A stretch of 60,927 bases of DNA from Candidatus Omnitrophota bacterium (GTDB lineage Bacteria; Omnitrophota; Gorgyraeia; JAZDFF01): positions 1 to 60,927 of the forward strand of contig JAZDFF010000005.1 of assembly GCA_043808095.1 (NCBI GenBank), in the 5' to 3' direction. This document shows, piece by piece, positions 1-60,927 of this stretch. The translations under genes and the position numbers were made by a program. Positions within the stretch are counted from its first letter, which is position 1, and each line of letters starts with the position of its first letter. The notes beneath the pieces were generated by a model, which saw only the letters and a list, made by a program, of their open reading frames with translations, had not been told where the DNA came from and ran no database searches.

Positions 1-184
1 TAATCAAAGAAATTACTGTCTATCCCTTTGACCCCACCAAAGACAAGCTACCTGAAAACCTGCCGGGTGTATTTAAAACAAAAATCCGAACTAAGCTGCT
101 GAAAGTCAAGATTGACCTTTACGCAATCCCCGATGTCACAGTGTATTGCGGAAATTCAGCAAAAAGTTCGGATTTTAAGAATAT

Positions 185-259
185 TGGCTGCCCCGCTTGG
201 ACTCGAACCAAGATACCGAGATCCAGAATCTCGTGTCCTGCCAGTTAGACGACAGGGCA
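185..259 (-). tRNA. tRNA-Gln (anticodon CUG), 3' CCA encoded
   Basis: Minus-strand cloverleaf folded by eye. Acceptor UGCCCUG/CGGGGCA (U1:A72, discriminator G73), anticodon loop UUCUGGA, T-arm CUUGG-UUCGAGU-CCAAG, terminal CCA. Confidence 0.85.
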
Positions 260-357
260 AGTGAAGAAATTATAACTTATTTAAGAAAAGATGTAAAGAG
301 GTATGAGCAAAAGGGGTAAATGGGTTTAACGGTTTAAGCGGATCGAACGATTTATCT

Positions 358-813
358 TTATAAATCCTCCACAAACTCAATCAGATTATTATCCGGATCA
401 TAAGCAAAACATATTTTCGTTTTGCCATCCGGTGCCTGAGTGGGTTCTGAAAGAAACCTCACCTCTAATCTTCTTAACCTTTTATATTCTTTGTCCAAAT
501 TTCCGACGGTAAATGAGATATGGTTATAGCCTTTTTGAGCGGATATCTTGGGCCTTTGCCAGCAATGCAGCTCAAAGACAGGCGCGCTTTTTTTAGGTTG
601 ATTCGGGCTACGTAACTTTACATAGGTTAATTTTATGCCTTTTGTATTTAAAACGGTCTCGGGGTATTGGCCTTTTAAGGTAAGGGCTTTGTCTACTTTT
701 AATCCCAGGGTATCACGGTAAAACCGCAAAGAGCGTCTTAGGTCTCCTACCACAATGCAGGCGTGTCTAAAATTTTTAATCATTCCTGTCGAGTTCGTAA
801 AAATGCCCGCCAA
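358..813 (-). CDS. VOC (glyoxalase/bleomycin-resistance/dioxygenase) family protein
   Basis: 151-aa ORF. N-terminal HACIVVGDLRRSLRFYRDTLGL and later NHISFTV...NLIEFVE are typical VOC beta-alpha-beta-beta-beta modules. Confidence 0.7.
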   Translation of the reverse strand: MAGIFTNSTGMIKNFRHACIVVGDLRRSLRFYRDTLGLKVDKALTLKGQYPETVLNTKGIKLTYVKLRSPNQPKKSAPVFELHCWQRPKISAQKGYNHISFTVGNLDKEYKRLRRLEVRFLSEPTQAPDGKTKICFAYDPDNNLIEFVEDL

Positions 814-881
814 GTTTTGCGGCGGGCAACTCTCAAACTTTTTTCGCCATTAAAGCATTGGCGAACTTTAAACTAAGATAC

Positions 882-1064
882 CTACCACCAATTCTCTCTA
901 AAATTCTCGTCCCATTTTTTCATTACCTGCCAGTCTTCTTTAATGCCCTCTGAAAAGCCCTTTGCAACTCCCTTGATGGTAGAGCATCCAGATATATTAA
1001 CCAGAAAGATAGCAAAAAATAAAATACTGCATATACGAAGAAACCACCCATTTTTAAAAATCAT
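882..1064 (-). CDS. small predicted lipoprotein (60 aa)
   Basis: Hydrophobic N-terminus followed by the lipobox-like ISGC. Its ATG overlaps the gltX stop as ATGA (1061-1064), which suggests translational coupling. Confidence 0.45.
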   Translation of the reverse strand: MIFKNGWFLRICSILFFAIFLVNISGCSTIKGVAKGFSEGIKEDWQVMKKWDENFRENWW

Positions 1065-2362
1065 TTTGTCTCCTCCTGATTATGCATAGCCGTTATTAGC
1101 CAATCTAATCTCTTTAAGACTTTATCTTTACCCAATAGGCAAACCACATCAAATATGCCCGGACCGATGGTCTTGCCGGTTAAGGCCGCCCGCAGCGGAT
1201 GGATAAGCTCACCTGCCTGGATATTCAGCTCGCCAACCATAGCCCGAAAATCATCCTCAACCGTCTTAATATCAAACGATGACAGATTTTTGAGGCGTTC
1301 TTTTAGGATACCAAACTCCCGAGATAAATCTTTTTTCTTAATAACCTCTTTGGCCTCGTCGGTAAAACTAATCTTTTTGACAAATAAAAAATCCGCCCAG
1401 TCCGGGAAATCCGCCAGGGTACTGAGCCGGCCCTGGAATAATTTTATCAGATTAAGAAGCCGGTTTCTATCAAAATCCTGTTTGATATATTTTTTCTTTA
1501 TCAAGGACGGCGAGATTAAATCCACTAAACGCTCGAGGTCTGCCTTTTTAATATACTGGCAGTTTATCCATTTAAATTTATCGATATCAAAACTGGCTGC
1601 GGTCTTATTGATATTACTAAGCGAAAAATTTTTGATTGCTGTTTCGATATCGATAATCTCCTGATTTGCCCCTGGCGACCAGCCCAAAAGTAAAAGGTAG
1701 TTTACCACTGCCTCGGGTAAAAACCCGAGTTTGCGATAGTCGCTTATGGCAGTGGCGCCGGTTCTCTTTGAAAGCCGGCCTCCGTCCTTATTTAAGATTA
1801 AGGGGATATGGGCGAAATTGGGCAGGGGTAAATCCAGGGCCTGATAGAGCATAACCTGCTTGGGGGTATTGGAGATATGGTCATCGCCTCTGATGACGTG
1901 GGTGATATTCATATTTGCATCGTCGACCACGCAGGCAAAATTATAAGTCGGGGTGCCGTCGGATTTTATGAGCACCTGGTCTTTGATGGTTGAGGCGTCA
2001 AATTGTATAGGCCCGTGTACCAAGTCTTCAATCCTTATCTGGCCGGGCTTAACCTTAAAGATGACGGCATCCTTATCCTTGTAAGCCAGGCCTTTTTCTA
2101 AGAGCTTATTGGCGAATTCTTTGTAAATGGTAAACCTCTGGCTCTGATAATAAACCTCATCCCAGGACATTCCCATCCACTTGAGGCTATCTAAGATCTC
2201 TGCAAGATACTCTTTTTTTGACCTTTTCTTGTCGGTATCTTCAATCCTTAAAATAAATTTGCCTTTATTGCCCCTGGCAAACAGCCAGTTAAAAAGCGCG
2301 GTGCGGCTTCCGCCGATATGTAAGAATCCCGTCGGACTGGGAGCGAATCTAACTACGGCCAT
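1061..2362 (-). CDS. gltX: glutamyl-tRNA synthetase
   Basis: RFAPSPTGFLHIGGSRTALFNW (HIGH motif) and LSKR (KMSKS-type) class I signatures. At 433 aa it is relatively short. Confidence 0.95.
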   Translation of the reverse strand: MAVVRFAPSPTGFLHIGGSRTALFNWLFARGNKGKFILRIEDTDKKRSKKEYLAEILDSLKWMGMSWDEVYYQSQRFTIYKEFANKLLEKGLAYKDKDAVIFKVKPGQIRIEDLVHGPIQFDASTIKDQVLIKSDGTPTYNFACVVDDANMNITHVIRGDDHISNTPKQVMLYQALDLPLPNFAHIPLILNKDGGRLSKRTGATAISDYRKLGFLPEAVVNYLLLLGWSPGANQEIIDIETAIKNFSLSNINKTAASFDIDKFKWINCQYIKKADLERLVDLISPSLIKKKYIKQDFDRNRLLNLIKLFQGRLSTLADFPDWADFLFVKKISFTDEAKEVIKKKDLSREFGILKERLKNLSSFDIKTVEDDFRAMVGELNIQAGELIHPLRAALTGKTIGPGIFDVVCLLGKDKVLKRLDWLITAMHNQEETK

Positions 2363-2891
2363 ATTTAAATCCTTTTTCTAGGGCTTTTTTATTAATCTTA
2401 ACCAATTCTTCTTTCTTTGTAGTTTTTGCCAAATCCCGGATAACCTTAAAAACGCTATCTAAAGAAACGACTCTTTTTCTCGCCAAGTACGCACCTATGG
2501 CCACCATATTGGCTACTTTAATATTACCCAATTGCGCGGCAATGTCATTACAGGAGATTTTTACTCCCTTAAAACCGCGGCCTGTATTTTTCCCCTTGAT
2601 TAAAGAACTATTTAGAACGAGTAGGCCGTCTTTCTTTAAGCGACACAGGTATTTTCTTAAGGAGGGCTCGTTCATGGCAATAAGCGTGTCACAGGTATCT
2701 ATAAAAGGCGATGGGATTTCATTATCCGAGACGATTAACATACAGTGTGCTGCCCCCCCGCGCACCTCTGCGCCGTAAGAAGGAAGCCAGGTAATTGTTT
2801 TACCGGCATCCACTGCTGCCTGGGCCAGGATTTTAGCCATGAGCATTATGCCTTGCCCGCCGGCTCCGGCGAAGATTATTTTCTCGGTCAT
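2349..2891 (-). CDS. 2-oxoacid:ferredoxin oxidoreductase, gamma subunit
   Basis: IIFAGAGGQGIMLMAKILAQAA...YGAEVRGG is typical of the gamma/catalytic-domain subunit. Last gene of the delta-alpha-beta-gamma cluster. Confidence 0.85.
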   Translation of the reverse strand: MTEKIIFAGAGGQGIMLMAKILAQAAVDAGKTITWLPSYGAEVRGGAAHCMLIVSDNEIPSPFIDTCDTLIAMNEPSLRKYLCRLKKDGLLVLNSSLIKGKNTGRGFKGVKISCNDIAAQLGNIKVANMVAIGAYLARKRVVSLDSVFKVIRDLAKTTKKEELVKINKKALEKGFKYGRS

Positions 2892-3104
2892 TTTACGAGC
2901 ACATAACTTAGCGAACGAAGTGAAGCTAAGTTATTAGTGCGAGTTAAACCCCCACACCAATTTTTGAAAATGTACGGGGTTTCTGTTATAAGGTTAATTT
3001 TATAATCAAAACTAATTCTATACCTCCAGCCCAATTACAAAAATTGGTGTAGGGGTAAAATTCGGCCAACAAGTTACGTCGTTAACACTCCGTAACTTTG
3101 GGCC
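2892..3104. repeat. 213-bp structured spacer between the oxidoreductase beta and gamma cistrons
   Basis: Hairpin ataacttagc...gctaagttat. An 18-bp inverted repeat with one mismatch, cccccacaccaatttttg (2949-2966) / caaaaattggtgtagggg (3038-3055), separated by ~70 nt. Third hairpin aagttacg...cgtaactt. Confidence 0.7.
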
Positions 3105-3836
3105 TCATTTTATTCTTCCCAGCGGAAACTCCTTCACCAGGTGTTCGTCTATCCATCTCATTGCATCCGTTGGATTTTTATTCCAGTATGTAGGGCAGCT
3201 GGATAAAACCTCTACCATTGCAAAACCCTTGTTTTCTATTTGACAAGTGAATGCCTCTTTTATCGCCTGCCTTGCCTCTCTGATCCTTTTAGCCGAAGTA
3301 ATGGTAACGCGGTTTAAATATTTTACCGAAGCAAGTGTGGCTAAAAGACCTAAGATATTTAAAGGAGGACCTTCTTTCTTTAAATCCCTGCCTGAAGGAG
3401 TAGTGGCGGTCTTCTGGTTTATCAAGGTTGTGGGCGCCATCTGGCCGCCGGTCATACCATAGACGGCATTATTAATAAAAATACAGGTAAGGTTTTCTCC
3501 GCGGTTTGCGGTGTGTATGGTTTCGGCAATTCCGATTGCAGCCAAGTCTCCGTCTCCCTGGTAGGTAAAGATGGTATTCTCGGGCCGCAGACGTTTCATC
3601 GCGGTTGCCACAGCCAGGGCCCGGCCATGGGCTGCCTCGCAACAATCAAAATCCCAGTAATCATAAGCAACAACCGCACAACCTACCGGACAAACAGCTA
3701 TAGTCTTATCTTGAATATCCAGTTCATCAATGACCTCACAGATTAATCTGTGGACAATCCCGTGGCCGCAGCCCGGGCAATAATGGGTCTTTACATTGCG
3801 TATTGATTTGGGACGAGAAAATATTTTTTTCATCAA
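3105..3836 (-). CDS. 2-oxoacid:ferredoxin oxidoreductase, beta (TPP-binding) subunit
   Basis: N-terminal CPGCGHG cysteine motif and GDGD...NN TPP-binding-type motif. Confidence 0.9.
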   Translation of the reverse strand: MMKKIFSRPKSIRNVKTHYCPGCGHGIVHRLICEVIDELDIQDKTIAVCPVGCAVVAYDYWDFDCCEAAHGRALAVATAMKRLRPENTIFTYQGDGDLAAIGIAETIHTANRGENLTCIFINNAVYGMTGGQMAPTTLINQKTATTPSGRDLKKEGPPLNILGLLATLASVKYLNRVTITSAKRIREARQAIKEAFTCQIENKGFAMVEVLSSCPTYWNKNPTDAMRWIDEHLVKEFPLGRIK

Positions 3837-3844
3837 AATTTCAT

Positions 3845-3891
3845 AATCCGCTATGTCCTGAGCGACCGAAGGGAGTCGAAGGGTTAACTCG
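3845..3891. repeat. GC-rich REP-like element (FDKLR/VRPELVEG-type family)
   Basis: cctgagcgaccgaagggagtcgaaggg. Shares the exact 16-mer gcgaccgaagggagtc (3860-3875) with 18332-18347 inside pheT. Confidence 0.7.
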
Positions 3892-4977
3892 TTAACCCGT
3901 CAACCCGACAACTTTCTTTATAATCTCTTCTTGCGTAGGAATTCCTCCGCCTGCCCTGCCAAGAAATTCTATCTTGGCTTTGCCGTTTACTGCCAATTTA
4001 ACATCTTCGACCATCTGGCCGCAGGACATCTCAATGACTAATATGGTTAATAGTTTATGGTTAATGATTAATGGTTTAAATACCTTATTAGGGAAAGGCC
4101 AGAGGGTTATCGGCCGGATGAACCCGATTTTTTTGCCTTTTTTTCTTAACTCTATTACCGCTGCCTTGGCAATACGGCTCATCATTCCGTAACTTACTAA
4201 AATAATTTCACTCTCGTCTAAAAATAAGCCTTCGTAGCGCTGTTCATCTTTCGTGATTCCTGTGTATTTATTCTGTAACCCGATATTTATCTCTTCTAAT
4301 TTTCCCTCGGCCAAATACAGCGAGCGGATGATGCGGGGTTTTCTATTTTTTGCCCCGGTCAGCGCCCACTTTTTTCCGTTCCTCGTCTCTCGTCCCTCGC
4401 CTGCCCTACGAAGCTTTAGCGTAGTAGAGTCTCTCATTTTGATTGGTTCCATCATTTGTCCCAGCATGCCGTCCCCTAAAATAATCACCGGCATGCGGTA
4501 TTTATCCGCCAGATCAAATGATAGCCTGGTCAAATCAAAGGCCTCCTGGACCGTTGAAGGAGCCAGGACAATACAATGATAGTCGCCGTGGCCGCCGCCT
4601 TTTGTCGCCTGGAAATAATCTGATTGAGCAGGCGAGATATTACCAAGGCCTGGGCCACCGCGCATAATATTAACTATCACTGCCGGCAATTCACAGCCTG
4701 CTAAGTAAGAAATCCCTTCCTGCTTTAGACTTATGCCTGGACTTGAAGAACTGGTTATTGCCCGCGCACCTATTGCTGCTGCACCAAAAACCATATTTAT
4801 AGCGGCAAGTTCTGATTCTGCCTGAATAAATACGCCGCCTACCCCAGGCATGTGCGCTGCCATATAAGCAGGGATTTCATTCTGGGGAGTAATGGGGTAT
4901 CCCGCATAGAAACGGCAGCCGGCTTGAATTGCCGCCTCAGCAATCGCCTCATTTCCAGTAATAAGAATCTTCTTCAT
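3892..4977 (-). CDS. 2-oxoacid:ferredoxin oxidoreductase, alpha subunit
   Basis: MKKILITGNEAIAEAAIQAGCRFYAGYPITP... is the typical alpha-subunit N-terminus. 361 aa. Confidence 0.9.
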   Translation of the reverse strand: MKKILITGNEAIAEAAIQAGCRFYAGYPITPQNEIPAYMAAHMPGVGGVFIQAESELAAINMVFGAAAIGARAITSSSSPGISLKQEGISYLAGCELPAVIVNIMRGGPGLGNISPAQSDYFQATKGGGHGDYHCIVLAPSTVQEAFDLTRLSFDLADKYRMPVIILGDGMLGQMMEPIKMRDSTTLKLRRAGEGRETRNGKKWALTGAKNRKPRIIRSLYLAEGKLEEINIGLQNKYTGITKDEQRYEGLFLDESEIILVSYGMMSRIAKAAVIELRKKGKKIGFIRPITLWPFPNKVFKPLIINHKLLTILVIEMSCGQMVEDVKLAVNGKAKIEFLGRAGGGIPTQEEIIKKVVGLTG

Positions 4978-5114
4978 AAAAGTTACTATAGGTTAATATG
5001 GGTTACTACATAAACTTTGACAACTGTTTTGTTACTAAAGTTACATTTGTAACCTTAGTAACCATTAGTAACAAACATGTCAAATTTTGCTTTATTTTAG
5101 TAACCATGGTAACT
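4978..5114. repeat. word-hairpin element, GTAAC/GTTAC family
   Basis: Arms ttgacaactgttttgttactaaagttaca (5017-5045) and tgtaaccttagtaaccattagtaacaaacatgtcaa (5048-5083) are near reverse complements. The element fills the whole delta-alpha spacer. Confidence 0.8.
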
Positions 5115-5324
5115 TCATTTAAAAACTTCAATACACCCATCCGGGCAAATTATGGCGCAAAAGCAACAGCCAGTACATAATTTGCCCGGCCCTTTTTTAG
5201 GGGCTGCGGGTCTTATCCCGAGCTTATTAAAAATCGGGCTGATTTCAATTAATTTCTGCGGGCAGGATTCTATGCACAAAAAACAGCCCTTACAACGATC
5301 TTTCTCTATTTTTATCTTGGCCAT
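5115..5324 (-). CDS. 2-oxoacid:ferredoxin oxidoreductase, delta subunit (2x[4Fe-4S] ferredoxin)
   Basis: Two CxxCxxCxxxCP-type motifs (CKGCFLCIESCP, CTGCCFCAIICP) in 69 aa. Confidence 0.8.
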   Translation of the reverse strand: MAKIKIEKDRCKGCFLCIESCPQKLIEISPIFNKLGIRPAAPKKGPGKLCTGCCFCAIICPDGCIEVFK

Positions 5325-5378
5325 TATATTTTAGTGTTCTGTTAAGTAATTAAGGTATGGTTACACAGATAAAAAAGG

Positions 5379-5501
5379 GAATTGGTAAATTAGGAGATCG
5401 GGATTCGGTGATTAGGATATTTGGGGATTAGTAACAAAATCACTAATATCCCAATACCCTAATATCCAAAACCCAATACCCCAATCACCTAATTACCAAA
5501 T
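5379..5501. repeat. word-hairpin element, CCAAT/ATTGG family, nested in a CACAGAT outer repeat
   Basis: Left arm ggaattggtaaattaggagatcgggattcggtgattaggatatttggggattagt pairs with right arm actaatatcccaataccctaatatccaaaacccaataccccaatcacctaattacc. Outer pair ggttacacagat (~5360) / catctgtggatta (~5520). Confidence 0.8.
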
Positions 5502-5560
5502 TTTAAGTATCCTGCGCTCATCTGTGGATTATACAATCATTATTTATTTTATAATGCATT

Positions 5561-7465
5561 TTAAGGCTTGACTGCGGCGACCTTGTTCCTGATTTTGGCG
5601 GCGATTATCTTGGGACCGAGGCCGGAAATATTAAGGAGCTGTTCCCTTTTTCCATAAGTAATAAACTCATCGCCAAGGGCGAGGATATTTAAGGCCGCGG
5701 CATTCTCTTTTAAGCCTTCGTCCAAAGACATGGCCTCTAAAATGCCGCTGCCAAATCCACCCGCTAAAACCGATTCTTCCAGCGTAAATACTACATTGGT
5801 CTTTGAGAAAACCGCTCTTATTGTCTCTATATCCAAGGGTTTTATAAATCTGGCATCGACTACCGTCGAGCTTAATCCTTCCTCTCTAAACAATATGTCC
5901 GCAACTTTAACTGCCACATCTACCATGCCTCCTGTAGCAATGAGGCCGATGTCATGGCCTTCTCTTATAACCGAGGCCTTGCCCAATTCTATCTTTGGGC
6001 TTGGGCCTGTTTTTAATACTGGAATTTTTTTAGGGTAGCGCATGACGATCGGCCCGGAATTATAACTAATTGCAAACTCTAACATCATCTCCAGTTCTTC
6101 TTTATAACTGGGCGCCATGATTACCAGATCTGGTATATGCCTCAGATATGAGATATCAAACAGCCCGTGGTGAGTAGGCCCGTCTTCGCCCAGTCCCGCC
6201 CGGTCAAGGGCCAGGACGCAATTGGCCTTCTGTAAAGCCAGCTCCTCTACTATCTGATCATAGGCGCGCTGTAAGAATGTTGAATATATTGCCACCACCG
6301 GCTTAAGCCCTTCTCGCGCAAGGCCGCTTGCCATGGCCACGGCGTGAGCCTCGGCAATACCTACATCAAAAAATCTATCCGGGTAGCTATCTCTAAAATT
6401 ACACAAACCCGTTCCTTCTGCCATAGCCGCAGTAATTGTGACAATGCGCTTATTTTCTTTGGCTAACTCCACTAACTTTTGCCCGAACACAGTCGAGGCG
6501 CTTACCAACGTTTCTGCGCCGGCTCTTTGCTTAGGCTTACCGTTCTCGATTTCAAAAGGCGCGGTACTGTGGAAACCCACGGGATTTTTTTCAGCAAACT
6601 CATAGCCCTTGCCTTTTTGGGTGACTACATGAAGGAGGACCGGGCCTTTTAAATCAATAATATTTTTTAAGGTGTGCGTTACTAACTCAAGGTTATGCCC
6701 ATCAAGCGGGCCGAAATAACGAAAGCCGAGTTCTTCAAAAAATATACCCGGTACGATGAGGTTTTTAAGGCCTTCCTCAAAACGCCTGGCTGCCTCTTTG
6801 GCCAGTTTTCCTAAGCGAGGCGCCTTTTTCGTGAATACATCTAATTCCTCGCTGATGCGCACTCTTAGGCGGTTATAGATGGGCGCTGAGATTATTTTAT
6901 TAAGATAATTGCTTAATGCCCCTACGCTGGGAGAGATTGCCATATCATTAGAATTTAAAATTACCAGGATATCTTTTTTAAGATGCCCGGCGTGATTTAA
7001 GGCCTCAAAGCAAAGCCCTCCGGTTAATGAGCCGTCTCCGATAACTGCCACGACCTTATTTTTTTTATTATTAAGGTCGCGGGCAATTACCTCGCCCAAT
7101 GCCAATGAGACCGCAGTAGAGCTATGGCCGGTGCTAAAGGGGTCATAAACCGACTCGTCTTTATTGGGGAAACCGCTTATACCTTTAAATTGCCGCAGGC
7201 TCTGGAAGTTTTTGTTTCTTCCGGTAATAATTTTATGGGCGTAGGCCTGATGGCCGACATCCCAGATTATTATATCTTGGGGGGTATTTAAACAGTAGTG
7301 GAGGCTTACGACTAATTCTACTGCACCTAAACTCGAGGCGAGATGTCCGCCGGTACAAGAGACAACCTGAATTATCTTTTCTCTTATCTCTTGACAGAGT
7401 ATCCCAAGCTGTTTGAGGTTTAACGTTTTTAAATCTTTGGGGCTTTCTATTTTTCCAAGCAACAT
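5561..7465 (-). CDS. dxs: 1-deoxy-D-xylulose-5-phosphate synthase
   Basis: 634 aa. GGHLASSLGAVELVVSLHY and GDGSLTGG (TPP motif) are typical of DXS. Confidence 0.95.
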   Translation of the reverse strand: MLLGKIESPKDLKTLNLKQLGILCQEIREKIIQVVSCTGGHLASSLGAVELVVSLHYCLNTPQDIIIWDVGHQAYAHKIITGRNKNFQSLRQFKGISGFPNKDESVYDPFSTGHSSTAVSLALGEVIARDLNNKKNKVVAVIGDGSLTGGLCFEALNHAGHLKKDILVILNSNDMAISPSVGALSNYLNKIISAPIYNRLRVRISEELDVFTKKAPRLGKLAKEAARRFEEGLKNLIVPGIFFEELGFRYFGPLDGHNLELVTHTLKNIIDLKGPVLLHVVTQKGKGYEFAEKNPVGFHSTAPFEIENGKPKQRAGAETLVSASTVFGQKLVELAKENKRIVTITAAMAEGTGLCNFRDSYPDRFFDVGIAEAHAVAMASGLAREGLKPVVAIYSTFLQRAYDQIVEELALQKANCVLALDRAGLGEDGPTHHGLFDISYLRHIPDLVIMAPSYKEELEMMLEFAISYNSGPIVMRYPKKIPVLKTGPSPKIELGKASVIREGHDIGLIATGGMVDVAVKVADILFREEGLSSTVVDARFIKPLDIETIRAVFSKTNVVFTLEESVLAGGFGSGILEAMSLDEGLKENAAALNILALGDEFITYGKREQLLNISGLGPKIIAAKIRNKVAAVKP

Positions 7466-7479
7466 AACTAAACCTAAGA

Positions 7480-7845
7480 TTATTCTTCGTCCTTAATCAG
7501 GCTTTGAACAATGGCCTCGATCCTGGTTTCGTCATTTTTCTTAAGACTCTTGAACTCGATGCCAGTATCAAATGTACCGTCTTTATCATCTTTTGTATCA
7601 GTATTTTTTACCACCCAGACAATCGTTCCATCACATTCAACTAATAGCTGGGAGTCTTTTAAGTCCATCTTTAATCTCACTTCTTCAAAGAGACCCAAAT
7701 TTTTGGGTAAGTTTACCGCAATGCCGCCACAACTGATATTTTCTGTCTTGGTTAAAAATTCCAAAAGATTTTGTTTCTTACGCACCCTGATATAGCAAGG
7801 ATAATTAATGCGAGGAAACCGCCGCCTATTTATTCCATCCCACAT
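7480..7845 (-). CDS. PilZ domain protein
   Basis: RRRFPRINYP...ISCGGIAV matches the PilZ RxxxR / (D/N)xSxxG motifs. Start trimmed to ATG 7845, which has a GGAGG 7 nt upstream. The longer track ORF (to 8019) runs through a repeat element. Confidence 0.7.
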   Translation of the reverse strand: MWDGINRRRFPRINYPCYIRVRKKQNLLEFLTKTENISCGGIAVNLPKNLGLFEEVRLKMDLKDSQLLVECDGTIVWVVKNTDTKDDKDGTFDTGIEFKSLKKNDETRIEAIVQSLIKDEE

Positions 7846-7885
7846 TTTAGCCTCCGTCTTTATTTTGTTTCTGCTAACTAATCCG

Positions 7886-8012
7886 ATTAAATGCGAAGCA
7901 CGAAATACGAATTTCGAAATCCTTCGACTCCGCTCTACTTCGACAGGCTCAGTATTCGTCCTGAGCGAGCTCGCCAGAGGCGAGCGAGTCGAAGGGTCGA
8001 TATTCGGATTTA
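7886..8012. repeat. GC-rich REP-like element (FDKLR/VRPELVEG-type family)
   Basis: Contains ttcgacaggctca (7939-7951 = 20263-20275) and gctcagtattcgtcctgag (7947-7965 = 20301-20319) as exact matches to the cluster near 20.3 kb. Confidence 0.85.
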
Positions 8013-8042
8013 TGTCCATTTTAAGTTGATAAAGCCTACTTA

Positions 8043-8825
8043 TTATGGACTGAGTTTCTCCTGTATCCTCTGTATGGAAATAGCCCTGCCTGTTTTATTA
8101 TCGATATCTATAACCACCCCTTGTAAGCGCAGGTCGCCAGTAGCCACCTCAAAACGCGTGGGCATACCAGTTAGGAATCTTTCAATAATCTCTTCTTTGC
8201 GCCGGCCAATCACTGAATCACAAGGACCAGCCATGCCCACATCAGTAATATAGGCGGTACCGCCAGAAAGTATATGTTCATCTGCGGTGGGGACATGGGT
8301 ATGTGTGCCCAAAACAGCAGAAACCTCCCCGTCCAAAAAATAACCTAAGGCAATTTTCTCGCTTGTGGCCTCAGCATGCATATCAACTATAATAATAGGG
8401 GTAACTTTTTTTAAATCAGCGACTATTAATTTTGCCGTGCGGAAAGGACATTCTACGGCCTGCATAAACACCCGGCCCTGGAGATTAATTAAACCTATTT
8501 TTAGGTCATCCTTTTGAATAAGACAATGCCCCTTGCCTGGTACATTCGGGGCTAAATTAGCGGGTCTTAAAAGATAAGGGGTCACATCAATTATATCAAC
8601 GATCTCGGACCGTTTCCAGATATGGTCACCGCTGGTAATAGCATTTATCCCCAAATTAAATAGTTCGCTTACCACCTTAGCGGTAAGACCAGAGCCGCCA
8701 GCAGCATTTTCGGCATTGGCAATGACAAGATTAATTTGATGCTCTTCTTTTATCTTAGGTAAAAGTTTAGCCACAACCTCTCTGCCGGGTTTTCCCACTA
8801 TGTCGCCGATAAAAAGTATTTTCAT
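8043..8825 (-). CDS. YmdB-like metallophosphoesterase (TIGR00282-type)
   Basis: MKILFIGDIVGKPGR...NAENAAGG...GDH...HAE...GTHTHV metallophosphoesterase motifs. Directly downstream of rny, as in many bacteria. Start trimmed to ATG 8825. Confidence 0.85.
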   Translation of the reverse strand: MKILFIGDIVGKPGREVVAKLLPKIKEEHQINLVIANAENAAGGSGLTAKVVSELFNLGINAITSGDHIWKRSEIVDIIDVTPYLLRPANLAPNVPGKGHCLIQKDDLKIGLINLQGRVFMQAVECPFRTAKLIVADLKKVTPIIIVDMHAEATSEKIALGYFLDGEVSAVLGTHTHVPTADEHILSGGTAYITDVGMAGPCDSVIGRRKEEIIERFLTGMPTRFEVATGDLRLQGVVIDIDNKTGRAISIQRIQEKLSP

Positions 8826-9021
8826 ATGAACGCTAATTTTCGCTAATCCTCCGCCACAATTCTTTTGCACCACAAATATTGGCGCATCCGCCAATTATTA
8901 TGGCGGAGGCGGACCCGCCAATCTTTGTGGCGGGAACGCTAATATTCGCGAATAAAAATATTAGCGTGAATTCGCGTTCCCTGCCTACCGCAGGCAGGGA
9001 TTCGTGTGAATTCGCGTTAAA
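8826..9021. repeat. word-hairpin element, CGAAT/CGCTAAT family with GC hairpin core
   Basis: Words cgctaat, cgcgaat and ccgccaat and their complements. GC core ccctgcctaccgcaggcaggg (8979-8999). Confidence 0.75.
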
Positions 9022-10593
9022 CTATTTAGCGTATTCGATAGCGCGCGTCTCACGGATAACGGTTACCTTAATCTGGCCCGGATATTCCATTCCCTCCTCA
9101 ATCTTTTTGCGGATATCCCGCGCCAAGATCTGGGCTTCGCTGTCTGTAATCTTATCCGGTTGAACAATTACGCGGATTTCCCTGCCTGCCTGAATAGCAT
9201 AAGATTTATCTACGCCTTTAAATAAGTTGGCAATCGTCTCTAAGTTCTCCAGGCGCTTGATGTAATTTTCCAAGGTCTCGCGCCTAGCCCCCGGACGGGC
9301 AGCGCTGACAGCGTCAGCTGCTGCAGCCAAAACCGCATAGAAAGATTTTATCTCGACTTCTTCGTGATGCGCCTCAATAGAGTGAATCACTTCTGGCGGC
9401 TCGTTGTATTTTCTGGCTAAATCCGCTCCAATGCGGCCGTGTGTCCCTTCGACCTCCTGGTCTACAGATTTACCAATATCATGAAGTAGGCCGATGCGCC
9501 TGGCTAATTTAAAGTCGGCACCGAGTTCTGAAGCCATTACGCCCATAAGGTAGGCCACCTCTTTGGAATGTTGGAGCGCATTCTGGCCGAAGCTGGTACG
9601 GTATTTAAGCCTGCCTAAGAGCTTTATCACCTCTGGATGCAGGCCGTGGATGCCAATGTCAAAAGCGGCCCTTTCTCCTTCCTCGCGGATTTTGTCCTGC
9701 ATCTCTCTTTTGGACTTCTCGACTATCTCTTCGATCCTGCCGGGGTGAATTCTGCCGTCACTAATTAATTTCTCCAAAGACATCCTAGCGACTTCTCTTC
9801 GCACCATATCAAATCCGGACAAAGTCACTGCCTCAGGCGTATCATCAATAATGACATCGATGCCGGTTGCCATTTCAAGTGCACGGATGTTTCTTCCTTC
9901 ACGGCCGATGATCCTGCCTTTCATCTCATCGCTTGGCAGATTAACAACACTTACTGTTGTCTCTACGGTATGCTCGGCTGCGCAGCGCTGAATGGCTAAA
10001 CTAATCAGTTCTCGTGCTTTTTTCTCGGATGCCTCTTTCAATTCCTCCTCGTTCTTTTTCAACAAGGCCGCCTTTTCATTTTTCAACTCATCTTCGATGC
10101 GCGACAACAGGAGTGTCTTGGCTTCTTCCGGTGACAGCAAAGAGATCTTTTGTAGCCTCTCTTTTTCCTCGGCTAAAAGTGCGTTAAACTGCGCCTCTTT
10201 ATTTTTTAAAGAGCCCTCAAGGTTCGCCGCGGCTGAATGCCTTGCCTCTATATCTTTTTCTTTTCTCTCCAAGAAAGATAGCCTACGGTCGATATTCTCT
10301 TCCTTCTGCGTCAGCCTTTTTTCAAGGTTAACCAGCTCTTGCCTACGGTCCTTGGTCTCTTTCTCAAAGTCTACGCGTAGCCTATAAAGTAGGTCTTTGG
10401 CCTCAAGGTCTGCTTCTTTTTTCTTTTCCTGGACATCTTTTTTGGCCGCCTCCAAAATCTGTTTTGCCGAGGCCATGGCATTTTTGAGCTTTTTCTCCTC
10501 TACATATCTACTTAAAATATAGCCGACAAAGACAAAAAGCCCTGCGGCTACTACAAAGATTAAAATGCTAAACAAACTTATATCTCTAGACAT
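9022..10593 (-). CDS. rny: ribonuclease Y
   Basis: N-terminal TM helix, long coiled-coil, KH domain ([15 protein letters not shown]) and HD domain (LLHDIGK). Confidence 0.95.
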
Positions 10594-10654
10594 GACTGTT
10601 CCTCCCGATGATTATCTGTAAATAGGGTAAAGCTAGGCCCTATATCTTGGCAGA

Positions 10655-11209
10655 TTATGCGGACAGCACTTTCTTGACGGGAAGATCGAAGGAAGAATGA
10701 GGGATATCTTTTAAAACCTGAAAGTCAAAGGCAAGCCCGATGGTAGTGGTATCTTTGGGCAACTTTAGGAGAAATCGATCATAGTAACCCGCTCCGCGTC
10801 CCAGGCGGTTGCCGACCTTATCGAAGGCGATGCCCGGAATTATCGCAAGGTCAATACGGGATAAAGACAGCCTTCTGCAATTGCCAGTATGAGGCTGCAT
10901 AATCCCATAAGGACCCCTTGCGGTTTGGGTTGTAAGATCCTGAATCAAAAAAGGCGAGAGGGCCTTTGTCTTTCGGTAAATCACAGGTAAAGCAATTTTT
11001 TTACCCTTTTTTAAAGCTTCCTTTATCATTCTTCTTGTTTCTACCTCACCGTCAAATGCCAGATAGAATAGAATGGTCTTTGCGCGAATAAAGTCTGGCA
11101 GTCTGAATAACCTCCTCAATATCAAAAGACTTTTTTTGTTTCTTTTAACCTCCTTCTGAGATTTGAGTTTACTTAAAATTTTATCTCTTAAGGCCTGTTT
11201 TGTCAACAC
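10655..11209 (-). CDS. 5-formyltetrahydrofolate cyclo-ligase
   Basis: 184 aa. The IPGIAFD..GNRLGRGAGYYDRFL motif is typical of MTHFS. Confidence 0.8.
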   Translation of the reverse strand: MLTKQALRDKILSKLKSQKEVKRNKKSLLILRRLFRLPDFIRAKTILFYLAFDGEVETRRMIKEALKKGKKIALPVIYRKTKALSPFLIQDLTTQTARGPYGIMQPHTGNCRRLSLSRIDLAIIPGIAFDKVGNRLGRGAGYYDRFLLKLPKDTTTIGLAFDFQVLKDIPHSSFDLPVKKVLSA

Positions 11210-11271
11210 TTTCCCTCACTCCGTTCGGGAGTAACCAGATTACAGTAAACAGTAACCAGAAAAACTAATTT

Positions 11272-11703
11272 TTAATGTTTTCGTTTATCTTCTGGTTTCT
11301 GTACTCTGGTATCTGGTTTCTTGTCTTCTCCTTGCTTTTTATAATAATCTTCAATCGCTGCTTTTAAGGCCTGCTCAGCCAAGACCGAACAGTGCATCTT
11401 TATGGGTGGCAGTCCTCCTAAAGCATCGGCTACCGCCTTGTTTGAGATCTTTAGAACCTCGCTAATGGGCTTGCCTTTGATTAACTCGGTAACCATAGAG
11501 CTGGTGGCTATAGCGGCACCACATCCGAAAGTCTTAAACTTTGCATCAACTATTACGCCATTCTCTACTTTAATATATAACCTCAAGACGTCGCCACATA
11601 TGGGATTACCCACATTGCCGATGCCGCTTGCATCAGGTATCTCGCCGACATTGCGGGGATGAAGAAAATGATCCATGACCTGGGCAGAATAATTCTCAGG
11701 CAT
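11272..11703 (-). CDS. IscU/NifU-like Fe-S cluster scaffold
   Basis: GNPICGD...FKTFGCGAAIATSS...MHCSVLA carries the three conserved scaffold cysteines. Confidence 0.9.
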   Translation of the reverse strand: MPENYSAQVMDHFLHPRNVGEIPDASGIGNVGNPICGDVLRLYIKVENGVIVDAKFKTFGCGAAIATSSMVTELIKGKPISEVLKISNKAVADALGGLPPIKMHCSVLAEQALKAAIEDYYKKQGEDKKPDTRVQKPEDKRKH

Positions 11704-12361
11704 TCTTAATTACCTCCGCCGACAATGACCGGGGTTTCACCATCTTGGAGTAGTCTTTAGGCGGCTTTATCTTAAGCATCAATTCGGCCTTGCCCTTTTT
11801 CTCTAATTCCTTAAATATCAAAACCCAGGCGCAATCGCGCTCTTTGTCGACCTCGCATTTTCCTTTGTTCTGCCCGCCGCAGGGGCCATTTAAAAGGCCT
11901 TTTGAACATAAAGTAACCGGGCAGATCCCGCCGGTTATCTCTAAGACGCATTCACCGCAGGCTGAACATTTTTCTCTGAATATCCCCTGGCTATCAACGA
12001 TCGCGCCGAATAAGGTATCGCAGCCGGGTAAAACAAATAATTCCAGGCGGTCATTTTCTTTTACAGACTGGACTCCGGAACCGCAGGCCAAGATCAACAT
12101 CGCCTCGGACTCTTTGAGGGCATTTTTATTTTTGGCCATCTCTATCTTAAGCTGAGCTGCAACGCATGGGGCCTTGGGAATAATAAAGCCGGTTACAGTA
12201 TAGCCTTCTTTTTCTAAGAATTCTTTCATCTTTTTAATCTCTTCTTCGCCGCCTGTCTTACAAGTAGTTGCGCAGTCGCCGCAGCCGACTAAAAATATCT
12301 TTTTATAGGGGCCGCACATCCTTAAGATCTCATCCTGCGGTTTTTGTTTTGTGGCAATCAT
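11696..12361 (-). CDS. Cys-rich protein with methylenetetrahydrofolate reductase C-terminal-like (MTHFR_C) domain
   Basis: CSACGECVL...CPVTLCSKGLLNGPCGG resembles the MTHFR_C / MetV-type zinc-ribbon signature. Assigned from memory of the motif only. Confidence 0.55.
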   Translation of the reverse strand: MIATKQKPQDEILRMCGPYKKIFLVGCGDCATTCKTGGEEEIKKMKEFLEKEGYTVTGFIIPKAPCVAAQLKIEMAKNKNALKESEAMLILACGSGVQSVKENDRLELFVLPGCDTLFGAIVDSQGIFREKCSACGECVLEITGGICPVTLCSKGLLNGPCGGQNKGKCEVDKERDCAWVLIFKELEKKGKAELMLKIKPPKDYSKMVKPRSLSAEVIKNA

Positions 12362-13713
12362 TCTCGAGTTTCTCCTTTTTTCAGCCTCTCCATGCGCTGT
12401 TTAATCTTAGCCTCATATCCTATGTCTGTGGGCTCATAGTATTTTACTTTTTTACGGGTATATTTTTGTTTTACGTAATGGCCGGCGAAATCATGGGCAT
12501 ATTTGTAGCCTTTGCCATGGCCTAATTTATCCGCGCCCGGATAAGAGGCGTCTTTTAAATGCTCTGGGACTTCCTGGGTCTTTGCGCCTTTGATATCGCC
12601 AGTTGCTTTTTCAATGCCCAGGTATGCCGCATTAGACTTAGGGGCGCAGGCCACATAGACCGTAGCCTGGGCAAGGGGAATCCTTGCCTCAGGCAGGCCC
12701 ACAAATTCCGAAATCTGTAAGGCCGCATTGGCTAAGACCACGGCTAAGGGATCGGCATTGCCTACGTCTTCGCTTGCGGCAATGCAAATCCGACGGGCAA
12801 TAAACCGCGGGTCTTCTCCGGCATAAAGCATCTTTGCAAGCCAATACAATGCCGCATCCGGGTCAGAGCCGCGCATGGATTTTATAAAGGCCGATGCCGT
12901 ATCATAATGGCCGTCTTCGTCATGGTCATAGACAACTGCCTTTTTCTGGATGGATTCTTCGGCTACCTTTAAATCAAAATGTACGCGGCCGTCTTTTTTT
13001 CTGGGCGTGGTCAAAACGCCCAATTCCAGGGCATTCAGTGCCCGTCGCGCGTCGCCGTCTGATATGCGGCTTAAAAATTCCAATGCCTCTTTATCTGCTT
13101 CAACCGGGATATTGCCCAGGCCTCTTTTTTTATCAGAAAGTGCGCGCTCTAAAATTACCACTAACTCTTTTTCCCTAAGCGGTTTTAGTTCAAAGACCAG
13201 CGACCGGGATAGAAGCGCAGACACCAGAGAAAAAAACGGGTTATGCACTGTGGCGCCGATCAAGATAATATTCGCCGTCTCCACATCCGGGTTTAAGACA
13301 TCCTGCTGGGCCTTGTTAAAACGGTGAATCTCGTCGATAAAAAGGATGGTCTTGCCGCCGGTATTAGCTCTGCGGTTTTTGGCAGAAGAAATTATTTTAC
13401 GCAATTCCTCCACATTTGAGCCAACTGCATTGACGGGTTCAAAGTGTGAACCGGTTTTATTGGCGATACACAGGGCGAGACTCGTCTTACCGGTTCCCGG
13501 AGGGCCGTAAAGTATTAAAGAACTTAAGCGATCTGCTTCAATGGCGCGCCTTAGGAGCTTGCCTTTTCCTAAGATATGCTCCTGGCCGATAAACTCCTCA
13601 AGAGACTCAGGCCTCATCCGCGCGGCCAAAGGCTCATTTTTGGTTTGAGGCTCTTTTTTTGTAACAAACAGGTCTGAATTTCTATCTAAGAGGGCTTCGC
13701 TCTTCACTCTCAT
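12358..13713 (-). CDS. rarA: replication-associated recombination protein A (AAA+ ATPase)
   Basis: GPPGTGKTSLA Walker A, ILFIDEIHRFNK Walker B/sensor, and a C-terminal MgsA domain (YLGIEKA..PEHLKDASY..LGHGKGYKYAHD). Confidence 0.9.
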   Translation of the reverse strand: MRVKSEALLDRNSDLFVTKKEPQTKNEPLAARMRPESLEEFIGQEHILGKGKLLRRAIEADRLSSLILYGPPGTGKTSLALCIANKTGSHFEPVNAVGSNVEELRKIISSAKNRRANTGGKTILFIDEIHRFNKAQQDVLNPDVETANIILIGATVHNPFFSLVSALLSRSLVFELKPLREKELVVILERALSDKKRGLGNIPVEADKEALEFLSRISDGDARRALNALELGVLTTPRKKDGRVHFDLKVAEESIQKKAVVYDHDEDGHYDTASAFIKSMRGSDPDAALYWLAKMLYAGEDPRFIARRICIAASEDVGNADPLAVVLANAALQISEFVGLPEARIPLAQATVYVACAPKSNAAYLGIEKATGDIKGAKTQEVPEHLKDASYPGADKLGHGKGYKYAHDFAGHYVKQKYTRKKVKYYEPTDIGYEAKIKQRMERLKKGETRE

Positions 13714-13911
13714 TATAGGTTATTTGGGGCTGCGGGGGTTATTTAAAGTTAAAATGGAGTTTCAAAAAGCCTGCCTGCCCCGAGAAATTCGTAGAATTTC
13801 CGGGACTAAAGTCCTTGGAATTTTACAAAGTAAAATTCCTAAGGGCCGGTGAGGCAGACAACTTCATATAACCTCAAATAACATTAGATAACATCATTTA
13901 ACCCCTAAAAT
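13714..13911. repeat. ~190-bp compound hairpin upstream of rarA
   Basis: Outer arms aggttatttgggg..gggggttatttaaagtt versus aacttcatataacctcaaataac..atttaacccc. Inner arms gcctgcctgccccg.. versus ..ggccggtgaggcagac, with gaaattc/gaatttc words. Confidence 0.7.
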
Positions 13912-14076
13912 AAAAAATCCCCGCAACATGCCGTCGGTAGGATGTTTAGAACCCTTTTTCATCAAGTGGGAACTTCTCAATTCACCCAAGGGTGAAACGA
14001 AGTTAGGCTCCCTTTCCTTTTATGTTGGTTCAATACACATTGCTCTACCGACGCACACGGCAGGGATAAGTTTCTA
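13912..14076 (-). ncRNA. candidate ~165-nt rod-shaped small RNA (6S-like architecture)
   Basis: On the minus strand, a ~21-bp closing helix (CCCUGCCGUGUGCGUCGGUAG / CUACCGACGGCAUGUUGCGGGG) is followed by AUUUUUUAUUUU. There is an internal ~13/14-nt bubble and an apical stem GGGA..AACUUC..CACCC-UUG-GGUG..GAAGUU..CCC. It is preceded by a near-consensus promoter and no ORF is present. Confidence 0.45.
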
Positions 14077-14081
14077 AACTA

Positions 14082-14110
14082 AATATAGCACATCGCAAAA
14101 TAAAAATCAA
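14082..14110 (-). promoter_or_regulatory. sigma70-like promoter TTGATT-17-TATATT driving the candidate sRNA
   Basis: On the minus strand, the -35 TTGATT is at 14110-14105 and the -10 TATATT at 14087-14082, with a 17-nt spacer. Confidence 0.5.
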
Positions 14111-14160
14111 GGGCTATTATAAATTAATGACTGATGCCTCCTGCCTGCTAACCATTTTAA

Positions 14161-16485
14161 CTAGGGATGCGGGCTGTAATTCTTAACCAGTGGCCGCTTA
14201 TACAAGACTTGGCTAATACGGCTCTCTAACTGATAAATCCCATCTCTACAGGAAGATCTCTCAAGGATTAAAACATCTTTATCCTCTAATTTATACTGCG
14301 TATCACTAATAGGGGAATAAAAACCCCCTCCCGCCAAAAATAATACTTTTTCTAACTGTTTTTCTGCTTTATCTTTTGGGCATTTTTGTTTATATAAAAG
14401 ATAAAGCCTGATATTGGACTCTTCATCCAAGGGGCTGATTAAAAGGGCCTTAGCTAAATCCTTGATAGACTCATCCAGGTTGCCCCCCTTTTCATCGATA
14501 ATTGACCTTAAGATATAGGGCTCTTTTATGCCTGGCGAGGTTAAGATAATTTGGTTAATTACATCGTGCGCCTCTTTAAACTTATCCAGTTTTATATAGC
14601 ACCTAGCCAGGGCAATGCTTACATAAGTATCAGCTTTTTCTTTAAGCGCCTTTTTGTAGAAGGTTAGTGCCTGATTAAAATTCTGGCTATAAAAATAAAG
14701 GTCTGCCAAAAATACATTGTCTGGCCCCTTAGCCTTAGAAATCAAAGAAAGCCCCTTTTTAGAAATGCATCCTGCAGCATTAAATCCAAATTCGCCGCTT
14801 CTTATAATCCCTTTTAAAATTTCTGGCGGAATGTTATCCAGGCGGGGATTAGTCTCCAATTCTAAATCTAATAAATCCAGATAATGCGGGCCGAACATCG
14901 AGAACGGATCAAGGGTAGCGGCCTTAATTAGGCCTTCCTTTGCCAGCTTAAAATCTTTTTGCCGACAGTATAGCCAGGCGAGGTTATTGACAAGCGAGGC
15001 ATCCAGCGGATTTAGTAAAACCGCCTTTTCGTATTCCACAATACCTCTTCTTTCGGCAACCTTTGCATATAAACTCCCCAGGCTTGCTTTATAAATCGGA
15101 TGCCTGTCTAATCTGTAGGCCTTATTTAGGTAAGCAATCGCCTCTTGTATTTTGCCCCTGTCTGCTAAAGCAACGCCTTTCTTGAAAAACATACTAGCCG
15201 CAAATGGCCTTAATATAAATGCTAACCAGAAAATTAAAATAAAAAGGATTGCCGGTTTCTTAGAAACAACTATCTTCTTTGCATCCTGGTTCAGGCCTTG
15301 ATAAATTGCACAAAATATGCCTAAAAATAAAAAGATATATAAGCCCACTGCCGTCGACCAGAGAGTATAGTCGAGCTGATTATGCACTAAGACTGCTAAA
15401 AGCCCCCCGCTAAGGCCTAAAATAATATGAAATCTAAAATCCGTTGGCTTAAGCCTCTCTCTAAGGCGCAAGAATGCACTAGAGAAGGCCATGATGGCCA
15501 AGGCAAAAAATATCAGGCCCAATATACCGTTTTCAGCTAAATTCTCCAAAAATATGTTATGGGCATGCTGCTGCCAATCGGGGCTATTTAAATGCCCAAA
15601 ATAGACCCAGCCAAAATTTGAAAGGCCTACGCCTAAAAACCGGCTGTCTAAAAAAATCTTTATAGCAGTTTTATAAGTATGCAGCCTTGGGATAATCGAC
15701 TTTTTTATCAGCCAATCCGCTGTAAGTAGGCGCTGATTTAATTCCGGTGTTAACGACGCCCCAAAAATGAAAAACACGGCTACGGCTAAAAATAAAATAG
15801 CCGCCAGCCAAACAAAATATTTCGTCCTGTAGGCATAAACTAAAAATAGTAAAGAAATAACAAGGGCTAATAGCGGGGCCCTTGAATAGGTAAGCATCAG
15901 ATTAAAGAGGCCTGCAATTATGAATAGGCCCAATATTATCTTTAGGCTAGTCTTTTTTAGCCCTTTAAATATGCTTATAGAAAGTGGCAGCCCCAAGATT
16001 AAAAAAGATGCCAGTATATTTGCATTTTTAAATATTGCCTGGTATCTCGTGCTAAGGCCGGAAATCCCGAAGAGTTTGATTCCTGATATTATGGAAATGG
16101 AATTCAGGATAACCACGCAAGCTAAGCCTGCCAGGGCATATAAGACGGTGCTTTTAAGGGCCCCCTCTGTCTTGTTAAAAGAGCATACGAGGACAAAGAA
16201 TAAACCGAAGCAGAAAAGTTTTATTGCCTCCTGGAGACTGCCGTAAAAATACCTGGACCATAATACGGATAATACGCAAATTAAAAGATAAACGGCCAAA
16301 TAAATATTCGGCCGGGTTAGGCTGAAAATAATTTTTTCTTCGCAAAGATAAATAAGGAGGGCAAAGACAATGAGGGACTCTAATGCAAATAGCGCCTGGC
16401 TAGTATTATTATTAAATAAAACCGGGCCGCAGACTAAAATGAATAATAAGGGCAGGCGGGAAAACTCAGGTCTTAGATATCTCAT
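14161..16485 (-). CDS. O-antigen ligase (Wzy_C)-like polytopic membrane protein with C-terminal TPR repeats
   Basis: Multiple TM helices, YSRAPLLAL and HAHNIFLENLAENGILG motifs, and a TPR-like C-terminal half. 774 aa. Confidence 0.7.
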   Translation of the reverse strand: MRYLRPEFSRLPLLFILVCGPVLFNNNTSQALFALESLIVFALLIYLCEEKIIFSLTRPNIYLAVYLLICVLSVLWSRYFYGSLQEAIKLFCFGLFFVLVCSFNKTEGALKSTVLYALAGLACVVILNSISIISGIKLFGISGLSTRYQAIFKNANILASFLILGLPLSISIFKGLKKTSLKIILGLFIIAGLFNLMLTYSRAPLLALVISLLFLVYAYRTKYFVWLAAILFLAVAVFFIFGASLTPELNQRLLTADWLIKKSIIPRLHTYKTAIKIFLDSRFLGVGLSNFGWVYFGHLNSPDWQQHAHNIFLENLAENGILGLIFFALAIMAFSSAFLRLRERLKPTDFRFHIILGLSGGLLAVLVHNQLDYTLWSTAVGLYIFLFLGIFCAIYQGLNQDAKKIVVSKKPAILFILIFWLAFILRPFAASMFFKKGVALADRGKIQEAIAYLNKAYRLDRHPIYKASLGSLYAKVAERRGIVEYEKAVLLNPLDASLVNNLAWLYCRQKDFKLAKEGLIKAATLDPFSMFGPHYLDLLDLELETNPRLDNIPPEILKGIIRSGEFGFNAAGCISKKGLSLISKAKGPDNVFLADLYFYSQNFNQALTFYKKALKEKADTYVSIALARCYIKLDKFKEAHDVINQIILTSPGIKEPYILRSIIDEKGGNLDESIKDLAKALLISPLDEESNIRLYLLYKQKCPKDKAEKQLEKVLFLAGGGFYSPISDTQYKLEDKDVLILERSSCRDGIYQLESRISQVLYKRPLVKNYSPHP

Positions 16486-16493
16486 TTATGAGA

Positions 16494-18605
16494 CTATCTT
16501 ATCTTAACGCCCAGCGCATTCACCAGGCGCGCGATTATCTTTTGGTGGATGGTGTCGACTTCTTCGTCTGTGAGCGTGCGGGCTGCCAGTTGATATTCTA
16601 TCTGGAAGGTCAGGCCGCGTGAGCCTTTGGGAATTTGATTGCCGATGTATTGATCAATTAATTTTACGCAAGTTATGTATCCAGGGCCTTCTTCTCGGAT
16701 AATTTTTACTACCTCGTGCTGAGCCAGCGCATATTTTGCCACAATACTTAAATCCCTTTTTATCGACGGGTAATTCGAATAGGCCGCGTAATTTTGCTTT
16801 GGCTGGATGAATTTTGACAGGGCCTCAATGGAGATCTCGGCAATAAACACGCCTTTTCTTTTTATATCATAGTTGGCCAGGACCTGGCCTTTAACTTCAC
16901 CCATGCATCCTAAGGCCTTATCCTTTATTTTTATAACTGCGGCCCTGTCTGGGGCCAGATATGGACAATCGCAAGCAATAAAAGAATATTCCTTGATGCC
17001 CAGCCGCGAAAACAAAGCCTCGATTAAACCCTTTAAATCAAAGAATGTTAACTCGCCGCTTTCACGCAGCCAATTATCGCCTGCCTGACCAAAAATAACA
17101 ATGCCTAAGCTCGGTTGCTCATTGGGATATGCGCCTTGTGTGCCTCTTAAATAAACCGGACCGCATTCAAAGGCCTTGATAGTATCCATCCTGTTGCTTA
17201 CGTTCCTGGCTACGCATTGCAGAAGGCCGGCAATGAGCGTTGGACGCATAACCTCCTGGTCTTTACTCAAGGGGTTTTTAATCTGTATGGCATCAGGGTC
17301 TTGAAGATTTAATTTAAAAAGCAGGTCCCGGCTGATAAGACTGTAGGAGATAATCTCATTTAGGCCCAGTCCGGCTAAGGTCTCTCTGATAACGGCCTGT
17401 TCTTGGCGCAAAAAATTAGGGCTATTTAGAATGTGCAAAGCCCGGATATAAGGAAGGCTGGCTTTAATCTTATCATAGCCAAAGATGCGGCTGATTTCTT
17501 CAACCAAGTCGACCGCTGCCCTGACGTCCCTGCGGAAACTGGGGGTTGAAACAGAAATACTATCTTTGGTTTTTGTGCTTATGCCAAATCCCAGATTCTT
17601 TAAGATGGTTTTTATTTGAGCGGCCTTTAATTCAGTGCCTAAAATCTTATTGACCTGACTAAAACCAAGGGTTATCTTTGGCTCTTTTTTATCTATTTTT
17701 TTGCCTTTAGCCTCATCGCAAACAAGTCTGCCTCCGCAGAGCTCCTGGATTAAGGCTACTGCCTTATCGGATGCTGCAATCACCATAGGTAAATCTACTC
17801 CCCTCTCAAAACGGTATGAGGATTCAGAGGCCAACCCCAAGGCCCGAGAACCCCGACGGATAATGATGGGATTAAAATAGGCGCTTTCTAATAAGATGTT
17901 TTTCGTCGCGCTGTCTACCTCGGTATCTAAGCCGCCCATTATCCCTGCCAATGCAATCGGCCCGACTCGATCTGCAATCACTAAGTCATCAGGCGATAAC
18001 TGGCGCTCAATACCGTCAATAGCAATAATCTTCTCGCCTTTTCCTGCCCGCCTGACAATAATCTCGGCGGTTGACCTCTTTAATATCTTATCATAATCAA
18101 AGGCATGCATGGGCTGACCCAATTCCATTAGGCAGTAATTAGTTATATCGACAATATTGTTTATCGGCCGCAGCCCCACTGCCTCTAATCTCGTCTTAAG
18201 CCAATCTGGCGAGGGACCGACTAAAACGCCTTTAATCAACCGGCCGGTGTAAAGCGGGCAGTCTTTTAAGCCTTCCATCTTGATAGAAAATAACTTGTCT
18301 TCAGGCTTTTTACCTGGGGACCTGGTGACCTGCGACCGAAGGGAGTCCCGAGCGTAGCCGGGGGGGGGACCTGGTGACCACTTTAGTTTTTTGTTTGTAA
18401 TCGCCGCCACTTCTCTGGCTATGCCCAAGACACTCAGGCAATCCGCTCGATTTGGCGTGACTTCAATTTCAAAAATGGTATCACCAGAACCCAATTTTTC
18501 TGAGGCCGTGACCTCAAGGCCGGCCATAGTGAGTTTAGCAGCCAGTTCTTGCGGCTCTAATTTAATATCTACGAAGTCTTTTAACCAATTATAGGTAACT
18601 TTCAT
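16494..18605 (-). CDS. pheT: phenylalanyl-tRNA synthetase beta subunit
   Basis: MKVTYNWLKDF start (ATG 18605, with GC repeat upstream), tRNA-binding domain, B3/4, B5 and FDX-ACB regions. It contains an in-frame repeat-derived segment at 18316-18379. Confidence 0.95.
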   Translation of the reverse strand: MKVTYNWLKDFVDIKLEPQELAAKLTMAGLEVTASEKLGSGDTIFEIEVTPNRADCLSVLGIAREVAAITNKKLKWSPGPPPGYARDSLRSQVTRSPGKKPEDKLFSIKMEGLKDCPLYTGRLIKGVLVGPSPDWLKTRLEAVGLRPINNIVDITNYCLMELGQPMHAFDYDKILKRSTAEIIVRRAGKGEKIIAIDGIERQLSPDDLVIADRVGPIALAGIMGGLDTEVDSATKNILLESAYFNPIIIRRGSRALGLASESSYRFERGVDLPMVIAASDKAVALIQELCGGRLVCDEAKGKKIDKKEPKITLGFSQVNKILGTELKAAQIKTILKNLGFGISTKTKDSISVSTPSFRRDVRAAVDLVEEISRIFGYDKIKASLPYIRALHILNSPNFLRQEQAVIRETLAGLGLNEIISYSLISRDLLFKLNLQDPDAIQIKNPLSKDQEVMRPTLIAGLLQCVARNVSNRMDTIKAFECGPVYLRGTQGAYPNEQPSLGIVIFGQAGDNWLRESGELTFFDLKGLIEALFSRLGIKEYSFIACDCPYLAPDRAAVIKIKDKALGCMGEVKGQVLANYDIKRKGVFIAEISIEALSKFIQPKQNYAAYSNYPSIKRDLSIVAKYALAQHEVVKIIREEGPGYITCVKLIDQYIGNQIPKGSRGLTFQIEYQLAARTLTDEEVDTIHQKIIARLVNALGVKIR

Positions 18606-18687
18606 CGTACACGAATTTTCACGAATCCCTGCCTGCAGCAGGCAGGAAACACGAATTTTCACGAATAAATTCGTGTTAATTCGTGCA
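18606..18687. repeat. word-hairpin element, CGAAT family with GC hairpin core
   Basis: An exact 18-mer direct repeat acacgaattttcacgaat (18609-18626 and 18649-18666) flanks cctgcctgcagcaggcagg (18628-18646). This is followed by cacgaataaattcgtg. Confidence 0.85.
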
Positions 18688-19776
18688 TCAGAATTGTTTC
18701 AAGAATCTCAAATCATTCTCAAAAAACAATCTAATATCGTCTATTCCGTACTTAAGCATGGCGATGCGCTCTACGCCCATGCCAAAGGCAAACCCTGTAT
18801 ATTTATCCGTGCCGTATCCTACGGCCTTAAAGACATTGGGATGGACCATGCCGCTGCCTAAGATCTCAAGCCAACCCTTCTTGCCGCAGACAGAACAACC
18901 CTTGCCTTTACAGATATTGCAGGAGACGTCCACTTCAGCTGAGGGCTCGGTAAAAGGAAAGAAATGCGGACGAAATCTGACTTTAGCCTCCCGGCCGAAT
19001 ATCTCTTTGGCAAATATTTCCAAAACCCCCTTTAAATCCGAAAATTTTATGTCTTTGTCGACAAGCAGGCCTTCGATCTGGTGAAACATAAATAGGTGCG
19101 AGGCATCCACTGCATCCGGCCGATAAACCTTGCCCGGGACTATCACGGCAATAGGCGGCTTATTGGCTCTCATTACCCGAATCTGTGCAGGCGAGGTGTG
19201 GCTACGCAATAATAATCTTTCCGAAGACGCTATCTGTGCTAATCTGTGTTTTTTTCTTCTTGGATTAACACTGATATCTGTGCTAATCTGTGTTTCTAAA
19301 TAGAAGGTGTCAAAGACATCCCGGGAAGGATGTTCCAGGGGGATATTTAGGGCAGTAAAATTGTTGAATTCGGTTTCAATCTCTGGGCCTTCAACTACGC
19401 TAAATCCCATCTTGGTAAAAACTGCACAGATCTCTTCGACCGCCAAGGTTATGGGATGTTTATTGCCCAACACAGGACCAATCCCAGGCATACTAAGATC
19501 GAATGAATCCTGTTCACTGGCGGCCGATGAAAGGGTAATGAGTTCCTGGTTCTTTTTTTGGATTAAATCCGAAAGGAGGTTTTTTAGGTTATTAAGGCTG
19601 ACTCCTTGCCTGGGCCTATCCTCGGCTGATAAACCGGGCAGTTCGGCCATTGCCTGGGCAAGCAGTCCGTTTCTTCCCAGGTATTTTACCCTAAAGGCCT
19701 CTAAGGACTTGGGGTCCTTTACCTCTTGGATTTCGCTTTGCGCGTCAGATTCAAGCTTTGTAAGATCAAAAGGCAT
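18688..19776 (-). CDS. pheS: phenylalanyl-tRNA synthetase alpha subunit
   Basis: MPFDLTKLE... start (ATG 19776, AGGAG upstream) and class II motifs (HPSRD..FY, LLRSHTSPAQIR, GFAFGMGVERIAM). A repeat-derived segment lies at 19231-19295. Confidence 0.95.
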   Translation of the reverse strand: MPFDLTKLESDAQSEIQEVKDPKSLEAFRVKYLGRNGLLAQAMAELPGLSAEDRPRQGVSLNNLKNLLSDLIQKKNQELITLSSAASEQDSFDLSMPGIGPVLGNKHPITLAVEEICAVFTKMGFSVVEGPEIETEFNNFTALNIPLEHPSRDVFDTFYLETQISTDISVNPRRKKHRLAQIASSERLLLRSHTSPAQIRVMRANKPPIAVIVPGKVYRPDAVDASHLFMFHQIEGLLVDKDIKFSDLKGVLEIFAKEIFGREAKVRFRPHFFPFTEPSAEVDVSCNICKGKGCSVCGKKGWLEILGSGMVHPNVFKAVGYGTDKYTGFAFGMGVERIAMLKYGIDDIRLFFENDLRFLKQF

Positions 19777-20243
19777 ATTACTGCTCCTGATAAACAAACA
19801 GAAAATATCTTTTTTGCCAAAGGAACTTCCTGATGAATGCTTCCTCCGCCGGTAATTATCGATAGGGCCTGGGCGTGGATATCTAAATCTCCACCATGTA
19901 TTGGACAGGCGCGATGAAAGACGCCTTCTATCCGGACCCAATCCCCTTTTGTCTTATAACCACCAATATAATTTATATCCTTGGTTAAAACTGGCGGGCA
20001 AAATACGCCTAAAGCCGCTTTTGTATCATTTATACTAAGCCAGGCGCCATCGCTTCGTTTCATTATATCACCAACTACCTCTCCTTCATAGACCACGGTT
20101 TTCCCATCGTAGCGTTTTGCATTATTAATTAACTCAGCGCTTGAAAGCGGCTGGGCATAGACGAAAGTAGCAAGTCCCGAAAGTAGCATTATTATGAAGA
20201 GCGTCATCGGGATCCCGAAGTATAACTTCTTGAGTAGCTTCAT
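19719..20243 (-). CDS. hypothetical secreted/membrane-anchored protein (signal peptide plus C-terminal TM helix)
   Basis: MKLLKKLYFGIPMTLFIIMLLSGLATFVYA signal-like N-terminus and C-terminal IFSVCLSGAVICLLILQSL. The track ORF extends to 20489 only by reading through REP-like repeats. The start is uncertain (20243 or 20207, no clear SD). It overlaps pheS by 58 nt. Confidence 0.5.
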   Translation of the reverse strand: MKLLKKLYFGIPMTLFIIMLLSGLATFVYAQPLSSAELINNAKRYDGKTVVYEGEVVGDIMKRSDGAWLSINDTKAALGVFCPPVLTKDINYIGGYKTKGDWVRIEGVFHRACPIHGGDLDIHAQALSIITGGGSIHQEVPLAKKIFSVCLSGAVICLLILQSLNLTRKAKSKR

Positions 20244-20485
20244 TCGGGATAGCAAGTAGTGGTTCGACAGGCTCACCATCCCTCGAATACATTCGACTAT
20301 GCTCAGTATTCGTCCTGAGTTTATCGAAGGACGAACCATCCCGAGCGACCCATTCGACAAGCTCAGGGTCATCCTGAACAAGCGAAGCGCGTCGAAGGAC
20401 GATGTCGAGGGACAAGTAGCGAGTGCAAATATTATTTCTTTGCGCTTTTGCGGTGTTTTCTCATTTCTTTGCGCTTTTGCGGTTA
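20244..20485. repeat. tandem cluster of GC-rich REP-like units (FDKLR/VRPELVEG-type) plus CGCAAA words
   Basis: At least three units of the form ttcgac..gctcag..cctgag..tcgaagg (20260-20410), then ctttgcgcttttgcggt twice (20436-20480). All three frames translate to the junk peptides FDKLRV, IRPEFIEG and SLSNG. Confidence 0.85.
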
Positions 20486-21988
20486 TCATTTTCCTCTAAA
20501 ATATGCTACAAAAAATCCGATTAATGTAAATATGGATAAAAACTCAAGCCTGCCTGCCCACATCTGGAAGATATAGGTTATTTTTAAGGCTGTCGGCATT
20601 GAGGCCTGAGTAATCCCGCAAGATAGCCCCACATTTGCCGCCGCAGAAGTAGACTCAAACAGAGAATACAAAAAGGGGTATTTAAAAAACATACCTATAA
20701 TTGCACCCAGAAAATACAGCCCGATATATAAAAGCGTAACAATCGCTGCCGAGCGCACCTGCCTGTCGTCTAAAATCATCTGTTTGATGTGATGAAACCT
20801 TTGCACAAATACCGCTGACTCGGGCAGCATTATTTTTTTGGTGTCCTGGATGAGCGCCTTAAAAATAACCCCGATCCTTAAGGACTTGATGGCGCCGGTT
20901 GTCGAGCACATCCCGCCGCCTAATCCCATGGCAATGATGATGCCTACAAGCGCGAGGTTGCTCCATTCGCGGACAAATTGCATGGCATACAAAGTGCTGT
21001 GTCCGGTTCCGGTATGAGCGCTGATTAAATGATAAAAGCCTTTGCGGAAGAAGACAACCGGTTGGGTATAAGTATTGAGCTGTTTAAGGCCGAATACTAC
21101 TAATATATAAGTAAGGACTATTGTTATTGAGAATGTTACTATCTCGATGTTGCGCCAGATTTCCCGGCGGTTTCCCGTCCAGATGGCATAATGGAGCTTA
21201 AAATTCATGGCACCTAAAAACATTATGACTATGGTCACAATCTCAAAGGCGAGGCTGTGATAATAGGCGGTATTTTGGCTCTGAGGGGCAAATCCTCCGG
21301 TATCAAATGCCGCCATAAAGACACAGACCCCGTGAAATAAGGCCCTGGGAAAGGCCAGGCCTTCTAAGGTAGCAACGATTGCTAAAGCAAGCGAGCCCAA
21401 AATCATATACACAATACTCACCAGCCAGATGAATCTGGCGGTCTGAACAATATTCGGTAAGACTTTTTCATCTCTCGCCTCGCCTACATACATCCTGAAG
21501 GCTCCGGGCAGGCCCTTTACCAAAAAACTAAGGGCAATTACAATGATTCCCTGGCCGCCTAAAAACATTAAGAGATGGCGCCAGAGGTTATGGCTATTGG
21601 ATAGATGATCCAGATCCTGAACCAGGGTCAGGCCCGTAGTCGCAAATCCGCTCATCGCCTCAAAGACAGCATCAAGAAAACTGCCAAAATGATTGCTAAG
21701 GTAAAACGGAATTGCCCCAAGAATTGCCGCCACAAGCCAAGCCAAAGAAACAACCACCATCCCGTGGATCCATTTTAAATCTCTCTCGGTCCGGCAGAAA
21801 TAGGTAAGCCCTAAACCCACAAACATGGAAAATAAAAAGCTCAGGACAAAATCGAAGGCAGGGTTAAACTCTTGATAGATAAGGGCAAAGGCAAGCGGAA
21901 CCAGCGTAAAAATTCCCAGGCCGATAATAATCTTGCCTAAATAATATCCTATAATTTTTATGTCTTCTGCCCGGGGTCTTATAATCAT
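20486..21988 (-). CDS. trkH: TrkH-family K+ uptake membrane subunit
   Basis: 500-aa polytopic protein with repeated TTGG/TGTGHS-type selectivity-filter-like segments (GFATTGLT, AHTGTGHS). Adjacent to the trkA genes. Confidence 0.9.
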   Translation of the reverse strand: MIIRPRAEDIKIIGYYLGKIIIGLGIFTLVPLAFALIYQEFNPAFDFVLSFLFSMFVGLGLTYFCRTERDLKWIHGMVVVSLAWLVAAILGAIPFYLSNHFGSFLDAVFEAMSGFATTGLTLVQDLDHLSNSHNLWRHLLMFLGGQGIIVIALSFLVKGLPGAFRMYVGEARDEKVLPNIVQTARFIWLVSIVYMILGSLALAIVATLEGLAFPRALFHGVCVFMAAFDTGGFAPQSQNTAYYHSLAFEIVTIVIMFLGAMNFKLHYAIWTGNRREIWRNIEIVTFSITIVLTYILVVFGLKQLNTYTQPVVFFRKGFYHLISAHTGTGHSTLYAMQFVREWSNLALVGIIIAMGLGGGMCSTTGAIKSLRIGVIFKALIQDTKKIMLPESAVFVQRFHHIKQMILDDRQVRSAAIVTLLYIGLYFLGAIIGMFFKYPFLYSLFESTSAAANVGLSCGITQASMPTALKITYIFQMWAGRLEFLSIFTLIGFFVAYFRGK

Positions 21989-22015
21989 TTATTTAAGCAT
22001 TATGGGCCAACTGTT

Positions 22016-22120
22016 GTTACCGCAAAATCGCGAAAGATCCGCAAAATCGCAAAAATTTTCTTGTTGCTGAGTTCTTTATTCTTTGCGTTTTTGCGCCTGT
22101 CTGCTGCAGGCAGGTGTGAC
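22016..22120. repeat. word-hairpin element, CGCAAA/TTTGCG family with GC hairpin core
   Basis: ccgcaaaatcgcgaaagatccgcaaaatcgcaaaaa versus ctttgcgtttttgcg. Core cctgtctgctgcaggcagg (22096-22114). Confidence 0.75.
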
Positions 22121-22126
22121 GCCCCA

Positions 22127-22252
22127 TTATTTAATTAAAATAATTAGCCGTCCGACAATAAATGCAACCAGCATTAGCGCCAGAGCAAGGCAGACCTCAA
22201 CGCAGATGCCGATTAAGCCGTCAAAGATATACTGTTGGAATCTTAATCTCAT
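22127..22252 (-). CDS. 41-aa hydrophobic micro-protein, translationally coupled to trkA
   Basis: MRLRFQQYIFDGLIGICVEVCLALALMLVAFIVGRLIILIK. Its ATG overlaps the trkA TGA as ATGA (22249-22252). Below the ORF-track size cutoff. Confidence 0.4.
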   Translation of the reverse strand: MRLRFQQYIFDGLIGICVEVCLALALMLVAFIVGRLIILIK

Positions 22253-22911
22253 ATCTTGCCTAGGAGGGTATTTAAGAGCTGTTTTTCGTTTTCAATGATG
22301 GTAAGGGCGATGATGTCGTCTTGGGGCTTAAGAATGGTGTCGCCTTTGGGAACAATAACCTCTTCCCGGCGGATGATTGAGACAAATACCGATTGGGGCG
22401 GTAATTTTACCTCTTCGAGTTTCTTATTGACAACGGGAGAATCATCGGGTAAGTCTACGCGCACAAGGGCGAGTTTTCCCCTCTTGAAACTTAAAAGATT
22501 TACAAAGTCGGAGAATGAAACCTCTTCTTCGATAATCTTGGCGATAATGGCCGTGGCATCAACAGGTACGTCCACGCCTAACTGACCAAAGGTGTGTTCA
22601 TTCTTAGGGTCGTTTACCCGGGCAACTGTACGGCGCACATTGAATCTTTCTTTGGCCAGCTGACAAACGATTAAGTTATCTTCATCATCTCCGGTAACCG
22701 CTGCCACTACATCTGCGCGATTGATCCCTGCCTCCTCTAAAAAATGCGGGTCGCAGCCATCTCCATTTATGACCAGCATATCTAATTCCTTGGTTATCTC
22801 TTCGCAGACTAATCTATCCTTCTCTATCAAGACCGCGGTGTGTTTATCTTCAAGCAATTTTTTGCTTAAGAAATAACCGACCTTACCAGCACCAACTATG
22901 ATTATATACAT
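22249..22911 (-). CDS. trkA: TrkA-type K+ transport NAD-binding/RCK subunit
   Basis: MYIIIVGAGKVGYFL Rossmann GxGxxG and a TrkA_C-like C-terminus. Start trimmed to ATG 22911 (AGGAGG upstream). Confidence 0.9.
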   Translation of the reverse strand: MYIIIVGAGKVGYFLSKKLLEDKHTAVLIEKDRLVCEEITKELDMLVINGDGCDPHFLEEAGINRADVVAAVTGDDEDNLIVCQLAKERFNVRRTVARVNDPKNEHTFGQLGVDVPVDATAIIAKIIEEEVSFSDFVNLLSFKRGKLALVRVDLPDDSPVVNKKLEEVKLPPQSVFVSIIRREEVIVPKGDTILKPQDDIIALTIIENEKQLLNTLLGKI

Positions 22912-22939
22912 TGCACCTCCTACTATCATCAAAATCTAA

Positions 22940-23062
22940 AATATAGATTTAGGGGATAGTAGGGTGTAGTAAGGGGTAGTAGGGGTTAGAATGGGGAAAT
23001 CCTTAAGACCCCCCTATCCCCTGCTTACGCTTTCTATCCCTTCCTAACCCTTGAATCTTCTG
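22940..23062. repeat. word-hairpin element, GGGGTAGTAGG family (copy 1)
   Basis: Shares the exact 23-mer ggggtagtaggggttagaatggg (22973-22995 = 27203-27225) and the 15-mer ctatcccctgcttac (23014-23028 = 27244-27258) with copy 2. The arms are reverse complements of each other. Confidence 0.9.
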
Positions 23063-23071
23063 GTCTTAGTT

Positions 23072-23716
23072 CTATAATTTAAGCCTCTTTCTTATCTGGG
23101 CCAGATTTGCGGTCTTGACTACCGCCATGGCGATATCGCCTTTTTTTAAAACCGTATCCGGTTGCGGGATAACCGTACCTGCCTTCTTTACTACCGTAGT
23201 TACCAATAATTCCCCCGGCGTATTTATCTCCCGGACCTTTTTATCATTTAATTCATCGTCGATCTTTATCTCTAAGACTGCTACCTCGGCACTTTCAATC
23301 AAGTAACTGGAAAACCGGCTTTCAATGAGTTTGTCCCGGATCATTGCCCCCAACAACAACGTTCCGCTAATGGTATCAAGGCCAAGGGAGTGATATATAT
23401 GGGCGCGCTCAGGGTCATATACCCTGGCAATAACTTTGGGGACATTAAAGATTTTTTTGGCTACCTGGGCAGCCATGATATTAGTGTTATCGCCGTTAGT
23501 AAGGGCGCAGAAGGCATCGGCTTTTTCTATCCCTGCGGTCTTTAATATGTCGGGGTCAAACCCGCTGCCTCTGATGGTCACGCCATTAAAAGTCCCCCCC
23601 ATGCGATTGAAGGATTCGGAATTTTTATCGATGATAACGACGTTATGACCTTCGGCAGAAAGTAATTTGGCCAGTTCCGAACCTACCCGACCGCAACCCA
23701 AGATTATTACATACAT
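23072..23716 (-). CDS. TrkA-type K+ transport NAD-binding/RCK subunit (second paralog)
   Basis: MYVIILGCGRVGSELA Rossmann motif and a TrkA_N plus TrkA_C layout. Confidence 0.9.
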   Translation of the reverse strand: MYVIILGCGRVGSELAKLLSAEGHNVVIIDKNSESFNRMGGTFNGVTIRGSGFDPDILKTAGIEKADAFCALTNGDNTNIMAAQVAKKIFNVPKVIARVYDPERAHIYHSLGLDTISGTLLLGAMIRDKLIESRFSSYLIESAEVAVLEIKIDDELNDKKVREINTPGELLVTTVVKKAGTVIPQPDTVLKKGDIAMAVVKTANLAQIRKRLKL

Positions 23717-23789
23717 ATCTTGACCTCACTGTTATATTGTTATATTGCTAAATTGTTATGTTGTCAAAGCAATTTAGCATTTTGGCAAT

Positions 23790-24137
23790 TTATCCTTTAG
23801 CGATCTCTACTAATTTATTAAAGGTGGCTATGTCGCCAACTGCCAGATCCGCTAACACCTTTCTGTCTAAATCAATTTTTGCCTTTTTCAGGCCCCGGAT
23901 AAACTGACTGTATTTAATCCCCGAAAGGCGACAGGCGTTGTTGATGCGGATAATCCAGAGCCTGCGGAAATCCCGCTTTCGGACTTTTCTGTCCCGGTAA
24001 TTATATTCGAGGGCGTGTCTTACAACATTGCGGGCAATACGAAAACGCCGGCTGCGTCCTCCCCATTGGCCCTTGGCCAGCTTCAGTATACGTTTCTTTT
24101 TTCTTCTTCGCGTAGGTCCTAATTTAACTTTTGCCAT
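23790..24137 (-). CDS. rplT: 50S ribosomal protein L20
   Basis: RRRKKKRILKLAKGQWGGRSRRFRIA..AYRDRK is typical of L20. Confidence 0.95.
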   Translation of the reverse strand: MAKVKLGPTRRRKKKRILKLAKGQWGGRSRRFRIARNVVRHALEYNYRDRKVRKRDFRRLWIIRINNACRLSGIKYSQFIRGLKKAKIDLDRKVLADLAVGDIATFNKLVEIAKG

Positions 24138-24144
24138 TGTTTAC

Positions 24145-24335
24145 TCCTTTTTTATCGCAAAAGCGCAAAATTTTAGTTTTTCAATATTACACCGCCTCCC
24201 GCTATAGCGGGATCCCGCCTCGTTGTAAAATGCAGAACGGGAAAAGCGCAAAAAATCTTTGCGTTCTTTGCGGTGTCTTTAATAGTTACCTACTTTTGCG
24301 TTTTTGCGGTTACTTTGGTTGTGTAAAAAATTGTA
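24145..24335. repeat. word-hairpin element, CGCAAA/TTTGCG family, between rpmI and rplT
   Basis: cgcaaaagcgcaaaatt...aaaagcgcaaaaaatctttgcgttctttgcgg...cttttgcgtttttgcgg. Central cccgctatagcgggatcccgcc motif. Confidence 0.8.
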
Positions 24336-24344
24336 AGCCCTCTT

Positions 24345-24548
24345 TTACGGCCGGCCGTATGGAAGCAGCTTTTTGATGGTGCCTAAATCAGCGCCGCTGA
24401 TGTAGACGGCTTGCCCGAGACGGCGTTTACGTCGGGCGGATTTTTTCGAAAGCATGTGCCTGCCATAGGCAGACAGGTGCTTGATTTTTCCGCTGGCGGT
24501 CATTCTAACTCTTTTAGCCAGTGATTTTCTTGTCTTTAATTTTGGCAT
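24345..24548 (-). CDS. rpmI: 50S ribosomal protein L35
   Basis: MPKLKTRKSLAKRVRMTASGKIKH is typical of L35. Confidence 0.95.
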   Translation of the reverse strand: MPKLKTRKSLAKRVRMTASGKIKHLSAYGRHMLSKKSARRKRRLGQAVYISGADLGTIKKLLPYGRP

Positions 24549-24842
24549 GCGGTCTCCTTAATGAGCCCCCGCCGTTTTGCTTCGCTTTTGCTTGAGCAAA
24601 ACGAAGCAGCGGGGGCGAATTAATCCCGAAGCCTGCGCAGAAAATTTCGCCAGAAATTTTCAAGCGTTTTGGCGAGGGATAATTACCCCCGACGATACGT
24701 CGGGGGAATTAATCAACTCTTATTGTATATAATTCCGGGTTACAGCGGCTCACTAACGACATGCGCTGTAACCTATAATTAAATTTAAAGTACTTAATCC
24801 GTGGCCCTAAACCTATTCCTTGAGTGCCGTTTTATCCCTAAT
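24549..24842 (-). promoter_or_regulatory. 294-nt multi-hairpin spacer between infC and rpmI (possible L20-responsive leader and/or repeat insertions)
   Basis: Hairpins cccccgccgttttgcttcg..cgaagcagcgggggc, cccccgacgatacgtcggggg and ggttacagcg..cgctgtaacc. The position corresponds to the L20 operator region of the E. coli-type thrS-infC-rpmI-rplT operon. Confidence 0.35.
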
Positions 24843-25349
24843 CTATTTAGGGGAAACGACCATCAATAAAATCCTGCCTTCCTGCGTCGGCCGCTTTTCT
24901 ATCTGGCCGTGTGCGGTTACATCAGCGACAAATTTCTCCATGATCTGCCTGGCCATCTCCGGATGAGAGAGTTCCCTGCCTCTAAAAAACAGGCTGATCT
25001 TTACCTTATCACCCTTCTTTAAGAATTCGTGGATGTGCCTTAATTTTACCTGGTAATCGTGCTCTTTGATGTTGGGCTTGACCCTTATCTCTTTAAGATG
25101 TGACTGGCGGCTGTGTTTTTTGGCTTCCTTTTCTCGTTTTTCCTGCTCGTATTTGTATTTGCTGAAGTTCATTATCCTGCATACCGGAGGCTGGCTGCCT
25201 GCGGCCACCTCAACCAGATCCATTTCATATTGATCAGCCAACTCGCGTGCCCTTTGGATAATCACGACGCCCAATTGCTCGCCCTCAGGTCCGATAAGGC
25301 GCACCGTAGGAGACCTGACCTGTTCGTTAATGCGAATAAATTTTCTAAT
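24843..25349 (-). CDS. infC: translation initiation factor IF-3, AUU start codon
   Basis: Extending the ATG-based ORF upstream gives ...GGAGGTGGCAAG ATT AGA AAA TTT ATT CGC ATT AAC GAA CAG GTC AGG TCT CCT ACG GTG CGC CTT ATC GG (IRKFIRINEQVRSPTVRLIG). That is a canonical IF3 N-terminus with an SD 6 nt upstream of ATT (25349-25347). Confidence 0.9.
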   Translation of the reverse strand: MRKFIRINEQVRSPTVRLIGPEGEQLGVVIIQRARELADQYEMDLVEVAAGSQPPVCRIMNFSKYKYEQEKREKEAKKHSRQSHLKEIRVKPNIKEHDYQVKLRHIHEFLKKGDKVKISLFFRGRELSHPEMARQIMEKFVADVTAHGQIEKRPTQEGRILLMVVSPK

Positions 25350-25362
25350 CTTGCCACCTCCT

Positions 25363-27153
25363 TCAATGAGCCCGCCATTGATTCAGTGGCGGGCGAATTG
25401 AACCCTTGACATCTTTAATGTCAAGGGTTTTTCCTATAACTTTTTCTGCTACCTCTTCTCTTATCCTTGCAATAAATTCTTCTACGGACATAACTCCCTG
25501 ATCCTTCATCCCTCTTTTTCTTACTGAGACAGTTTTATCATTAGCCTCTCTCTGGCCGATGACTAAAATATACGGGGTCTTTTCCTGTTCTGCGTCGAGG
25601 ATCCTGCGGTTTAAGGTTTCGCTACGCCCATCCAGCCGGATCCTGAAATTCTCTGCCTCTAACCTGTTTTTTACCTGGCCCGCATAATCTTTAAACTCGT
25701 CTTTAATCGGTAAAATGGTAACCTGTAAGGGCGCCAACCACAAAGGCAGCGCACCGGCATAGTGTTCAAGCAATGTACCGATAAATCTCTCAAGGCTGCC
25801 TAAGATTACGCGGTGGAGCATTATCGGCTGCACTTTTTTGCCTTTGTCGTCGATGTAGGAGAGGTTAAAGCGGCTGGGGAGTGCAAAATCGCATTGAATC
25901 GTCGCACACTGCCAGAGTCTTTTTAAGGCGTCTTTTAATTTGATATCAATCTTCGGCCCGTAAAACGCGCCTTCGCCGGGATTGACCTTATATTTAAGAC
26001 CCTTCTCTTTTAATGCCTCCGAAAGCGCAGAAGTTGCCCTCTGCCAACTATCGGCATCGCCGATAAATTTTGCCGGCTGGGTGCTTAATTCTATTTCAAG
26101 ATCGCTAAATCCGAACGTCTTCATCACGTCCAGGACAAAATCTATCACTGAGACGATCTCGGCCTTTGCCTGCTGGGTTGTGCAGAAAATGTGGGCATCG
26201 TCCTGGGTAAACCCGCGCACGCGCAAGAGCCCGTGCAAAACCCCGGACTTTTCATAGCGATAAACCGTGCCCAGCTCAAAATAACGGATAGGCAGATCCC
26301 GGTAACTTCGCGTCTTGGACTTATAGATGAGGATGTGGCCCGGGCAGTTCATGGGCTTTAAGACGTATTCCTCGCCTTCAATCTTAAAGATATACATATT
26401 TTCTTTGTAATAATCGTAATGGCCGCTTTCTACCCAGAGCCGGCTGTGCGAGATATGCGGGATCGCGACTAACTCATAACCGCGTTTTAAGTGTTCTTTG
26501 ATTTCGTAATCCTCGATTATCCGTCGTAGCAGCGCGCCTTTGGGATGATAAAACACTAATCCTGCGCCTGCCTCCTGGTGATAGATATCAAAATACCCCA
26601 GTTGCGGACCGAGTTTACGATGGTCGCGCTTCTTGGCCTCCTCGATATTTTTTACGTATTGGTTGAGTTCTTCTTCGGTATTAAAGGCAGTGCCATAGAT
26701 GCGCTGTAACATCGGATTAGTCTCTAGGCCGTGCCAATAGGCGCCGGCAACCGAAAGCAGTTTAAAGGCCTTGATTGCACCGGTTGAGTCGATGTGCGGG
26801 CCGCGGCACAAATCCGTGAATTTATCTGCGGTCTTATAGACCACGACTTTTTCTTCGGGGATCTCATCGATTAATTTTAATTTATAGTCCTCTTTTAATT
26901 TCTTAAACAGGGCCCTGGCCTCGTCTTTACTAAATTCTTGTCGGATAAATTTTTCGTTACGCCCGATAATCTCGCGCATCGTGGCCTCGATCTTGGCCAA
27001 ATCCTCGTCGGCAAACGCCTCTTTTTTATCAAAATCATAATAAAAACCGTCTTCGATATTAGGGCCGATACCGAGTTTGGTATCCGGCCAGAGCTCTTTG
27101 ACGGCCTCTGCCATTACGTGCGCACAAGAATGTCTTAAGGTGTCTATGTCCAT
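25363..27153 (-). CDS. thrS: threonyl-tRNA synthetase (no N-terminal TGS domain)
   Basis: Begins directly with the editing-domain HSCAH motif (residues 8-12). Class II core and anticodon-binding domain are present. 596 aa. Confidence 0.95.
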   Translation of the reverse strand: MDIDTLRHSCAHVMAEAVKELWPDTKLGIGPNIEDGFYYDFDKKEAFADEDLAKIEATMREIIGRNEKFIRQEFSKDEARALFKKLKEDYKLKLIDEIPEEKVVVYKTADKFTDLCRGPHIDSTGAIKAFKLLSVAGAYWHGLETNPMLQRIYGTAFNTEEELNQYVKNIEEAKKRDHRKLGPQLGYFDIYHQEAGAGLVFYHPKGALLRRIIEDYEIKEHLKRGYELVAIPHISHSRLWVESGHYDYYKENMYIFKIEGEEYVLKPMNCPGHILIYKSKTRSYRDLPIRYFELGTVYRYEKSGVLHGLLRVRGFTQDDAHIFCTTQQAKAEIVSVIDFVLDVMKTFGFSDLEIELSTQPAKFIGDADSWQRATSALSEALKEKGLKYKVNPGEGAFYGPKIDIKLKDALKRLWQCATIQCDFALPSRFNLSYIDDKGKKVQPIMLHRVILGSLERFIGTLLEHYAGALPLWLAPLQVTILPIKDEFKDYAGQVKNRLEAENFRIRLDGRSETLNRRILDAEQEKTPYILVIGQREANDKTVSVRKRGMKDQGVMSVEEFIARIREEVAEKVIGKTLDIKDVKGSIRPPLNQWRAH

Positions 27154-27175
27154 GATTAAAGCCTTATTTACACAA

Positions 27176-27292
27176 GTCTTAAGGGATAGCAGGGTTTAGT
27201 ATGGGGTAGTAGGGGTTAGAATGGGAAAATTTTAAGACCCCTCCTATCCCCTGCTTACCCATACTAACCCTTTCTAACCCTTAAACTTTTTA
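27176..27292. repeat. word-hairpin element, GGGGTAGTAGG family (copy 2)
   Basis: See copy 1. Lies between tRNA-Val and the thrS start codon. Confidence 0.9.
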
Positions 27293-27310
27293 TTTTTAAC
27301 TTTTTTAACA

Positions 27311-27385
27311 TGGGCCCAAGAGGATTCGAACCTCTGACCTCCTCCATGTCAAGGAGGCGCGCTAACCAGGCTGCGCTATGAGCCC
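27311..27385 (-). tRNA. tRNA-Val (anticodon GAC)
   Basis: Acceptor GGGCUCA/UGGGCCC, anticodon arm CCUCC-UUGACAU-GGAGG, T-arm AGAGG-UUCGAAU-CCUCU, discriminator A. No CCA encoded. Confidence 0.9.
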
Positions 27386-27402
27386 GTCATTCCGCTTTAA
27401 TG

Positions 27403-28098
27403 TTAATTTTTTTCTGAAAGCTTAAATTTCTTGACGAAGTCCCAATTAAATAATATTAAAATAACGCATATTACAACATAAAAACTGGGCAGCCAATAGC
27501 AATACTGCAAGAAACTAAATTCCTCAATCATTTCTTTATTCAATAGGTATGAATGTTCTAACAAAAAATTGCTAACAAAAACAACGCCAGCTATTGGCAA
27601 TAGATACAAAAGGTCATATGACCTAATAAATTTAGAAACAAACCCAATAATATACCCAATAAAAGGGAATCTCCATTGATGAGCACAGTGTAATTGATAA
27701 GTTAAGTGTTTTTTTGCATCATGGGGAAAAAGTTTTTGTTCAAAATTATCGGCGACTAGAGCAGAAACAACCAGATATCTATGATAATGCTTTTCTAGCA
27801 TCCAAACTAATATATTAATGCTTGCTAATATGGTAGCCGCTACAAATAGGATCGCATATATTTTTGAATTAGCTAATACACTTTGTGTAGCATCTACCGT
27901 TGCATTATTGGGGGTCGGCTCTGCTTGTTTAAAAAAATAATTTAAATAAAAAGCGAGTGATGAGCTACTAAATACAGCATTAAACGTAAAGATGATCTGC
28001 CTAAATACGCCAAGAATCTTATCGAAATGCTCAACAGAGTTTCTAGCTATTTTATAGGTCTCTAATAACTTTTCTTCTCTGTCCATTTTTTCGCTCAA
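27403..28098 (-). CDS. hypothetical polytopic membrane protein (AT-rich, tRNA-flanked)
   Basis: 231-aa ORF (TTG 28098 or ATG 28086). It has a soluble ~30-aa N-terminal helix followed by about 5 hydrophobic helices, and I recognise no family. It is visibly more AT-rich than neighbouring housekeeping genes. Confidence 0.5.
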   Translation of the reverse strand: MSEKMDREEKLLETYKIARNSVEHFDKILGVFRQIIFTFNAVFSSSSLAFYLNYFFKQAEPTPNNATVDATQSVLANSKIYAILFVAATILASINILVWMLEKHYHRYLVVSALVADNFEQKLFPHDAKKHLTYQLHCAHQWRFPFIGYIIGFVSKFIRSYDLLYLLPIAGVVFVSNFLLEHSYLLNKEMIEEFSFLQYCYWLPSFYVVICVILILFNWDFVKKFKLSEKN

Positions 28099-28145
28099 CT
28101 AATACCTGCTCTCTACTCGCTACTCTCTACTTGCTACTTCAAACG

Positions 28146-28228
28146 TGGGCAAGGAGGGAGTCGAACCCTCACGGTCTTGCAACCAATAGATTTTAAGTCT
28201 ATCGTGTATTCCATTCCACCACTTGCCC
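28146..28228 (-). tRNA. tRNA-Leu (anticodon UAA), long variable arm
   Basis: GGGCAAG...CUUGCCC acceptor, anticodon arm AUAGA-CUUAAAA-UCUAU, variable arm GGUUGCAAGACCGU, T-arm GAGGG-UUCGACU-CCCUC. Contiguous, with no intron. Confidence 0.9.
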
Positions 28229-28933
28229 TTTTTCTATTACTGTCTTGCTTTTGGACCATCCTACTCTAGACTCAATACATGCTTTGGCTAAGTCCTTTTT
28301 TCTTAACAAGGCAAAAGAGTTTTTATAATAACATCTCTGCACAATAATCCTTGCGGCCATTTTACCATATTTGACTCTAAATTGGTTTTTGGCTTGGCAA
28401 TAAAGTTTGCCCTTAGTCCCTATAATCTTTTCAATTTTATTCTTGAGCCACATCAAAAACTTTCTTGAACCAGAAGTAATTCTTAGATTCCATTGCTCTC
28501 TTTTATTAGTACGGTGTATCCACCTCTGTATTCCGCCATCGCCATCTATCAAGCCCCTCAGAAAATCTAAAAAATAATCTCCTGGGACCTTAATTCGTCC
28601 AAGAACCAAAGACTTTTTAGGCATCAACCCAATGGATAAAAGAAAGTCATAAAAGTTTTTGTTTGCAATCTGAATACGAAAGGCTTTTTGTCTTTTAACT
28701 CCGTACTTGATACCTATTTTATTTCCCATTCCAATTAAATTCCTAATTTCTTGCATAAATTTGTAGTCACTCGACGTAATATCAATATGTCTTCCATCCG
28801 ACGAAAGGCATCCATCGCTCGTAATCAATCCGACGAGATACCAAAGATTCGAACCAGCAATTTTTAAATCTTTCCTCTTTTGAGGCATTTTAATTACATC
28901 CCCCTCGCGCAGGAGCTGGAAAATTTTGTCCAT
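28199..28933 (-). CDS. double-motif LAGLIDADG homing endonuclease
   Basis: Two LAGLIDADG motifs (LVGLITSDGCL and LRGLIDGDGGI) about 100 aa apart. The last 10 codons and the TAG stop (28199-28201) lie inside tRNA-Leu nt 1-30. Confidence 0.85.
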   Translation of the reverse strand: MDKIFQLLREGDVIKMPQKRKDLKIAGSNLWYLVGLITSDGCLSSDGRHIDITSSDYKFMQEIRNLIGMGNKIGIKYGVKRQKAFRIQIANKNFYDFLLSIGLMPKKSLVLGRIKVPGDYFLDFLRGLIDGDGGIQRWIHRTNKREQWNLRITSGSRKFLMWLKNKIEKIIGTKGKLYCQAKNQFRVKYGKMAARIIVQRCYYKNSFALLRKKDLAKACIESRVGWSKSKTVIEKGQVVEWNTR

Positions 28934-28967
28934 AGGCTCGAGGTGAATTTTGCGCAGTAAAATTCAA

Positions 28968-29019
28968 GGCGACGGTCGGTATCGAACCGACGCATGAAGG
29001 TTTTGTCCTTCGACTCGCC
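28968..29019 (-). other. 52-nt truncated tRNA-like element (acceptor stem plus one internal arm plus T-arm)
   Basis: GGCGAGUCGAAGGACAAAACCUUCAUGCGUCGGUUCGAUACCGACCGUCGCC. It has a 5-bp acceptor GGCGA/UCGCC, a hairpin GAAGG-ACAAAA-CCUUC and a canonical T-arm GUCGG-UUCGAUA-CCGAC. One cloverleaf arm is missing. Confidence 0.4.
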
Positions 29020-29040
29020 ATTAAATTATTACAATTGCTT

Positions 29041-29115
29041 TGGAGGCGGCAAGCGGATTCGAACCGCTGAATAGTGGTTTTGCAGACCACTGCCTTACCA
29101 CTTGGCTATGCCGCC
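29041..29115 (-). tRNA. tRNA-Cys (anticodon GCA), 3' CCA encoded
   Basis: Acceptor GGCGGCA/UGCCGCC, anticodon arm GUGGU-CUGCAAA-ACCAC, T-arm AGCGG-UUCGAAU-CCGCU, U73, CCA. Confidence 0.9.
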
Positions 29116-29119
29116 ATAA

Positions 29120-29230
29120 ATTATTTTGGCTCGCTCAGGATAGCCCAAAAATGCCGAGCGAAGGCCTTCGATTGCACTCAGGCCAAGTCCTGAGCCTGTC
29201 GAAGGACGAAGTCGAGGCACAGACCTCTAC
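29120..29230. repeat. GC-rich REP-like element (FDKLR/VRPELVEG-type family)
   Basis: ggctcgctcaggatagcc...cactcaggccaagtcctgagcctgtcgaaggacgaagtcgagg carries the same ctcagg/cctgag/gtcgaagg words as 7.9 kb and 20.3 kb. Confidence 0.75.
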
Positions 29231-29256
29231 CTTTCCGCTTGGGTACGTCGCCACTA

Positions 29257-29793
29257 TCACGCCAAAATCTTTTTTACTCGGTCTACAATATCTTCTACCT
29301 TTGCCAGGTGTCCGACGCCAATTTTTCCAGAGGCAAGTCTTCCTTTTATCGGTCCGACAAATTTATGTCCCAGGTTCTCTAATTTTTTAATATTTCCCTG
29401 GATAATCTTATTAAGAAACATGTTCTCGTCCATGGCCGGGGCGATTAAAACCGGCGCGGTAGAGGCGCACACTGTAGTGGTCAAAAGATCGTCGCAGATA
29501 CCGCAGGCAATTTGGGAAATAACATTAGCCGTTGCCGGAGCAATCAGGATTAGGTCCGCTTTCCTGGCCAGGGATATATGGTTCGGCTGCCAGTCGGTGG
29601 GGATCTCAAACATATCCTGATAAACCTTATTGCCGGAGAGCGTCTCGAGGGTAAGGGCAGTAATAAAGCGCTCTGCCTCTTTGGTCAAAATCACCGAGAC
29701 CGAGAAGCCTTCGTCTTTTAATTGCCTGATAATATCGCAGGCCTTATACGCGGCAATACTTCCGGTTATACCTAAAACTACCTCTTTTTTCAT
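29257..29793 (-). CDS. coaC: phosphopantothenoylcysteine decarboxylase-type flavoprotein (CoaC domain only)
   Basis: VVLGITGSIAAYKACDIIRQL...APATANVI is typical of the flavoprotein/CoaC half of CoaBC. At 178 aa it has no CoaB half. Confidence 0.8.
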   Translation of the reverse strand: MKKEVVLGITGSIAAYKACDIIRQLKDEGFSVSVILTKEAERFITALTLETLSGNKVYQDMFEIPTDWQPNHISLARKADLILIAPATANVISQIACGICDDLLTTTVCASTAPVLIAPAMDENMFLNKIIQGNIKKLENLGHKFVGPIKGRLASGKIGVGHLAKVEDIVDRVKKILA

Positions 29794-29802
29794 GGTAAAC
29801 CT

Positions 29803-30012
29803 TTATTTGGCCTTTTTAATCCTGACTTTCCCCGCGACAATTTCACGCAGTGCCACTGTGCTCGGTTTTTCCTCCAAGCCTGCCTCGACTAATTTAGGGC
29901 TGCCCTCGGCTATAGCCTGGCCGCGTTTGGCAGCCAAGACTACTAATTTATAGGTACTCTGGTCGGTTTTATCCAAAAGTTTCGCCAATGGAGTATAGGT
30001 TGGCTCTTGCAT
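29803..30012 (-). CDS. rpoZ: DNA-directed RNA polymerase omega subunit
   Basis: 69 aa with YKLVVLAAKRGQAIAEG. Sits in the conserved gmk-rpoZ position. Confidence 0.8.
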   Translation of the reverse strand: MQEPTYTPLAKLLDKTDQSTYKLVVLAAKRGQAIAEGSPKLVEAGLEEKPSTVALREIVAGKVRIKKAK

Positions 30013-30018
30013 ATCCTG

Positions 30019-30609
30019 TTACATCCTCCTTCTCACTATTTCTGACGTAATGATGGCCTCTAATTTTTTTACGGCGGTAGATAATTTATTGTTTATCACC
30101 ACGTAATCATATCCCGGGGCACTTCTCATTTCTTCTTTGGCCAGGCCCAGGCGCTTTTTTATCTCTTCTCTATTTTCGGAAGAACGGTCTTTAAGCCTGC
30201 CGACCAATTCATTGATACTCGGGGGCAGGATAAAAATCGAAACCACCCTGTCTTTTGTAAACATCCTTCTTACGTCTTTTGCCCCGCGCACATCAATACA
30301 GAGAATCGCATCTTTGCCGGATTGTGTTATCTTATCAAACTCGCTCCTGGAGGTACCGTAGAGGTTGCCGACAATGGACTTCGTTTCAACAAATTCGCCG
30401 AGGGCCTCTCTCTTTTTAAATTCCTGCCTGCTGATAAAAAAATAGTCTTTGGCGTCAGCCTCTCTCTTGCGGATAGGCCGGCTGGTAAATGAAACGGCCC
30501 TCTGGATATTCTTGGAGAGCCTGCGATTTGACAATAATTTTTTTACTAATGTGGTCTTGCCCGAACCCGATGGCCCTGAGATAATAAAGATTAGCCCCTG
30601 CCCTGTCAT
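30019..30609 (-). CDS. gmk: guanylate kinase
   Basis: LIFIISGPSGSGKTTL P-loop and RPIRKREADAKDYFFIS. Start trimmed to ATG 30609. Confidence 0.9.
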   Translation of the reverse strand: MTGQGLIFIISGPSGSGKTTLVKKLLSNRRLSKNIQRAVSFTSRPIRKREADAKDYFFISRQEFKKREALGEFVETKSIVGNLYGTSRSEFDKITQSGKDAILCIDVRGAKDVRRMFTKDRVVSIFILPPSINELVGRLKDRSSENREEIKKRLGLAKEEMRSAPGYDYVVINNKLSTAVKKLEAIITSEIVRRRM

Positions 30610-30877
30610 ACCCGCCTTCTGTCTGCTCCCCTTTTTAAACGCCCGAAATGGAATACCCCACGCCTGCGTGCCGAAACGCACTTCGGCGTGCAGGCACGGG
30701 CAGGCCTGTGGTACCTAAATTTACCCTCCTACTTCATAAGCAACTTGCCCATTTAGTGACATCCCCCGAAGCAGCTTTTTCTTCGCATTTATCTATCCCG
30801 ACGGTACCGTTGGGGTGGTCTTCTGCGAAGGGGGATAATATAGACCACAAGCAGGTCTTTTAGCATCTGCATCTATA

Positions 30878-31708
30878 TTATTCTACGTTCTGCATCTGTT
30901 CACGCAGTTTATCCACGCCGGATTTAATTAACACCGCCTTCTGCGAGACCTTGGTATCTAAAAGCTTGGCACCCAGGGTATTTATCTCGCGCTGGATTTC
31001 CTGGCTGATAAAATCCAATTCCTTACCCTGGCAGCCAGATGCCCTTTGCATGCCGGCTTTTATGCTTTTAAGGTGAAACTTTAATCGCGCTAATTCTTCG
31101 GTAACGTCCTGCGATTTTAAAAAAAGGCCGAAGTCTTCGTCGGAAAGCTCAGCTTTTTTAGCTTCGCTAATCTCGCGAAATCTCAGGCCGATAAATTCGA
31201 GGTCGCGTTCCATCTGGGCAGCTATCGAGGATAGCTCTCGGAAGATCTCACGTCCTTCCTGGCGGCGCATGCGGATTAGTTTCTCTAAGGTGGTCTTAAA
31301 CGTCTTTTTTACCAAAGAAATTATTTCACCGACAGGAAAATCCCCGGGCTCTCTTAAGGAAATCACTCCCGACAGGTTTATCAGCTTTTCCGGGCTGAGT
31401 TCGCCCACTAGATGCAGGGCGCTTTTTAGTTTATTAAATGAGGCCTGGTATTTTTTCGCCAGGCTCATATTCAAAACGAATGTCTTGGGCTCTCCGCTCG
31501 GGGCGATATTTAAAATAACGGTGAGCCTGCCCCTTTGAATACGCCTTTTGATCTCTTTTTTAAGCACCGACTCCAGGAAACTATAACCCTCGGGCAAATG
31601 CGCGACCACCTCTAAAAAACGGTGGTTTAAGGATTTGATCTCGATATTAACCCGAGCATGTTTATTTTGGCCGGTTGCCTGCCCGAATCCGGTCATGCTG
31701 TTAATCAT
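30878..31708 (-). CDS. yicC: YicC-family stress-induced protein/endoribonuclease
   Basis: MINSMTGFGQA start, SLNHRFLE, and a C-terminal DUF1732-like EIQREINTLGAK. Start trimmed to ATG 31708 (AGGAG upstream). Confidence 0.85.
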   Translation of the reverse strand: MINSMTGFGQATGQNKHARVNIEIKSLNHRFLEVVAHLPEGYSFLESVLKKEIKRRIQRGRLTVILNIAPSGEPKTFVLNMSLAKKYQASFNKLKSALHLVGELSPEKLINLSGVISLREPGDFPVGEIISLVKKTFKTTLEKLIRMRRQEGREIFRELSSIAAQMERDLEFIGLRFREISEAKKAELSDEDFGLFLKSQDVTEELARLKFHLKSIKAGMQRASGCQGKELDFISQEIQREINTLGAKLLDTKVSQKAVLIKSGVDKLREQMQNVE

Positions 31709-31889
31709 ATCAATGCTCCTCTCAAAAAAATAAAGTCGTGATTCCAGGGATTTTTCCCCTGCCTTCACTTTTAACTACAGCGGGATCCCGCCAGAGCGGG
31801 AAAAATAGATTCCGGTGATTATTCCGCATCTTAATCACTGTAATCTTATCGAAAATCACCGTAATCAATAAATTTTTATTTTAATAAAA

Positions 31890-32393
31890 TTATAACCAGG
31901 CCTTCCTTTTTATCTTGTCCTCGACGATGTCTTTGATGGGATATAAATCCACGATAATATCATCCGGCTTAAACCAAAGCTTAATCTCCCTTTCCGCGTC
32001 TTTCTCGTCGGCAGAGACATGAATCACGTTTTCATAGACGCCTAAGGTGGTAATCCTGCCGTAAGAGCCGCGGATTGTAGTGGGGTCTGCCTCTTCGGGA
32101 TTAGTAGAGCCGGCGAGTTGCCTGACTTTTTTAATCGCATCCTCCCCCCAGTAAATCAGGGCCATGACTTTTTTGCGGTCGTGCAGCTCTCCGCAGATAT
32201 ATCTAATAAGCTCTTCAAAAAAGGGCTTCTCGACAAGATGCCTATAATGTTCTTTTGCCAACTCCTGCGAGACCCGCACAATTTTAGCCGCCACTATTTC
32301 CAATTTTGTCTCAGATAGACGCGTGAGGATATTGCCGGTTAAGGATTTCTTTAATCCGTCCGGCTTTATTAATATTAAGGTTGCATTGTTCAT
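31890..32393 (-). CDS. ndk: nucleoside-diphosphate kinase
   Basis: TLILIKPDG...NVIHVSAD contains the active-site His context. Confidence 0.85.
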   Translation of the reverse strand: MNNATLILIKPDGLKKSLTGNILTRLSETKLEIVAAKIVRVSQELAKEHYRHLVEKPFFEELIRYICGELHDRKKVMALIYWGEDAIKKVRQLAGSTNPEEADPTTIRGSYGRITTLGVYENVIHVSADEKDAEREIKLWFKPDDIIVDLYPIKDIVEDKIKRKAWL

Positions 32394-32395
32394 CT

Positions 32396-32565
32396 AAATT
32401 AATTCCTAATTTTTAATGACAAATGCCGAATAAATGACTAATTCTACAATGTCTAATGCCAAAGGCGCTCTTTATGCTAAATCGTAGTTGGACATTTAGT
32501 AATTTAGGCATTTGAAATTTATTAGTCATCCGGATTTCGTCATTAGTCATTTGGTTTCTGGATGA
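32396..32565. repeat. word-hairpin element, AATGAC/GTCATT (ATTAGTCAT) family
   Basis: aatgacaaatgccgaataaatgactaat...attagtcatccggatttcgtcattagtcattt. Shares attagtcat(tt) words with 52.8 kb and 60.0 kb. Confidence 0.8.
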
Positions 32566-32579
32566 ACTTTCTATTAAGT

Positions 32580-33431
32580 TTACTTCTTTGATTTCAAGAT
32601 ATCCAAAATCCGGTTTAAGTCCTCCAGGGAATAAAATTCGATCTGGATGTGCCCGCGTTTTTTGTACTGGATAATTTTTACCTTGGTGCCTAAGATATGC
32701 TGTAGTTCTTCTCCGGCCGCTTGCGTGTGCAGATCTTTCTTTTTTGGATGCGCAGCTCTTTTTATCGGGGCGAGTTTTCGGGCGAAGTTTTCAATCTCGC
32801 GCACAGACAGCCCTTTTGAAATAATTGCCTCGCACAGCCGCAGTTGTTCCTGTTGATCTTCAATTGCCAATAAGGCCCGGGCATGGCCCATAGAGATCTT
32901 ACCTATTCTGAGATATTCCTGAATCTTTTTAGATAACTTCAATAATCGCAACGTGTTAGATACAACGGCCCGGCTCTTTCCCAGGGCATCTGCCACCTCT
33001 TCCTGGCTAAAGCCAAAGTCATCAATTAGGTATTGATAGCCCTTGGCCTCTTCCATGGGGTTTAAGTCTCTGCGCTGCAAATTCTCGATTAAGGAAAATT
33101 CCAAGGCGGTTTTGTCGTCGGCCTCGCGGATAATTGCCGGGATCTCACTAAGGCCTAAGGCCTTGGCTGCGCGCACCCTTCTTTCCCCGGCAATTAATTC
33201 GTAGCCTGCGCCTTGCGGCCTTAATAAGACCGGTTGCACTACTCCCTTTTCTTTTATCGAGGAAACCAGTTCTGCCAGGGCCTCAGAGCTAAAGTCCTCC
33301 CGGGCCTGGTGTTTACCAGACTGGATATCATTAATCTTAATGCTCACTATTTTATCGTGGGGCTTTTCCTTATCCCACATCTTTTCAGGGATTAAAGCGC
33401 CCAGTCCTTTTCCTAACGCTCTGCGGTCCAT
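32580..33431 (-). CDS. parB: chromosome partitioning protein ParB
   Basis: GLGALI..., the LIAGERRVRAAK ParB box, and an HTH (SQEEVADALGKSRAVVSNTLRLL). Confidence 0.9.
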   Translation of the reverse strand: MDRRALGKGLGALIPEKMWDKEKPHDKIVSIKINDIQSGKHQAREDFSSEALAELVSSIKEKGVVQPVLLRPQGAGYELIAGERRVRAAKALGLSEIPAIIREADDKTALEFSLIENLQRRDLNPMEEAKGYQYLIDDFGFSQEEVADALGKSRAVVSNTLRLLKLSKKIQEYLRIGKISMGHARALLAIEDQQEQLRLCEAIISKGLSVREIENFARKLAPIKRAAHPKKKDLHTQAAGEELQHILGTKVKIIQYKKRGHIQIEFYSLEDLNRILDILKSKK

Positions 33432-33435
33432 AAGG

Positions 33436-34260
33436 TTATGTCTCCTTGTCTATAGTTTCGCTTGCTTCTAATTCGCCTTGATTTTCTGGACTAATATTAA
33501 TTTCCATGCCCAATATCTCGTTAGAGAGATCTAGGTATCTTTTTGCACCCAGGGAGTTCTGGTCATACAGGGCAATGGGCTTGCCAAATCCCGGGGCCTC
33601 TCCTAAGCGGATACTGCGCGGGATAATGGTCTGATAAACTTTCTCTTTAAAGAAATTGCGCGTCTCCTGTACCACCTCCCGGGTCAGGTTGGTACGAAAA
33701 TCCGCCATGGTCAGGACCACGCCTTCAATCTTTAATTCCGGCCTCAAGGTTCCCCTTACCCTTTCAATGGTCTGAAATAACTGGCTTAGGCCTTCCAGGG
33801 CATAATATTCGCACTGGACCGGGATTAAGACCGAATCTGCTGCGCATAAGGCATTTATGGTCAAAAATCCCAAGGAAGGCGGACAATCAATAAGAATAAA
33901 CTCGAAGCTGTCTTTAATCTCTTTGATCGCCTCTTGCAGTATAAATTCCCGGTTTTCAGCCTGGCTAAGCTCAATCTCTGCGCCGATTAAATCTATGTTG
34001 GAGGGAATCAAGCTGAGGTTGGGGACACTGGTATTGATGATTAACTGGCTTGCTGGCATCTGATTAATCAGTGTCTGATAAATGGTGTCTGACAACGTAT
34101 TTTTATCAATACCTAAGCCACTCGTGGCATTGCCTTGCGGATCCATATCAATCAGCAAGGTCTTTTTCTGGGCCATGGCAAAGTAAGCAGAGATATTAAT
34201 TGCGGAAGTGGTTTTACCAGTACCGCCTTTTTGGTTACAAATGGCTATAGTCTTGCTCAT
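33436..34260 (-). CDS. parA: chromosome partitioning ATPase ParA/Soj
   Basis: IAICNQKGGTGKTT deviant Walker A. Start trimmed to ATG 34260. Confidence 0.9.
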   Translation of the reverse strand: MSKTIAICNQKGGTGKTTSAINISAYFAMAQKKTLLIDMDPQGNATSGLGIDKNTLSDTIYQTLINQMPASQLIINTSVPNLSLIPSNIDLIGAEIELSQAENREFILQEAIKEIKDSFEFILIDCPPSLGFLTINALCAADSVLIPVQCEYYALEGLSQLFQTIERVRGTLRPELKIEGVVLTMADFRTNLTREVVQETRNFFKEKVYQTIIPRSIRLGEAPGFGKPIALYDQNSLGAKRYLDLSNEILGMEINISPENQGELEASETIDKET

Positions 34261-34267
34261 CTTATTT

Positions 34268-34314
34268 TGCTCCACGTGGAGCATTTTTACCCAGAAATTG
34301 CTCCACGTGGAAAC
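34268..34314. promoter_or_regulatory. two parS-like sites
   Basis: TGCTCCACGTGGAGCA (34268-34283, a perfect 16-bp palindrome) and TGCTCCACGTGGAAAC (34299-34314). Compare the canonical parS tGTTNCACGTGAAACa. Confidence 0.7.
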
Positions 34315-34424
34315 TTTTTTGACCAGGGGTTTATTCTATCTTAACAAAGCCTGCGAAAAAGTCAACCCAGTCCTTTCTAAAATTAAATTCATTTTAATAT
34401 AAAGAAAGGGCTGGGTCAAGAAAA

Positions 34425-34613
34425 TTATGTCCCTTTGGGCTTGATCACGGTTACACTGATTTTAGCCGGGGCGCTGCCAGCCATCCCAAATAAGCCCTTT
34501 TTCTCCTCAGATACAACCCGAATCTTTACCTGATTGCGGCTTACCCGTAATTGCTTTAAGGCTAATTTTATGGCTTCTTCGACGGTATTAGCTTGGATTT
34601 CTATGCTTTGCAT
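34425..34613 (-). CDS. Jag/KhpB N-terminal-domain-only protein (62 aa)
   Basis: TVEEAIKLALKQLRVSRNQVKIRVVSEEKKGLFG matches the Jag_N pattern. It lies directly after yidC, and the KH/R3H domains are absent. Confidence 0.55.
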   Translation of the reverse strand: MQSIEIQANTVEEAIKLALKQLRVSRNQVKIRVVSEEKKGLFGMAGSAPAKISVTVIKPKGT

Positions 34614-34614
34614 A

Positions 34615-35493
34615 TTATTTAACAGGGGCGCGGTTAATCATTATTTGCTGCAGGATCATCAACACGCTATTCATTGTCCAGTATAATACTAAGCCTGAGG
34701 GGAAATTATAAAACATCACCCCGAACATAAGCGGAAAGACAATAAGCATAATCTTTTGTTGTTCAGAAGATACTCCAGCGGTTGACTTTGAAGAAAGTTT
34801 TTGTTGCACAAACATTAAGGCAGCCATCAAGAGCGGCAGGATATTTAGTTCGTTTTTTATCAAGGTAAGGTGTAGGTTGGGGGGAAAGGTATAAAATTTA
34901 TCAGTACTGGCCAGGTCTTTAATCCAGAGGAAACCAGCTCCTTGTAGTACGTTAGAATGGGTGAGCATCTGGTAGAGACCGAAAAATATAAACATTTGGG
35001 GCACCAAAGGAAGGCATCCGCCCATAGGATTAACCTTGTTTTGCCGGTAGAGCTCAAAAATCTCCTTGTTTAATTTCTGGGGCTGGTCTTTATATTGCTG
35101 ACGCAGGGCCTCGATTTTAGGCTGAAGCGTCTGCATCTGCTTGGCTGAAACCAGGCTTTTCATGGACAAAGGGTATAAGACCAACCAAATTGCTACGCTC
35201 AAAGCAACAATAGAGAGGCCCCAATTTTTTAAGTAACCTTGAAACCATTTTAATACACTAAGCAGAAATTTTGCGATGCCGCCTAATGGCTTGGGCTTCT
35301 GAGCAACAATCTTTTTGGAAGAAGGTGCGAGGGGAGGAGGCGCCTGTTTCACTTCTGGAAAAATATTATTTATAGCTGTAACATCTTTATTTACAATGGG
35401 TTGCTTATAAAACCCCTTCAAAAATAGGGAGTAGGCACTTACCACTACAACCGACAATAATAAGGCTAGGATTAAACGTTTCTCTATATTCAT
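34615..35493 (-). CDS. yidC: membrane protein insertase YidC (short form)
   Basis: GGCLPLVPQMFIFFGLY..., C-terminal PSGLVLYW. Start trimmed to ATG 35493, just after the yidD stop. Confidence 0.9.
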   Translation of the reverse strand: MNIEKRLILALLLSVVVVSAYSLFLKGFYKQPIVNKDVTAINNIFPEVKQAPPPLAPSSKKIVAQKPKPLGGIAKFLLSVLKWFQGYLKNWGLSIVALSVAIWLVLYPLSMKSLVSAKQMQTLQPKIEALRQQYKDQPQKLNKEIFELYRQNKVNPMGGCLPLVPQMFIFFGLYQMLTHSNVLQGAGFLWIKDLASTDKFYTFPPNLHLTLIKNELNILPLLMAALMFVQQKLSSKSTAGVSSEQQKIMLIVFPLMFGVMFYNFPSGLVLYWTMNSVLMILQQIMINRAPVK

Positions 35494-35500
35494 GTGGGTA

Positions 35501-35740
35501 TTAAAATGTTTGGGGGTTGTCGGGCTCTTTAGATACCGGATCAAAGCCGCCTTTTGACCAGGGGCCGCAGCGTAAAATCCTAAATGCCCCTTTAAACAGC
35601 CCTGTTGTCAATCCGAATCTTTGAATGGCCTCCGCGGTATAGACAGAACAAGAGGGATAGAAACGGCAGTTACGAAGAAAGTGGCGCGAAGATATCCAAT
35701 GATAACTTTTTATAATAAAAAGGATTATAGACTTTGTCAT
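35501..35740 (-). CDS. yidD: membrane protein insertion efficiency factor YidD
   Basis: CRFYPSCSVYTAEAIQRFG is the hallmark YidD motif. Confidence 0.85.
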   Translation of the reverse strand: MTKSIILFIIKSYHWISSRHFLRNCRFYPSCSVYTAEAIQRFGLTTGLFKGAFRILRCGPWSKGGFDPVSKEPDNPQTF

Positions 35741-35742
35741 TA

Positions 35743-35880
35743 TTAAACGCTCAGGCGCTTGCGTCCTTTAAGGCGCCTTCTTTTGATGATGGACCGGCCA
35801 GAATGGGTTCTCATCCGTCGGCGGAACCCATGGGTTCTCTTTCTTTTTATGTTAGACGGGGTCTTTAAATGTAGTTTCAT
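35743..35880 (-). CDS. rpmH: 50S ribosomal protein L34
   Basis: Hand-translated 45-aa [48 protein letters not shown], which is below the ORF-track cutoff. The stop is 2 nt before the yidD ATG. Confidence 0.9.
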
Positions 35881-35889
35881 AGTTGTAAG

Positions 35890-35917
35890 ATTATAACATA
35901 AAGCCTTTTTTAGTCAA
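35890..35917 (-). promoter_or_regulatory. near-consensus promoter TTGACT-16-TGtTATAAT for rpmH
   Basis: On the minus strand, the -35 is at 35917-35912 and the -10 at 35895-35890. Only 9 nt separate the -10 from the rpmH ATG. Confidence 0.5.
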
Positions 35918-36125
35918 GGGTTTTTGAGGTTTTTCAAAGACGATTAAAAATTAACAAAGGCCCCTGGTTACACAGATTACCTAAGATTACACAGATTCCT
36001 AAAACTAAATTTAATCTGTGCCCATAGAAATCGCCATTTTAATTGCAATTTCAGGGTGCTAATTTCTCGGTTAATCTTTTTTAGACATTCAACAATATTT
36101 CCGTTTCTCGGCGAGAAAAAATTAC

Positions 36126-36153
36126 TTGAAAAAAAATAAACCTTTGTTATAAT
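36126..36153 (+). promoter_or_regulatory. promoter TTGAAA-16-TGtTATAAT upstream of dnaA
   Basis: The -35 is at 36126-36131 and the extended -10 TGTTATAAT ends at 36153. Confidence 0.5.
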
Positions 36154-36170
36154 ATCAAGGCACGTGCAAC

Positions 36171-36199
36171 TGTGAATAAGTTGTGGATAATGTGAAATC
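36171..36199. promoter_or_regulatory. three tandem DnaA-box-like 9-mers
   Basis: TGTGAATAA (36171-36179), TGTGGATAA (36182-36190, a perfect complement of TTATCCACA) and TGTGAAATC (36191-36199), all just downstream of the dnaA promoter. Confidence 0.6.
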
Positions 36200-36362
36200 G
36201 CCTCGTGAGATCGAACCCCATCCGCCTCGTCAAAGCGCTTCTACTTCGCCAAGGTCCACCTTCGTCAAGACTTCGGTGGATATTCTCCGAAGCTAAAGCA
36301 GAAGGAGAGCCTCACAGGACAAGTTCACCTTTGACTTCCCTGCCTGCCGGCAGGGACGGATT
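36200..36362. repeat. word element in the dnaA leader (CACCTTTGACTTC / CCGCCTCGTCAAAG family)
   Basis: Shares the exact 15-mer ttcacctttgacttc (36324-36338 = 45391-45405) and tccgcct(c/a)cgtcaaag with the glmS leader. Ends in the GC hairpin ccctgcctgccggcaggg (36338-36355). Confidence 0.8.
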
Positions 36363-36409
36363 TCACTAGATGGCTACACGGTAAATATCGCCCGACCATA
36401 TTGTATTCC

Positions 36410-37750
36410 ATGTCAACAGCTGCTAATTCCGTCTGGGATAAAGCCCAGGGATACATTAAAGACAAGATCGGCTCAACTGCCTTTGAGACCTGGTTTGGTT
36501 CTATACAGGTCAAGGCTGGCTCAGCTACTCACCTTGTATTAGAGGTCCCGGATACATTCTTTAAAGACTGGGTACTAAACCATTATTACAATCTCATTCA
36601 GGAGGCGATTAATCAGGCCTCGGGTGGAAGTATGCAGCTGGAGATCAGCGTTAACCCCAAATTACTTCCCGAGAAAAATAAAGACCGCCTACAAGAATTT
36701 AAAACCAAGATCCAGGAGCCAGGCCAAGAAAGCATTCGCCTCAATCCCCGTTATAGTTTTGATAGTTTTGTAGTCGGCTCATCAAACCGCTTTGCACACG
36801 CCGCATCCCTGGCCGTGGCTGAGTCTCCGGCCAAGGCCTACAATCCCCTGTTTCTTTATGGAGGGGTTGGTTTGGGTAAGACCCACCTCATGCAAGCAAC
36901 TGCCCAGTATATTAACAGACAGCAGCCCCAACTGAAGATTTCTTATATTACTTCTGAACGCTTCACCAATGAGTTAATCGACGCCATCCAGCATCGTTCC
37001 ACCCAGCGTTTCCGTCTGAAATATAGAAATGTGGACGTGCTTTTAATCGATGACATCCACTTTATCGCCGGCAAAGAGTCTACTCAGGAAGAATTTTTCC
37101 ATACCTTTAATACCCTTTATGACGCCCACAAGCAGATCATCATTTCTTCGGACCGTTCGCCGAAGGAGATCAACAAATTAGAAGAACGGCTCATCTCGCG
37201 CTTTGCATGGGGTTTAATCGCGGATATGCAGCCGCCGAATTTAGAGACCCGGGTAGCCATATTAAAAAAGAAGGTGGAGAGGGAGCCGATAAAGGTGCCG
37301 GATGAGGTTATCTTTTTTATCGCCGAGGTGATTAAAAGCAATATCCGCGAATTGGAAGGCGCACTTATCCGGGTAGTAGCCTATTCCCTTTTAGAAGAGA
37401 GAGAGATCTCTCTGGGCATGGCTCAGGACGTCCTTAAAGACATGCTGCGGGAAACTAAAAAGATTATTACCGTAGATTTGATTCAAAAGGCGGTGGCGGA
37501 TTCTTTTGGCCTATCCACCCAAGACTTAAAAATTAACAAGAGAAATAAAAGTACGGTCTTGGCCAGACAAGTAGCCATGTATCTTGCCAGAGAGCTAACT
37601 TCTTTTTCGCTGTCAGAACTGGGCCAACATTTTGGGGGCAAGGACCACACCACCATTCTTTATTCGTGGGATAAGATAAAAAAGGCGCTTAATGAAGACG
37701 GCCAACTAAAAAATACGATTAATAAGCTTATTTTAGAATTAAAACAATAA
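36410..37750 (+). CDS. dnaA: chromosomal replication initiator DnaA
   Basis: AAA+ motifs GGVGLGKTHL and LLIDDIHF, and C-terminal domain IV (VLARQVAMYLARELT...GGKDHTTILYS). The start is ATG 36410, or TTG 36401 as in the track. Confidence 0.95.
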   Translation: MSTAANSVWDKAQGYIKDKIGSTAFETWFGSIQVKAGSATHLVLEVPDTFFKDWVLNHYYNLIQEAINQASGGSMQLEISVNPKLLPEKNKDRLQEFKTKIQEPGQESIRLNPRYSFDSFVVGSSNRFAHAASLAVAESPAKAYNPLFLYGGVGLGKTHLMQATAQYINRQQPQLKISYITSERFTNELIDAIQHRSTQRFRLKYRNVDVLLIDDIHFIAGKESTQEEFFHTFNTLYDAHKQIIISSDRSPKEINKLEERLISRFAWGLIADMQPPNLETRVAILKKKVEREPIKVPDEVIFFIAEVIKSNIRELEGALIRVVAYSLLEEREISLGMAQDVLKDMLRETKKIITVDLIQKAVADSFGLSTQDLKINKRNKSTVLARQVAMYLARELTSFSLSELGQHFGGKDHTTILYSWDKIKKALNEDGQLKNTINKLILELKQ

Positions 37751-37913
37751 TACTGCGTATATCGTATACACTGGTTACTCACAGATTTTTGTAGGCGGGT
37801 TTTGTTATTACCTATTGAAAGGAATATGATTATAACCCTGGTTCACAATACCCAGGGTGCTTATTACGATTACTGTTTTTATATTATAAAAAGAAATTAA
37901 TATTGGAGGGGGT

Positions 37914-39005
37914 ATGCGTGTAGAAATAAGTAAAGAGGATTTATTGAAAGGTATTCAAGTTATTCAAAATGTTATTAATCCAAGGAGTACGCTGCCTATT
38001 TTATCTAACATTCTTATGGAAACACAAAAAGAAAACAGTTTAAAGCTAATTAGTACGGATTTAGATATAGGTATAGCCACAATTTTACCAATTGAGGTTC
38101 AAGAGGCAGGTTCAATTACGGTTCCAGCAAAAAAATTTGCTGATATTATTAAGGAATTACCTGATGATATAGTAAATATCGCCGTAAAAAAGAATAACAT
38201 TGTGAATATCACATCAAGAACCTGTCAATTCAAGTTAATGGGTTTGCCTAAAGAAGAATTTCCTAAATTAGCCGACTTTCAAGATCAGCACCCCATTGAA
38301 CTAGAGCAGGGTGTGATTAAGGAAATGTTGGAGTTGGTGTACTTTGCCGCCTCTACAGATGAAACCAGATATGTCTTAAACGGGATCCTTATGGAGATCA
38401 AAGATAAGGTTTTAAAATTCGTGGCTACGGATGGCCGCAGGCTGGCGATTGTAAAAAGGAATTTAGCCACAGTTTTCCCAAAAGATACCAGCGTGATTAT
38501 TCCTGTAAAGACAGCCCAGGAGTTGAATCGCAATTTGGGTGAAGAAGGCTTACTGCAATTTTTTCTCGGCGAAAATCAGGTGTTGTTTAAGATGGGCGCA
38601 ACCTCGATTACGTCTCGGCTTATTGAAGGCGAATTCCCAGATTATAATTCAGTAATACCGCAGCCCGTTGACAATAAGGTAAAATTAAACCGCCAAGGGT
38701 TTTTATTGGCTTTAAGACGGGCCAGCCTCCTAAGCACCCTTGATTATCAGGCGGTGAAGCTCGAACTGTTTAAAAACAAAATGGTCATCTCAAAGTCTAC
38801 GCCGGATCTAGGCGAGTCCCGTGAAGAGCTCGATGTGGAATACGCCGGTAAAGAATTAATCATCGGTTTTAATCCTTATTATATTATGGACGTCTTAAAA
38901 AGTCTGGCCTCTGAGATAGTGGCGTTTGAGATAACTGATAGCGATAAGCCCGGGGCGATTCGCAGCCAGGACTATATTTATATAGTCCTGCCCATGCGTA
39001 TTTAA
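37914..39005 (+). CDS. dnaN: DNA polymerase III beta sliding clamp
   Basis: 363 aa with a three-domain clamp pattern (LPILSNILME..., ATDGRRLA). GGAGGGGG SD. Confidence 0.95.
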   Translation: MRVEISKEDLLKGIQVIQNVINPRSTLPILSNILMETQKENSLKLISTDLDIGIATILPIEVQEAGSITVPAKKFADIIKELPDDIVNIAVKKNNIVNITSRTCQFKLMGLPKEEFPKLADFQDQHPIELEQGVIKEMLELVYFAASTDETRYVLNGILMEIKDKVLKFVATDGRRLAIVKRNLATVFPKDTSVIIPVKTAQELNRNLGEEGLLQFFLGENQVLFKMGATSITSRLIEGEFPDYNSVIPQPVDNKVKLNRQGFLLALRRASLLSTLDYQAVKLELFKNKMVISKSTPDLGESREELDVEYAGKELIIGFNPYYIMDVLKSLASEIVAFEITDSDKPGAIRSQDYIYIVLPMRI

Positions 39006-39209
39006 TACGCGAATACACGCTAACCCAACGCGAATATTCGCTAATTTTAGGTAATGGTTAGGGTAATGAAGCCGGTATGGTCTAAAGGTTAAGGTAGATA
39101 TAAAATACTTAACCCTAACCCAATTTTCCATACAGGCATCTTGACCTTAACCCAAAGATTTAACCATAGGCTTAGGGAATTATTTCTTATTTTTACTATT
39201 CGCGTTTAT

Positions 39210-39491
39210 ATGGAGAGATTGAAGGTTACCCTAGACAAGGTAATGCGGCAGCTGGCTAAAAAAACCCAGTCTAAAAACCGGCCAGCCTATTATTGGGAAA
39301 AGGCAGTAGACAAAAAAACCCTAAAACATACCAAGGTCGCCGGCCTAAAAGACAAGAATCTTATTATTAATGTAGACAATGCCTCTTGGCTTTACGAATT
39401 GAGCACGCAAAAAAACCAGATAACGAAAAAACTGCTTGACCTTTCAGGCAGAAGCATTAATAATGTTAAATTCAGATTAGGGGAGATCTAA
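39210..39491 (+). CDS. DUF721 (DciA-like) protein
   Basis: W..AV......HT.V..LKD.NLIINVDNASWLYELS....I..KL matches the DUF721 pattern. It sits in the conserved position between dnaN and gyrB. Start trimmed to ATG 39210. Confidence 0.65.
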   Translation: MERLKVTLDKVMRQLAKKTQSKNRPAYYWEKAVDKKTLKHTKVAGLKDKNLIINVDNASWLYELSTQKNQITKKLLDLSGRSINNVKFRLGEI

Positions 39492-39496
39492 AAAAC

Positions 39497-39598
39497 TACT
39501 GGCGTTACCGCTAAAACGCAAAGATTTTTCACTGCTGTTTTTTTGCGGCTTTGCGACCATCTGGTAGATGGGCAGGCGTTTTGCGCCTTTGCGGTGTC
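39497..39598. repeat. word-hairpin element, CGCAAA/TTTGCG family
   Basis: ccgctaaaacgcaaag...ttttgcggctttgcg...gttttgcgcctttgcgg. Confidence 0.7.
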
Positions 39599-39640
39599 GA
39601 GAAAAGTTTTTAAGAAATTCCATTAGGAGAGGTAAAATAA

Positions 39641-42112
<2,472 letters not shown>

Positions 42113-42115
42113 TAA

Positions 42116-42234
42116 AATGCAAACATCAAAAATCAAATATCAAATATCAAAATGACATAGCAAAATTTAAATATTTTAAATAATTTTGCATTTTGGACTT
42201 TAAATTTTGATTTTTGCATTTTGATTTTTGAATT
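42116..42234. repeat. word-hairpin element, CAAAAT/ATTTTG family (copy 1)
   Basis: Left arm aatgcaaacatcaaaaatcaaatatcaaatatcaaaatgacatagcaaaat, right arm attttgcattttggactttaaattttgatttttgcattttgatttttgaattt. Fills the gyrB-gyrA spacer. Confidence 0.85.
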
Positions 42235-42258
42235 TACGACGAACGAAGTGAGGAGGAC

Positions 42259-44685
42259 ATGTACACCCAAGGAGAAAAAATAGTTCCGGTTTATATTGAA
42301 GAGGAGATGAAGAATTCCTACATCTCCTATGCCATGAGCGTTATCGTAGGCAGGGCCCTGCCTGATGTGCGAGACGGCTTAAAGCCCGTGCACCGCAGGA
42401 TTCTTTTTACCATGCACGAATTAAACCTGCGTCACACACAAGCCTATAAAAAATCCGCCAGGATCGTCGGAGATTGTCTGGGTAAATACCATCCGCACGG
42501 AGATATGGCGGTTTATGATACTCTTGTGCGCATGGTCCAGGATTTTAGCCTACGTTATCCTTTGATCGAGGGCCAGGGCAACTTCGGCTCGGTTGACGGC
42601 GACGCCCCAGCAGCAATGAGATATACCGAGGCACGCCTGGCAGCCATTTCCGACGAGATGCTCGAGGACATTGATAAGGATACGGTAGGCTTTATGCCCA
42701 ATTTTGATAACTCCCTGAAAGAGCCCGTGCTTTTACCGGCGCGCCTGCCCAATCTAATTATTAACGGCTCAAGCGGTATTGCCGTGGGTATGGCCACAAA
42801 TATACCCCCGCATAATCTCACCGAGGTGGTTGACGGCGTTACTTACCTAATCGAGAATCCCGACGCCGAAGGCAAAGACCTGATGCGTTATATCAAGGGC
42901 CCGGATTTCCCGACGGGCGCAACTATCTGCGGACGGGGCGGGATCAAAGACGCCTATGCAACCGGCAGGGGAAAATTAGTCGTGCGGGCAAAGGCTTCTA
43001 TCGAACAACAAAAACAGGGCAAGGAATCCATCATCATTACCGAGATCCCTTATCAGGTAAATAAAAGCAGCCTGATTTCCTCGATAGCCGAGTTAGTGGA
43101 AGAGAAAAAGGTCGAAGGAATAAGCGATATCCGCGATGAATCCGATAAAGAAGGCATGCGCATTGTCGTGGATCTTCGCCGGGACGCCGAGCCGCAATTA
43201 ATCCTGAACCAGCTTTATAAACACACTCAGTTAGAAACGAGTTTTGGCATTATTATGCTTGCCCTCGTAGATAACCGGCCCAGGGTTCTTAATATAAAAC
43301 AAATCCTCCATTACTATATCGAGCATCGTAAAGACATTGTCAGGCGCCGGACCCAGTTTGAATTAGATAAGGCGCAAAAACGGGCGCATATCTTAGAAGG
43401 CCTTAAGATCGCCTTAAAATTTATCGACAAGATTATTAAGACCATAAAAACCTCTAAAAATACGCCCGCGGCCAAAGAGGCCCTGATGAAGAATTTTGAT
43501 TTATCCGACGCACAGGCCCAGGCGATTTTAGAGATGCAGTTACAGAGGCTTACCGCCCTTGAGCGCGACAAACTTGAGGCCGAATACCTGGACTTAATCA
43601 AAAAGATAGAGTTTTATAAATCCATCCTGGCCTCGGAGAAAAAAATTGAGGGCGTAATTAAGGACGAGCTCGCCGAGATAAAAAAGCGCTTTGGCGACGA
43701 ACGCCGAACTCAGATTGTGGGAGAGGTGGAAGAATTAGAGATCGAGGATTTCATCGCCGAAGAAGATGTGGTGGTCACCATAAGCCATTCCGGCTACATC
43801 AAGAGGCTCCCCGTTTCGAGTTATCACAAGCAAGGACGCGGAGGACAAGGCGTCACCGGCGCAGAATTGAAAGAAGATGATTTTGTCGAGCATCTGTTTG
43901 TGGCCTCCACCCACGATTTCATCCTGTTTTTTACGGATAAGGGCCGGGTACATTGGCAGAAGGTTCATGAGATCCCCGTGGGAAGTCGCACGGCTAAAGG
44001 CAAGGCCATCATTAATATGCTGCAAATCAGCCAGAATGAGAAGATCAGTTCTTATATGCCGGTCAAGGAATTTAAGCCGGATAATTATCTGGTGATGGTT
44101 ACGAAAAAAGGCCTGATTAAAAAGACTTCACTCGAGGCCTATGGCCACCCGCGTAAAGGCGGTATCGTCGGCATTACCTTAGAGTCCCAGGATGAATTAC
44201 GGGAAGTCAAGCTTACCGACGGCAAACAAGAGCTTTTCATCGCTACTAAAGAAGGCAAGGCCATCAGATTTGCGGAAAAACAGGTCCGGGATATGGGCAG
44301 ATCCGCCAAGGGAGTTAAGGGAGTGCGCTTGTCTAAGAACGATGAGGTGATTGCCGCAGAGGTAGTGGATAAAGATGCAACGGTATTAACAGTCACAGAA
44401 AACGGTTTTGCCAAGCGTACCACTTTTAAGGAATATCGCCTGCAGAGCCGCGGCGGCAAAGGTATTATCAATATTAAGGTAACCAAGAAAAACGGTGCGG
44501 CAGTCGGGCTCAAGTCTGTTTTAGAAACCGACGACATTATGGCGGTTACTCATAACGGCATGATTGTGCGCTGCGCAGTGAAGGATATCCGTGCTACCGG
44601 ACGATCGTCTCAGGGCGTGAGGTTAATTAAACTGCAGCCAAAAGACGTGGTCGCAACCATTGCCAGCGTAGCGAAAGAAGAGTAA
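42259..44685 (+). CDS. gyrA: DNA gyrase subunit A
   Basis: YAMSVIVGRALPDVRDGLKPVHRR, the AAMRYTE active-site Tyr context, and a C-terminal beta-pinwheel. Confidence 0.95.
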   Translation: MYTQGEKIVPVYIEEEMKNSYISYAMSVIVGRALPDVRDGLKPVHRRILFTMHELNLRHTQAYKKSARIVGDCLGKYHPHGDMAVYDTLVRMVQDFSLRYPLIEGQGNFGSVDGDAPAAMRYTEARLAAISDEMLEDIDKDTVGFMPNFDNSLKEPVLLPARLPNLIINGSSGIAVGMATNIPPHNLTEVVDGVTYLIENPDAEGKDLMRYIKGPDFPTGATICGRGGIKDAYATGRGKLVVRAKASIEQQKQGKESIIITEIPYQVNKSSLISSIAELVEEKKVEGISDIRDESDKEGMRIVVDLRRDAEPQLILNQLYKHTQLETSFGIIMLALVDNRPRVLNIKQILHYYIEHRKDIVRRRTQFELDKAQKRAHILEGLKIALKFIDKIIKTIKTSKNTPAAKEALMKNFDLSDAQAQAILEMQLQRLTALERDKLEAEYLDLIKKIEFYKSILASEKKIEGVIKDELAEIKKRFGDERRTQIVGEVEELEIEDFIAEEDVVVTISHSGYIKRLPVSSYHKQGRGGQGVTGAELKEDDFVEHLFVASTHDFILFFTDKGRVHWQKVHEIPVGSRTAKGKAIINMLQISQNEKISSYMPVKEFKPDNYLVMVTKKGLIKKTSLEAYGHPRKGGIVGITLESQDELREVKLTDGKQELFIATKEGKAIRFAEKQVRDMGRSAKGVKGVRLSKNDEVIAAEVVDKDATVLTVTENGFAKRTTFKEYRLQSRGGKGIINIKVTKKNGAAVGLKSVLETDDIMAVTHNGMIVRCAVKDIRATGRSSQGVRLIKLQPKDVVATIASVAKEE

Positions 44686-44712
44686 ATTAAAGATATAGAT
44701 AAGATACGGGTT

Positions 44713-44829
44713 AATATCCAATAACCAATTTCCAATAAATACCAATAAAATCCCAATGACCAATTTTCCAATTGGAGATTGGATAATTGGACATTAATTG
44801 GGATTTGGTGATTGGTGAATTGGAAATTA
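44713..44829. repeat. word-hairpin element, CCAAT/ATTGG family
   Basis: aatatccaataaccaatttccaataaataccaataaaatcccaatgaccaattttccaatt | ggagattggataattggacattaattgggatttggtgattggtgaattggaaatt. Confidence 0.85.
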
Positions 44830-44856
44830 AAGTTTTACTTTTAAGTTAAACATCCT

Positions 44857-44960
44857 GACCCCATCGTCTAGCCTGGTTAGGACAAGAGCTTTTTCCCGCC
44901 GAGCCAAAGGCGAGGCGGGATCCCGACCTCGCTTTCAGCTCGGTCGGGACAAGCTCTCGA
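44857..44960 (+). pseudogene. disrupted partial copy of tRNA-Glu (nt 1-48) with a 56-nt double-hairpin insert in the anticodon loop
   Basis: 44857-44893 is identical to tRNA-Glu nt 1-37 (45206-45242). 44950-44960 (caagctctcga) equals 45243-45253. The insert at 44894-44949 forms CCCGCC..GGCGGG and TCCCGACC..GGTCGGGA hairpins. The T-arm and 3' acceptor strand are absent. Confidence 0.75.
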
Positions 44961-44965
44961 GGACT

Positions 44966-45220
44966 ATGTATTATGTTTATGTGTTAGAAAACAATAAAGG
45001 GAGACATTATATTGGCAGTTGTGTAAATGTAGAAGAAAGGCTGAAACGACACAACCAAAATAGCGTCAGATCCACCAAGAATAAAGGGCCTTTTACAATA
45101 GCGTATCAAAAAGAATTCAGCACTAGAAGAGAAGCGAGAATTAGAGAGAACCAAATCAAGCGCTACAAAAATAGCGGCTATTTGAGAAGGTTAATAAATA
45201 GACAGGACCCCATCGTCTAG
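44966..45220 (+). CDS. small stand-alone GIY-YIG nuclease-domain protein (84 aa)
   Basis: YYVYVLENNKGRHYIGSCVNVEERLKRHN...REARIRENQIK shows the GIY..YIG..R..H..E..N pattern. The TAG stop (45218-45220) lies in the D-arm of the intact tRNA-Glu. Confidence 0.8.
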   Translation: MYYVYVLENNKGRHYIGSCVNVEERLKRHNQNSVRSTKNKGPFTIAYQKEFSTRREARIRENQIKRYKNSGYLRRLINRQDPIV

Positions 45221-45279
45221 CCTGGTTAGGACAAGAGCTTTTCAAGCTCTCGACACCGGTTCAAATCCGGTTGGGGTCG
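45206..45279 (+). tRNA. tRNA-Glu (anticodon UUC)
   Basis: Acceptor GACCCCA/UGGGGUC, anticodon arm AGAGC-UUUUCAA-GCUCU, T-arm ACCGG-UUCAAAU-CCGGU, discriminator G. No CCA encoded. Confidence 0.9.
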
Positions 45280-45367
45280 TTAAATTTTGCTTTGCAAAAT
45301 TTAACCCCGAGCGAAGCGAGGGGCTGCTTTTTAGAGTAGCGAGTAGAGAGAAGAGAGTAGCAAGAAA

Positions 45368-45422
45368 CTATCCGCCTACGTCAAAGTGTTTTCACCTTTG
45401 ACTTCGGCGAGACTTCACTAAA
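45368..45422. repeat. word element in the glmS leader (CACCTTTGACTTC family)
   Basis: See 36200-36362. It is preceded by gagtagcgagtagagag (45334-45350), which is the exact reverse complement of 28109-28125. Confidence 0.8.
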
Positions 45423-45441
45423 TTAAAAATTAAAGTGCTCA

Positions 45442-47271
45442 ATGTGTGGCATTGTCGGATATATAGGTAATAAAGACGCAAAAGATATATTAATCGAAGG
45501 CCTGAGCCGCCTTGAGTACCGCGGATACGACTCGGCGGGTATTGCCGTATTAAATAAAGGCAAAATCTACTGCCAGAAAACCTCCGGTAAGATAAAAGAA
45601 CTAATCAAGAATTTAGAAAAACACCCCCTGCCCGAAAGCACCCTGGGTATTTCACATACCCGCTGGGCAACTCACGGCGCGGCCACCGATATTAATGCCC
45701 ACCCCCACCTTGATTGTAAAAAAGAATTTGCCATCGTCCATAACGGGATCATCGAAAATTATCAGGAATTAAAGACGCGATTAATAAAAAAAGGCCACAA
45801 ATTTCATTCCTCTACCGATACCGAGGTAATCGTTCATCTCATCGAAAGTCTTTATCAGGGAGATTTAGAAGAGGCCTTCCGTAAGGCAATTAACCAGTTA
45901 AGAGGGAGCTTTGCCCTGGGCTTGATATCGAAAGATGAGCCGGATAAGCTTTTTGCGGCCCGCAGGTTCAGTCCCCTGATTATCGGCCTGGGCAAGGATG
46001 AGAATTTTATCGCCTCGGATGCCCCGGCGATCTTAAATCACACAAGAAAAGTAATCTATCTCGGCGATGACGAGATGGCAATTTTAGAAAAAGGGGTGGT
46101 CCGGGTAAAAGATCTAAAAGGCAAGAGCATCGAGAAAAAAGTTAATACCATAAAATGGGATATCAAAGAGGCCGAGAAACAGGGATTTGCCCACTTCATG
46201 TTAAAAGAGATCCATGAGCAACCCAAGGTCAGCCGCCAGATAATCTCAACCCATATTGATAAGGACGACAGAGTCTATTTTCAGGAATTCCGCATTAACC
46301 AGGCTTTTTTAAAGGAGATACGGCAGATTATTATACTTGCTTGCGGCACTGCCTATCATGCTGGTCTGGTAGCTAAATATGTGATTGAAAAATTAACGGA
46401 CATACCTGTATGGGTAGATTTTTCAAGCGAATTCCGTTACCGGGGCCTTTCCCTGAAAAAGAATACTTTAGTCATTGCCATCAGCCAGTCGGGTGAGACT
46501 GCCGATACCCTGGCAGCAGTAAAAGAGGCCCAATCCAAAGGCGCGTATATTCTGGCTATTTGTAATGTGGTAGGGTCATCTTTAGCGAGAGAATCAAATA
46601 GCGTCATCTATACCCATGCCGGACCTGAAATCGGCGTGGCCTCCACCAAGGCCTATACTGCCCAGATCTTGATATTGGACCTTTTGGCTATTTATTTAGC
46701 CGACTTACGAGGAGGGCTGGCTAAAAACCAAAAAAGTTTTTTGATATCAGAGCTAAAAAGGATCTCTCATCTACAAGAACTAATTCTGAAAAAAGAATCC
46801 GATATCGCTACAATTGCTCACCGCCATTCTCACTTTGGCTGTTTTCTTTATCTGGGCAGGAATGTGAATTTCCCGTCGGCACTGGAAGGGGCATTAAAGT
46901 TAAAAGAGATTTCTTATATTCCTGCTGAAGGCTATGCGGCCGGTGAGATGAAACACGGGCCCATTGCTCTAATTGATGAATACCGGGCAGTTGTTTGTAT
47001 AGCGACAGAATCCGATATCTATGATAAAATGGTATCCAATATTCAGGAGATCCGCTCTCGCCAGGGTAAGGTAGTTGCTATTGCCACCGAAGAGGATGCC
47101 AGCATTAAATTATATGTGCGGGAGGTTATTTACATCCCCAGAATTACAGATTTGTTATCGCCGGGTTTAGTGGCCCTGCCTTTACAGCTCTTGGCCTATC
47201 ATATTGCCACAAAACGCGGCTGTGATGTGGACCAGCCGAGGAATTTAGCTAAAAGCGTAACGGTTGAATAG
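45442..47271 (+). CDS. glmS: glutamine--fructose-6-phosphate aminotransferase
   Basis: MCGIVGYIG N-terminal nucleophile, two SIS domains, C-terminal ...KSVTVE. Confidence 0.95.
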   Translation: MCGIVGYIGNKDAKDILIEGLSRLEYRGYDSAGIAVLNKGKIYCQKTSGKIKELIKNLEKHPLPESTLGISHTRWATHGAATDINAHPHLDCKKEFAIVHNGIIENYQELKTRLIKKGHKFHSSTDTEVIVHLIESLYQGDLEEAFRKAINQLRGSFALGLISKDEPDKLFAARRFSPLIIGLGKDENFIASDAPAILNHTRKVIYLGDDEMAILEKGVVRVKDLKGKSIEKKVNTIKWDIKEAEKQGFAHFMLKEIHEQPKVSRQIISTHIDKDDRVYFQEFRINQAFLKEIRQIIILACGTAYHAGLVAKYVIEKLTDIPVWVDFSSEFRYRGLSLKKNTLVIAISQSGETADTLAAVKEAQSKGAYILAICNVVGSSLARESNSVIYTHAGPEIGVASTKAYTAQILILDLLAIYLADLRGGLAKNQKSFLISELKRISHLQELILKKESDIATIAHRHSHFGCFLYLGRNVNFPSALEGALKLKEISYIPAEGYAAGEMKHGPIALIDEYRAVVCIATESDIYDKMVSNIQEIRSRQGKVVAIATEEDASIKLYVREVIYIPRITDLLSPGLVALPLQLLAYHIATKRGCDVDQPRNLAKSVTVE

Positions 47272-47290
47272 AAAATAATAAAGGAGTAAT

Positions 47291-48043
47291 ATGCCCGAGA
47301 AAAAACAATTTGGTAAAATCGAGGTAATAGTTTGTCAGGATGCCCAAGAAGTAGCCAGGGTATCCGCAGAAATATTTGCTCAAGCGATTAAAAAAAAGCC
47401 GGATATAGTCTTGGGTTTAGCTACGGGAGGAACGCCTGTAGGGATGTACAGGGAATTAATCAAGAGGCATTTAGATAAAGGCCCGGACTTCAGCCGTGTG
47501 CGTTCTTTTAACCTGGATGAGTATGAGGGATTATCTGGCGAACACCCCCAAAGCTACCGCTATTTTATGAACCACAATCTTTTTGACCACATCAATATTA
47601 ATAAGTCAAACACCCGCGTTCCCGACGGTAAGGCCGGGGATTTTAAGATTAGCTGCCAGAAATATGAAGAGGCGATTAAGGCAGCCGGCGGCATAGACTT
47701 GCAATTGCTGGGTATTGGTTCTAACGGCCATATTGCCTTTAATGAACCTCACTCAGCGCAAGATTCCCGGACCAGAATAGTGGATTTAAAGGAAGGTACG
47801 ATTAAGGACAATGCCCGTTTTTTCCAAGACGAATCAGAGGTGCCCAGAAGGGCAGTCACCATGGGCATAGGGACTATTTTAGAAACCAGAAAGATTATTC
47901 TGTTGGCTACCGGAAGTAACAAAAAAGACACAGTAGCAAAGTCCGTTAGGGAACCTGCGACCCCGGATGTACCAGCATCTTTTTTGCAAAATCACCCGGA
48001 TTGTACTTTTGTTGTGGACAGAGAAGCCGCCGCAGGCCTGTAA
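47291..48043 (+). CDS. nagB: glucosamine-6-phosphate deaminase
   Basis: LGLATGGTPVGMY..., DLQLLGIGSNGHIAFNEP. Confidence 0.9.
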   Translation: MPEKKQFGKIEVIVCQDAQEVARVSAEIFAQAIKKKPDIVLGLATGGTPVGMYRELIKRHLDKGPDFSRVRSFNLDEYEGLSGEHPQSYRYFMNHNLFDHININKSNTRVPDGKAGDFKISCQKYEEAIKAAGGIDLQLLGIGSNGHIAFNEPHSAQDSRTRIVDLKEGTIKDNARFFQDESEVPRRAVTMGIGTILETRKIILLATGSNKKDTVAKSVREPATPDVPASFLQNHPDCTFVVDREAAAGL

Positions 48044-48101
48044 AGATTAATTTTGGTTATAGACAGCCAGATTATACGCAAATATTAAATTGGAGGAATT
48101 G

Positions 48102-49391
48102 ATGAAACCCAGATTGTATTTCTTAAAGAAATTAAGATGGCTATACCCGGGCATTAAAATCAAACGCTGGATAGCCTTATTAATTGGCGGTATATATTTG
48201 CTCGTGGTGGGTGCCACAAGATATCAATCCTCCTGGCCGTACCAAAAAAATTGGCTGCTTGTGTTAAAACTCTTGCATGGGCTAATAGCGGTATTGGGGG
48301 CGGCCTTTGTTTTAATAGGTGCGGTAAAAATCCTGCAGTCGATTTTGAGCCTTTTGCTGCCGCACCATGCGGAAAAAGACCTGGTCGATATTATCTTCAA
48401 AAAACGCTTTTTAGAGCGCGGACCAAAAATTGTGGCTGTCGGAGGTGGCCACGGCCTTTCTGCGCTTTTATTTGGCATAAAAGACTATACCTCAAATTTG
48501 ACTGCTATTGTTACAGTGGCAGATAGCGGCGGTTCCTCAGGGAGACTACGCGAAGAATTCGGGATGCTGCCGCCGGGCGATATCCGCAACTGCCTGGTTG
48601 CATTGGCCGATGCACCTACCCTTATGGGCGAACTCTTTCAGTATCGCTTTGAGAAAGATTCCGATTTAAAAGGCCATAATTTTGGCAATCTCTTTATAAC
48701 TGCGATGACCCAATTGACCGGCGACTTTGAAAAGGCGGTTAAAGAGTCGAGCAAGGTCTTGGCGATAAGAGGCCAGGTCGTCCCCTCTACCTTAAATAAA
48801 GTGGCCTTGGTTGCCGAATACAAAGATGGTTCTACGGTAGAAGGAGAAGCAGTAATACCTGAAAAGGGACTCCCTATTAAGAGGATCTATCTTAAACTAT
48901 CCGACGCATCTACGGAAATTATCCAGCCGACAAGTGATGCGATAAAAGCAATTCAGGAGGCCGAGCTGATAATCTTAGGTCCGGGCAGCCTCTATACGAG
49001 CATATTGCCTAACCTGGTCATTAAGGAGATATCCGAGGCAATAGTTAATTCCCATGCCCCAAAGATATATGTCTCTAACGTAATGACCCAGCACGGCGAG
49101 ACAGACGGCTATTCCGCATTCGACCATCTCTATGCCCTCATCCAGCACACGCATCCCAGGATCGTGGATTATTGTGTGGTTAATGGCACCCCGCCCCCCA
49201 CAGAGCTGCTTTATAAATACAGCCAGGAAAAATCCTTTCCCACGCTTGCCGATATAAAACGCATCGAAGAGGCGGGCTATAAAGTTATCCAAGAGAACGT
49301 AATCAGCACTCAGGATTATGTGCGCCACGACCCCAAGAAACTGGCTAAGGTTATTATCAATAGCTTCCGCCGGGTGAGCGCGCGCAGATAA
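48102..49391 (+). CDS. YvcK/CofD-family (UPF0052) protein with N-terminal membrane segment
   Basis: VAVGGGHGLSALL...VTVADSGGSSGRLR...GDIRNCL core, preceded by about 100 aa with 2-3 hydrophobic helices. ATG 48102 lies behind a GGAGG. Confidence 0.8.
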   Translation: MKPRLYFLKKLRWLYPGIKIKRWIALLIGGIYLLVVGATRYQSSWPYQKNWLLVLKLLHGLIAVLGAAFVLIGAVKILQSILSLLLPHHAEKDLVDIIFKKRFLERGPKIVAVGGGHGLSALLFGIKDYTSNLTAIVTVADSGGSSGRLREEFGMLPPGDIRNCLVALADAPTLMGELFQYRFEKDSDLKGHNFGNLFITAMTQLTGDFEKAVKESSKVLAIRGQVVPSTLNKVALVAEYKDGSTVEGEAVIPEKGLPIKRIYLKLSDASTEIIQPTSDAIKAIQEAELIILGPGSLYTSILPNLVIKEISEAIVNSHAPKIYVSNVMTQHGETDGYSAFDHLYALIQHTHPRIVDYCVVNGTPPPTELLYKYSQEKSFPTLADIKRIEEAGYKVIQENVISTQDYVRHDPKKLAKVIINSFRRVSARR

Positions 49392-49404
49392 AACAGCCCA
49401 TAAT

Positions 49405-49545
49405 AAAATCAAAAATCAAACTGCAAAAATCAAAATCACAGACCAAAATTCAAAATTTAATTCCTTCTGTGCTTTTGACATTTGGTTTTTATTAATTTTT
49501 TAAATTTTGATATGTCATTTTGATATTTGATTTTTGATATTTTAA
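49405..49545. repeat. word-hairpin element, CAAAAT/ATTTTG family (copy 2, upstream of rsmI)
   Basis: Exact 21-mer caaaaatcaaactgcaaaaat (49410-49430 = 50253-50273) and exact 30-mer tgtcattttgatatttgatttttgatattt (49513-49542 = 50350-50379), both shared with copy 3. Confidence 0.95.
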
Positions 49546-49551
49546 TTTATT

Positions 49552-50217
49552 ATGTTATACATCATCTCTACCCCCATCGGCAATCTAAAAGACATCACCC
49601 TGCGCGCCATCGAGACCTTAAAGGGTGTGGATTTTATCGCCTGTGAGGATACGCGTAAAACCTCAATCCTCCTAAATCACTGCCAGATTAAAAAACCCCT
49701 CCTAAGTTACTATAGTTATAATCAGATTAAACGCGGCGAGGAAATCTTAAGACTCCTAAATTCCGGTAAATCAATTGCTTTGGTCTCTGATTCAGGGACC
49801 CCCGGAATAAGCGATCCCGGAACCCAGCTGATTAAATTAGCCATAGAAAATAATATCCCCCTGACAGTAATTCCCGGGCCAACTGCATTTGTAGCGGCAT
49901 TAAGTCTGTCGGGCTTGCCTACTCATAAATTCGCCTTCGAAGGATTCCTGCCCAAAAAAGAAGGGCAGCGCAAAAAGAGGCTCTCAGAACTCTCAAAAGA
50001 AAAACGCACCGTAATTCTATACGAGTCGCCTTATCGGATTAAAAGATTATTGGGAGAAATTTTAGGGCTGATGGGTGACAGGGAAATTGCGGTCTTGCGG
50101 GAACTGACCAAGAAATTTGAAGAGGTAAAACGCGGCCTGGTATCCGGATTAATCAGCCATTTTGCAAAAGTAAAGCCCCGCGGCGAGTTTATTGTGGTAA
50201 TTTCTGGGGGGAAATAG
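49552..50217 (+). CDS. rsmI: 16S rRNA (cytidine1402-2'-O)-methyltransferase
   Basis: LYIISTPIGNLKDITLRAIETLKGVDFIACEDTR is the typical RsmI N-terminus. Confidence 0.9.
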   Translation: MLYIISTPIGNLKDITLRAIETLKGVDFIACEDTRKTSILLNHCQIKKPLLSYYSYNQIKRGEEILRLLNSGKSIALVSDSGTPGISDPGTQLIKLAIENNIPLTVIPGPTAFVAALSLSGLPTHKFAFEGFLPKKEGQRKKRLSELSKEKRTVILYESPYRIKRLLGEILGLMGDREIAVLRELTKKFEEVKRGLVSGLISHFAKVKPRGEFIVVISGGK

Positions 50218-50248
50218 TATAATGCCCCTGTAAAGTAAATAAAGGTTT

Positions 50249-50383
50249 AATGCAAAAATCAAACTGCAAAAATTAAAATTACAAATCAAAATGCAAAGAT
50301 TTAAAAACATATTGTTTTGCCACGGGATTTAACATTTTGAACTTTACATTGTCATTTTGATATTTGATTTTTGATATTTGCAT
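50249..50383. repeat. word-hairpin element, CAAAAT/ATTTTG family (copy 3, downstream of rsmI)
   Basis: See copy 2. Same orientation as copy 2. Confidence 0.95.
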
Positions 50384-50468
50384 TTACAGGTTGAATGCAG
50401 CTGTTATTTAGTTGACAAAGCAGTATAATAAGTAAAATCATCAATGCGTTCCTTATTTAATTTAAAAC

Positions 50469-51092
50469 ATGATGCATATAAATAAAAGAGGCGTTACCCT
50501 AATTGAGGCAATTGCGGTGCTGATAATTATGGTGATTCTTGCCGTAGCCGCCTCAGTTAAGATGGGTCCCTACGATACCATCAAATTAGAGGGTGCCGCC
50601 CAGAAGATTGCCGATGATATCAGGTATGCCCAGATGCGGGCGATGCAGGAGGCAGTTAACACCGATGGCACAAGACTGGGATATAGATTAAGGTTTCAAA
50701 CCGCATCCGATTACGAATGTTATTATGTCCAAAGCGCTAAATTTAAAAATTCGGACGGTAGTTTTCTGGGATCAGTACTAATCATTACCGATCCCTTCAG
50801 CGGTGAGCCCGAATCTTATATGACTGACTTTCTCTCAGATAGTATATACAGAGGCATTGACATTAACGAAATAAAGTTTACTGCTTCGCCATGTGAAACC
50901 TGTTTTTTAGTTTTCTATGGTAATCTTGGCATACCATATGTAACTAATGCGATTTCTGATAATAATAAACTTGCAGTAACGGGCTCTATAAAACTTTCCT
51001 ATAAAGGCCAAAATCGTTACATCTGCGTAATGCCGGAGATAGGAACAGCCTGTATCAAGCGCACAGGTGATTGTAGCTCTGGTTGTCCTTAA
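50469..51092 (+). CDS. GspH/FimT-like minor pseudopilin (prepilin N-terminal methylation motif)
   Basis: KRG|VTLIEAIAVLIIMVILAVAA has a class III signal peptide with Glu+5. Confidence 0.7.
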   Translation: MMHINKRGVTLIEAIAVLIIMVILAVAASVKMGPYDTIKLEGAAQKIADDIRYAQMRAMQEAVNTDGTRLGYRLRFQTASDYECYYVQSAKFKNSDGSFLGSVLIITDPFSGEPESYMTDFLSDSIYRGIDINEIKFTASPCETCFLVFYGNLGIPYVTNAISDNNKLAVTGSIKLSYKGQNRYICVMPEIGTACIKRTGDCSSGCP

Positions 51093-51103
51093 AGGAGGCG
51101 CTG

Positions 51104-51622
51104 ATGATATTCAGGATAAGAAACAATAAGAGGTCAATCACCCTTATTGAATTAACCATCTGTATCGGCATAATCGGCATTGCCGTGCCGTCACTGCTGG
51201 CGCTTTTCAATTATCAGTTAAAGATGGTAGAAAAGGCCCGGGTGATTACCCAGGCTACGTATTTAGCGCAACAGATTATGGAGGAGCAGGTTTTTGCCAA
51301 AGATTTTTATACCTTAAGAGGGACTGTCGCTGCGGGCAACAATCCAACCCTGACTACTTCGCTGGGCGGAGATTTTACAGGCGACCTCATCCCTTTTCGC
51401 TGGGAGATATACACAAATTCGGTGAATGCCTCAGCTAGCAATTTTAATGACCCGGCTGCGATGTGGGATCCTTGTGGAGGCCTTTCTAACTATCTAAGGG
51501 TACGGGTGGTGGTTTATCAAGATAAAGATAATAGTGATACTCAAGGCCCGGGAGAGTTCGGCGTAGAATTAGTCACCTTAATTACTCCCAGCGGTTCTAA
51601 GTATTATACGCCAGGGTCATAA
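51104..51622 (+). CDS. GspI-like minor pseudopilin
   Basis: NNKRS|ITLIELTICIGIIGIAV. ATG 51104 is preceded by AAGGAGG. Confidence 0.65.
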   Translation: MIFRIRNNKRSITLIELTICIGIIGIAVPSLLALFNYQLKMVEKARVITQATYLAQQIMEEQVFAKDFYTLRGTVAAGNNPTLTTSLGGDFTGDLIPFRWEIYTNSVNASASNFNDPAAMWDPCGGLSNYLRVRVVVYQDKDNSDTQGPGEFGVELVTLITPSGSKYYTPGS

Positions 51623-51666
51623 AAAAATAGGTTGCCCCATGTTACAATAGGCTACAAAGAGGTTAA

Positions 51667-52083
51667 ATGAGGTTACATAAAAGAGAAGCGGCTTATGAAA
51701 AATTAAAATTCTATCAAGATATCTGCCAGATTCGTCGCCTGATTTATAAGATTACCGAGCGTTTTTCAAAAAGCCATTTAAGACTTGTTTCGCAGATGAG
51801 AGATGCTGCTCGTTCTGCAAAACAGAATATCCGCGAGGGGTATAAAAAAGGAACGATTGGAGAGTTTATCCACAGTATCAAGATAAGGCAAGGTTCTCTG
51901 GAAGAGCTAAGCGGTGATATTGAAGACTGTCAAGAAGATGGGTTGGTTACTAAAGAGGAATTCAGCCAATTAGCTAAATTTTTTCGTAGTGCAGATTATC
52001 TATCATCGCGCTATCTGGAATCATTGTATAAAATGGAACGCAATAAAACCTGGAAGACCCCGGGCAGTAGATTTAAAAGGTAA
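51667..52083 (+). CDS. four-helix-bundle protein (23S rRNA intervening-sequence protein / Avd-like family)
   Basis: LKFYQDICQIRRLIYKITERFSKSHLRLVSQMRDAARSAKQNIREGY...IRQGSLEEL matches the TIGR02436-type pattern (..SQlrRAa.Si..NIaEG...A.GSl.El). Confidence 0.75.
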   Translation: MRLHKREAAYEKLKFYQDICQIRRLIYKITERFSKSHLRLVSQMRDAARSAKQNIREGYKKGTIGEFIHSIKIRQGSLEELSGDIEDCQEDGLVTKEEFSQLAKFFRSADYLSSRYLESLYKMERNKTWKTPGSRFKR

Positions 52084-52130
52084 CCTTAGGTAACTTTAGA
52101 GTAACCTCAAGTAACATCTAGTAACTTACC
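52081..52130. repeat. GTAAC-word tract flanking the four-helix-bundle gene
   Basis: taaccttaggtaactttagagtaacctcaagtaacatctagtaactt uses the same word family as 4978-5114. Related words (gttacaataggctacaaagaggttaa) lie just upstream of the ORF. Confidence 0.75.
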
Positions 52131-52152
52131 CAGGGCAAAGGCTTTTATCGAT

Positions 52153-52731
52153 ATGAGAAAGGGATTCAGTTTAATTGAGGTCTTAATAGTCATAGTAATA
52201 ATGGCAATTAGTGCCGGCGCGCTAATTCCGGTAATCAGGCTGGGGATCGACTCCTGGGTCTTTGCCCGCGACCAGAAAGAGATATTAGCTGAGGGTACGC
52301 TGGCGATGAATAGGATGGTGGCGGAGATAAGACAGGCGATTCTAATCGGAAGTACAGTACCAACTCCGCCCTGCGTCCCCGACCCAGCATGGTCTACATG
52401 CTGTAATTGGGGCACCCCTGCTTGCTCCAGCTCTTCTTTAGTATTCATAAAAGATTATACCACTTGTATGTTTATGTTTACAGTTTATGGTGGCAGCGTG
52501 AAAAGAGAGGGACGCTTTGAAATACGTCGCGGTGATTGCGGCAGTTCTTTTATAGCGCGCTCCCTTACCGCAAAATATCCTTCAAGCATCCAGTTTTCCT
52601 ATTTTGATCAAAACGGTGACACAACCACTAATTGTGCTGCCGTACGCACCATTCGCATAAAACTAACCCTTACCAGCGGCGGTAGAGATTATATATTTCA
52701 GACCGCGGTAAGCCCGCTTGGGCTGCAGTGA
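52153..52731 (+). CDS. GspJ/PilW-like minor pseudopilin
   Basis: MRKG|FSLIEVLIVIVIMAISAGAL. Confidence 0.65.
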   Translation: MRKGFSLIEVLIVIVIMAISAGALIPVIRLGIDSWVFARDQKEILAEGTLAMNRMVAEIRQAILIGSTVPTPPCVPDPAWSTCCNWGTPACSSSSLVFIKDYTTCMFMFTVYGGSVKREGRFEIRRGDCGSSFIARSLTAKYPSSIQFSYFDQNGDTTTNCAAVRTIRIKLTLTSGGRDYIFQTAVSPLGLQ

Positions 52732-52815
52732 GAAGATGATTATCCCGAATGATGTTATTCTTTGTAGTATCTCTTCGGGATCCCGTTTTTAATTTAATTG
52801 TTGGGCGGGAAAAGA

Positions 52816-52857
52816 ATTAGTCATTTATTCGACATTCGTCATTAGGAATTCGACATT
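52816..52857. repeat. ATTAGTCAT/TCGACATT word element
   Basis: Exact 14-mer attagtcatttatt (52816-52829 = 60028-60041). The word ttcgacatt occurs twice. Confidence 0.8.
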
Positions 52858-52866
52858 AATAAGAGT

Positions 52867-54726
52867 ATGAACCTATCCACTCACAAAGGCTTTGCCCTGA
52901 TGCTGGCTATCTTTATGATCCTGGCCTTTGCCGTGCTGGGGATGGCCTCACTTTCCCTTATGGCTGCAAGGTTAGACATCGCCACCAGGAACCTCAATAG
53001 CGTCCAGGCCTACTACATCGCCGAAGGAGCCAGGCAGTACTTCTTAGAATATGTGGTTAACTGGGACACGAACTTCTCTAACAACACCAATCCTCAATTT
53101 ACTAAGACCTTAGGCAGCGGGAATTTTGTCGTATCGTATGTAAGCGCAGGAGAGCGCGCTGCTACAGTCAGATTCCGTGCCACCATTGCCTCTCCTCAAG
53201 GAGATATCTCAAGAAGCCTGAGGCAGGATTTTGACGGGCATCCCTACAGCGCAAGCACCCCGCCCACAGATACCAATGATCTAGCCCAGAACCTGCAGTA
53301 TTATGCGGCTTATTTTGGATCTACGGCTGCAGAGGTTTGGAATCATCAACCTAGCCCATTTGCATATTATACTTTTGACGGGAATGTATATTCGCGAGCA
53401 GCCACTCTTACCTTTCATAACAATAGCTGTTGTGCATTTGTATCATTTGGTAGATCTGCTTATCCGGCAGCATTATTTGTAGATGGCAATGTTGTGGCTG
53501 AAACCGGTTCTTTCTTTTACAACAACCCAGATACGCTTAATCTCTGTTGCAGAAACTATACCCACAACGATTATCAAAATATTGGTAATGCCTTTTCGGG
53601 GAATATTAGGGCAATGGGTAATGTAGTAATGAATGATCCGGGTTGTTATTACGACTCAGACCATTTTGGGAGTATTTATACAGCAGGTAGTCTTACAAAC
53701 GGTGGCGGTTGGGCATTTATTGGCGACCCTATGGCAGCGGATTCCATTAATGAATTAATATATGTTGCCCAAGATGTAATAAATAGCGGGACGATAGGAG
53801 ACAGTCCTAATGACCAGCTTCATTACAAAGGAACTTTGGATCCTATCGGGACAATAAACGCCGCATATCATCAAGACCTACCGGGCTCCCCAGGGTTCGA
53901 CGACGACCACTATGGTTATGCCAATTGCCTTCCTTCACCTCCACTCAAACCGCTAATTAATACTAACTGGGATCCAACTAACCCCACCAACCCCTCTTAC
54001 TCCTATTTTGCCAAGGAAATAAGTATTGCCCAAAATATCAGTTCTTCTAATGAGCCCGGAGGGCTTTATCTTGGTAATAAATCGTTTTCTGGTGATTTAG
54101 ATTTAGCCGGAAAGAATCGCTATGTCAAAGGGGATGTTACTATAGACGGAGATATTACCGGCACCCCTGCTAATATAGTGGCTACAGGCTCTATTACTGT
54201 AACTCGAAAGTTTGGTGCAAGTAGAACAGTGGCCAAACGCATCAGTCTTATCAGCGGCTCTAATATTGACATTGGCATGGCTGCCTTGGTCGGCTACGAT
54301 ACTAATGATGATGAAGGCGCGATGTTATTTGCTATGGGTACTACTAATAGCAATGTGGCAATAGCCGTATATCAGAGCGCAATTGTCAAAGGAAGGATGC
54401 TTACGCCGGCAAATGCAGACACAGGTGCGGGGCGGCGTAATGTTATTGGTATAAGACGTAATGAAGATACGGGTTATCGTGGAAAGGCTGATGGCTTAAT
54501 ATACACTCAATCTATAGGCTCAAGTTTCGGGGAGGGCTGGGGAAGTATATTTAGCGATGAGCAGGCCCGTACTATAAACTGGGATAATAGTCCTCCCACG
54601 TATGGTACGGCAAGCTCTCTTACTTACATAATTGCTCATGGTCAACAAGGCTATGGTACCAAATTTATTCCCCTCTGTGTCAAAGGCCTCTATGACATCA
54701 CACGTACGAACTTGAGGGAGGAGTGA
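52867..54726 (+). CDS. large GspK/PilX-like minor pseudopilin lacking Glu+5 (619 aa)
   Basis: THKG|FALMLAIFMILAFAVLG...ATRNLNSVQAYYIAEGARQY shows a PilX_N/GspK-like N-terminus. The long Gly/Asn/Thr-rich C-terminal region belongs to no family I recognise. Confidence 0.6.
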   Translation: MNLSTHKGFALMLAIFMILAFAVLGMASLSLMAARLDIATRNLNSVQAYYIAEGARQYFLEYVVNWDTNFSNNTNPQFTKTLGSGNFVVSYVSAGERAATVRFRATIASPQGDISRSLRQDFDGHPYSASTPPTDTNDLAQNLQYYAAYFGSTAAEVWNHQPSPFAYYTFDGNVYSRAATLTFHNNSCCAFVSFGRSAYPAALFVDGNVVAETGSFFYNNPDTLNLCCRNYTHNDYQNIGNAFSGNIRAMGNVVMNDPGCYYDSDHFGSIYTAGSLTNGGGWAFIGDPMAADSINELIYVAQDVINSGTIGDSPNDQLHYKGTLDPIGTINAAYHQDLPGSPGFDDDHYGYANCLPSPPLKPLINTNWDPTNPTNPSYSYFAKEISIAQNISSSNEPGGLYLGNKSFSGDLDLAGKNRYVKGDVTIDGDITGTPANIVATGSITVTRKFGASRTVAKRISLISGSNIDIGMAALVGYDTNDDEGAMLFAMGTTNSNVAIAVYQSAIVKGRMLTPANADTGAGRRNVIGIRRNEDTGYRGKADGLIYTQSIGSSFGEGWGSIFSDEQARTINWDNSPPTYGTASSLTYIIAHGQQGYGTKFIPLCVKGLYDITRTNLREE

Positions 54727-54778
54727 GATAAGATGTTAGGTTAAAGGTAAAAGGTGAAAGGTTGAAGGTAAGTTTGGC

Positions 54779-54806
54779 TTGACTTTTTGAATTTATATGG
54801 TATACT
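54779..54806 (+). promoter_or_regulatory. promoter TTGACT-16-TGgTATACT upstream of the pyr operon
   Basis: The -35 is at 54779-54784 and the -10 at 54801-54806, preceded by TG at -15/-14. Confidence 0.5.
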
Positions 54807-54853
54807 TATTTTAACCTTTAAACCGGCTCTTGAGAAGCCGGTAAGGAGAGAAA

Positions 54854-54940
54854 ATGTTACAGTTGAATAAAATAATTACGAGGTCCCGAAAATCTATTCG
54901 GGGCCTTTTATTTTGCCCGGGGGCCTATGATGAGCTTTAA
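54854..54940 (+). CDS. possible 28-aa leader peptide spanning the pyr attenuator
   Basis: TAAGGAGAG SD 4 nt before ATG 54854. The [31 protein letters not shown] runs through the terminator hairpin and ends 14 nt inside pyrR, in another frame. Confidence 0.3.
54881..54914 (+). terminator. intrinsic terminator/attenuator in the pyrR leader
   Basis: A 10-bp stem AGGUCCCGAA / UUCGGGGCCU (loop AAUCUA) followed by UUUAUUUU, located 13 nt upstream of the pyrR ATG. Confidence 0.65.
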
Positions 54941-55475
54941 AGAGAAGGCGAAATTATTGGATAAAGAAGCGATCGAGCGCACACTGATGCGCATTGCCCA
55001 TGAGATTTTAGAAAAAAATCAGGGTTTATCGGATTTGGCCCTGATTGGTATCCGTAACCGCGGCGCCTATTTAGCCGGCCGCCTTAAGGATTGTATTAAA
55101 AAGATAAGCAATCAGGAGGTGCCGGTGGGGATTCTGGATATCACCCTTTATCGCGACGACTTAAGCCTAATCTCCGCAAGCCCTGTGGTGCATAAGACTG
55201 AGATTGATTTCGATATTGAAGGTAAAATTATTATTTTAGTGGATGATGTCTTATTCAGCGGAAGGACTATCCGCTCGGCCTTAGATGCCTTGATTGATTT
55301 TGGCCGGCCCAAAGAGATTCAGTTGGCGGTTTTAATTGACCGCGGACATAGAGAATTACCTATCCGCGCCGATTACGTGGGCAAAAACATCCCTACTTCT
55401 TTAAAAGAAAATGTAGAAGTGCGCTTAGAAGAAGCAGACGGCAGGGACGAAGTGGTGATTGTGGAGAAGTTATGA
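54927..55475 (+). CDS. pyrR: bifunctional pyr operon regulator / uracil phosphoribosyltransferase PyrR
   Basis: [12 protein letters not shown]...[21 protein letters not shown] (PRPP motif)...[13 protein letters not shown]. Confidence 0.9.
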
Positions 55476-55673
55476 AGTTGAAGCAAAATTATTTGACTTT
55501 TTGTTATTGAAACTCGTTTAACGTTGTAGATGCTCGTATCGATACTTGAAGCTGGAAGCTCGAAATAAAATGAGATAATCAAGTTTCTACAACGAGCTTC
55601 GATACCAGCATCCCTGCCCGTCGGCAGACAGGGATAACCATAGACGAGTATCGAGCCTCTTTAAGCTAAGAAA

Positions 55674-56621
55674 ATGATCTGGACGCGTAAAGACTTATTA
55701 GGCCTGGAAGATTTAACTAAAGAAGAGATTCAGTTTATCCTTGATACCACTGATTCCTTTAAAGAGGTTTCAACGCGCGAGATTAAAAAGGTCCCGGCCT
55801 TACGCGGCAAGACCGTAGTGAATTTATTTTATGAACCCTCCACGCGCACCCGGGTCTCTTTTGAGGTGGCGGCAAAGAGATTATCCGCCGACGTGATTAA
55901 TATTATGGCTGAGTCTTCGAGTGTGGCAAAGGGCGAGACCTTAATCGATACCGGAAGAAACATCCAGTTCTTGAAGGCAGACATCATTGTCATAAGGCAT
56001 AGTTTTTCCGGGGCGCCCATTCTACTTTCTAAGCACGTCGATATCAGCGTGGTTAATGCCGGAGACGGCCGGCATGAACATCCCACCCAGGCGCTTCTGG
56101 ATATCTTTACCCTCAAAGAGAAATTGGGCAGAATCGAAGGCCTCAATGTCAGTATTGTCGGAGATATTGCGCATTCGCGTGTTGCCCGTTCCAATATCTG
56201 GGGACTGACCAAGCTAGGTGCGCAGGTTACGGTCTGCGCGCCCCAAATACTTATTCCGCCTGCTATTGAACAACTGGGTGTGCGCGTCACCCACGATATA
56301 GACGATGCCCTTCACAATGCCGATGCCGTAAACGTCCTGCGCATGCAGTTTGAGCGCGATGAAAGCGATGCCTTCCCGAAACAACTGGAATATTTTAAGA
56401 ACTTCGGCATTACCAAAGAAAGGTTAAAGAAGGCCAAGAAAAATATTCTGGTTATGCACCCCGGCCCTTTAAATCGTGGTATTGAAATATCCTCTGACGT
56501 AGCTGACGGAGGAAATTCCGTGATTTTAGAGCAGGTTACAAACGGAATCGCAGTGAGGATGGCAGTCTTGTTCTTAGTAACTCAAGCACAGGATAAGAAA
56601 AGAGTAGAGAGTAGCGAGTAG
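55674..56621 (+). CDS. pyrB: aspartate carbamoyltransferase catalytic subunit
   Basis: FYEPSTRTRVSFE, HPTQALLD, HPGPLNRG. The last codons and the TAG stop lie in a GAGTAGCGAGTAG word repeat (56609-56621). Confidence 0.95.
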   Translation: MIWTRKDLLGLEDLTKEEIQFILDTTDSFKEVSTREIKKVPALRGKTVVNLFYEPSTRTRVSFEVAAKRLSADVINIMAESSSVAKGETLIDTGRNIQFLKADIIVIRHSFSGAPILLSKHVDISVVNAGDGRHEHPTQALLDIFTLKEKLGRIEGLNVSIVGDIAHSRVARSNIWGLTKLGAQVTVCAPQILIPPAIEQLGVRVTHDIDDALHNADAVNVLRMQFERDESDAFPKQLEYFKNFGITKERLKKAKKNILVMHPGPLNRGIEISSDVADGGNSVILEQVTNGIAVRMAVLFLVTQAQDKKRVESSE

Positions 56622-56632
56622 CAATAATGAGA

Positions 56633-56771
56633 AAATTACAAATCCCAAATCCCAAATCACAAACAAATCTCAATTCCGAAATCCCAATGACCAAAACAAA
56701 AGCTTTTGTTTGTAATTTTGGTATTTGATATTGTATATTGTTTGTTATTTGTGGTTTGTTTATTGTAATTT
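56633..56771. repeat. word-hairpin element, CCCAAAT/ATTTG(G) family
   Basis: aaattacaaatcccaaatcccaaatcacaaacaaatctcaattccgaaatcccaatgaccaaaacaaaagc | ttttgtttgtaattttggtatttgatattgtatattgtttgttatttgtggtttgtttattgtaattt. Confidence 0.8.
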
Positions 56772-56799
56772 AATGTCCCCTCTACTTTAAAGGATAATT

Positions 56800-58089
56800 A
56801 TGAAACTATTAATCAAAAACGGACATGTAGTTGACCCTGTAAATAAGCTAAACGAAGTCCGCGATATTTTAATCGTAGGCACGCATATTTCTAAGGTGGC
56901 CGGGGATATAGAGGATAAAGCCGATAAAATAATTGACGCCAGCGGCAAAATCGTTATGCCCGGCATAATTGACATGCATGTGCACCTGCGCGAGCCTGGT
57001 CGGGAAGACAAAGAGACTATTGAGACTGGAACCAAAGCCGCTCTAAGAGGCGGGGTTACCTCAGTCCTGGCCATGCCCAATACTGAGCCGGCCATGGATT
57101 CTGTTGAGAACGTCCGTCAGTTAAAAGATATTATTAAAAAAAGCGCCTGCGCCAATGTTTACATTGCCGGTGCTATTACCAAGGCGCGAGCCGGCAAAGA
57201 ACTGACTGATATAGCCAAACTAAAAAAAGAAGGCGTAATTGCCATAACTGATGACGGCGCCTCTGTAGACGATGAAAAAATACTTAAAGAGGTATTAAAA
57301 TTAGCCAAGAAGGAAGGCATTTTAGTCATCTGTCACTGCGAAGACAAGGCCATCACCAGAAGCGGAGTAATTAATCTGGGGATAATGTCTACACGCCTGG
57401 GTTTAAAAGGAACACCCCGGGAGTCAGAATATAAAAGGGTCCAAAGAGATATTCAGTTAGCGCAAAAACTAGACGCACCTATCCATATCGCCCATGTCAG
57501 TTGCAAGGAATCTATTGAGATTATCGCGCAGGCCAAAAAAATTGGCCTAAGAGTGACGGCTGAGACTGCGCCTCATTATTTCTGTTTTTGCGATGAGGAT
57601 CTCTTTGAATATAATACCAATCTAAAAGTCAATCCTCCGCTAAAGGCCAAAGAAGATGTCCAGGCGATTAAAGAGGCACTAAAAAATGGGATAATCGATG
57701 TGATTGCCTCGGATCACGCCCCACATACGGAAAATGAAAAAGATGTAGAGTTTGAGCGCGCAGAATTTGGGGCTATCGGACTTGAGACGGAACTGGCAGC
57801 CTCAATCAGCGAGCTAATCATTGGCAAGATACTTGATTGGCCGGCGTTGGTAGAAAGATTATCTACAAACCCCGCTAAGGTCCTTGGGCTAAAGACCAAG
57901 GGCGCCTTGTCCGTTGGCCTTGACGCGGATATAATTGTTGTCGACCCGCAAAAAGAATGGCTGGTTAAAAAAGATGGTTTTCAATCCAAAGCCAAAAACT
58001 CTCCCTTTATCGGCCGCACTTTAAGAGGAATAGTCGAATATACTATCTGTAACGGGGAAATTGCCTATATAAACGCGAATAATCGCTAA
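56800..58089 (+). CDS. pyrC: dihydroorotase
   Basis: PGIIDMHVHLREPG...DHAPH metal-binding motifs. 429 aa. Confidence 0.9.
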   Translation: MKLLIKNGHVVDPVNKLNEVRDILIVGTHISKVAGDIEDKADKIIDASGKIVMPGIIDMHVHLREPGREDKETIETGTKAALRGGVTSVLAMPNTEPAMDSVENVRQLKDIIKKSACANVYIAGAITKARAGKELTDIAKLKKEGVIAITDDGASVDDEKILKEVLKLAKKEGILVICHCEDKAITRSGVINLGIMSTRLGLKGTPRESEYKRVQRDIQLAQKLDAPIHIAHVSCKESIEIIAQAKKIGLRVTAETAPHYFCFCDEDLFEYNTNLKVNPPLKAKEDVQAIKEALKNGIIDVIASDHAPHTENEKDVEFERAEFGAIGLETELAASISELIIGKILDWPALVERLSTNPAKVLGLKTKGALSVGLDADIIVVDPQKEWLVKKDGFQSKAKNSPFIGRTLRGIVEYTICNGEIAYINANNR

Positions 58090-58171
58090 TCAAACGCGAA
58101 TTTACGCTAATTTAAGACGAATAGTCACGAATTTTTATTCGTGAAAATTAGTGTGTAATTTGTGAAAATTT
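58086..58171. repeat. word-hairpin element, CGAAT/CGCTAAT family
   Basis: cgctaatcaaacgcgaatttacgctaat...tcacgaatttttattcgtgaaaattagtgtg. Confidence 0.75.
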
Positions 58172-58633
58172 GTGAATCATAAATTTATCCTAACCCGTGA
58201 ATTAGGCAGGCTCGCCAAATGGCTGCGCATTATCGGGTATGATACTTTTTATTATCAAGCAGGAAACCCCAGTACCCTAATAATTTCGGCGCTACGCCAA
58301 GAGCGCATAATACTCACCCGTAATACCAGAATCGGCTCTCATCCAGGATTAAAGATTATCAGGATAAACAGCGACTTCGTAAAAGAACAGCTCGGGCAAG
58401 TCCTCAAAGATCTTAATATATCCCCGGATAAAAATTTGATGTTTTCCCGCTGCATAATCTGTAATGAAGAATTGATAAAGGCACAGAAAAACAGTATAAT
58501 GGATAAGGTCCCGGAGTTTGTTTATAAGACCAATGCGGATTTTGTCAGCTGTCCCAGGTGTAAACGAATATACTGGCGGGGCACGCATTGGGGAAACGTT
58601 AAAGAAATAATTGCTAAATTGTCAAATTGTTAA
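58172..58633 (+). CDS. Mut7-C RNase-domain (DUF82) protein
   Basis: LGRLAKWLRIIGYDT and a C-terminal zinc ribbon CIICNEEL...CPRCKRIYWRGTHW. Confidence 0.7.
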   Translation: MNHKFILTRELGRLAKWLRIIGYDTFYYQAGNPSTLIISALRQERIILTRNTRIGSHPGLKIIRINSDFVKEQLGQVLKDLNISPDKNLMFSRCIICNEELIKAQKNSIMDKVPEFVYKTNADFVSCPRCKRIYWRGTHWGNVKEIIAKLSNC

Positions 58634-58685
58634 ATTGTTTTCAATTTAGCAGTTTAGCCATTTAACAGTTTAACAATAATTTAAT

Positions 58686-59927
58686 ATGCAATTTATTGCC
58701 GACTTTCATATCCACTCCAAATATTCACGTGCCACCAGCCGTGACATGGATACCCAGCATTTGTCCGACTGGGCCAGGCTTAAAGGCATATCCCTTTTAG
58801 GTAGCGGCGACTTCACCCACCATCTCTGGCTTGAGGAATTAAAATCCCATCTCGAGCCTCTAAATAACGGTTTATTTATCTATAATAACGTTAATTTTAT
58901 TCTGACCGCCGAGATAAGCAGTATCTATTCCAAGCGCGGCAAGACCTATCGCGTCCACACGGTCATATTGGCACCCTCTTTTAAGGTTGTAGATCAAATA
59001 AATCACCATCTTTCCAGTATCGGCAATCTCGCCTCCGATGGCAGGCCTATCTTAGGATTAGACGTGCAGGAACTGACGCGGATTGTCTTGGATATCTCGC
59101 CCGAGTGCTTAATTGTGCCCGGACACATCTGGACTCCTTGGTTTAGCCTATTCGGTTCGATGTCAGGTTTCAACAGCATTGAGGCCTGTTTTGAAGACCA
59201 GGCCCAAAATATTTTTTGTTTGGAGACCGGTTTATCGTCGGATCCTGGTATGAACTGGCGTTGGTCAGCCCTGGATAGATTTAGCCTGATCAGTAATTCC
59301 GACAGCCATTCTCCGTCTAAGATCGGCCGCGAGGCCAATGTCTTTAATTGCGACCTGGACTATAAAACTATCATCGAGGTCTTAAAGACCAAAGACAAAA
59401 AAAGATTTTTATACACTGTTGAGTTTTTCCCCGAGGAAGGTAAATACCATTTTGACGGGCATCGGCTCTGCGGGGTGAGGTTTTCGCCTAAAGAGTCCAA
59501 GGAGCATAGAAATACCTGCCCCAAATGTAAAAAACCCTTAACTATCGGCGTAATGAACCGCGTAGATCAACTTGCCGACAGAGAAGAAGGTTTTAGGCCG
59601 GATAACGCTATCCCGTTTAAAAATCGCATCCCCTTGAATGAGATAATTGCCGAGGCAAAGGGCCTGACCAAGGCCACCCAGGCCGTAGAAAGGGAATATT
59701 TTTCCATTATCAGTAAATTCGGCAACGAATTTGAGGTCCTGGCAAACGTACCCAAAGAGGATCTAAAAAAATCAATTAATCCGCGCATTGCCGACGGGAT
59801 TCTTAGGGTACGCGAAGGAAGGGTAAAAATTCTTCCCGGCTTTGACGGAGAATACGGCAGTATCCAGATCTTTGGCCTGGATGATAAAAAAGAAGAAAGC
59901 GGCGAGAAGCAGATGAGCTTCTTCTAA
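58686..59927 (+). CDS. endonuclease Q-like PHP-domain protein (TIGR00375-type)
   Basis: MQFIADFHIHSKYSRATS PHP N-terminus and an internal zinc finger CPKCKKPLTIGVMNRV. Confidence 0.65.
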   Translation: MQFIADFHIHSKYSRATSRDMDTQHLSDWARLKGISLLGSGDFTHHLWLEELKSHLEPLNNGLFIYNNVNFILTAEISSIYSKRGKTYRVHTVILAPSFKVVDQINHHLSSIGNLASDGRPILGLDVQELTRIVLDISPECLIVPGHIWTPWFSLFGSMSGFNSIEACFEDQAQNIFCLETGLSSDPGMNWRWSALDRFSLISNSDSHSPSKIGREANVFNCDLDYKTIIEVLKTKDKKRFLYTVEFFPEEGKYHFDGHRLCGVRFSPKESKEHRNTCPKCKKPLTIGVMNRVDQLADREEGFRPDNAIPFKNRIPLNEIIAEAKGLTKATQAVEREYFSIISKFGNEFEVLANVPKEDLKKSINPRIADGILRVREGRVKILPGFDGEYGSIQIFGLDDKKEESGEKQMSFF

Positions 59928-59934
59928 CTCAGAT

Positions 59935-60078
59935 AAATAAATGTTAAAAGTAAATGTCCAATTCCTAATTTCTAATGTCGAATAAATTCCTAATAACTAA
60001 TTTTAAAATTAAATTTGAAATTGATTCATTAGTCATTTATTAGGATTTAGGAATTAGTAATTCGAAATTTATCATGGG
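59935..60078. repeat. word-hairpin element, ATTAGTCAT / AATTCCTAA family
   Basis: aatgtccaattcctaatttctaatgtcgaataaattcctaataactaat...cattagtcatttattaggatttaggaattagtaattcgaaatt. Confidence 0.8.
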
Positions 60079-60084
60079 GTCAAG

Positions 60085-60564
60085 ATGAGGGCGATAATCA
60101 TCTACTATTCCTATTCCGGCAATACCAAAAAGGTCGCTGAGGTTTTAGCCGAGTATTTAAAACAAAAAGGCGAGGTAGAGATTATTGGATTAGAGGCGCA
60201 GGATGAATCAAACAATTTCTTCGCCCAATGCAGGAGGGCGTTCTGGCATAAGAGGGCAAGCATTGCCCCGATACAAAATGATTTATCCGGTTATGATTTG
60301 ATATGCCTGGGTACCCCGGTCTGGGCATTTGGGCCTAGCCCGGCAATGAATGCCTATTTAGAACAATGCTTTGGCCTGGTAGGCAAAGACATAATTTTAT
60401 TTACCACCTATGGCAGCGGCACGGGAAATAACCGCTGCCTAAATTATATGCAGGAGGCCTTATCCAAAAAAGGCGCCAGGCAATTTAAACGATTCTCTAT
60501 CCAGCAGTTTAAGGTCAAAGATAAAGAATTCGTTTTGTCTAAAATTAAAGAGACAATACTTTAA
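60085..60564 (+). CDS. flavodoxin-family protein
   Basis: MRAIIIYYSYSGNTKKVAE is the typical flavodoxin-like FMN-loop N-terminus. 159 aa. Confidence 0.7.
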   Translation: MRAIIIYYSYSGNTKKVAEVLAEYLKQKGEVEIIGLEAQDESNNFFAQCRRAFWHKRASIAPIQNDLSGYDLICLGTPVWAFGPSPAMNAYLEQCFGLVGKDIILFTTYGSGTGNNRCLNYMQEALSKKGARQFKRFSIQQFKVKDKEFVLSKIKETIL

Positions 60565-60565
60565 G

Positions 60566-60637
60566 GCCCCCGTGGCCCAATGGATAGGGCACTAGCCTCC
60601 GGAGCTGGTGGTACAGGTTCGACTCCTGTCGGGGGCA
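60566..60637 (+). tRNA. tRNA-Arg (anticodon CCG)
   Basis: Acceptor GCCCCCG/CGGGGGC, D-arm GCCC-AAUGGAUA-GGGC, anticodon arm CUAGC-CUCCGGA-GCUGG, T-arm ACAGG-UUCGACU-CCUGU, discriminator A. Confidence 0.9.
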
Positions 60638-60649
60638 TTTAGACAGTTG

Positions 60650-60818
60650 AAGGAGGCGAACCTAAAGGGGTGTGGGGAAAAAGTTTCCCCACGCTTTCGG
60701 GGTAACAGCGACCCGCCGCAGACGGGGAGCGCCATAGGGGCAGCGCCCCTTTGGGGAGCGACGAGCGAAACGAGGAGCGACAGGTTAGAGGTCCGAATCC
60801 TCTATCGCCCACCAGAGG
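60650..60818 (+). ncRNA. GC-rich structured region with a tRNA-like 3' end (unclassified candidate RNA or leader)
   Basis: Hairpins GUGGGGA-AAAAGUU-UCCCCAC and GGGGAGCG..CGCCCC, and a T-arm-like AGAGG-UCCGAAU-CCUCU (60787-60803) followed by AUCGCCC-ACCA. GGCGA (60655-60659) can pair with UCGCC. An alternative hairpin is CCUCU..AGAGG (60799-60818). The only ORF here starts inside tRNA-Arg. Confidence 0.3.
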
Positions 60819-60852
60819 TTAATGCTGATGCGGCCCGTTATAAAGGAGGAGA

Positions 60853-60927
60853 GTGACTGACCTGAAGGCACAGATAGGACATCTGGTCCAGCTGCAGAAA
60901 ATAGACAGCGAAATATACTCCCTGAAA
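60853..60927 (+). CDS. N-terminus of a COG1579-type coiled-coil/zinc-ribbon protein (partial, runs off the window)
   Basis: AAGGAGGAG SD, then a GTG start: VTDLKAQIGHLVQLQKIDSEIYSLK. This resembles the typical L..LQ.ID.EI..L N-terminus of that family. Confidence 0.5.
   Translation, partial: MTDLKAQIGHLVQLQKIDSEIYSLK

Follow-up and report, generated by a model that had tools for sequence, protein, structure and literature searches.

At least seven spacer hairpins on an Omnitrophota contig look like gene-less copies of an S23p gene cassette

The spacers of the contig analysed here have probably been colonised by non-autonomous palindromic repeat families, and at least seven of the hairpins (three of the CAAAAT, two of the CCAAT and two of the ATTAG type) look, by sequence comparison, like copies of an S23p cassette without its open reading frame (ORF). 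The window, i.e., the whole stretch of DNA analysed, is an entire 60.9-kb contig spanning the oriC region of an uncultured Omnitrophota bacterium, and ~13–16% of it is non-coding. A first-pass annotation had described hairpins in nearly every spacer, an observation that is real but overstated, and had read them as a genome-wide REP/MITE-like system of an undescribed kind. This interpretation is partly supported: dispersed non-autonomous palindromes do occur, in fact across several phyla, but the kind is not wholly undescribed, as at least three families align colinearly with S23p (PF05635) cassette ends and share the architecture of ORF-bearing intervening sequences (IVS) in 23S rRNA genes.

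Results

Hairpins in the spacers

A palindrome-alignment scan detected 18 hairpins scoring at least 45 in the window against 0–2 in block-shuffled sequence, and 14 of the 18 fall in non-coding sequence. A hairpin in almost every gap above ~50 bp, as first proposed, can be upheld only for gaps of at least ~100 nt because RNAfold z values of −3 or below (mononucleotide shuffles) were obtained for 22 of the 31 spacers that reach 100 nt, against just 2 of the 13 with 40–99 nt; the dnaA|dnaN spacer holds no hairpin in this genome or in six related ones. Arm complementarity beyond that of shuffled sequence was borne out for 15 of 18 delimited elements, for which at most 4 of 200 dinucleotide-preserving shuffles were equally stable (z −2.0 to −7.1). 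Elements 22940–23050 (z −1.1) and 39497–39610 (z −1.75) folded weakly by this measure.

The arms consist of words with a conserved 4–5-nt core and variable 2–3-nt linkers, with TRF periods mainly of 7 (plus 14 and 21) and some of 8 and 10. Seven of the eight exact repeats listed earlier are identical as given; the register of the 16-mer pair 3860–3875 and 18332–18347 is off by 2 nt, and only the 14-mer GCGACCGAAGGGAG is common to both. Among the families grouped by eye, CAAAAT (three copies, 84–90% identity across 111–129 nt) and GGGGTAG (two copies, 89% across 101 nt) are full-length families, whereas CCAAT, GTAAC, CGAAT, CGCAAA and ATTAG copies have only blocks of 16–59 nt in common, and the CCAAT and ATTAG families grade into one another. 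Distinct from these is a small GC-rich ctcagg/gtcgaagg set, a type of palindrome not built of words. It includes 7903–8011, located 5' of the PilZ gene (palindrome score 51), and palindromes at 20244–20420 within a long non-coding stretch 5' of pheS (19942–20485) that also carries CGCAAA words; CTCAG..CTGAG cores lie at 7948, 20302 and 29177, and a 19-mer of the 20244–20420 region recurs at 7947–7965.

Elements do lie between cistrons of conserved operons (por, rny-ymdB, pheST, infC-rpmI-rplT, gyrBA, pyrBC), as had been noted. Their reported presence inside coding sequences mostly reflects ORFs called upstream of the true start, namely PilZ 7480–8019 (the PilZ domain begins only at residue 64), ymdB, pheT and pheS, while ORF 19719–20489 is spurious and had zero matches in a Pfam search. 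The single genuine coding overlap is at 11290–11321, where the right arm of an ACAGTAA/TCTGGTA heptamer hairpin (11230–11321; 32-nt arms, 78% complementary; z −5.9) forms the final ~16 codons of the NifU ORF, whose NifU_N domain stops at residue 125 of 143. A scan of 60 window ORFs gave no transposase, RAYT or integrase, in agreement with the first-pass annotation, which overlooked an intact S23p cassette at 51658–52119. It likewise overlooked one GIY-YIG and one LAGLIDADG gene in the window; 6S RNA occupies part of the spacer 13714–14160.

Several elements are composites. The rny|ymdB spacer contains a CGAAT/CGCTAAT composite (8829–9021; spacer z −8.0) with nested small GC hairpins (CCCTGCCTAC..GCAGGCAGGG and CCCGCC..GGCGGG), of which 57 nt, nested hairpin included, are 88% identical to the CGAAT hairpin of the pheS|pheT spacer (18606–18687; nested CCCTGCCTGCAGCAGGCAGG; z −7.1), an element spanned by the over-extended pheT ORF. 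In the rpmI|rplT spacer (24145–24344; spacer z −7.0), CGCAAA/TTTGCG words occur together with CCCGC..GCGGG hairpins; the dciA|gyrB spacer (39497–39610) combines such words with small GC hairpins and has no single long hairpin. Window-wide, CTGCC..GGCAG hairpins number 7 against 0.46 expected and CCCGC..GCGGG hairpins 6 against 1.7. These small hairpins are REP-like, and the elements as a whole are extragenic, palindromic, multi-copy and nested, as would be expected of classical REP/REPIN sequences moved by a RAYT (IS200/IS605-like TnpA-REP) whose gene lies at another place in the genome. We nevertheless regard this origin as very unlikely: the long elements measure 100–200 nt with word-array arms, compared with 20–40 nt for REPs, a Y1 transposase was found in 0 of 60 window ORFs, and the colinearity of three families is with S23p cassettes.

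Dispersal and turnover between genomes

Judged from their distribution, the repeats behave as mobile DNA, with non-orthologous copies, spacer turnover and nesting of elements within one another. Shared k-mers extend beyond the window, the 30-mer being present at 48 loci in many further species-representative genomes, most with the same architecture and some retaining the right arm alone. The long CAAAAT form has copies of ~98% identity in another metagenome-assembled genome, where the flanking genes differ, and counterparts of the CCAAT, ATTAG and 2927-type elements occupy spacers of L052 and L085 that are not orthologous. In unselected Omnitrophota loci the CAAAAT family is rare (two arm matches with at most 5 mismatches in 715 kb), and GGGGTAG is absent from GTDB representative genomes; its copy b (27174–27288) has a palindrome score of 77, z −5.1 and period 10, and its copy a (22940–23050), 89% identical over 101 nt with a common 23-mer, has a degraded right arm.

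Comparison of orthologous spacers, suggested earlier as a check, showed that close relatives have either other elements or none at all. In the seven genomes compared, the gyrB|gyrA spacer lacks an element or contains one of five different ones: the closest relative, L085 (GyrA 88% identical), has a different element, and L050 lacks a spacer at this position. Even genomes ~93% identical in DNA carry different word hairpins between one pair of tRNA genes. The L085 gyrB|gyrA element is 71% identical to 2927–3076 (minus strand; z −3.3), the central hairpin of a three-hairpin composite filling the por beta|gamma spacer (2892–3104); both have the same orientation to transcription and the same CTCGTAAAATG end, and relatives occur in L099 and L139. 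Neither a target-site duplication nor a clean empty site was found; close relatives show whole-spacer replacement and not simple insertion, and no enzyme with known transposase activity was found associated with the elements.

An S23p gene between inverted word arrays

The cassette at 51658–52119 (plus strand) lies in sense orientation within a pseudopilin gene cluster and consists of a 138-aa ORF (51667–52083; PF05635/TIGR02436) between inverted repeats. The ORF matches Pfam (E 2e-17), NCBIfam TIGR02436 (E 2e-14) and PDB 2GSC (E 5e-7). Its 26-nt inverted repeat (51658–51683 / 52094–52119, 77% complementary) covers the ATG with the left arm; GTTAC words lie upstream and a GTAAC array at 52078–52130 (TRF period 10). 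This repeat is modest by itself, ranking 6 of 57 window genes.

Genes of PF05635 are specifically associated with flanking inverted arrays across phyla. All four S23p genes in the Omnitrophota loci examined lie in word palindromes, of four different families. At 66 S23p homologue loci drawn from many phyla, flank complementarity scored a median of 44.5, compared with 16 in 470 ordinary ORFs; 64 of the 66 (97%) lay above the 95th percentile of these controls (p = 1.6e-37). At the homologue loci the arms end at a median of −4 nt from the ATG and start again at a median of +4 nt past the stop, and strongly periodic arms have period 7 in 36 of 39 cases. By eye, three Nostocales plasmid copies carry matching heptamer arrays, the A. 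cylindrica copy being more complex.

Ordinary MITEs that stem from an insertion sequence with a DDE transposase, and that bear terminal inverted repeats and target-site duplications, would also be non-autonomous with inverted ends and present in both orientations, and some CAAAAT copies have TA on both sides. Such a source appears unlikely, as flanking TA (~40% of copies) is not above the expectation for AT-rich context, and no transposase ORF lies between the arms at any locus examined, S23p being the sole ORF between matching arms.

Hairpins colinear with cassette ends

Alignment showed the CAAAAT, CCAAT and ATTAG hairpins to be colinear with both cassette ends, with the start codon kept, which makes the S23p cassette the likely parent of these seven elements. 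In the cofD|rsmI spacer, the CAAAAT hairpin 49399–49554 (minus strand; 57-nt arms, 81% complementary; 30-mer at 49513–49542) corresponds with its 5' half to −27..+20 (89%) and with its 3' half to 377–432 (86%) of cassette L168, giving a colinearity score of 125 against a null of ≤67; its cassette polarity is antisense to the host genes. The gyrB|gyrA copy (42113–42236; plus strand, cassette-sense) is colinear with the cassette ends in both halves (113 versus null ≤62), is 89–90% identical to the other two copies and folds as DNA with z −2.7. The long form of ~200 nt 3' of rsmI (50226–50425; minus strand) has an additional outer inverted repeat, is colinear with cassette positions −25..+27 and 388–446, and is 98.5% identical to a copy in L014, 97.5% to L037 and 89–91% to L028 and L006, where flanking genes differ.

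The CCAAT/ATTGG hairpin after gyrA (44713–44830; z −5.1) matches the ends of a CCAAT-armed S23p cassette (L008 7083–7451) with a score of 77 against ≤45; this site is devoid of the element in L050–L052 and has an ATTAG-type element in L085. The CAAATCC/CCAAT hairpin of the pyrB|pyrC spacer (56633–56771; z −4.9; period 7) is likewise colinear with cassette ends (70 versus ≤46) and 77% identical to a non-orthologous site in L052 (19635–19799). For the ATTAG (CTAAT/ATTAG) hairpin 59951–60071 (z −2.3), which retains CTAATGTCnAATAAA, i.e., the cassette start codon and three further codons, the matches are the Nomurabacteria cassettes L214 and L236 (88 and 80 versus ≤54); it is 74% identical to the gyrA|tRNA-Glu spacer of L085. 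The ndk|parB element of this type (32415–32551; z −4.2) is colinear with L236 (67 versus ≤50).

Roughly two thirds of the window elements had no cassette parent identified by the colinearity comparison. A single-armed ATTAG-type half element (52810–52866), 86% identical over 42 nt to 59951–60071 with a common 14-mer, had no cassette match, nor did the ATTGG/CCAAT hairpin 5382–5499 (G/T-rich arm first; palindrome score 64; z −3.8; period 8). For the GTAAC/GTTAC hairpin in the por delta|alpha spacer (4980–5115; z −4.9; similar element in L115), the cassette that matched best was the GTAAC-armed one of the window itself, but its score of 45 does not rise above the null, and AATTGTTA/TTTAGCAG (58605–58682; TRF period 8; z −2.2) matched cassette L223 weakly (57 versus ≤48). 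Further word hairpins lie in the trkA|rplT (TGTTATAT/AGCAATTT; 23730–23792; z −3.0) and pyrC|Mut7-C spacers (CGAAT/CGCTAAT; 58071–58171; z −2.9; TRF periods 21 and 10).

Discussion

The preferred reading thus starts from a small, selfish cassette in which a gene for an S23p/Avd-like four-helix bundle of ~120 aa (PF05635/TIGR02436) would sit in the loop of a palindrome whose arms are built of short words, mainly of 7 nt, in inverted tandem arrays. ORF-less, MITE-like copies would arise most simply through internal deletion. Alternatively, an ORF may have been inserted into an already existing hairpin loop, given that its initial ~27 nt already consist of arm words. ORF-bearing cassettes are co-oriented with flanking genes in 44 cases and opposed in 2; for ORF-less hairpins the counts are 18 and 13.

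Less probably, the word arrays would serve primarily as binding arrays for a ring-shaped S23p pentamer, the hairpin potential being a by-product of the inverted layout. Words with conserved cores and variable linkers, the lack of covariation between the two arms, and S23p paralogues with different words in one genome (CAAAAT versus CCAAT in L008) would fit such a role, as do the closest solved structures, which have five chains each, and the reported homopentameric toroid of S23p, a protein reported to have no known function. Co-inheritance of gene and flanks accounts equally well for the pairing of word and protein, however, and across the 61 kb of the window the CAAAAT, CCAAT and ATTAG hairpins are present without a cognate S23p gene.

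Locally evolved functional RNAs (terminators, attenuators, processing or stabiliser hairpins) instead of mobile DNA would explain why an inter-cistron position is kept despite sequence replacement (gyrB|gyrA in 6 of 7 genomes) and why the probable oriC spacer is free of elements. We consider this very unlikely, as the same sequences recur in other genomes and at loci with no relation to one another. Nor are the elements canonical terminators: the number of terminator-like sites (30) shows no enrichment over the 23.2 ± 4.8 expected, and a canonical terminator lies separately at 54880–54907. Sense RNA was more stable than antisense in only 12 of 28 spacers, i.e., without bias, and an Rfam search gave no family for the elements. 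There are no compensatory changes, and variable positions in the two arms fail to covary; therefore, a perfect stem is not being maintained. The RNA-level punctuation proposed in the first-pass annotation received no positive evidence from these tests and gains plausibility solely from the analogy with IVS, which RNase III excises.

That analogy is drawn from ORF-bearing 23S rRNA IVS, which resemble the cassettes in their terminal inverted repeats, heptameric repeats 5' of the ORF and ORF in the loop; in Coxiella, the IVS excised by RNase III has terminal inverted repeats and, 5' of an S23p ORF, tandem GACAGAT heptamers. The elements described here differ in lying in mRNA spacers and not in rRNA helices. 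The elements would be co-transcribed with their host operons, and base-pairing of the arms would give a long, imperfect stem open to cleavage by RNase III as in IVS; such cleavage would punctuate polycistronic mRNAs. What is new is the likely parent of the hairpins, a cassette of a kind previously known only within 23S rRNA genes.

Results

The first-pass annotation had described nearly every intergenic gap longer than ~50 bp as an imperfect hairpin whose arms are strings of a short word and its reverse complement. This description holds for long spacers (RNAfold z ≤ -3 in 22 of 31 spacers of at least 100 nt) but not for short ones (2 of 13 between 40 and 99 nt), and it is not universal, as the dnaA-dnaN spacer is without a hairpin and one spacer holds 6S RNA. 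A palindrome-alignment scan recovered 18 hairpins scoring 45 or higher vs. 0–2 in block-shuffled sequence, and 14 of these 18 fall in the non-coding ~13–16% of the window. When dinucleotide-preserving shuffles were used, 15 of 18 delimited elements were equalled by at most 4 of 200 shuffles. The words in the arms have periods of mostly 7 nt, with some of 8 and 10 nt, and the elements occur at a density of about 25 per 61 kb. All window copies are situated between protein or tRNA genes, and the window contains no rRNA.

Exact strings shared by distant copies were identical as claimed in seven of eight cases, while the 16-mer pair was off register by 2 nt. The proposed families could be retained as full-length families for CAAAAT (n=3) and GGGGTAG (n=2), but the remaining groupings share modules of 16–59 nt and not entire elements. 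Elements are indeed located inside conserved operons (por delta-alpha-beta-gamma, rny-ymdB, pheS-pheT, infC-rpmI-rplT, gyrB-gyrA and pyrB-pyrC). Their reported occurrence inside coding sequences, judged by Pfam domain starts, reflects mostly over-extended ORFs, but one case in the tail of NifU (11290–11321) stood. Likewise, the reported lack of a transposase, RAYT or integrase was corroborated, with no Y1_Tnp domain in any of the 60 window ORFs scanned.

The window is a complete contig of 60,927 nt with a GC content of 44%. Its GC skew changes sign at ~35 kb. Genes left of the switch, including yidC, jag, parA and parB, are encoded on the minus strand, and those right of it, including dnaA, dnaN, dciA (39141–39491, 3' of dnaN), gyrB and gyrA, on the plus strand. 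The origin of replication is probably one of two spacers, upstream of dnaA or between dnaA and dnaN. The latter (37751–37913) is hairpin-free in seven of seven genomes, i.e., the window and six relatives, and carries DnaA-box-like repeats in one relative (L053). The 660-nt spacer 5' of dnaA (35741–36400) contains TTACACAGA repeats at 35968–35997 and a strong promoter-like site at 36126–36153. Rfam matches above the gathering threshold comprise only six tRNAs and 6S RNA (RF00013, 53.3 bits; 13914–14069, minus strand), the latter in a 447-nt spacer between an mgsA-like gene (12358–13713) and an O-antigen ligase/TPR gene. The species is not among the GTDB representatives, in which the best DnaN match is 61% identical, and exact-protein look-ups with window genes returned no conspecific genome. 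The nearest relative is a single metagenomic contig with GyrA proteins 88% identical, followed by more than 100 GyrA proteins at ~75% identity, the named ones mostly from Candidatus Omnitrophota.

A ~60-nt module (CCGCCTnCGTCAAAG..TTCACCTTTGACTTC..ACTTCAC) is common to 36200–36400 and 45368–45441, directly 5' of the start codons of dnaA and glmS, and its dnaA copy includes a nested CCTGCCTGCCGGCAGG hairpin. The motif CGACGA(A/G)CGAAG(T/C)GAGGAG is found at 42237–42258 of the window, in the gyrA leaders of the relatives L049, L052 and L053, and 5' of tRNA-Glu in the closest relative (L085); it comes after word hairpins of differing families and provides the gyrA Shine-Dalgarno sequence. Its reverse complement forms the loop of the third hairpin in composites of the type found at position 2927. 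The gyrB genes of L049 (~12717–15200) and L052 (~12711–15280) are ~1.3 kb longer than that of the window, and the tblastn match breaks at residue 457, which suggests an intein missing from the window.

A gene-bearing form of the elements became apparent at locus L008, where a 128-aa ORF makes up a single unit with an A-rich CAAAAT arm on one side and a T-rich arm on the other, and the ATG of the ORF corresponds to TGTCAT of the CAAAAT arm. The encoded protein belongs to PF05635/TIGR02436 ('23S rRNA intervening sequence protein' or four-helix-bundle protein; here S23p), and the closest solved structures to S23p of this type are 2RLD and 2GSC, with five chains each. All four S23p genes in the collected Omnitrophota loci lie inside word palindromes, which belong to four families (CAAAAT, CCAAT, ATGAAT and GTAAC). 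The window has its own GTAAC-armed copy, with an S23p ORF at 51667–52083 that has Pfam, NCBIfam and PDB matches, a terminal inverted repeat at 51658–51683 and 52094–52119, and words of period 10. The sole ORF found between the arms of such cassettes encodes a four-helix-bundle protein that is ~120 aa long, for which we know of no catalytic activity.

This arrangement extends well beyond the Omnitrophota. Homologues were sampled at 72 loci of GTDB representative genomes from Omnitrophota, many Patescibacteria, Bdellovibrionales, Flavobacteriales, Phycisphaerae, a cyanobacterium and others, and 66 of them could be scored for complementarity of the 150 nt upstream against the 150 nt downstream of the gene. 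The median flank score was 44.5 for S23p loci, compared with 18 for shuffled flanks and 16 for ordinary ORFs from unselected Omnitrophota loci (n=470), and 64 of the 66 loci (97%) exceeded the 95th percentile of controls (Mann-Whitney p=1.6e-37). The arms abut the ORF, ending at a median of -4 nt from the ATG and resuming at a median of +4 nt after the stop codon. They consist of tandem words, with a period of 7 in 36 of 39 strongly periodic arms (17 upstream, 19 downstream). Visual inspection of plasmids from cultured Nostocales showed genes annotated as 'four helix bundle protein' between inverted heptamer arrays on pNPUN01 of N. punctiforme (GTCGGAG/CTCCGAC) and pAfl69 of Dolichospermum (TAATTCG/CGAATTA); in a third copy, from A. 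cylindrica, AGTAAAA heptamers are arrayed in both orientations and the layout is more complex. The S23p-like gene of this last copy (Anabaena cylindrica PCC 7122 plasmid pANACY.01, 155585–155932) and its AGTAAAA arrays are located in a CRISPR locus, with cas2 on one side and cas1 on the other.

Comparison of hairpins lacking an ORF with the cassettes revealed a colinear relation for part of the families. All three CAAAAT copies of the window are colinear with one cassette (L168): one half matches positions -27 to +27, i.e., leader, ATG and first codons, at 81–89% identity, and the other half matches its 3' end and downstream arm at 80–94% identity, while cross-wise comparison of the halves gave background scores only. 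The 30-mer conserved across phyla (49513–49542 and 50350–50379) corresponds, in reverse complement, to the leader of the cassette followed by ATG ACA. Scored against 69 cassettes, the three CAAAAT, two CCAAT and two ATTAG hairpins exceeded the best shuffled control, and the ATTAG element at 59951–60071 has a start codon and three codons in common with a Nomurabacteria cassette. Among the same 69 cassettes, no parent was found for the GGGGTAG, CGAAT and CGCAAA families or for the elements at 2927 and 4980 (GTAAC). It is likely that the CAAAAT, CCAAT and ATTAG hairpins derive from S23p cassettes. Cassettes with an ORF share the orientation of both neighbouring genes at 44 loci and oppose both at 2, whereas ORF-less CAAAAT hairpins are co-oriented in 18 cases and opposed in 13. 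This difference fits insertion that is neutral with respect to orientation, the ORF being kept only in cassettes that are transcribed by read-through from the host.

The CAAAAT 30-mer is not confined to the window, as anticipated for a genome-wide repeat system, but occurs exactly in 48 loci, in many other species-representative genomes. These are labelled mostly Omnitrophota or Planctomycetia, with a few WOR-3, Elusimicrobia, Nitrospirae and Edwardsbacteria. Occurrences in MAGs of the latter four labels (L005, L022, L031, L032, L045 and L047), of which some have the right arm only, are explained either by horizontal transfer across phyla or by mis-binning of Omnitrophota contigs. An A-rich arm, variable loop and T-rich arm are found in most 30-mer loci, some retain the right arm only, and several contain small GC hairpins or whole word hairpins nested inside the element. 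The long form of the window (50226–50425) is 97–98% identical to copies with different gene neighbours in another MAG, and CCAAT, ATTAG and 2927-type elements have matches at non-orthologous spacers of L052 and L085. Conversely, orthologous spacers differ among relatives: in the window the gyrB-gyrA spacer is occupied by a CAAAAT element, whereas L049 has a CAAAAT-like one, L050 has none, and L051, L052, L053 and L085 have other word or GC hairpins. Even in two genomes ~93% identical in DNA, the same tRNA-tRNA spacer contains unrelated word hairpins. Density of long hairpins varies across the phylum (2.3 per 10 kb in the window, while 39 unselected loci have a median of 0.48 per 10 kb), with many more word families present, and CAAAAT is patchy, with two arm matches (≤5 mismatches) in 715 kb of unselected loci. 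The GGGGTAG family appears specific to the lineage of the window, with one match at chance level in GTDB representative genomes. Overall, we are highly confident that the elements are dispersed palindromes of a mobile type.

Signs of the mode of movement were sought at the element ends. No consistent target-site duplication was present in ~45 aligned ends or close-relative junctions; the ends are AT-rich, the share of copies flanked by TA (about 40%) is close to the background level, and close relatives display replacement of spacers and not clean insertion. Composite transposons were rejected, since genes between neighbouring CAAAAT copies are, S23p excepted, ordinary housekeeping genes, as was a phage vector for CAAAAT, the 30-mer being absent from IMG/VR.

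At the level of RNA, the hairpins had raised the prospect of compensatory changes between arms, but no sign of them was found. A core of 4–5 nt in each word is almost invariant across copies and genomes and the remaining 2–3 linker bases are variable; since these vary independently in the two arms, the stem is a string of short helices broken by mismatches. The right-arm 30-mer was fixed by the search, and the informative columns of this comparison are the remaining ones. Sense and antisense RNA stability (G·U against C·A) showed no bias in window spacers, cassettes or ORF-less copies. Intrinsic terminators (GC-rich stem of 5–14 bp plus U tract) were discarded as an explanation, with 30 sites vs. 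23.2 +/- 4.8 expected and no coincidence with word hairpins, as were promoters, for which there was no enrichment either (TTGACA and TATAAT at the end of the long form are spaced by 6 nt and not conserved), and a known RNA family (no match in Rfam). By analogy with 23S rRNA intervening sequences (IVS), spacer elements would be co-transcribed with their host operons and their stems would be open to cutting by RNase III. Such processing by RNase III is possible, if slightly less likely than not.

Two further putative insertions lie beside tRNA genes of the window. At 44855–45279, a truncated 5' tRNA-Glu copy, which at its anticodon-loop position has an insertion of two small GC hairpins, is followed by a GIY-YIG ORF of 84 aa (44966–45220, Pfam E 6e-15) that runs into an intact tRNA-Glu (45206–45279). 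This arrangement, kept in the closest relative (L085/L086) and absent from L050–L052, looks like a small GIY-YIG element targeting tRNA-Glu. A LAGLIDADG_3 ORF of 244 aa (28199–28933, minus strand) overlaps the end of tRNA-Leu(UAA) (28145–28228), and a tRNA-like T-arm/acceptor fragment lies in the spacer 28934–29040. Rfam identified no group I intron, and the region 28145–28933 may be a second insertion of homing-endonuclease type. In another genome, a tRNA-Glu-like sequence (L108, 49–226) has a ~52-nt GC hairpin pair (TCCCGC..GCGGGATCCCGCC..GGCGGGA) at the anticodon-loop position, twice in tandem, and may represent an IVS-like insertion in a tRNA gene.

Discussion

The initial interpretation of the elements as REP/MITE-like was right in kind, but it is the S23p/IVS cassette to which they are specifically related. 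Among documented systems, the ORF-bearing IVS of 23S rRNA genes in Coxiella burnetii and Leptospira comes closest. In Coxiella, this selfish element has a terminal stem of 28 bp and three tandem GACAGAT heptamers 5' of an S23p ORF with a poor Shine-Dalgarno sequence; it is excised by RNase III, and its origin and mobility are unknown, with an old hypothesis that the ORF encodes a mobility component (Warrier et al. 2016, PMC4990558). IVS and window elements share terminal inverted repeats that give a long stem, a PF05635 ORF with poor Shine-Dalgarno in the loop, sporadic distribution, horizontal transfer and the lack of a transposase, and the Coxiella IVS and the cassettes both have tandem heptamers immediately 5' of the ORF. 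Short ORF-less stem-loop versions exist for both, in the case of IVS in other bacteria. However, IVS occupy helices 9, 25 or 45 of 23S rRNA, whereas window elements occupy spacers of protein-coding operons, at very high density, with whole arms of word arrays and many word families. Excision by RNase III, with no religation of the transcript, is a feature of the IVS that would apply to the window elements by analogy.

MITEs such as Correia/NEMIS, ERIC, RUP and Nezha are likewise short, non-autonomous, foldable end to end, dispersed in spacers in either orientation and co-transcribed, the last presumably true of window elements by analogy. Both termini of the CAAAAT, CCAAT and ATTAG hairpins are common to a longer gene-bearing element, as in MITEs, but the cassette parent is without a recognisable transposase, no target-site duplication was seen and the arms are tandem word arrays. 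REP/BIME and REPIN-RAYT systems resemble the window elements as dense extragenic palindromes, nested or mosaic, between cistrons. Yet REP/REPIN are imperfect palindromes of 20–40 nt, single or as inverted doublets, with a RAYT, in contrast to word hairpins of 60–200 nt with a different arm structure and no RAYT among the 60 window ORFs; only the small GC-rich hairpins are REP-like. Rickettsia palindromic elements are palindromic repeats able to extend into coding sequence, as observed here at 11290–11321 in the NifU tail, but in-frame insertion is exceptional in the window and there is no sequence relation.

Spacers of heterocystous cyanobacteria contain tandem heptamers (STRRs), and small dispersed repeats are known there too; the heptamers frequently form inverted arrays, in which very small GC hairpins can be nested. 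The repeat type is alike, and four-helix-bundle genes lie between inverted heptamer arrays on Nostoc, Dolichospermum and Anabaena plasmids, although the words differ and the host here belongs to another phylum (Omnitrophota). We are not aware of any published link of STRRs to S23p genes. An incomplete literature search, in which older key papers were missed, retrieved no connection of STRR heptamers with four-helix-bundle genes, no PF05635 genes as intergenic palindromic cassettes and no description of Omnitrophota spacer palindromes.

That S23p itself binds the words or drives their spread is doubtful. A more encompassing reading, which we put forward as speculative and rather improbable, is that S23p/Avd-like pentamers are putative cognate, word-specific nucleic-acid binders of the heptamer arrays that flank their own genes, each word being taken by a single subunit (cf. 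TRAP). Protein and arrays together would form an unrecognised pan-bacterial class of selfish cassettes, whose gene-less derivatives would explain the 23S rRNA IVS, the cyanobacterial STRR arrays and the hairpins that densely fill spacers in Omnitrophota and CPR bacteria. If true, three long-unexplained repeat phenomena would be accounted for at once.

In practical terms, the repeats inflate ORF calls, since N-termini are spuriously extended and repeats are read as 'proteins', and they fragment the assembly of MAGs. The findings extend the S23p/IVS cassette from the rRNA niche of its first description to ordinary operons of many phyla, and they offer a concrete candidate for the parent of dense palindromic repeats lacking a transposase. 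As far as we are aware, two questions have stood for ~30 years: what PF05635 proteins do outside diversity-generating retroelements, and where IVS come from and how they move. The picture of a cassette with its derivatives makes both testable in Nostoc or Anabaena, and the cassettes offer a testable origin for STRR heptamer arrays in culturable cyanobacteria.

Follow-up and report, generated by a model that had tools for sequence, protein, structure and literature searches.

Results

Organization of the locus

The locus studied here lies on the minus strand of a 60,927-nt contig stretch of Candidatus Omnitrophota bacterium (the window), and its features are collected in Table 1. Downstream of coaBC, an intact tRNA-Cys(GCA) gene is nested in an insertion that splits an older tRNA-Cys, and is followed by a leader, a LAGLIDADG homing endonuclease gene and tRNA-Leu(UAA). 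Every coordinate given in a first-pass annotation of this sequence held on re-analysis. The annotation had described tRNA-Leu(UAA) as contiguous, as both ARAGORN and Rfam find it to be, and had placed the last 30 nt of the ORF, including the TAG stop codon (28201-28199), within nucleotides 1-30 of that tRNA, which is equally correct. Two codons beyond this stop codon, and in the same frame, comes the anticodon TAA. A 231-aa ORF separates tRNA-Leu from tRNA-Val(GAC) in the window.

Table 1. Features of the locus and of the parallel cassette, with positions in the window
Feature	Position	Strand	Remarks
Older tRNA-Cys(GCA), 5' part	29252-29220	-	Standard nt 1-34, ending CTG; 4 nt past the coaBC stop codon
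Insertion splitting the older tRNA-Cys	29219-29006	-	214 nt, between G34 and C35
tRNA-Cys(GCA), intact, presumably functional	29115-29041	-	Nested in the 214-nt insertion; ARAGORN; Rfam tRNA, 70.5 bits
Gap between tRNA-Cys(GCA) and 52-nt element		-	21 nt
52-nt element (the "mini-tRNA" of the first-pass annotation)	29019-28968	-	
Gap between 52-nt element and 244-aa ORF		-	34 nt
Leader with two hairpins	28967-28889	-	GAATTTT..AAAATTC, then CCTCGAGC..GCGAGGGG
Longest ORF	28933-28199	-	244 aa; Pfam LAGLIDADG_3, 9.9e-11
LAGLIDADG homing endonuclease gene, probable extent	28888-28199	-	229 aa; last 8-10 codons tRNA-encoded
tRNA-Leu(UAA), uninterrupted	28228-28145/6	-	ARAGORN, Rfam
tRNA-Val(GAC)	27385-27311	-	Usual next member of the Omnitrophota cluster
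GIY-YIG cassette at tRNA-Glu	44857-45279	+	Parallel to the LAGLIDADG locus

A predicted single-chain LAGLIDADG homing endonuclease

The ORF is intact and encodes two LAGLIDADG domains. The double-motif ORF reported in the first-pass annotation is therefore present, but its length of 244 aa needs revision: all homologues begin at the sequence MPxKRK, so the real start is probably the ATG at 28888, giving a protein of 229 aa. The two motifs read GLITSDG (D25) and GLIDGDG (D117), and both catalytic aspartates are invariant in an alignment of 32 homologues. An AF2 model (pLDDT 87.9, pTM 0.86) gave a pseudo-dimeric alpha-beta-beta-alpha-beta-beta-alpha fold of the single-chain two-domain type, with residues 221-229 disordered. 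The best Foldseek match was I-Tsp061I (PDB 2dch; E 4.6e-13, TM 0.65/0.72), followed by E-DreI (an I-DmoI/I-CreI chimera), I-AniI and I-SceI; WhiA and LAGLIDADG maturases were also among the structural neighbours. Pfam and NCBIfam searches returned no further domain, and Pfam no Hint/intein domain. The dN/dS ratio in the closest homologue pairs is 0.07-0.19. Judged by sequence and model together, the 229-aa product is predicted to be a single-chain LAGLIDADG homing endonuclease. Enzymes of this kind cut long DNA targets at specific sites and leave 3' overhangs of 4 nt.

A family at a fixed tRNA locus

Homologues of the ORF number 544, and a profile search at E<=1e-30 yielded 158 clusters (50% identity). 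tRNA-Leu(UAA) directly follows the ORF in 80 of 80 homologous loci from the Omnitrophota, CPR/Patescibacteria and other phyla, at a distance of -27 to +88 nt in 78 of them. In the remaining two (L067 and L068), tRNA-Leu(UAA) is split by a group I intron, and the ORF precedes the 5' exon, outside the intron. tRNA-Cys(GCA) directly precedes the ORF in about 66 of the 80 loci, and the Cys-ORF-Leu pattern persists at 42-50% identity in the CPR, Elusimicrobia, Armatimonadota and Bdellovibrionales. The first-pass annotation had named copies of the ORF away from tRNA genes as a refutation of its idea; no such case was found among the 80 loci. The home of the family is the spacer of the widespread bacterial pair tRNA-Cys(GCA)-tRNA-Leu(UAA), tight against the 5' end of tRNA-Leu.

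The same spacer is filled by an unrelated GIY-YIG nuclease in two further loci (L337 and L338). In the annotated genome of E. coli K-12, the two tRNA genes are 12 nt apart and enclose no endonuclease gene, and a BLAST search of E. coli with a CPR tRNA-Leu query gave no match. No homologues were found on viral contigs, and no vehicle was seen there. The family is large and apparently undescribed, and no description of this tRNA-pair arrangement was found in the literature searched.

A split tRNA-Cys upstream of the gene

The first-pass annotation had called the 52-nt element a mini-tRNA. It does fold better than shuffled controls, as that reading anticipated (z -2.5; 3 of 200 shuffles fold as well), but neither ARAGORN nor Rfam calls it as a tRNA. 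A T arm and a 3' acceptor strand are all that it retains of a cloverleaf, and it makes a tRNA only when joined to 29252-29220. Its sequence consists of GGCGAGTCGAAGGA (29019-29006) followed by nucleotides 35-72 of the older tRNA-Cys (29005-28968), with U73 at 28967. When 29252-29220 was joined by hand to 29005-28968, ARAGORN recognized a canonical 72-nt tRNA-Cys(GCA); the intron mode of the program (0-400 nt) did not call the split gene. Over 33 nt, the 5' part matches the tRNA-Cys of L019 at 88% identity, and the acceptor stem and 3' flank are the same as those of the intact tRNA-Cys of L001 and L007. Assignment of the joined tRNA to Tyr or His was excluded by the U73 discriminator, the lack of G-1, the class I variable loop and its closeness to tRNA-Cys.

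The apparent 5' arm of the element, GGCGA, belongs to a 12-nt stretch, GCGAGTCGAAGG, within GGCGAGTCGAAGGA. Because this 12-mer is repeated exactly at 7984-7995, inside a palindromic repeat away from any tRNA, the arm was ruled out as a remnant acceptor strand, both in the window and in L013. For L061, where 10 nt of the upstream flank are repeated, such a reading is possible. The arms GTCCTTCGAC (29207-29198) and GTCGAAGGAC (29014-29005) of the 214-nt insertion form a 10-bp inverted repeat, and the insertion repeat has matches elsewhere in the window at 7920-7996 and 20260-20412.

Similar relics are found in other genomes. L061 carries a split tRNA-Cys with the same architecture and the same break point, and L013 has the same junction, GCGAGTCGAAGGA/CAAAAC; L013 and L028 retain tRNA-Cys 3' stumps, L290 and L010 5' stumps. 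These tRNA-Cys relics break cleanly between nucleotides 34 and 35, with neither loss nor duplication, a pattern that is closer to the arrival of a repeat element than to double-strand break repair and that counts against a homing reading. Most homologous loci lack the 52-nt element and have an intact tRNA-Cys 5-17 nt before the ATG. The element is the 3' part of an older tRNA-Cys joined to a repeat end, a relic and not a unit. An insertion with inverted-repeat ends split the older gene in its anticodon loop, and either brought or enclosed the replacement tRNA-Cys.

Leader and mode of expression

The leader hairpins recur in a subset of loci (L007, L286, L032, L034, L039 and L025), and three of the seven predicted pairs show compensatory changes; taken by itself, the leader folds no better than shuffles (z -0.84). 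In about 27 loci, 5-17 nt without a GGAGG sequence separate tRNA-Cys from the ATG. CPR members have instead a TATAAT sequence 5-8 nt before the ATG. At the other end, the stop codon falls 0-15 nt before tRNA-Leu or inside it, and about 25 of the ORFs in the 80 loci run into the tRNA, so tightly are the two packed. In four loci (L005, L011, L036 and L084), the anticodon TAA itself serves as the stop codon.

In a promoter and terminator scan of the locus, predicted promoters did not exceed those in shuffles. The sequencing runs sharing words with the locus included no RNA runs; all were DNA runs from groundwater metagenomes, sharing up to 11% of the sampled words. We infer that the endonuclease gene is transcribed with the tRNA operon and freed by tRNA processing. 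The resulting message would be near-leaderless and devoid of a Shine-Dalgarno sequence, and the tRNA-encoded tail of the protein would be a disordered by-product.

A derivation of the ORF 5' end from the anticodon arm of tRNA-Leu (the DLK codons reading GAYTTAAAA) was set aside after nhmmer returned weak matches only (E 0.08-3). These matches occur at CPR-type starts in 6-7 of 80 loci, compared to 1 of 160 controls, and are a lead only.

A GIY-YIG cassette at tRNA-Glu

As the first-pass annotation had noted, the window contains a second nuclease ORF that overlaps the 5' part of a tRNA. This GIY-YIG ORF (44966-45220, plus strand; domain match 6e-15) shares 15 nt with an intact tRNA-Glu (45206-45279), and is preceded by a partial tRNA-Glu (44857-44893 and 44950-60) that a hairpin pair (44894-44949) interrupts. 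The cassette layout recurs in homologous loci. Among the closest homologues, 18 of 19 abut tRNA-Glu and the other lies 161 nt upstream of it, in agreement with the strategy common to both nucleases that had been proposed; more distant homologues are in front of other tRNAs. The partial tRNA-Glu before the ATG is kept in nearly all the homologous loci and co-varies with the intact tRNA. The cassette shows the same design as the LAGLIDADG locus.

Evidence for mobility

The LAGLIDADG gene shows presence/absence polymorphism. Among the matches listed, empty Cys-Leu sites with spacers of 11-34 nt occur in L090, L091 and L110; in L090, tRNA-Cys is followed by 11 nt and then by tRNA-Leu, beginning GGGCAAGTGGTGGAATGGCATACACGACAG. 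These sites come from a CoaC-anchored scan and are examples, not an estimate of frequency. A genome scan with the 14-mer TCGAAGGACAAAAC proved non-specific. The gene also decays, as seen in the internally deleted remnant in L086. A search for near-isogenic genomes that differ in carrying the gene yielded none, the closest pair being ~76% identical at the nucleotide level.

Some ORFs are mosaic, with middles of 25-70% nucleotide identity between flanks that are 90-100% identical and with break points inside the ORF, and tRNA-Leu seems to be co-converted in L043, L045 and L047. The pairwise identities of CoaC and the endonuclease correlate with r = 0.45, with outliers both ways; similarity of the ORF is discordant with that of this flanking gene. 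The mean identity is 57.7% for the endonuclease and 58.6% for its housekeeping neighbour CoaC, a near-equality that would also follow from long vertical residence and that counts against a homing reading.

Relics of tRNA-Leu are present beside the gene. 5' stumps (nucleotide 1 to 16-27, never past 27) stand directly before the ATG in L007, L029, L049, L018, L054, L046 and L021, and ~60 nt upstream of it in L085; each stump examined is different in sequence from the intact tRNA-Leu next to it. 3' stumps (nucleotides 56-84) follow the intact tRNA in L034 and L045. An intact tRNA-Leu(UAA) always follows the ORF, which also counts against homing, as self-immunity needs explaining. The sole pointer to self-immunity is a hint from D-loop substitutions: a "sensitive" D-loop is found in 1 of 10 endonuclease-linked tRNA-Leu alleles versus ~5 of 8 others, counts that are small and phylogenetically non-independent.

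Discussion

We consider it probable that the gene encodes an active free-standing LAGLIDADG endonuclease that spreads by intronless homing into the Cys-Leu(UAA) pair, with expression punctuated by tRNA processing. The enzyme would cut the tRNA-Leu(UAA) gene of alleles lacking the endonuclease, with the cut placed between about nucleotide 27 and the anticodon loop. Repair from the endonuclease-bearing copy would import the ORF along with some or all of that copy's tRNA-Leu, while the conserved tRNA pair acts as homology arms. Where donor and recipient tRNAs differ, sloppy repair would leave stumps of the displaced tRNA, and the imported tRNA-Leu may confer immunity.

An unlikely alternative is that the protein has been domesticated, having lost homing and being inherited vertically while it serves the host in the tRNA operon, perhaps as a regulator that binds DNA or RNA, as a maturase-like tRNA-processing helper or as a guardian of the tRNA cluster. 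The strong purifying selection, the mean divergence equal to that of CoaC, a position and orientation fixed over very deep divergence, and the presence of WhiA and LAGLIDADG maturases among the structural neighbours would all agree with such a role. WhiA, however, has degenerate LAGLIDADG motifs without catalytic acids and a C-terminal HTH domain, whereas here both catalytic aspartates are invariant and the protein has no extra domain. Domestication also leaves poorly explained the clean empty sites and the decayed copy in the same phylum, the mosaic ORFs against near-identical backgrounds, the displaced-tRNA stumps beside the ORF, and the unrelated GIY-YIG nuclease in the same spacer of L337 and L338.

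Two further readings concern the RNA. Like t-elements and mascRNA, which are tRNA-like processing signals elsewhere, the 52-nt element could be a functional minihelix that is recognized by RNase P, RNase Z or the CCA-adding enzyme and sets the 5' end of the mRNA. In its favour, the fold combines a canonical T arm with one hairpin and an acceptor-like stem, L013, L028 and L061 have comparable stumps in the interval from tRNA-Cys to the ORF, and the GIY-YIG genes nearly always keep their co-varying partial tRNA-Glu. The reading is quite improbable, however: the element is missing from most LAGLIDADG loci and its 5' arm matches a repeat stretch with no tRNA. The stumps of other genomes are full of hairpin insertions and have no 5' arms, and the D-arm partner lies 200 nt upstream with a C10-U25 mismatch. 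It is far less probable that the ORF is intron-borne, with splicing of a degenerate group I or novel bacterial tRNA intron restoring the split tRNA-Cys or tRNA-Leu. The tRNA-Cys insertion does occupy the anticodon loop, the position of group I introns in bacterial tRNAs, and two homologous loci carry such an intron in tRNA-Leu(UAA). This reading is nevertheless largely refuted, since no group I core (RF00028) was found in 27200-29400 with Rfam, either at the gathering score or at E<=10, tRNA-Leu is contiguous, and the insertion amounts to only ~140 nt once the nested tRNA is set aside. The ORF lies outside the tRNA-Cys insertion and, in L067 and L068, outside the group I intron, and the intact tRNA-Cys makes splicing unnecessary. 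An archaeal bulge-helix-bulge intron was also considered, and no 3-4-3 motif drawn by eye fits. The first-pass view of the gene as free-standing, with neither intron nor intein around the ORF and with a tight tie to tRNA genes, therefore stands.

Returning to intronless homing, a more speculative and rather doubtful extension is that the family cuts the anticodon-arm region of tRNA-Leu(UAA) at the very site of the ancient ORF-less tRNA-Leu(UAA) group I intron. If this is true, collaborative homing as in L067/L068 would make the family the mobility partner that this intron has lacked, and the endonuclease-linked tRNA alleles would owe immunity to substitutions where the D-loop tolerates them. 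Across Omnitrophota and CPR, alleles of essential tRNA genes would then be replaced, and their sequences diversified, under the drive of selfish nucleases. With the many tRNA-specific GIY-YIG genes, the family would constitute a general class of bacterial chromosomal homing cassettes of a "bring-your-own-tRNA" type.

The locus adds a sizeable endonuclease family that is bound to a single conserved pair of tRNA genes on the chromosomes of several bacterial phyla about which little is known. For annotation, it accounts for the recurring oddities of ORFs ending inside tRNAs, half-tRNAs and nested tRNAs. For enzymology, it predicts natural meganucleases with tRNA-gene targets. For the evolution of tRNAs, it suggests that essential genes are replaced and reshaped through the action of selfish nucleases, and it offers a possible route for movement of the ORF-less tRNA-Leu(UAA) intron.

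Most known free-standing homing endonucleases come from phages and organelles. Intronless homing has been described in general (PMC3984707), and the T4 tRNA gene cluster contains SegB, a free-standing GIY-YIG homing endonuclease whose 27-bp site includes an 11-bp T-psi-C motif (PMC2330249). Like SegB, the LAGLIDADG gene is free-standing among tRNA genes, is predicted to target tRNA gene sequence, and is inherited along with neighbouring tRNA genes. It differs in belonging to bacterial chromosomes instead of a phage, in its LAGLIDADG fold and in that its cleavage is a prediction. The family also occupies one fixed site (Cys/Leu(UAA)) across phyla, with an ORF that abuts or overlaps the tRNA.

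The archaeal rRNA-intron enzymes I-Tsp061I and I-DmoI (PDB 2dch, 2vs7) have the same single-chain two-domain fold and catalytic motifs, and the LAGLIDADG genes carried by CPR rRNA insertions, in a report that does not mention tRNA loci (PMC11270868), have the CPR as a host group in common with the present family. The target would likewise be a highly conserved RNA gene. Unlike the genes of rRNA introns and insertions, which are removed from RNA, the family is intergenic, and the interrupted gene would be replaced, not spliced. In collaborative (trans) homing, exemplified by F-CphI and the psbA intron and by T4 mobE and I-TevIII (PMC3984707, PMC2790892), nuclease and intron are paired. Such a pair consists of a free-standing endonuclease and an ORF-less intron placed at its cleavage site in the adjacent target gene. 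The tRNA-Leu of the window has no intron, and an arrangement that may be of that type, with the ORF beside an intron in the adjacent tRNA-Leu, is seen in only 2 of the 80 loci (L067 and L068).

In Allomyces mitochondria, Paquin, Laforest and Lang reportedly described in 1994 a mobile endonuclease ORF with a co-transferred gene fragment at atp6. Much as the present gene may do, that endonuclease gene is reported to travel with a partial copy of its target gene, the copy replaces the resident part, which is left as a pseudogene stump, and double-hairpin repeats are nearby. The Allomyces case concerns a mitochondrial protein-coding gene and an in-frame fusion, whereas the targets here would be bacterial tRNA genes. 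The inferred expression resembles the tRNA punctuation of mitochondrial transcripts reportedly described by Ojala et al. in 1981: the mRNA is directly flanked by tRNAs, there is no space for a promoter or a Shine-Dalgarno sequence, and the stop codon can be incomplete or can depend on the tRNA. It differs in concerning a bacterial operon, in which processing would play the corresponding part. The locus thus appears to combine intronless homing with tRNA-punctuated expression, a variant on the known free-standing homing endonucleases.

Genomic context of the endonuclease

The context of the LAGLIDADG endonuclease was surveyed in 80 loci from species-representative genomes (L-numbers denote homologous or comparison loci from other genomes or metagenome contigs). 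tRNA-Leu(UAA) lies on the same strand, -27 to +88 nt past the ORF end, in 78 of these loci, and tRNA-Cys(GCA) lies just 5' of the ORF in about 66. In the other two, L067 and L068, the tRNA-Leu(UAA) directly downstream of the free-standing gene carries a group I intron (RF00028; 76.9 and 65.3 bits, respectively) that interrupts its anticodon loop, and the ORF is located outside the intron, upstream of the tRNA-Leu 5' exon. Since these exceptions also involve tRNA-Leu(UAA), the association holds in 80/80 loci; their layout may be a collaborative-homing arrangement for an ORF-less tRNA-Leu intron. Besides Omnitrophota, the association extends to CPR/Patescibacteria, Elusimicrobia, Armatimonadota, Bdellovibrionales and deltaproteobacterial MAGs, where identity is 42-50%. 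E. coli K-12 contains the same tRNA pair (cysT, 12 nt, leuZ) without the endonuclease gene, indicating that the insertion site is a widespread, conserved tRNA junction.

Re-examination of the window bore out all minus-strand coordinates of the first-pass annotation, as well as its view that tRNA-Leu is uninterrupted: Rfam detected no group I intron at this locus even at E<=10, the only matches being tRNAs. The final 30 nt of the ORF, stop codon TAG included, are nt 1-30 of tRNA-Leu(UAA), and the TAG precedes the anticodon TAA by two codons in the identical frame. In most loci the stop codon is 0-15 nt 5' of tRNA-Leu, and in about 25 of the 80 it falls within the tRNA, being the anticodon TAA itself in L005, L011, L036 and L084. 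The overlap originally noticed in the window is thus a recurrent outcome of tight packing. A 231-aa predicted membrane protein, without Pfam or NCBIfam match, separates tRNA-Leu from tRNA-Val, which are adjacent in most relatives, unlike in the window; this ORF may represent additional cargo that entered the tRNA cluster. A 6S RNA confirms the bacterial chromosomal context.

Features of the window and of two intron-containing comparison loci
Feature	Position	Strand	Remark
tRNA-Cys 5' part (nt 1-34)	29252-29220		right after coaBC
tRNA-Cys(GCA), working copy	29115-29041	-	inside 214-nt insertion
52-nt element	29019-28968	-	3' 38 nt, 29005-28968
Two-hairpin module	28889-28967	-	after tRNA-Cys
LAGLIDADG ORF, longest frame 244 aa	28933-28199	-	Pfam 9.9e-11
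tRNA-Leu(UAA), uninterrupted	28228-28145	-	
Predicted membrane protein	27403-28098	-	231 aa
6S RNA	13914-14069	-	Rfam 53.3 bits
Palindromic repeats	7920-7996; about 20260-20412; 29219-29005		
Double-hairpin repeats	20175-20249; 44894-44949; 52743-52811		
GIY-YIG cassette	44857-45279	+	
GIY-YIG ORF, 84 aa	44966-45220	+	last five codons = tRNA-Glu
Group I intron in tRNA-Leu(UAA), L067	1105-1376		anticodon loop, between GGACT and TAAAATCC
Group I intron in tRNA-Leu(UAA), L068	3160-3396		anticodon loop, between GGACT and TAAAATCC

The LAGLIDADG enzyme

Because the homologues all start with MPxKRK, the true start of the window ORF is probably 28888, giving a 229-aa product. The catalytic aspartates in GLITSDG and GLIDGDG are both invariant in an alignment of 32 homologues. 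A confident AlphaFold model (pLDDT 87.9) has a single-chain two-domain LAGLIDADG fold, and in it the tRNA-encoded residues 221-229 are disordered. I-Tsp061I, an enzyme of an archaeal intron, is the nearest structure; E-DreI (an I-DmoI/I-CreI chimera) and I-AniI rank next. The closest ORF pairs give dN/dS of 0.07-0.19, and a profile search (E<=1e-30) yielded 158 clusters at 50% identity.

The 52-nt element and expression

The first-pass annotation had described the 52-nt element as a mini-tRNA. Its 3' 38 nt are nt 35-72 of a tRNA-Cys whose missing 5' part follows coaBC; joined, the two halves form a canonical tRNA-Cys(GCA) with U73, whose acceptor stem and 3' flank are the same as in the intact L001 tRNA-Cys. 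The halves are separated by 214 nt of inserted sequence, which a 10-bp inverted repeat (GTCCTTCGAC/GTCGAAGGAC) closes and in which the working tRNA-Cys is nested. In L061 the nesting is the same and the split falls at the same bond; further tRNA-Cys stumps (leftover partial tRNA genes) occur in L013, L028, L290 and L010, and the break point is always between G34 and C35. The 'GGCGA' arm of the element belongs to a 12-nt stretch, GCGAGTCGAAGG. This stretch recurs exactly at 7984-7995, as part of a palindromic repeat, and L013 has it at the same junction. The majority of loci have no such element, and there 5-17 nt, without a GGAGG, separate the end of the intact tRNA-Cys from the ATG. We interpret the element as debris rather than a functional unit. 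Expression would be tRNA-punctuated and near-leaderless.

Several other repeats and motifs were observed. The palindromic family (TTCGACAGGCTCAG...CCTGAGC..GTCGAAGG) has three locations in the window, and in L062 and L286 the spacer between coaBC and tRNA-Cys is taken up by a related element. A two-hairpin module (A/T-rich stem, then YCYCGAGC..GCGAGRGR), with some compensatory changes, follows tRNA-Cys in several loci including the window and L039, and also occurs 3' of tRNA-Leu in L004/L039. CPR-type loci (L059, L063, L072-L085) carry a TATAAT box 5-8 nt before ATGGTTGACTTAA, and the CPR genes appear to have a promoter of their own that yields leaderless mRNAs. The initial codons of their ORFs, MVDLK, are similar to the anticodon arm of tRNA-Leu.

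Mobility

Omnitrophota comparison loci were retrieved via the neighbouring CoaC gene. Among the matches listed, L090, L091 and L110 are clean empty sites with a Cys-Leu spacing of 11-34 nt, and L086 is an internally deleted endonuclease remnant. In L043, L045 and L047, the upstream flanks and tRNA-Cys are 90-100% identical, while identity in the ORF middles drops to 25-70%, with break points inside the ORF. Endonuclease and CoaC identities correlate with an r of only 0.45 over 946 locus pairs, with strong outliers in both directions.

Stumps of displaced tRNA-Leu are also present at the ORF. The 5' stumps comprise nt 1 to 16-27, never reach past 27, and stand directly before the ATG (L007, L029, L049, L018, L054, L046, L021) or about 60 nt upstream (L085); the ATG lies within the stump's D-loop in three loci. 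No examined stump is the same as the intact tRNA-Leu next to it. In the D-loop, endonuclease-linked alleles tend to differ from both empty-site alleles and stumps, which may bear on self-immunity. 3' stumps (nt 56-84) follow the intact tRNA in L034 and L045. Such a pattern is characteristic of an endonuclease gene that enters a tRNA-Leu gene and brings a replacement copy along; the cut presumably falls somewhere from about nt 27 to the anticodon loop.

The GIY-YIG nuclease at tRNA-Glu

In the cassette of the second nuclease, a GIY-YIG protein, a partial tRNA-Glu lies upstream, its nt 1-35 separated from nt 36-46 by a pair of TCCCG..CGGGA hairpins, and the ORF ends inside an intact tRNA-Glu. 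Of the 19 nearest homologues, 18 abut tRNA-Glu and one is 161 nt upstream of it; most keep the partial-tRNA leader, which co-varies with the intact tRNA in L296, L297 and L306. Remoter homologues precede other tRNAs. This layout and these positions support the strategy common to both nucleases suggested by the first-pass annotation. Overall, its observation is confirmed and its interpretation partly supported; the 52-nt element as a mini-tRNA unit is not supported.

Two of the remoter homologues, on metagenome contigs L337 and L338, are small GIY-YIG genes between tRNA-Cys(GCA) and tRNA-Leu(UAA); the Cys-Leu(UAA) spacer is a site at which two families of nucleases have arrived convergently. 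The double-hairpin repeat (two adjacent hairpins with TCCCG...CGGGA ends) is dispersed in the window: the copy at 52743 clearly lies between genes, that at 20175 probably does too, and one sits within the tRNA-Glu stump, in its anticodon loop. In tRNA stumps and at about 20412, CAA follows the element immediately on its 3' side, and further hairpin pairs are found in the stump's D-loop in L294, L299 and L302.

Comparison with known systems

Intronless homing, known from the free-standing endonucleases of phages (PMC3984707), would be the best-fitting mechanism. No description of a tRNA-Leu(UAA)-linked LAGLIDADG family was found in the literature searched. The nearest known case is T4 SegB, which lies within a tRNA cluster and recognises the tRNA T-psi-C motif (PMC2330249). 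Unlike SegB and the phage systems, the present family resides in bacterial chromosomes, has a LAGLIDADG fold, occupies one fixed site across phyla, carries replacement tRNA copies and appears to use tRNA-punctuated, near-leaderless expression.

Follow-up and report, generated by a model that had tools for sequence, protein, structure and literature searches.

How does an 84-aa nuclease ORF come to lie between a broken and an intact copy of the same tRNA gene, and what is the GC-rich insert that interrupts the broken copy? The locus is in a contig of an Omnitrophota bacterium (JAZDFF010000005.1), and the window, i.e., the whole stretch of DNA analyzed, is 60,927 nt long. The layout is given in Table 1. 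The positions listed in the preliminary description of this DNA for the tRNA fragment, the insert, the resumed tRNA sequence, the ORF, and its stop codon all hold when checked with blastn, ARAGORN, and Rfam. The intact tRNA-Glu is called by ARAGORN and by the Rfam covariance model, the latter at 62.2 bits. The broken copy matches positions 45206–45242 of the intact gene at 37 of 37 nt (blastn, E = 2.7e-15) and is followed directly by a 56-nt GC-rich insert, which we call X. The insertion point of X is between anticodon bases 2 and 3; its placement is unambiguous, and there is no target duplication. After X, the 11 nt CAAGCTCTCGA correspond to tRNA nt 38–48, and 5 nt more, GGACT, lead to the ATG. 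The final five codons of the ORF, GAC CCC ATC GTC TAG, are nt 1–15 of the intact tRNA, so that the two genes overlap by 15 nt. A 14-nt tRNA-like match in gyrA (44226–44239) is a chance match (E = 0.14).

The cassette has room for the 84-aa ORF only, and no integrase is found within ~8 kb of it. The upstream neighbors are dnaA, dnaN, dciA, gyrB, and gyrA; downstream are glmS, a gene for a glucosamine-6-P isomerase family protein, and CofD. The GC fraction is 0.375 at 45000–45199, against 0.45–0.53 in gyrA. The hairpin and T-run that follow the intact tRNA may be its terminator, an assignment of low confidence. A terminator scan flagged only the minus-strand version of this segment.

Table 1. 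Features of the tRNA-Glu locus and dispersed X-like elements in the window.
Feature	Position	Strand	Basis
gyrA, conserved left neighbor	42259–44685	+	Pfam DNA_topoisoIV, DNA_gyraseA_C; synteny
Displaced 5′ tRNA-Glu fragment (nt 1–37), remnant of the resident gene	44857–44893	+	37/37 identity
X hairpin 1 (TCCCGCC..GGCGGGA)	44894–44920	+	7-bp stem, covariation
X hairpin 2 (TCCCGAC..GTCGGGA)	44921–44949	+	stem, comparison of copies
tRNA-Glu nt 38–48, short piece assigned to the cassette	44950–44960	+	alignment; foreign allele of the equivalent piece in L043
84-aa predicted GIY-YIG (UPF0213-type) ORF; stop TAG 45218–45220 in the tRNA D-arm	44966–45220	+	Pfam, model, dN/dS, GC
Intact regenerated tRNA-Glu(UUC)	45206–45279	+	ARAGORN, Rfam
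GC hairpin (CCCCGAGCGAAGCGAGGGG) then T-run	45305–45332	+	read from sequence
glmS, conserved right neighbor	45442–47271	+	Pfam GATase, SIS domains; synteny
Dispersed X-like double hairpin, intergenic pheS/trkH	20175–20249		core scan
Dispersed X-like double hairpin, gap adjoining rplT (23790–24137, minus)	24197–24242		core scan
Dispersed X-like double hairpin, intergenic, adjoining yicC-like gene	31755–31801		core scan
Dispersed X-like double hairpin, intergenic	52743–52810		core scan

The GIY-YIG identity proposed earlier for the ORF is borne out by Pfam (PF01541, E = 6.3e-15, residues 1–71), by the predicted structure, and by Foldseek, all of which agree. The best profile match in the PDB is the UPF0213 protein 1zg2 (E = 3.7e-15). 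The AlphaFold model (pLDDT 87.7) has the order strand-strand-helix-strand-helix-helix, a three-stranded sheet with flanking helices, and its best structural matches are the UPF0213 proteins 1zg2 and 1ywl, then Slx1. The Tyr of the GIY motif (Y5), the Tyr-x-Gly of YIG (Y15 and G17), and R25, H29, and E61 do not vary among 33 homologues; from I-TevI and UvrC, we take these residues to be catalytic. Among the homologues, dN/dS is 0.19–0.23 (~0.2), i.e., the ORF is under purifying selection. To summarize, sequence and model place the protein in the UPF0213 subgroup of the GIY-YIG superfamily and predict a nuclease, one that consists of a bare catalytic domain with no DNA-binding domain. A look-up of the exact protein returned no record. 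A viral origin is rejected: six relatives in IMG/VR are just 37–44% identical and have no tRNA nearby, and a phage database search with the ORF gave three weak, unannotated matches.

The overlap of the ORF with the tRNA varies among related loci. In 33 of 38 ORF-bearing loci, the stop codon falls within the tRNA or past it; in the other five, it is 0–5 nt short of the tRNA. The overlap seems to follow from the ORF abutting tRNA nt 1 rather than to be a conserved device.

Is the structure an insertion? The order gyrA, tRNA-Glu, glmS is kept across the relatives sampled. The sample from metagenomes comprised 80 loci, fetched solely by the exact 29-nt sequence of the intact anticodon arm. Among the matches listed, 71 were assessable, nine being too short: 45 of the sites are empty and clean, the ORF is present in 18, and eight have only a scar. 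Empty orthologous sites, which the preliminary description had proposed to look for, therefore exist. In empty-site relatives, the gyrA stop codon is a few nt before tRNA-Glu. In occupied loci, the displaced fragment starts, where read, 3–5 nt past that stop, the position of the tRNA at empty sites. The fragment, whose absence from ORF-bearing relatives had been named as evidence against an insertion, is present in all 38 such loci. Segment maps made with blastn show the flanks of empty sites aligning to the outer flanks of occupied loci, with the break exactly at the hairpin element. By query-anchored tblastn of GyrA, occupancy differs between hosts with 94–99% identity in the GyrA C-terminal part (L003/L079, L081/L094, L060/L066, and L077/L032), i.e., the insertion is polymorphic among close relatives. 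The empty sites and the universal fragments uphold the earlier proposal that an inserted cassette pushed aside the original 5′ part and re-created a functional tRNA gene with no integrase. That is, the resident 5′ half (nt 1–37) remains at its ancestral position, capped by X, and the tRNA sequence adjoining the ORF restores one gene.

The junction had been placed in the variable loop, with the 56-nt insert incidental to it. Neither part of that reading stands: the junction lies in the anticodon loop of the resident tRNA, and X marks it. A hairpin module, X or a single-hairpin variant, is found at the junction in 37 of 38 occupied loci, the remaining locus (L009) keeping only a degraded module, and at tRNA-Glu in 0 of the 45 clean empty loci among the matches listed. 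Downstream partner copies in L003 and L086 bear an identical X; thus, X was already there when the structure formed. In a second cassette class (L043), the T-stem allele in the short piece of tRNA ahead of the ATG is foreign, and comparison of the sequences indicates that this piece moves together with the ORF. What is duplicated is the 5′ portion of the tRNA, to a variable extent (nt 13, 28, or 38).

The architecture of X is conserved. Across 59 related inserts, there are two hairpins, TCCCGnn..nnCGGGA followed by TCCCGnn..nnCGGGA, and the 7-bp stems show compensatory changes, i.e., covariation, at positions 6 and 7 (41 copies). The tRNA fragment plus insert folds at -55.9 kcal/mol (z = -5.4). 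Of the earlier account of the insert, its place in the anticodon loop stands, and so do two GC hairpins across the 59 inserts; the minimum-energy fold of the window insert itself is a single long hairpin. Insertion of X is exact at each of three different tRNA loops, and no target duplication accompanies it. In having hairpins at both ends and no target duplication, it resembles IS200/IS605- or REP-type elements, and no transposase was found among the 16 window ORFs scanned. A group I intron or other ribozyme is rejected: Rfam searches at E ≤ 10 on 44600–45500, and at the gathering score on eight related loci, return tRNA only. So is an archaeal-type (bulge-helix-bulge) intron, as the fold has an asymmetric internal loop of 2 nt and 1 nt, not two 3-nt bulges with a 4-bp helix between them, and the X-bearing tRNA copy has no T-arm and no 3′ acceptor strand.

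Cassettes pass from one lineage to another, accumulate in tandem, degenerate, and are lost by deletion, leaving hairpin scars. The identity of the ORFs shows no correlation with that of GyrA (Spearman 0.10): hosts 85–87% identical in GyrA have ORFs just 40–49% identical, and hosts 65–67% identical have ORFs 75–77% identical. In L061 and L077, both displaced halves carry GTCCCCA..TGGGGAC, and the intact tRNA between them has GACCCCG..CGGGGTC. The alleles of fragment and intact tRNA also disagree in L009, L010, L051, and L059. Both resident halves, each X-capped, lie displaced around the ORF and a new tRNA in L003, L013, L016, L061, and L077. In L086, there are tandem ORFs, the older upstream copy being disrupted by stops; in L019, one ORF copy is 5′-truncated and another frameshifted. 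L041 and L067 are remnants from which the ORF is deleted, and solo downstream scars are found elsewhere. In short, the ORF shows presence/absence polymorphism, incongruence with its hosts, and a cycle of invasion, degeneration, and loss, as homing endonuclease genes do.

The design is not confined to tRNA-Glu. The same architecture is found at tRNA-Cys (L146), tRNA-Pro (L147 and L152), and tRNA-Ser (L148), in contigs of candidate-phyla-radiation (CPR) bacteria and Bacteroidota, so that, with Omnitrophota, at least three bacterial phyla have it. A further locus, at tRNA-Pro(GGG) of a CPR contig (L150), is too far decayed for classification.

We propose that the structure is probably a selfish cassette resembling a homing endonuclease, spread by break repair with tRNA sequence as its homology arms. 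The cassette, of ~300–350 bp, would consist of X, ~11 nt of tRNA (nt 38–48), the 84-aa ORF, and tRNA-Glu from nt 1. The putative nuclease would cut an uninterrupted tRNA-Glu in or near a loop, the anticodon loop for the class in the window. Repair of the break from a cassette-bearing copy, with the flanking tRNA sequences as homology arms, would amount to homing. Crossover repair with a donor of the form [partial 5′ half]-X-[partial 3′ half] would displace both resident halves, each X-capped, and later recombination between the repeated 3′ parts would give the one-sided form seen in the window. In the dead copies, X would part or replace the two halves of a tRNA arm, and these copies would thereby no longer be targets. 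The displaced tRNA copies are interrupted by hairpin modules, and the regenerated tRNA has the sequence of the empty-site tRNAs.

Several observations weigh against homing. The 84-aa domain has no DNA-binding part with which to recognize a tRNA gene. The regenerated tRNA is identical to the presumed target, the anticodon arm being the same in empty and occupied loci. Hairpin-bearing tRNA fragments of the T-loop type exist without an ORF, and the window has four extra intergenic copies of X. ORF clades match junction types cleanly for class 2 only, classes 1 and 3 being intermixed. There is also gene conversion in the fragments: the displaced fragment follows lineage-specific changes of the intact tRNA (L017 vs. 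L018), so that conversion, and not transfer, may underlie some of the allele patterns. An alternative, to which we give only a slim chance, is that X and the tRNA fragments are a targeting device, the whole being a nucleic-acid-guided GIY-YIG homing system. The nuclease would be recruited by the GC stems, in the form of either extruded DNA hairpins or an RNA transcript of the fragment, and the adjoining tRNA-derived sequence would direct it to uninterrupted tRNA genes.

Two other explanations assign X a different part. A linear cassette of the ORF plus tRNA nt 1–48 might have entered the variable loop after nt 48, X being an unrelated later insertion. The tRNA similarity that resumes for 11 nt after the insert and ends 5 nt before the ATG fits such an entry; a secondary insertion of X is possible because X-like elements exist elsewhere in the window, and some fragments have a second X in the D-loop (L002, L004, L011, and L014). 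The explanation is improbable nonetheless, given the hairpin module at nearly all occupied junctions and none of the clean empty loci listed, the rarity of X off the tRNA-Glu locus (~0.09 per 10 kb on related contigs), the identical X of the downstream partners, and the foreign allele of the tRNA piece that follows the hairpin in L043. Somewhat better placed, though still unlikely, is the idea that X is the primary mobile element, a miniature one that targets hairpin loops and disables spare tRNA copies; the protein would then be a structure-specific nuclease that processes or mobilizes hairpins, or a passenger. Consistent with this are the precise insertions into three tRNA loops, the ORF-less hairpin-bearing fragments and arrays, the structure-specific Slx1 nucleases as nearest solved relatives after UPF0213, and the dispersed intergenic copies, the window having five exact X cores against 0.045 expected. 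Mitochondrial double-hairpin elements likewise have no flanking duplications (PMC2800124, citing Paquin 2000). X may move independently of the ORF. Against X as the primary element, its density away from tRNA-Glu is not only very low but equal on ORF-bearing and ORF-free contigs, and the ORF is tied to the tRNA and not to X generally, the sole GIY-YIG gene of the window being the one at tRNA-Glu. Strand transfer would also be needed, of which, to our knowledge, a hydrolytic GIY-YIG enzyme alone is incapable.

Ancient vertical inheritance of an ORF with a host function, e.g., in DNA repair or at the tRNA locus, with repeated loss and with duplicates made by slippage, would account for the purifying selection, for the fixed position beside a housekeeping cluster near dnaA, and for the concerted evolution of fragment and tRNA. 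It is very hard to reconcile with the incongruence of the ORF and GyrA phylogenies, with close hosts whose same site holds different ORF clades with different junctions, with mixed tRNA alleles inside one locus, with the same design at other tRNA species in other phyla, and with an ORF GC content below that of its neighbors. Hardly any weight is given to a site-specific recombinase (integrase) encoded elsewhere and acting in trans, for which the cassette would be a miniature integrative element. In its favor, integration into tRNA genes is classical, and the partial duplication of the tRNA is reminiscent of att sites. Against it, no integrase is listed in the gene tables of the loci examined or lies within the ~8 kb around the cassette, the duplicated part is a 5′ part of variable extent, and a hairpin insert occupies the junction in place of a simple core repeat. 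An integrase-type element proper is rejected, there being no tyrosine or serine recombinase adjoining, and the repeat being the X-interrupted 5′ part (nt 1–37) instead of the 3′ end.

The cassette reading that we favor has partial precedents. SegB is a free-standing GIY-YIG homing endonuclease of the T4 tRNA gene cluster (PMC2330249). The present ORF is, like segB, an intron-independent GIY-YIG gene among tRNA genes. SegB cleaves genomes that lack segB, and flanking tRNA-region DNA is co-converted; the spread proposed for the cassette is likened to this. SegB is larger and has a DNA-binding region, and it acts between co-infecting phages, whereas the present protein is a bare catalytic domain encoded in a bacterial chromosome. 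Unlike SegB, the cassette splits the tRNA gene that it targets and brings tRNA sequence to replace what is displaced, with a conserved hairpin at the junction.

In the mitochondrial atp6 gene of Allomyces macrogynus, a mobile endonuclease ORF reportedly introduced the end of a foreign gene, the original end being displaced (work of Paquin, Laforest and Lang, 1994). There, too, a selfish ORF with a replacement segment sits in an essential gene, and the displaced original is kept as a fragment. The atp6 endonuclease probably belongs to a different nuclease family, and the setting differs, organelle vs. bacterial chromosome and protein gene vs. tRNA gene. The double-hairpin elements of Allomyces mtDNA (Paquin 2000, cited in PMC2800124 and PMC3787672) are short, GC-rich, mobile two-stem-loop elements with no flanking duplication, and in these respects are likened to X.

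Tyrosine integrases insert islands, phages, and archaeal plasmids into tRNA genes, and a model for the disruption of a Caldiarchaeum tRNA-Thr has been given (PMC3293823). In such elements, as here, the intact gene is regenerated because the element carries part of it, a partial copy being left at the other end. The cassette differs in having no integrase, in its size (~0.3 kb vs. many kb), and in the hairpin at its junction. The preliminary description likened it to a mirror image of 3′-end integration, and it is the 5′ side of the tRNA that is repeated and regenerated. The anticodon loops of bacterial tRNA genes can also be occupied by group I introns that carry homing endonuclease genes (PMC3984707). 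The shared traits are the anticodon-loop target and, as proposed here, a nuclease-driven selfish element that keeps the host gene functional; the cassette does so by tRNA duplication at the DNA level instead of RNA splicing, and Rfam finds no ribozyme in it. The UPF0213 proteins 1zg2 and 1ywl, and Slx1, share sequence or fold with the ORF product, and no description found places them in a tRNA cassette. Full-text literature searches likewise returned no description of a tRNA-splitting nuclease cassette of this kind and no biological role for UPF0213/COG2827.

If the cassette reading is true, UPF0213 would acquire a definite role, that of the nuclease in miniature selfish cassettes inside tRNA genes; were the guided version true, it would be the first function for a large family, which comprises 4,080 clusters at 50% identity (E ≤ 1e-10). 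A carried replacement gene piece combined with host break repair would be a third route to harmlessness, beside the splicing of introns and the use of recombinases. An enzyme that recognizes tRNA arms would, for a sequence- or structure-specific nuclease, be exceptionally small, and it might serve as a tool. For annotation, such cassettes would account for tRNA pseudo-fragments, tandem tRNA-like arrays, and many mis-called protein ends. By a heuristic count, the C-terminal peptide resembles a translated tRNA 5′ end in ~30% of the top 134 family representatives.

The tRNA-Glu(UUC) gene of the window is preceded by a broken copy of its own 5′ part, a GC-rich insert (X) and a short ORF (table), a layout that the preliminary description had proposed and that ARAGORN, Rfam and sequence comparison bear out, coordinates included. 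The ORF product is a bare 84-aa catalytic domain. Its GIY-YIG identity holds: the ORF matches the Pfam GIY-YIG family, a profile of 33 homologues matches the UPF0213 structures 1zg2 and 1ywl and then Slx1, and the predicted structure (pLDDT 87.7) has these same folds as nearest neighbors. To the left lie dnaA, dnaN, dciA, gyrB and gyrA, and to the right lies glmS; no recombinase was found among the neighboring genes, in keeping with the reported lack of an integrase. Rfam searches and the fold rule out an intron.

Features of the tRNA-Glu(UUC) locus and of related elements in the window
Feature	Positions	Strand	Remark
256-aa ORF	19719-20489	-	overlaps pheS
X-like double hairpin	20175-20249		TAGCAAG at both flanks
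X-like double hairpin	24197-24242		
X-like double hairpin	31755-31801		
X-like double hairpin	52743-52810		
Replication-origin cluster	36401-47271		dnaA, dnaN, dciA, gyrB, gyrA, tRNA-Glu, glmS
AT-rich imperfect palindrome	44713-44830		CCAAT repeats, then ATTGG repeats
Displaced 5′ fragment	44857-44893	+	tRNA nt 1-37, exact; E = 2.7e-15
Insert X, 56 nt	44894-44949	+	
tRNA nt 38-48	44950-44960	+	then five bases, then ATG
84-codon ORF	44966-45220	+	last five codons are tRNA nt 1-15
Intact tRNA-Glu(UUC)	45206-45279	+	ARAGORN, Rfam
AGAGTAGCGAGTAGAG-like repeat	45333-45350		downstream of tRNA-Glu
AGAGTAGCGAGTAGAG-like repeat	28109-28126	-	beside tRNA-Leu
AGAGTAGCGAGTAGAG-like repeat	56602-56624		further copy

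Empty sites were sought in relatives by scanning metagenome contigs with the 29-nt intact anticodon-arm sequence, which samples tRNA-Glu loci irrespective of the ORF. Nearly all of the at least 80 loci listed lie between gyrA (left) and glmS (right). Of the loci listed, 71 are assessable: 45 are clean and empty, 18 carry the ORF and 8 retain remnants only. In the empty sites read, the tRNA gene starts 1–12 nt past the gyrA stop. The displaced 5′ fragment is present in all 38 ORF-bearing loci and, where read, lies 3–5 nt past that stop, the position of the tRNA in empty sites, as expected if the old 5′ part was displaced and the gene regenerated. Segment maps agree: the left flank of an empty site and tRNA nt 1 to 13, 30 or 39 are colinear with the far left of an occupied site, and the right flank picks up past the intact tRNA or past a displaced 3′ copy. 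Occupancy differs even between hosts whose GyrA C-terminal halves are 94–99% identical. We have high confidence in a mobile insertion cassette at tRNA-Glu. This core of the earlier interpretation stands; two details are corrected below, the variable-loop junction and the standing of the hairpin insert.

The gap between gyrA and the displaced fragment is a few nt in the related loci read, versus 171 nt in the window, where the palindrome fills most of it. The palindrome looks like a separate small insertion; its only Rfam matches, to microRNA hairpins, are spurious.

The cassette junction was examined through 59 distinct X inserts. All share one architecture of two hairpins with 7-bp stems, in which stem positions 1–5 are invariant (TCCCG/CGGGA), positions 6 and 7 show covariation (CG, AT, TA, GC; paired in 36–41 of 38–41) and the loops are free to vary. 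In the main cassette class X marks the junction; elsewhere on the same contigs it is nearly absent (about 0.09 per 10 kb), as it is in clean empty sites. It is inserted exactly in tRNA loops, without target duplication: in the anticodon loop in the window, and elsewhere in the D-loop (between nt 13 and 14) or the T-loop (between GGTTC and RAATCC). Several loci have a second partial tRNA copy downstream of the intact gene, consisting of nt ~20–38, X and nt 39–75. In loci L003 and L086 the upstream and downstream X have the same sequence; X therefore predates the structure. Loci L040, L043, L047, L061 and L077 form a second cassette class with a distinct ORF clade, which has a single hairpin, CCCCGCC-nnnn-GGCGGGG, in place of the whole anticodon arm; in L043, the tRNA piece between hairpin and ATG has a T-stem allele foreign to its host. 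Together, these observations place the junction at the hairpin element and not at the variable loop. The 56-nt insert is part of the system, and the short stretch of tRNA ahead of the ATG is assigned to the cassette.

The ORF and the tRNA overlap in a family-wide manner. Most of the 33 homologues come from Candidatus Omnitrophota bins, and the C-terminus of each reads ..DPIV or ..PSSSL[VA], i.e., the tRNA-Glu 5′ end translated in two frames. In 19 of 19 species-level ORF-bearing genomes, including the complete genome of Ca. Velamenicoccus archaeovorus, tRNA-Glu(UUC) begins about 240 nt past the ATG. The stop falls at tRNA nt 13–15 in 9 of 38 loci, at nt 23–25 in 22 and 0–5 nt before the tRNA in 5; the remaining 2 have no stop before the tRNA end. 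The stop varies and the C-terminal tail is modeled as disordered; the overlap therefore seems to follow from the ORF running up to tRNA nt 1 and not to be a conserved device. In L005 and L061 the D-loop lacks the TAG (GGTCCAGG in place of GGTCTAGG), and the ORF continues through or beyond the whole tRNA, adding 25–45 residues. Many public gene models of the family (P0008, P0014, P0024, P0154, P0155 and others) have N-terminal extensions of 20–55 residues or are two-copy fusions; gene callers probably read through upstream tRNA fragments and hairpins, or through tandem cassettes.

Cassettes have moved and turned over. The identities of ORF and GyrA show no correlation (Spearman 0.10): close hosts carry ORFs 40–49% identical, and distant hosts ORFs 75–77% identical. 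L061 and L077 each combine two alleles, one in both outer tRNA halves and the other in the intact tRNA that they enclose, so the incoming DNA appears to have brought a whole tRNA gene. Acceptor-stem alleles of fragment and intact gene also differ in L009, L010, L051 and L059. Decay is seen in L086 (an older ORF, disrupted by stops, followed downstream by a different ORF that is intact), L019 (one copy 5′-truncated, one frameshifted), L041 and L067 (fragment and hairpin kept, most of the ORF lost) and in six loci with downstream scars only. The ORF, which is AT-richer than its neighbors, is under purifying selection (dN/dS 0.19–0.23 for unsaturated pairs; pN much smaller than pS in every pair). 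The orthologous cassettes of L017 and L018 are about 85% identical at the DNA level, and in each genome the fragment has the same nt-28 substitution as that genome's own tRNA. The fragment is thus not simply decaying: it either undergoes gene conversion with the intact copy or is selected to stay identical to it.

The full arrangement reads: old 5′ half, X, short 3′ piece, ORF, intact tRNA, spacer, short 5′ piece, X, old 3′ half. A route to it can be proposed. A chromosomal tRNA gene would be broken in a loop, and both broken ends would invade a donor carrying 5′ piece, X and 3′ piece. Double-strand-break repair with crossover would integrate everything between, and filling of the gap from the donor would place X on both sides. 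Recombination between the repeated 3′ parts would remove the downstream copy, giving the one-sided form of the window; between the repeated 5′ parts, it would restore a clean empty site; between inner repeats, it would delete an older ORF and leave a solo X, which may account for the two-X fragments of L002, L004, L011 and L014. For the break itself, the GIY-YIG enzyme is the obvious candidate, and on balance we favor a cassette driven by its encoded nuclease through break-repair homing. The regenerated tRNA is identical in sequence to the presumed target. Since tRNA arms are inverted repeats, one may speculate that a small dimeric nuclease could read both stem halves and cut between them; junctions would then fall in loops, and a hairpin inserted or substituted there would abolish the site.

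Small GIY-YIG genes, which the preliminary description suggested surveying at other tRNA 5′ ends, occur at tRNA-Cys, tRNA-Pro and tRNA-Ser. The layout at tRNA-Cys(GCA) (P0033, contig L146) is that of the tRNA-Glu cassette, with double hairpins of different stems in the D-region and anticodon loop. Both CPR and Bacteroidota bins contain relatives of the class-2 ORF. Cytophagales contig L147 and contig L152 have the ORF after an intact tRNA-Pro(CGG); it stops within a second tRNA-Pro copy, the D-arm of which is replaced by the CCCCGCC hairpin. ARAGORN and Rfam accept these hairpin-substituted copies as tRNA, at 45 bits versus 63–65 for the intact gene. In L152 (1021-1880) a 359-nt unit of spacer, ORF and substituted copy is repeated in tandem at least three times; L147 (1150-1815) has a tandem tRNA-Pro(CGG) array and also a 61-nt array in which tRNA pieces bear hairpins but lack the ORF. 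Overlap with tRNA-Ser(GGA) is seen for the ORF of Nomurabacteria contigs L148 and L149, which is preceded by tRNA nt 1–6, a double hairpin and nt 7–11. The family comprises 4,080 clusters (50% identity, E ≤ 1e-10), and by a heuristic reading 42 of 134 parsable top representatives have tRNA-5′-end-like C-termini. No tRNA was found near the more distant viral relatives.

The Allomyces mitochondrial atp6 element reportedly brought a replacement gene end, and the cassette likewise brings a replacement gene part. PMC2800124 describes mobile double-hairpin elements without flanking duplication in the Allomyces mitochondrial genome, a property shared by X. The nearest characterized free-standing homing endonuclease is T4 SegB, located in a phage tRNA cluster (PMC2330249); by analogy, the tRNA-Glu cassette would work like such a gene, with a nuclease activity that we infer. 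tRNA-integrating islands (for an archaeal case, PMC3293823) are alike only in regenerating the gene, as the cassette has no recombinase. In a full-text literature search, UPF0213 genes were nowhere described as tRNA-gene cassettes, although such a description may exist; the cassettes are apparently an undescribed variant of homing-type selfish elements.

X-like double hairpins also lie in ordinary intergenic DNA of the window. Exact CGGGATCCCG cores number 5 in the window versus 0.045 expected, and intergenic copies away from tRNA-Glu are almost never seen in related contigs; X seems to have spread in the window's lineage. The 256-aa ORF, which contains X and has no Pfam match, is most likely no gene.

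ORF-less units, consisting of spacer, tRNA nt ~51–57, a T-loop insert and the tRNA 3′ end, lie downstream of tRNA-Glu in L011 (3312-3537), L002, L018, L007, L008, L082 and L088. Some are in tandem (period 113 nt in L011), several have a second hairpin of a different, longer type (TTAATTCGC...GCTCATTAA), and they also occur in loci without any ORF (L033, L066, L071 and L087). The gyrA/tRNA-Glu spacer is apparently a hot spot where small insertions occur: in L063 and L093 it holds a different small ORF flanked by tagttcatagtt-type repeats; from its translation, we take its product to be a four-helix-bundle protein as in 23S rRNA intervening sequences.
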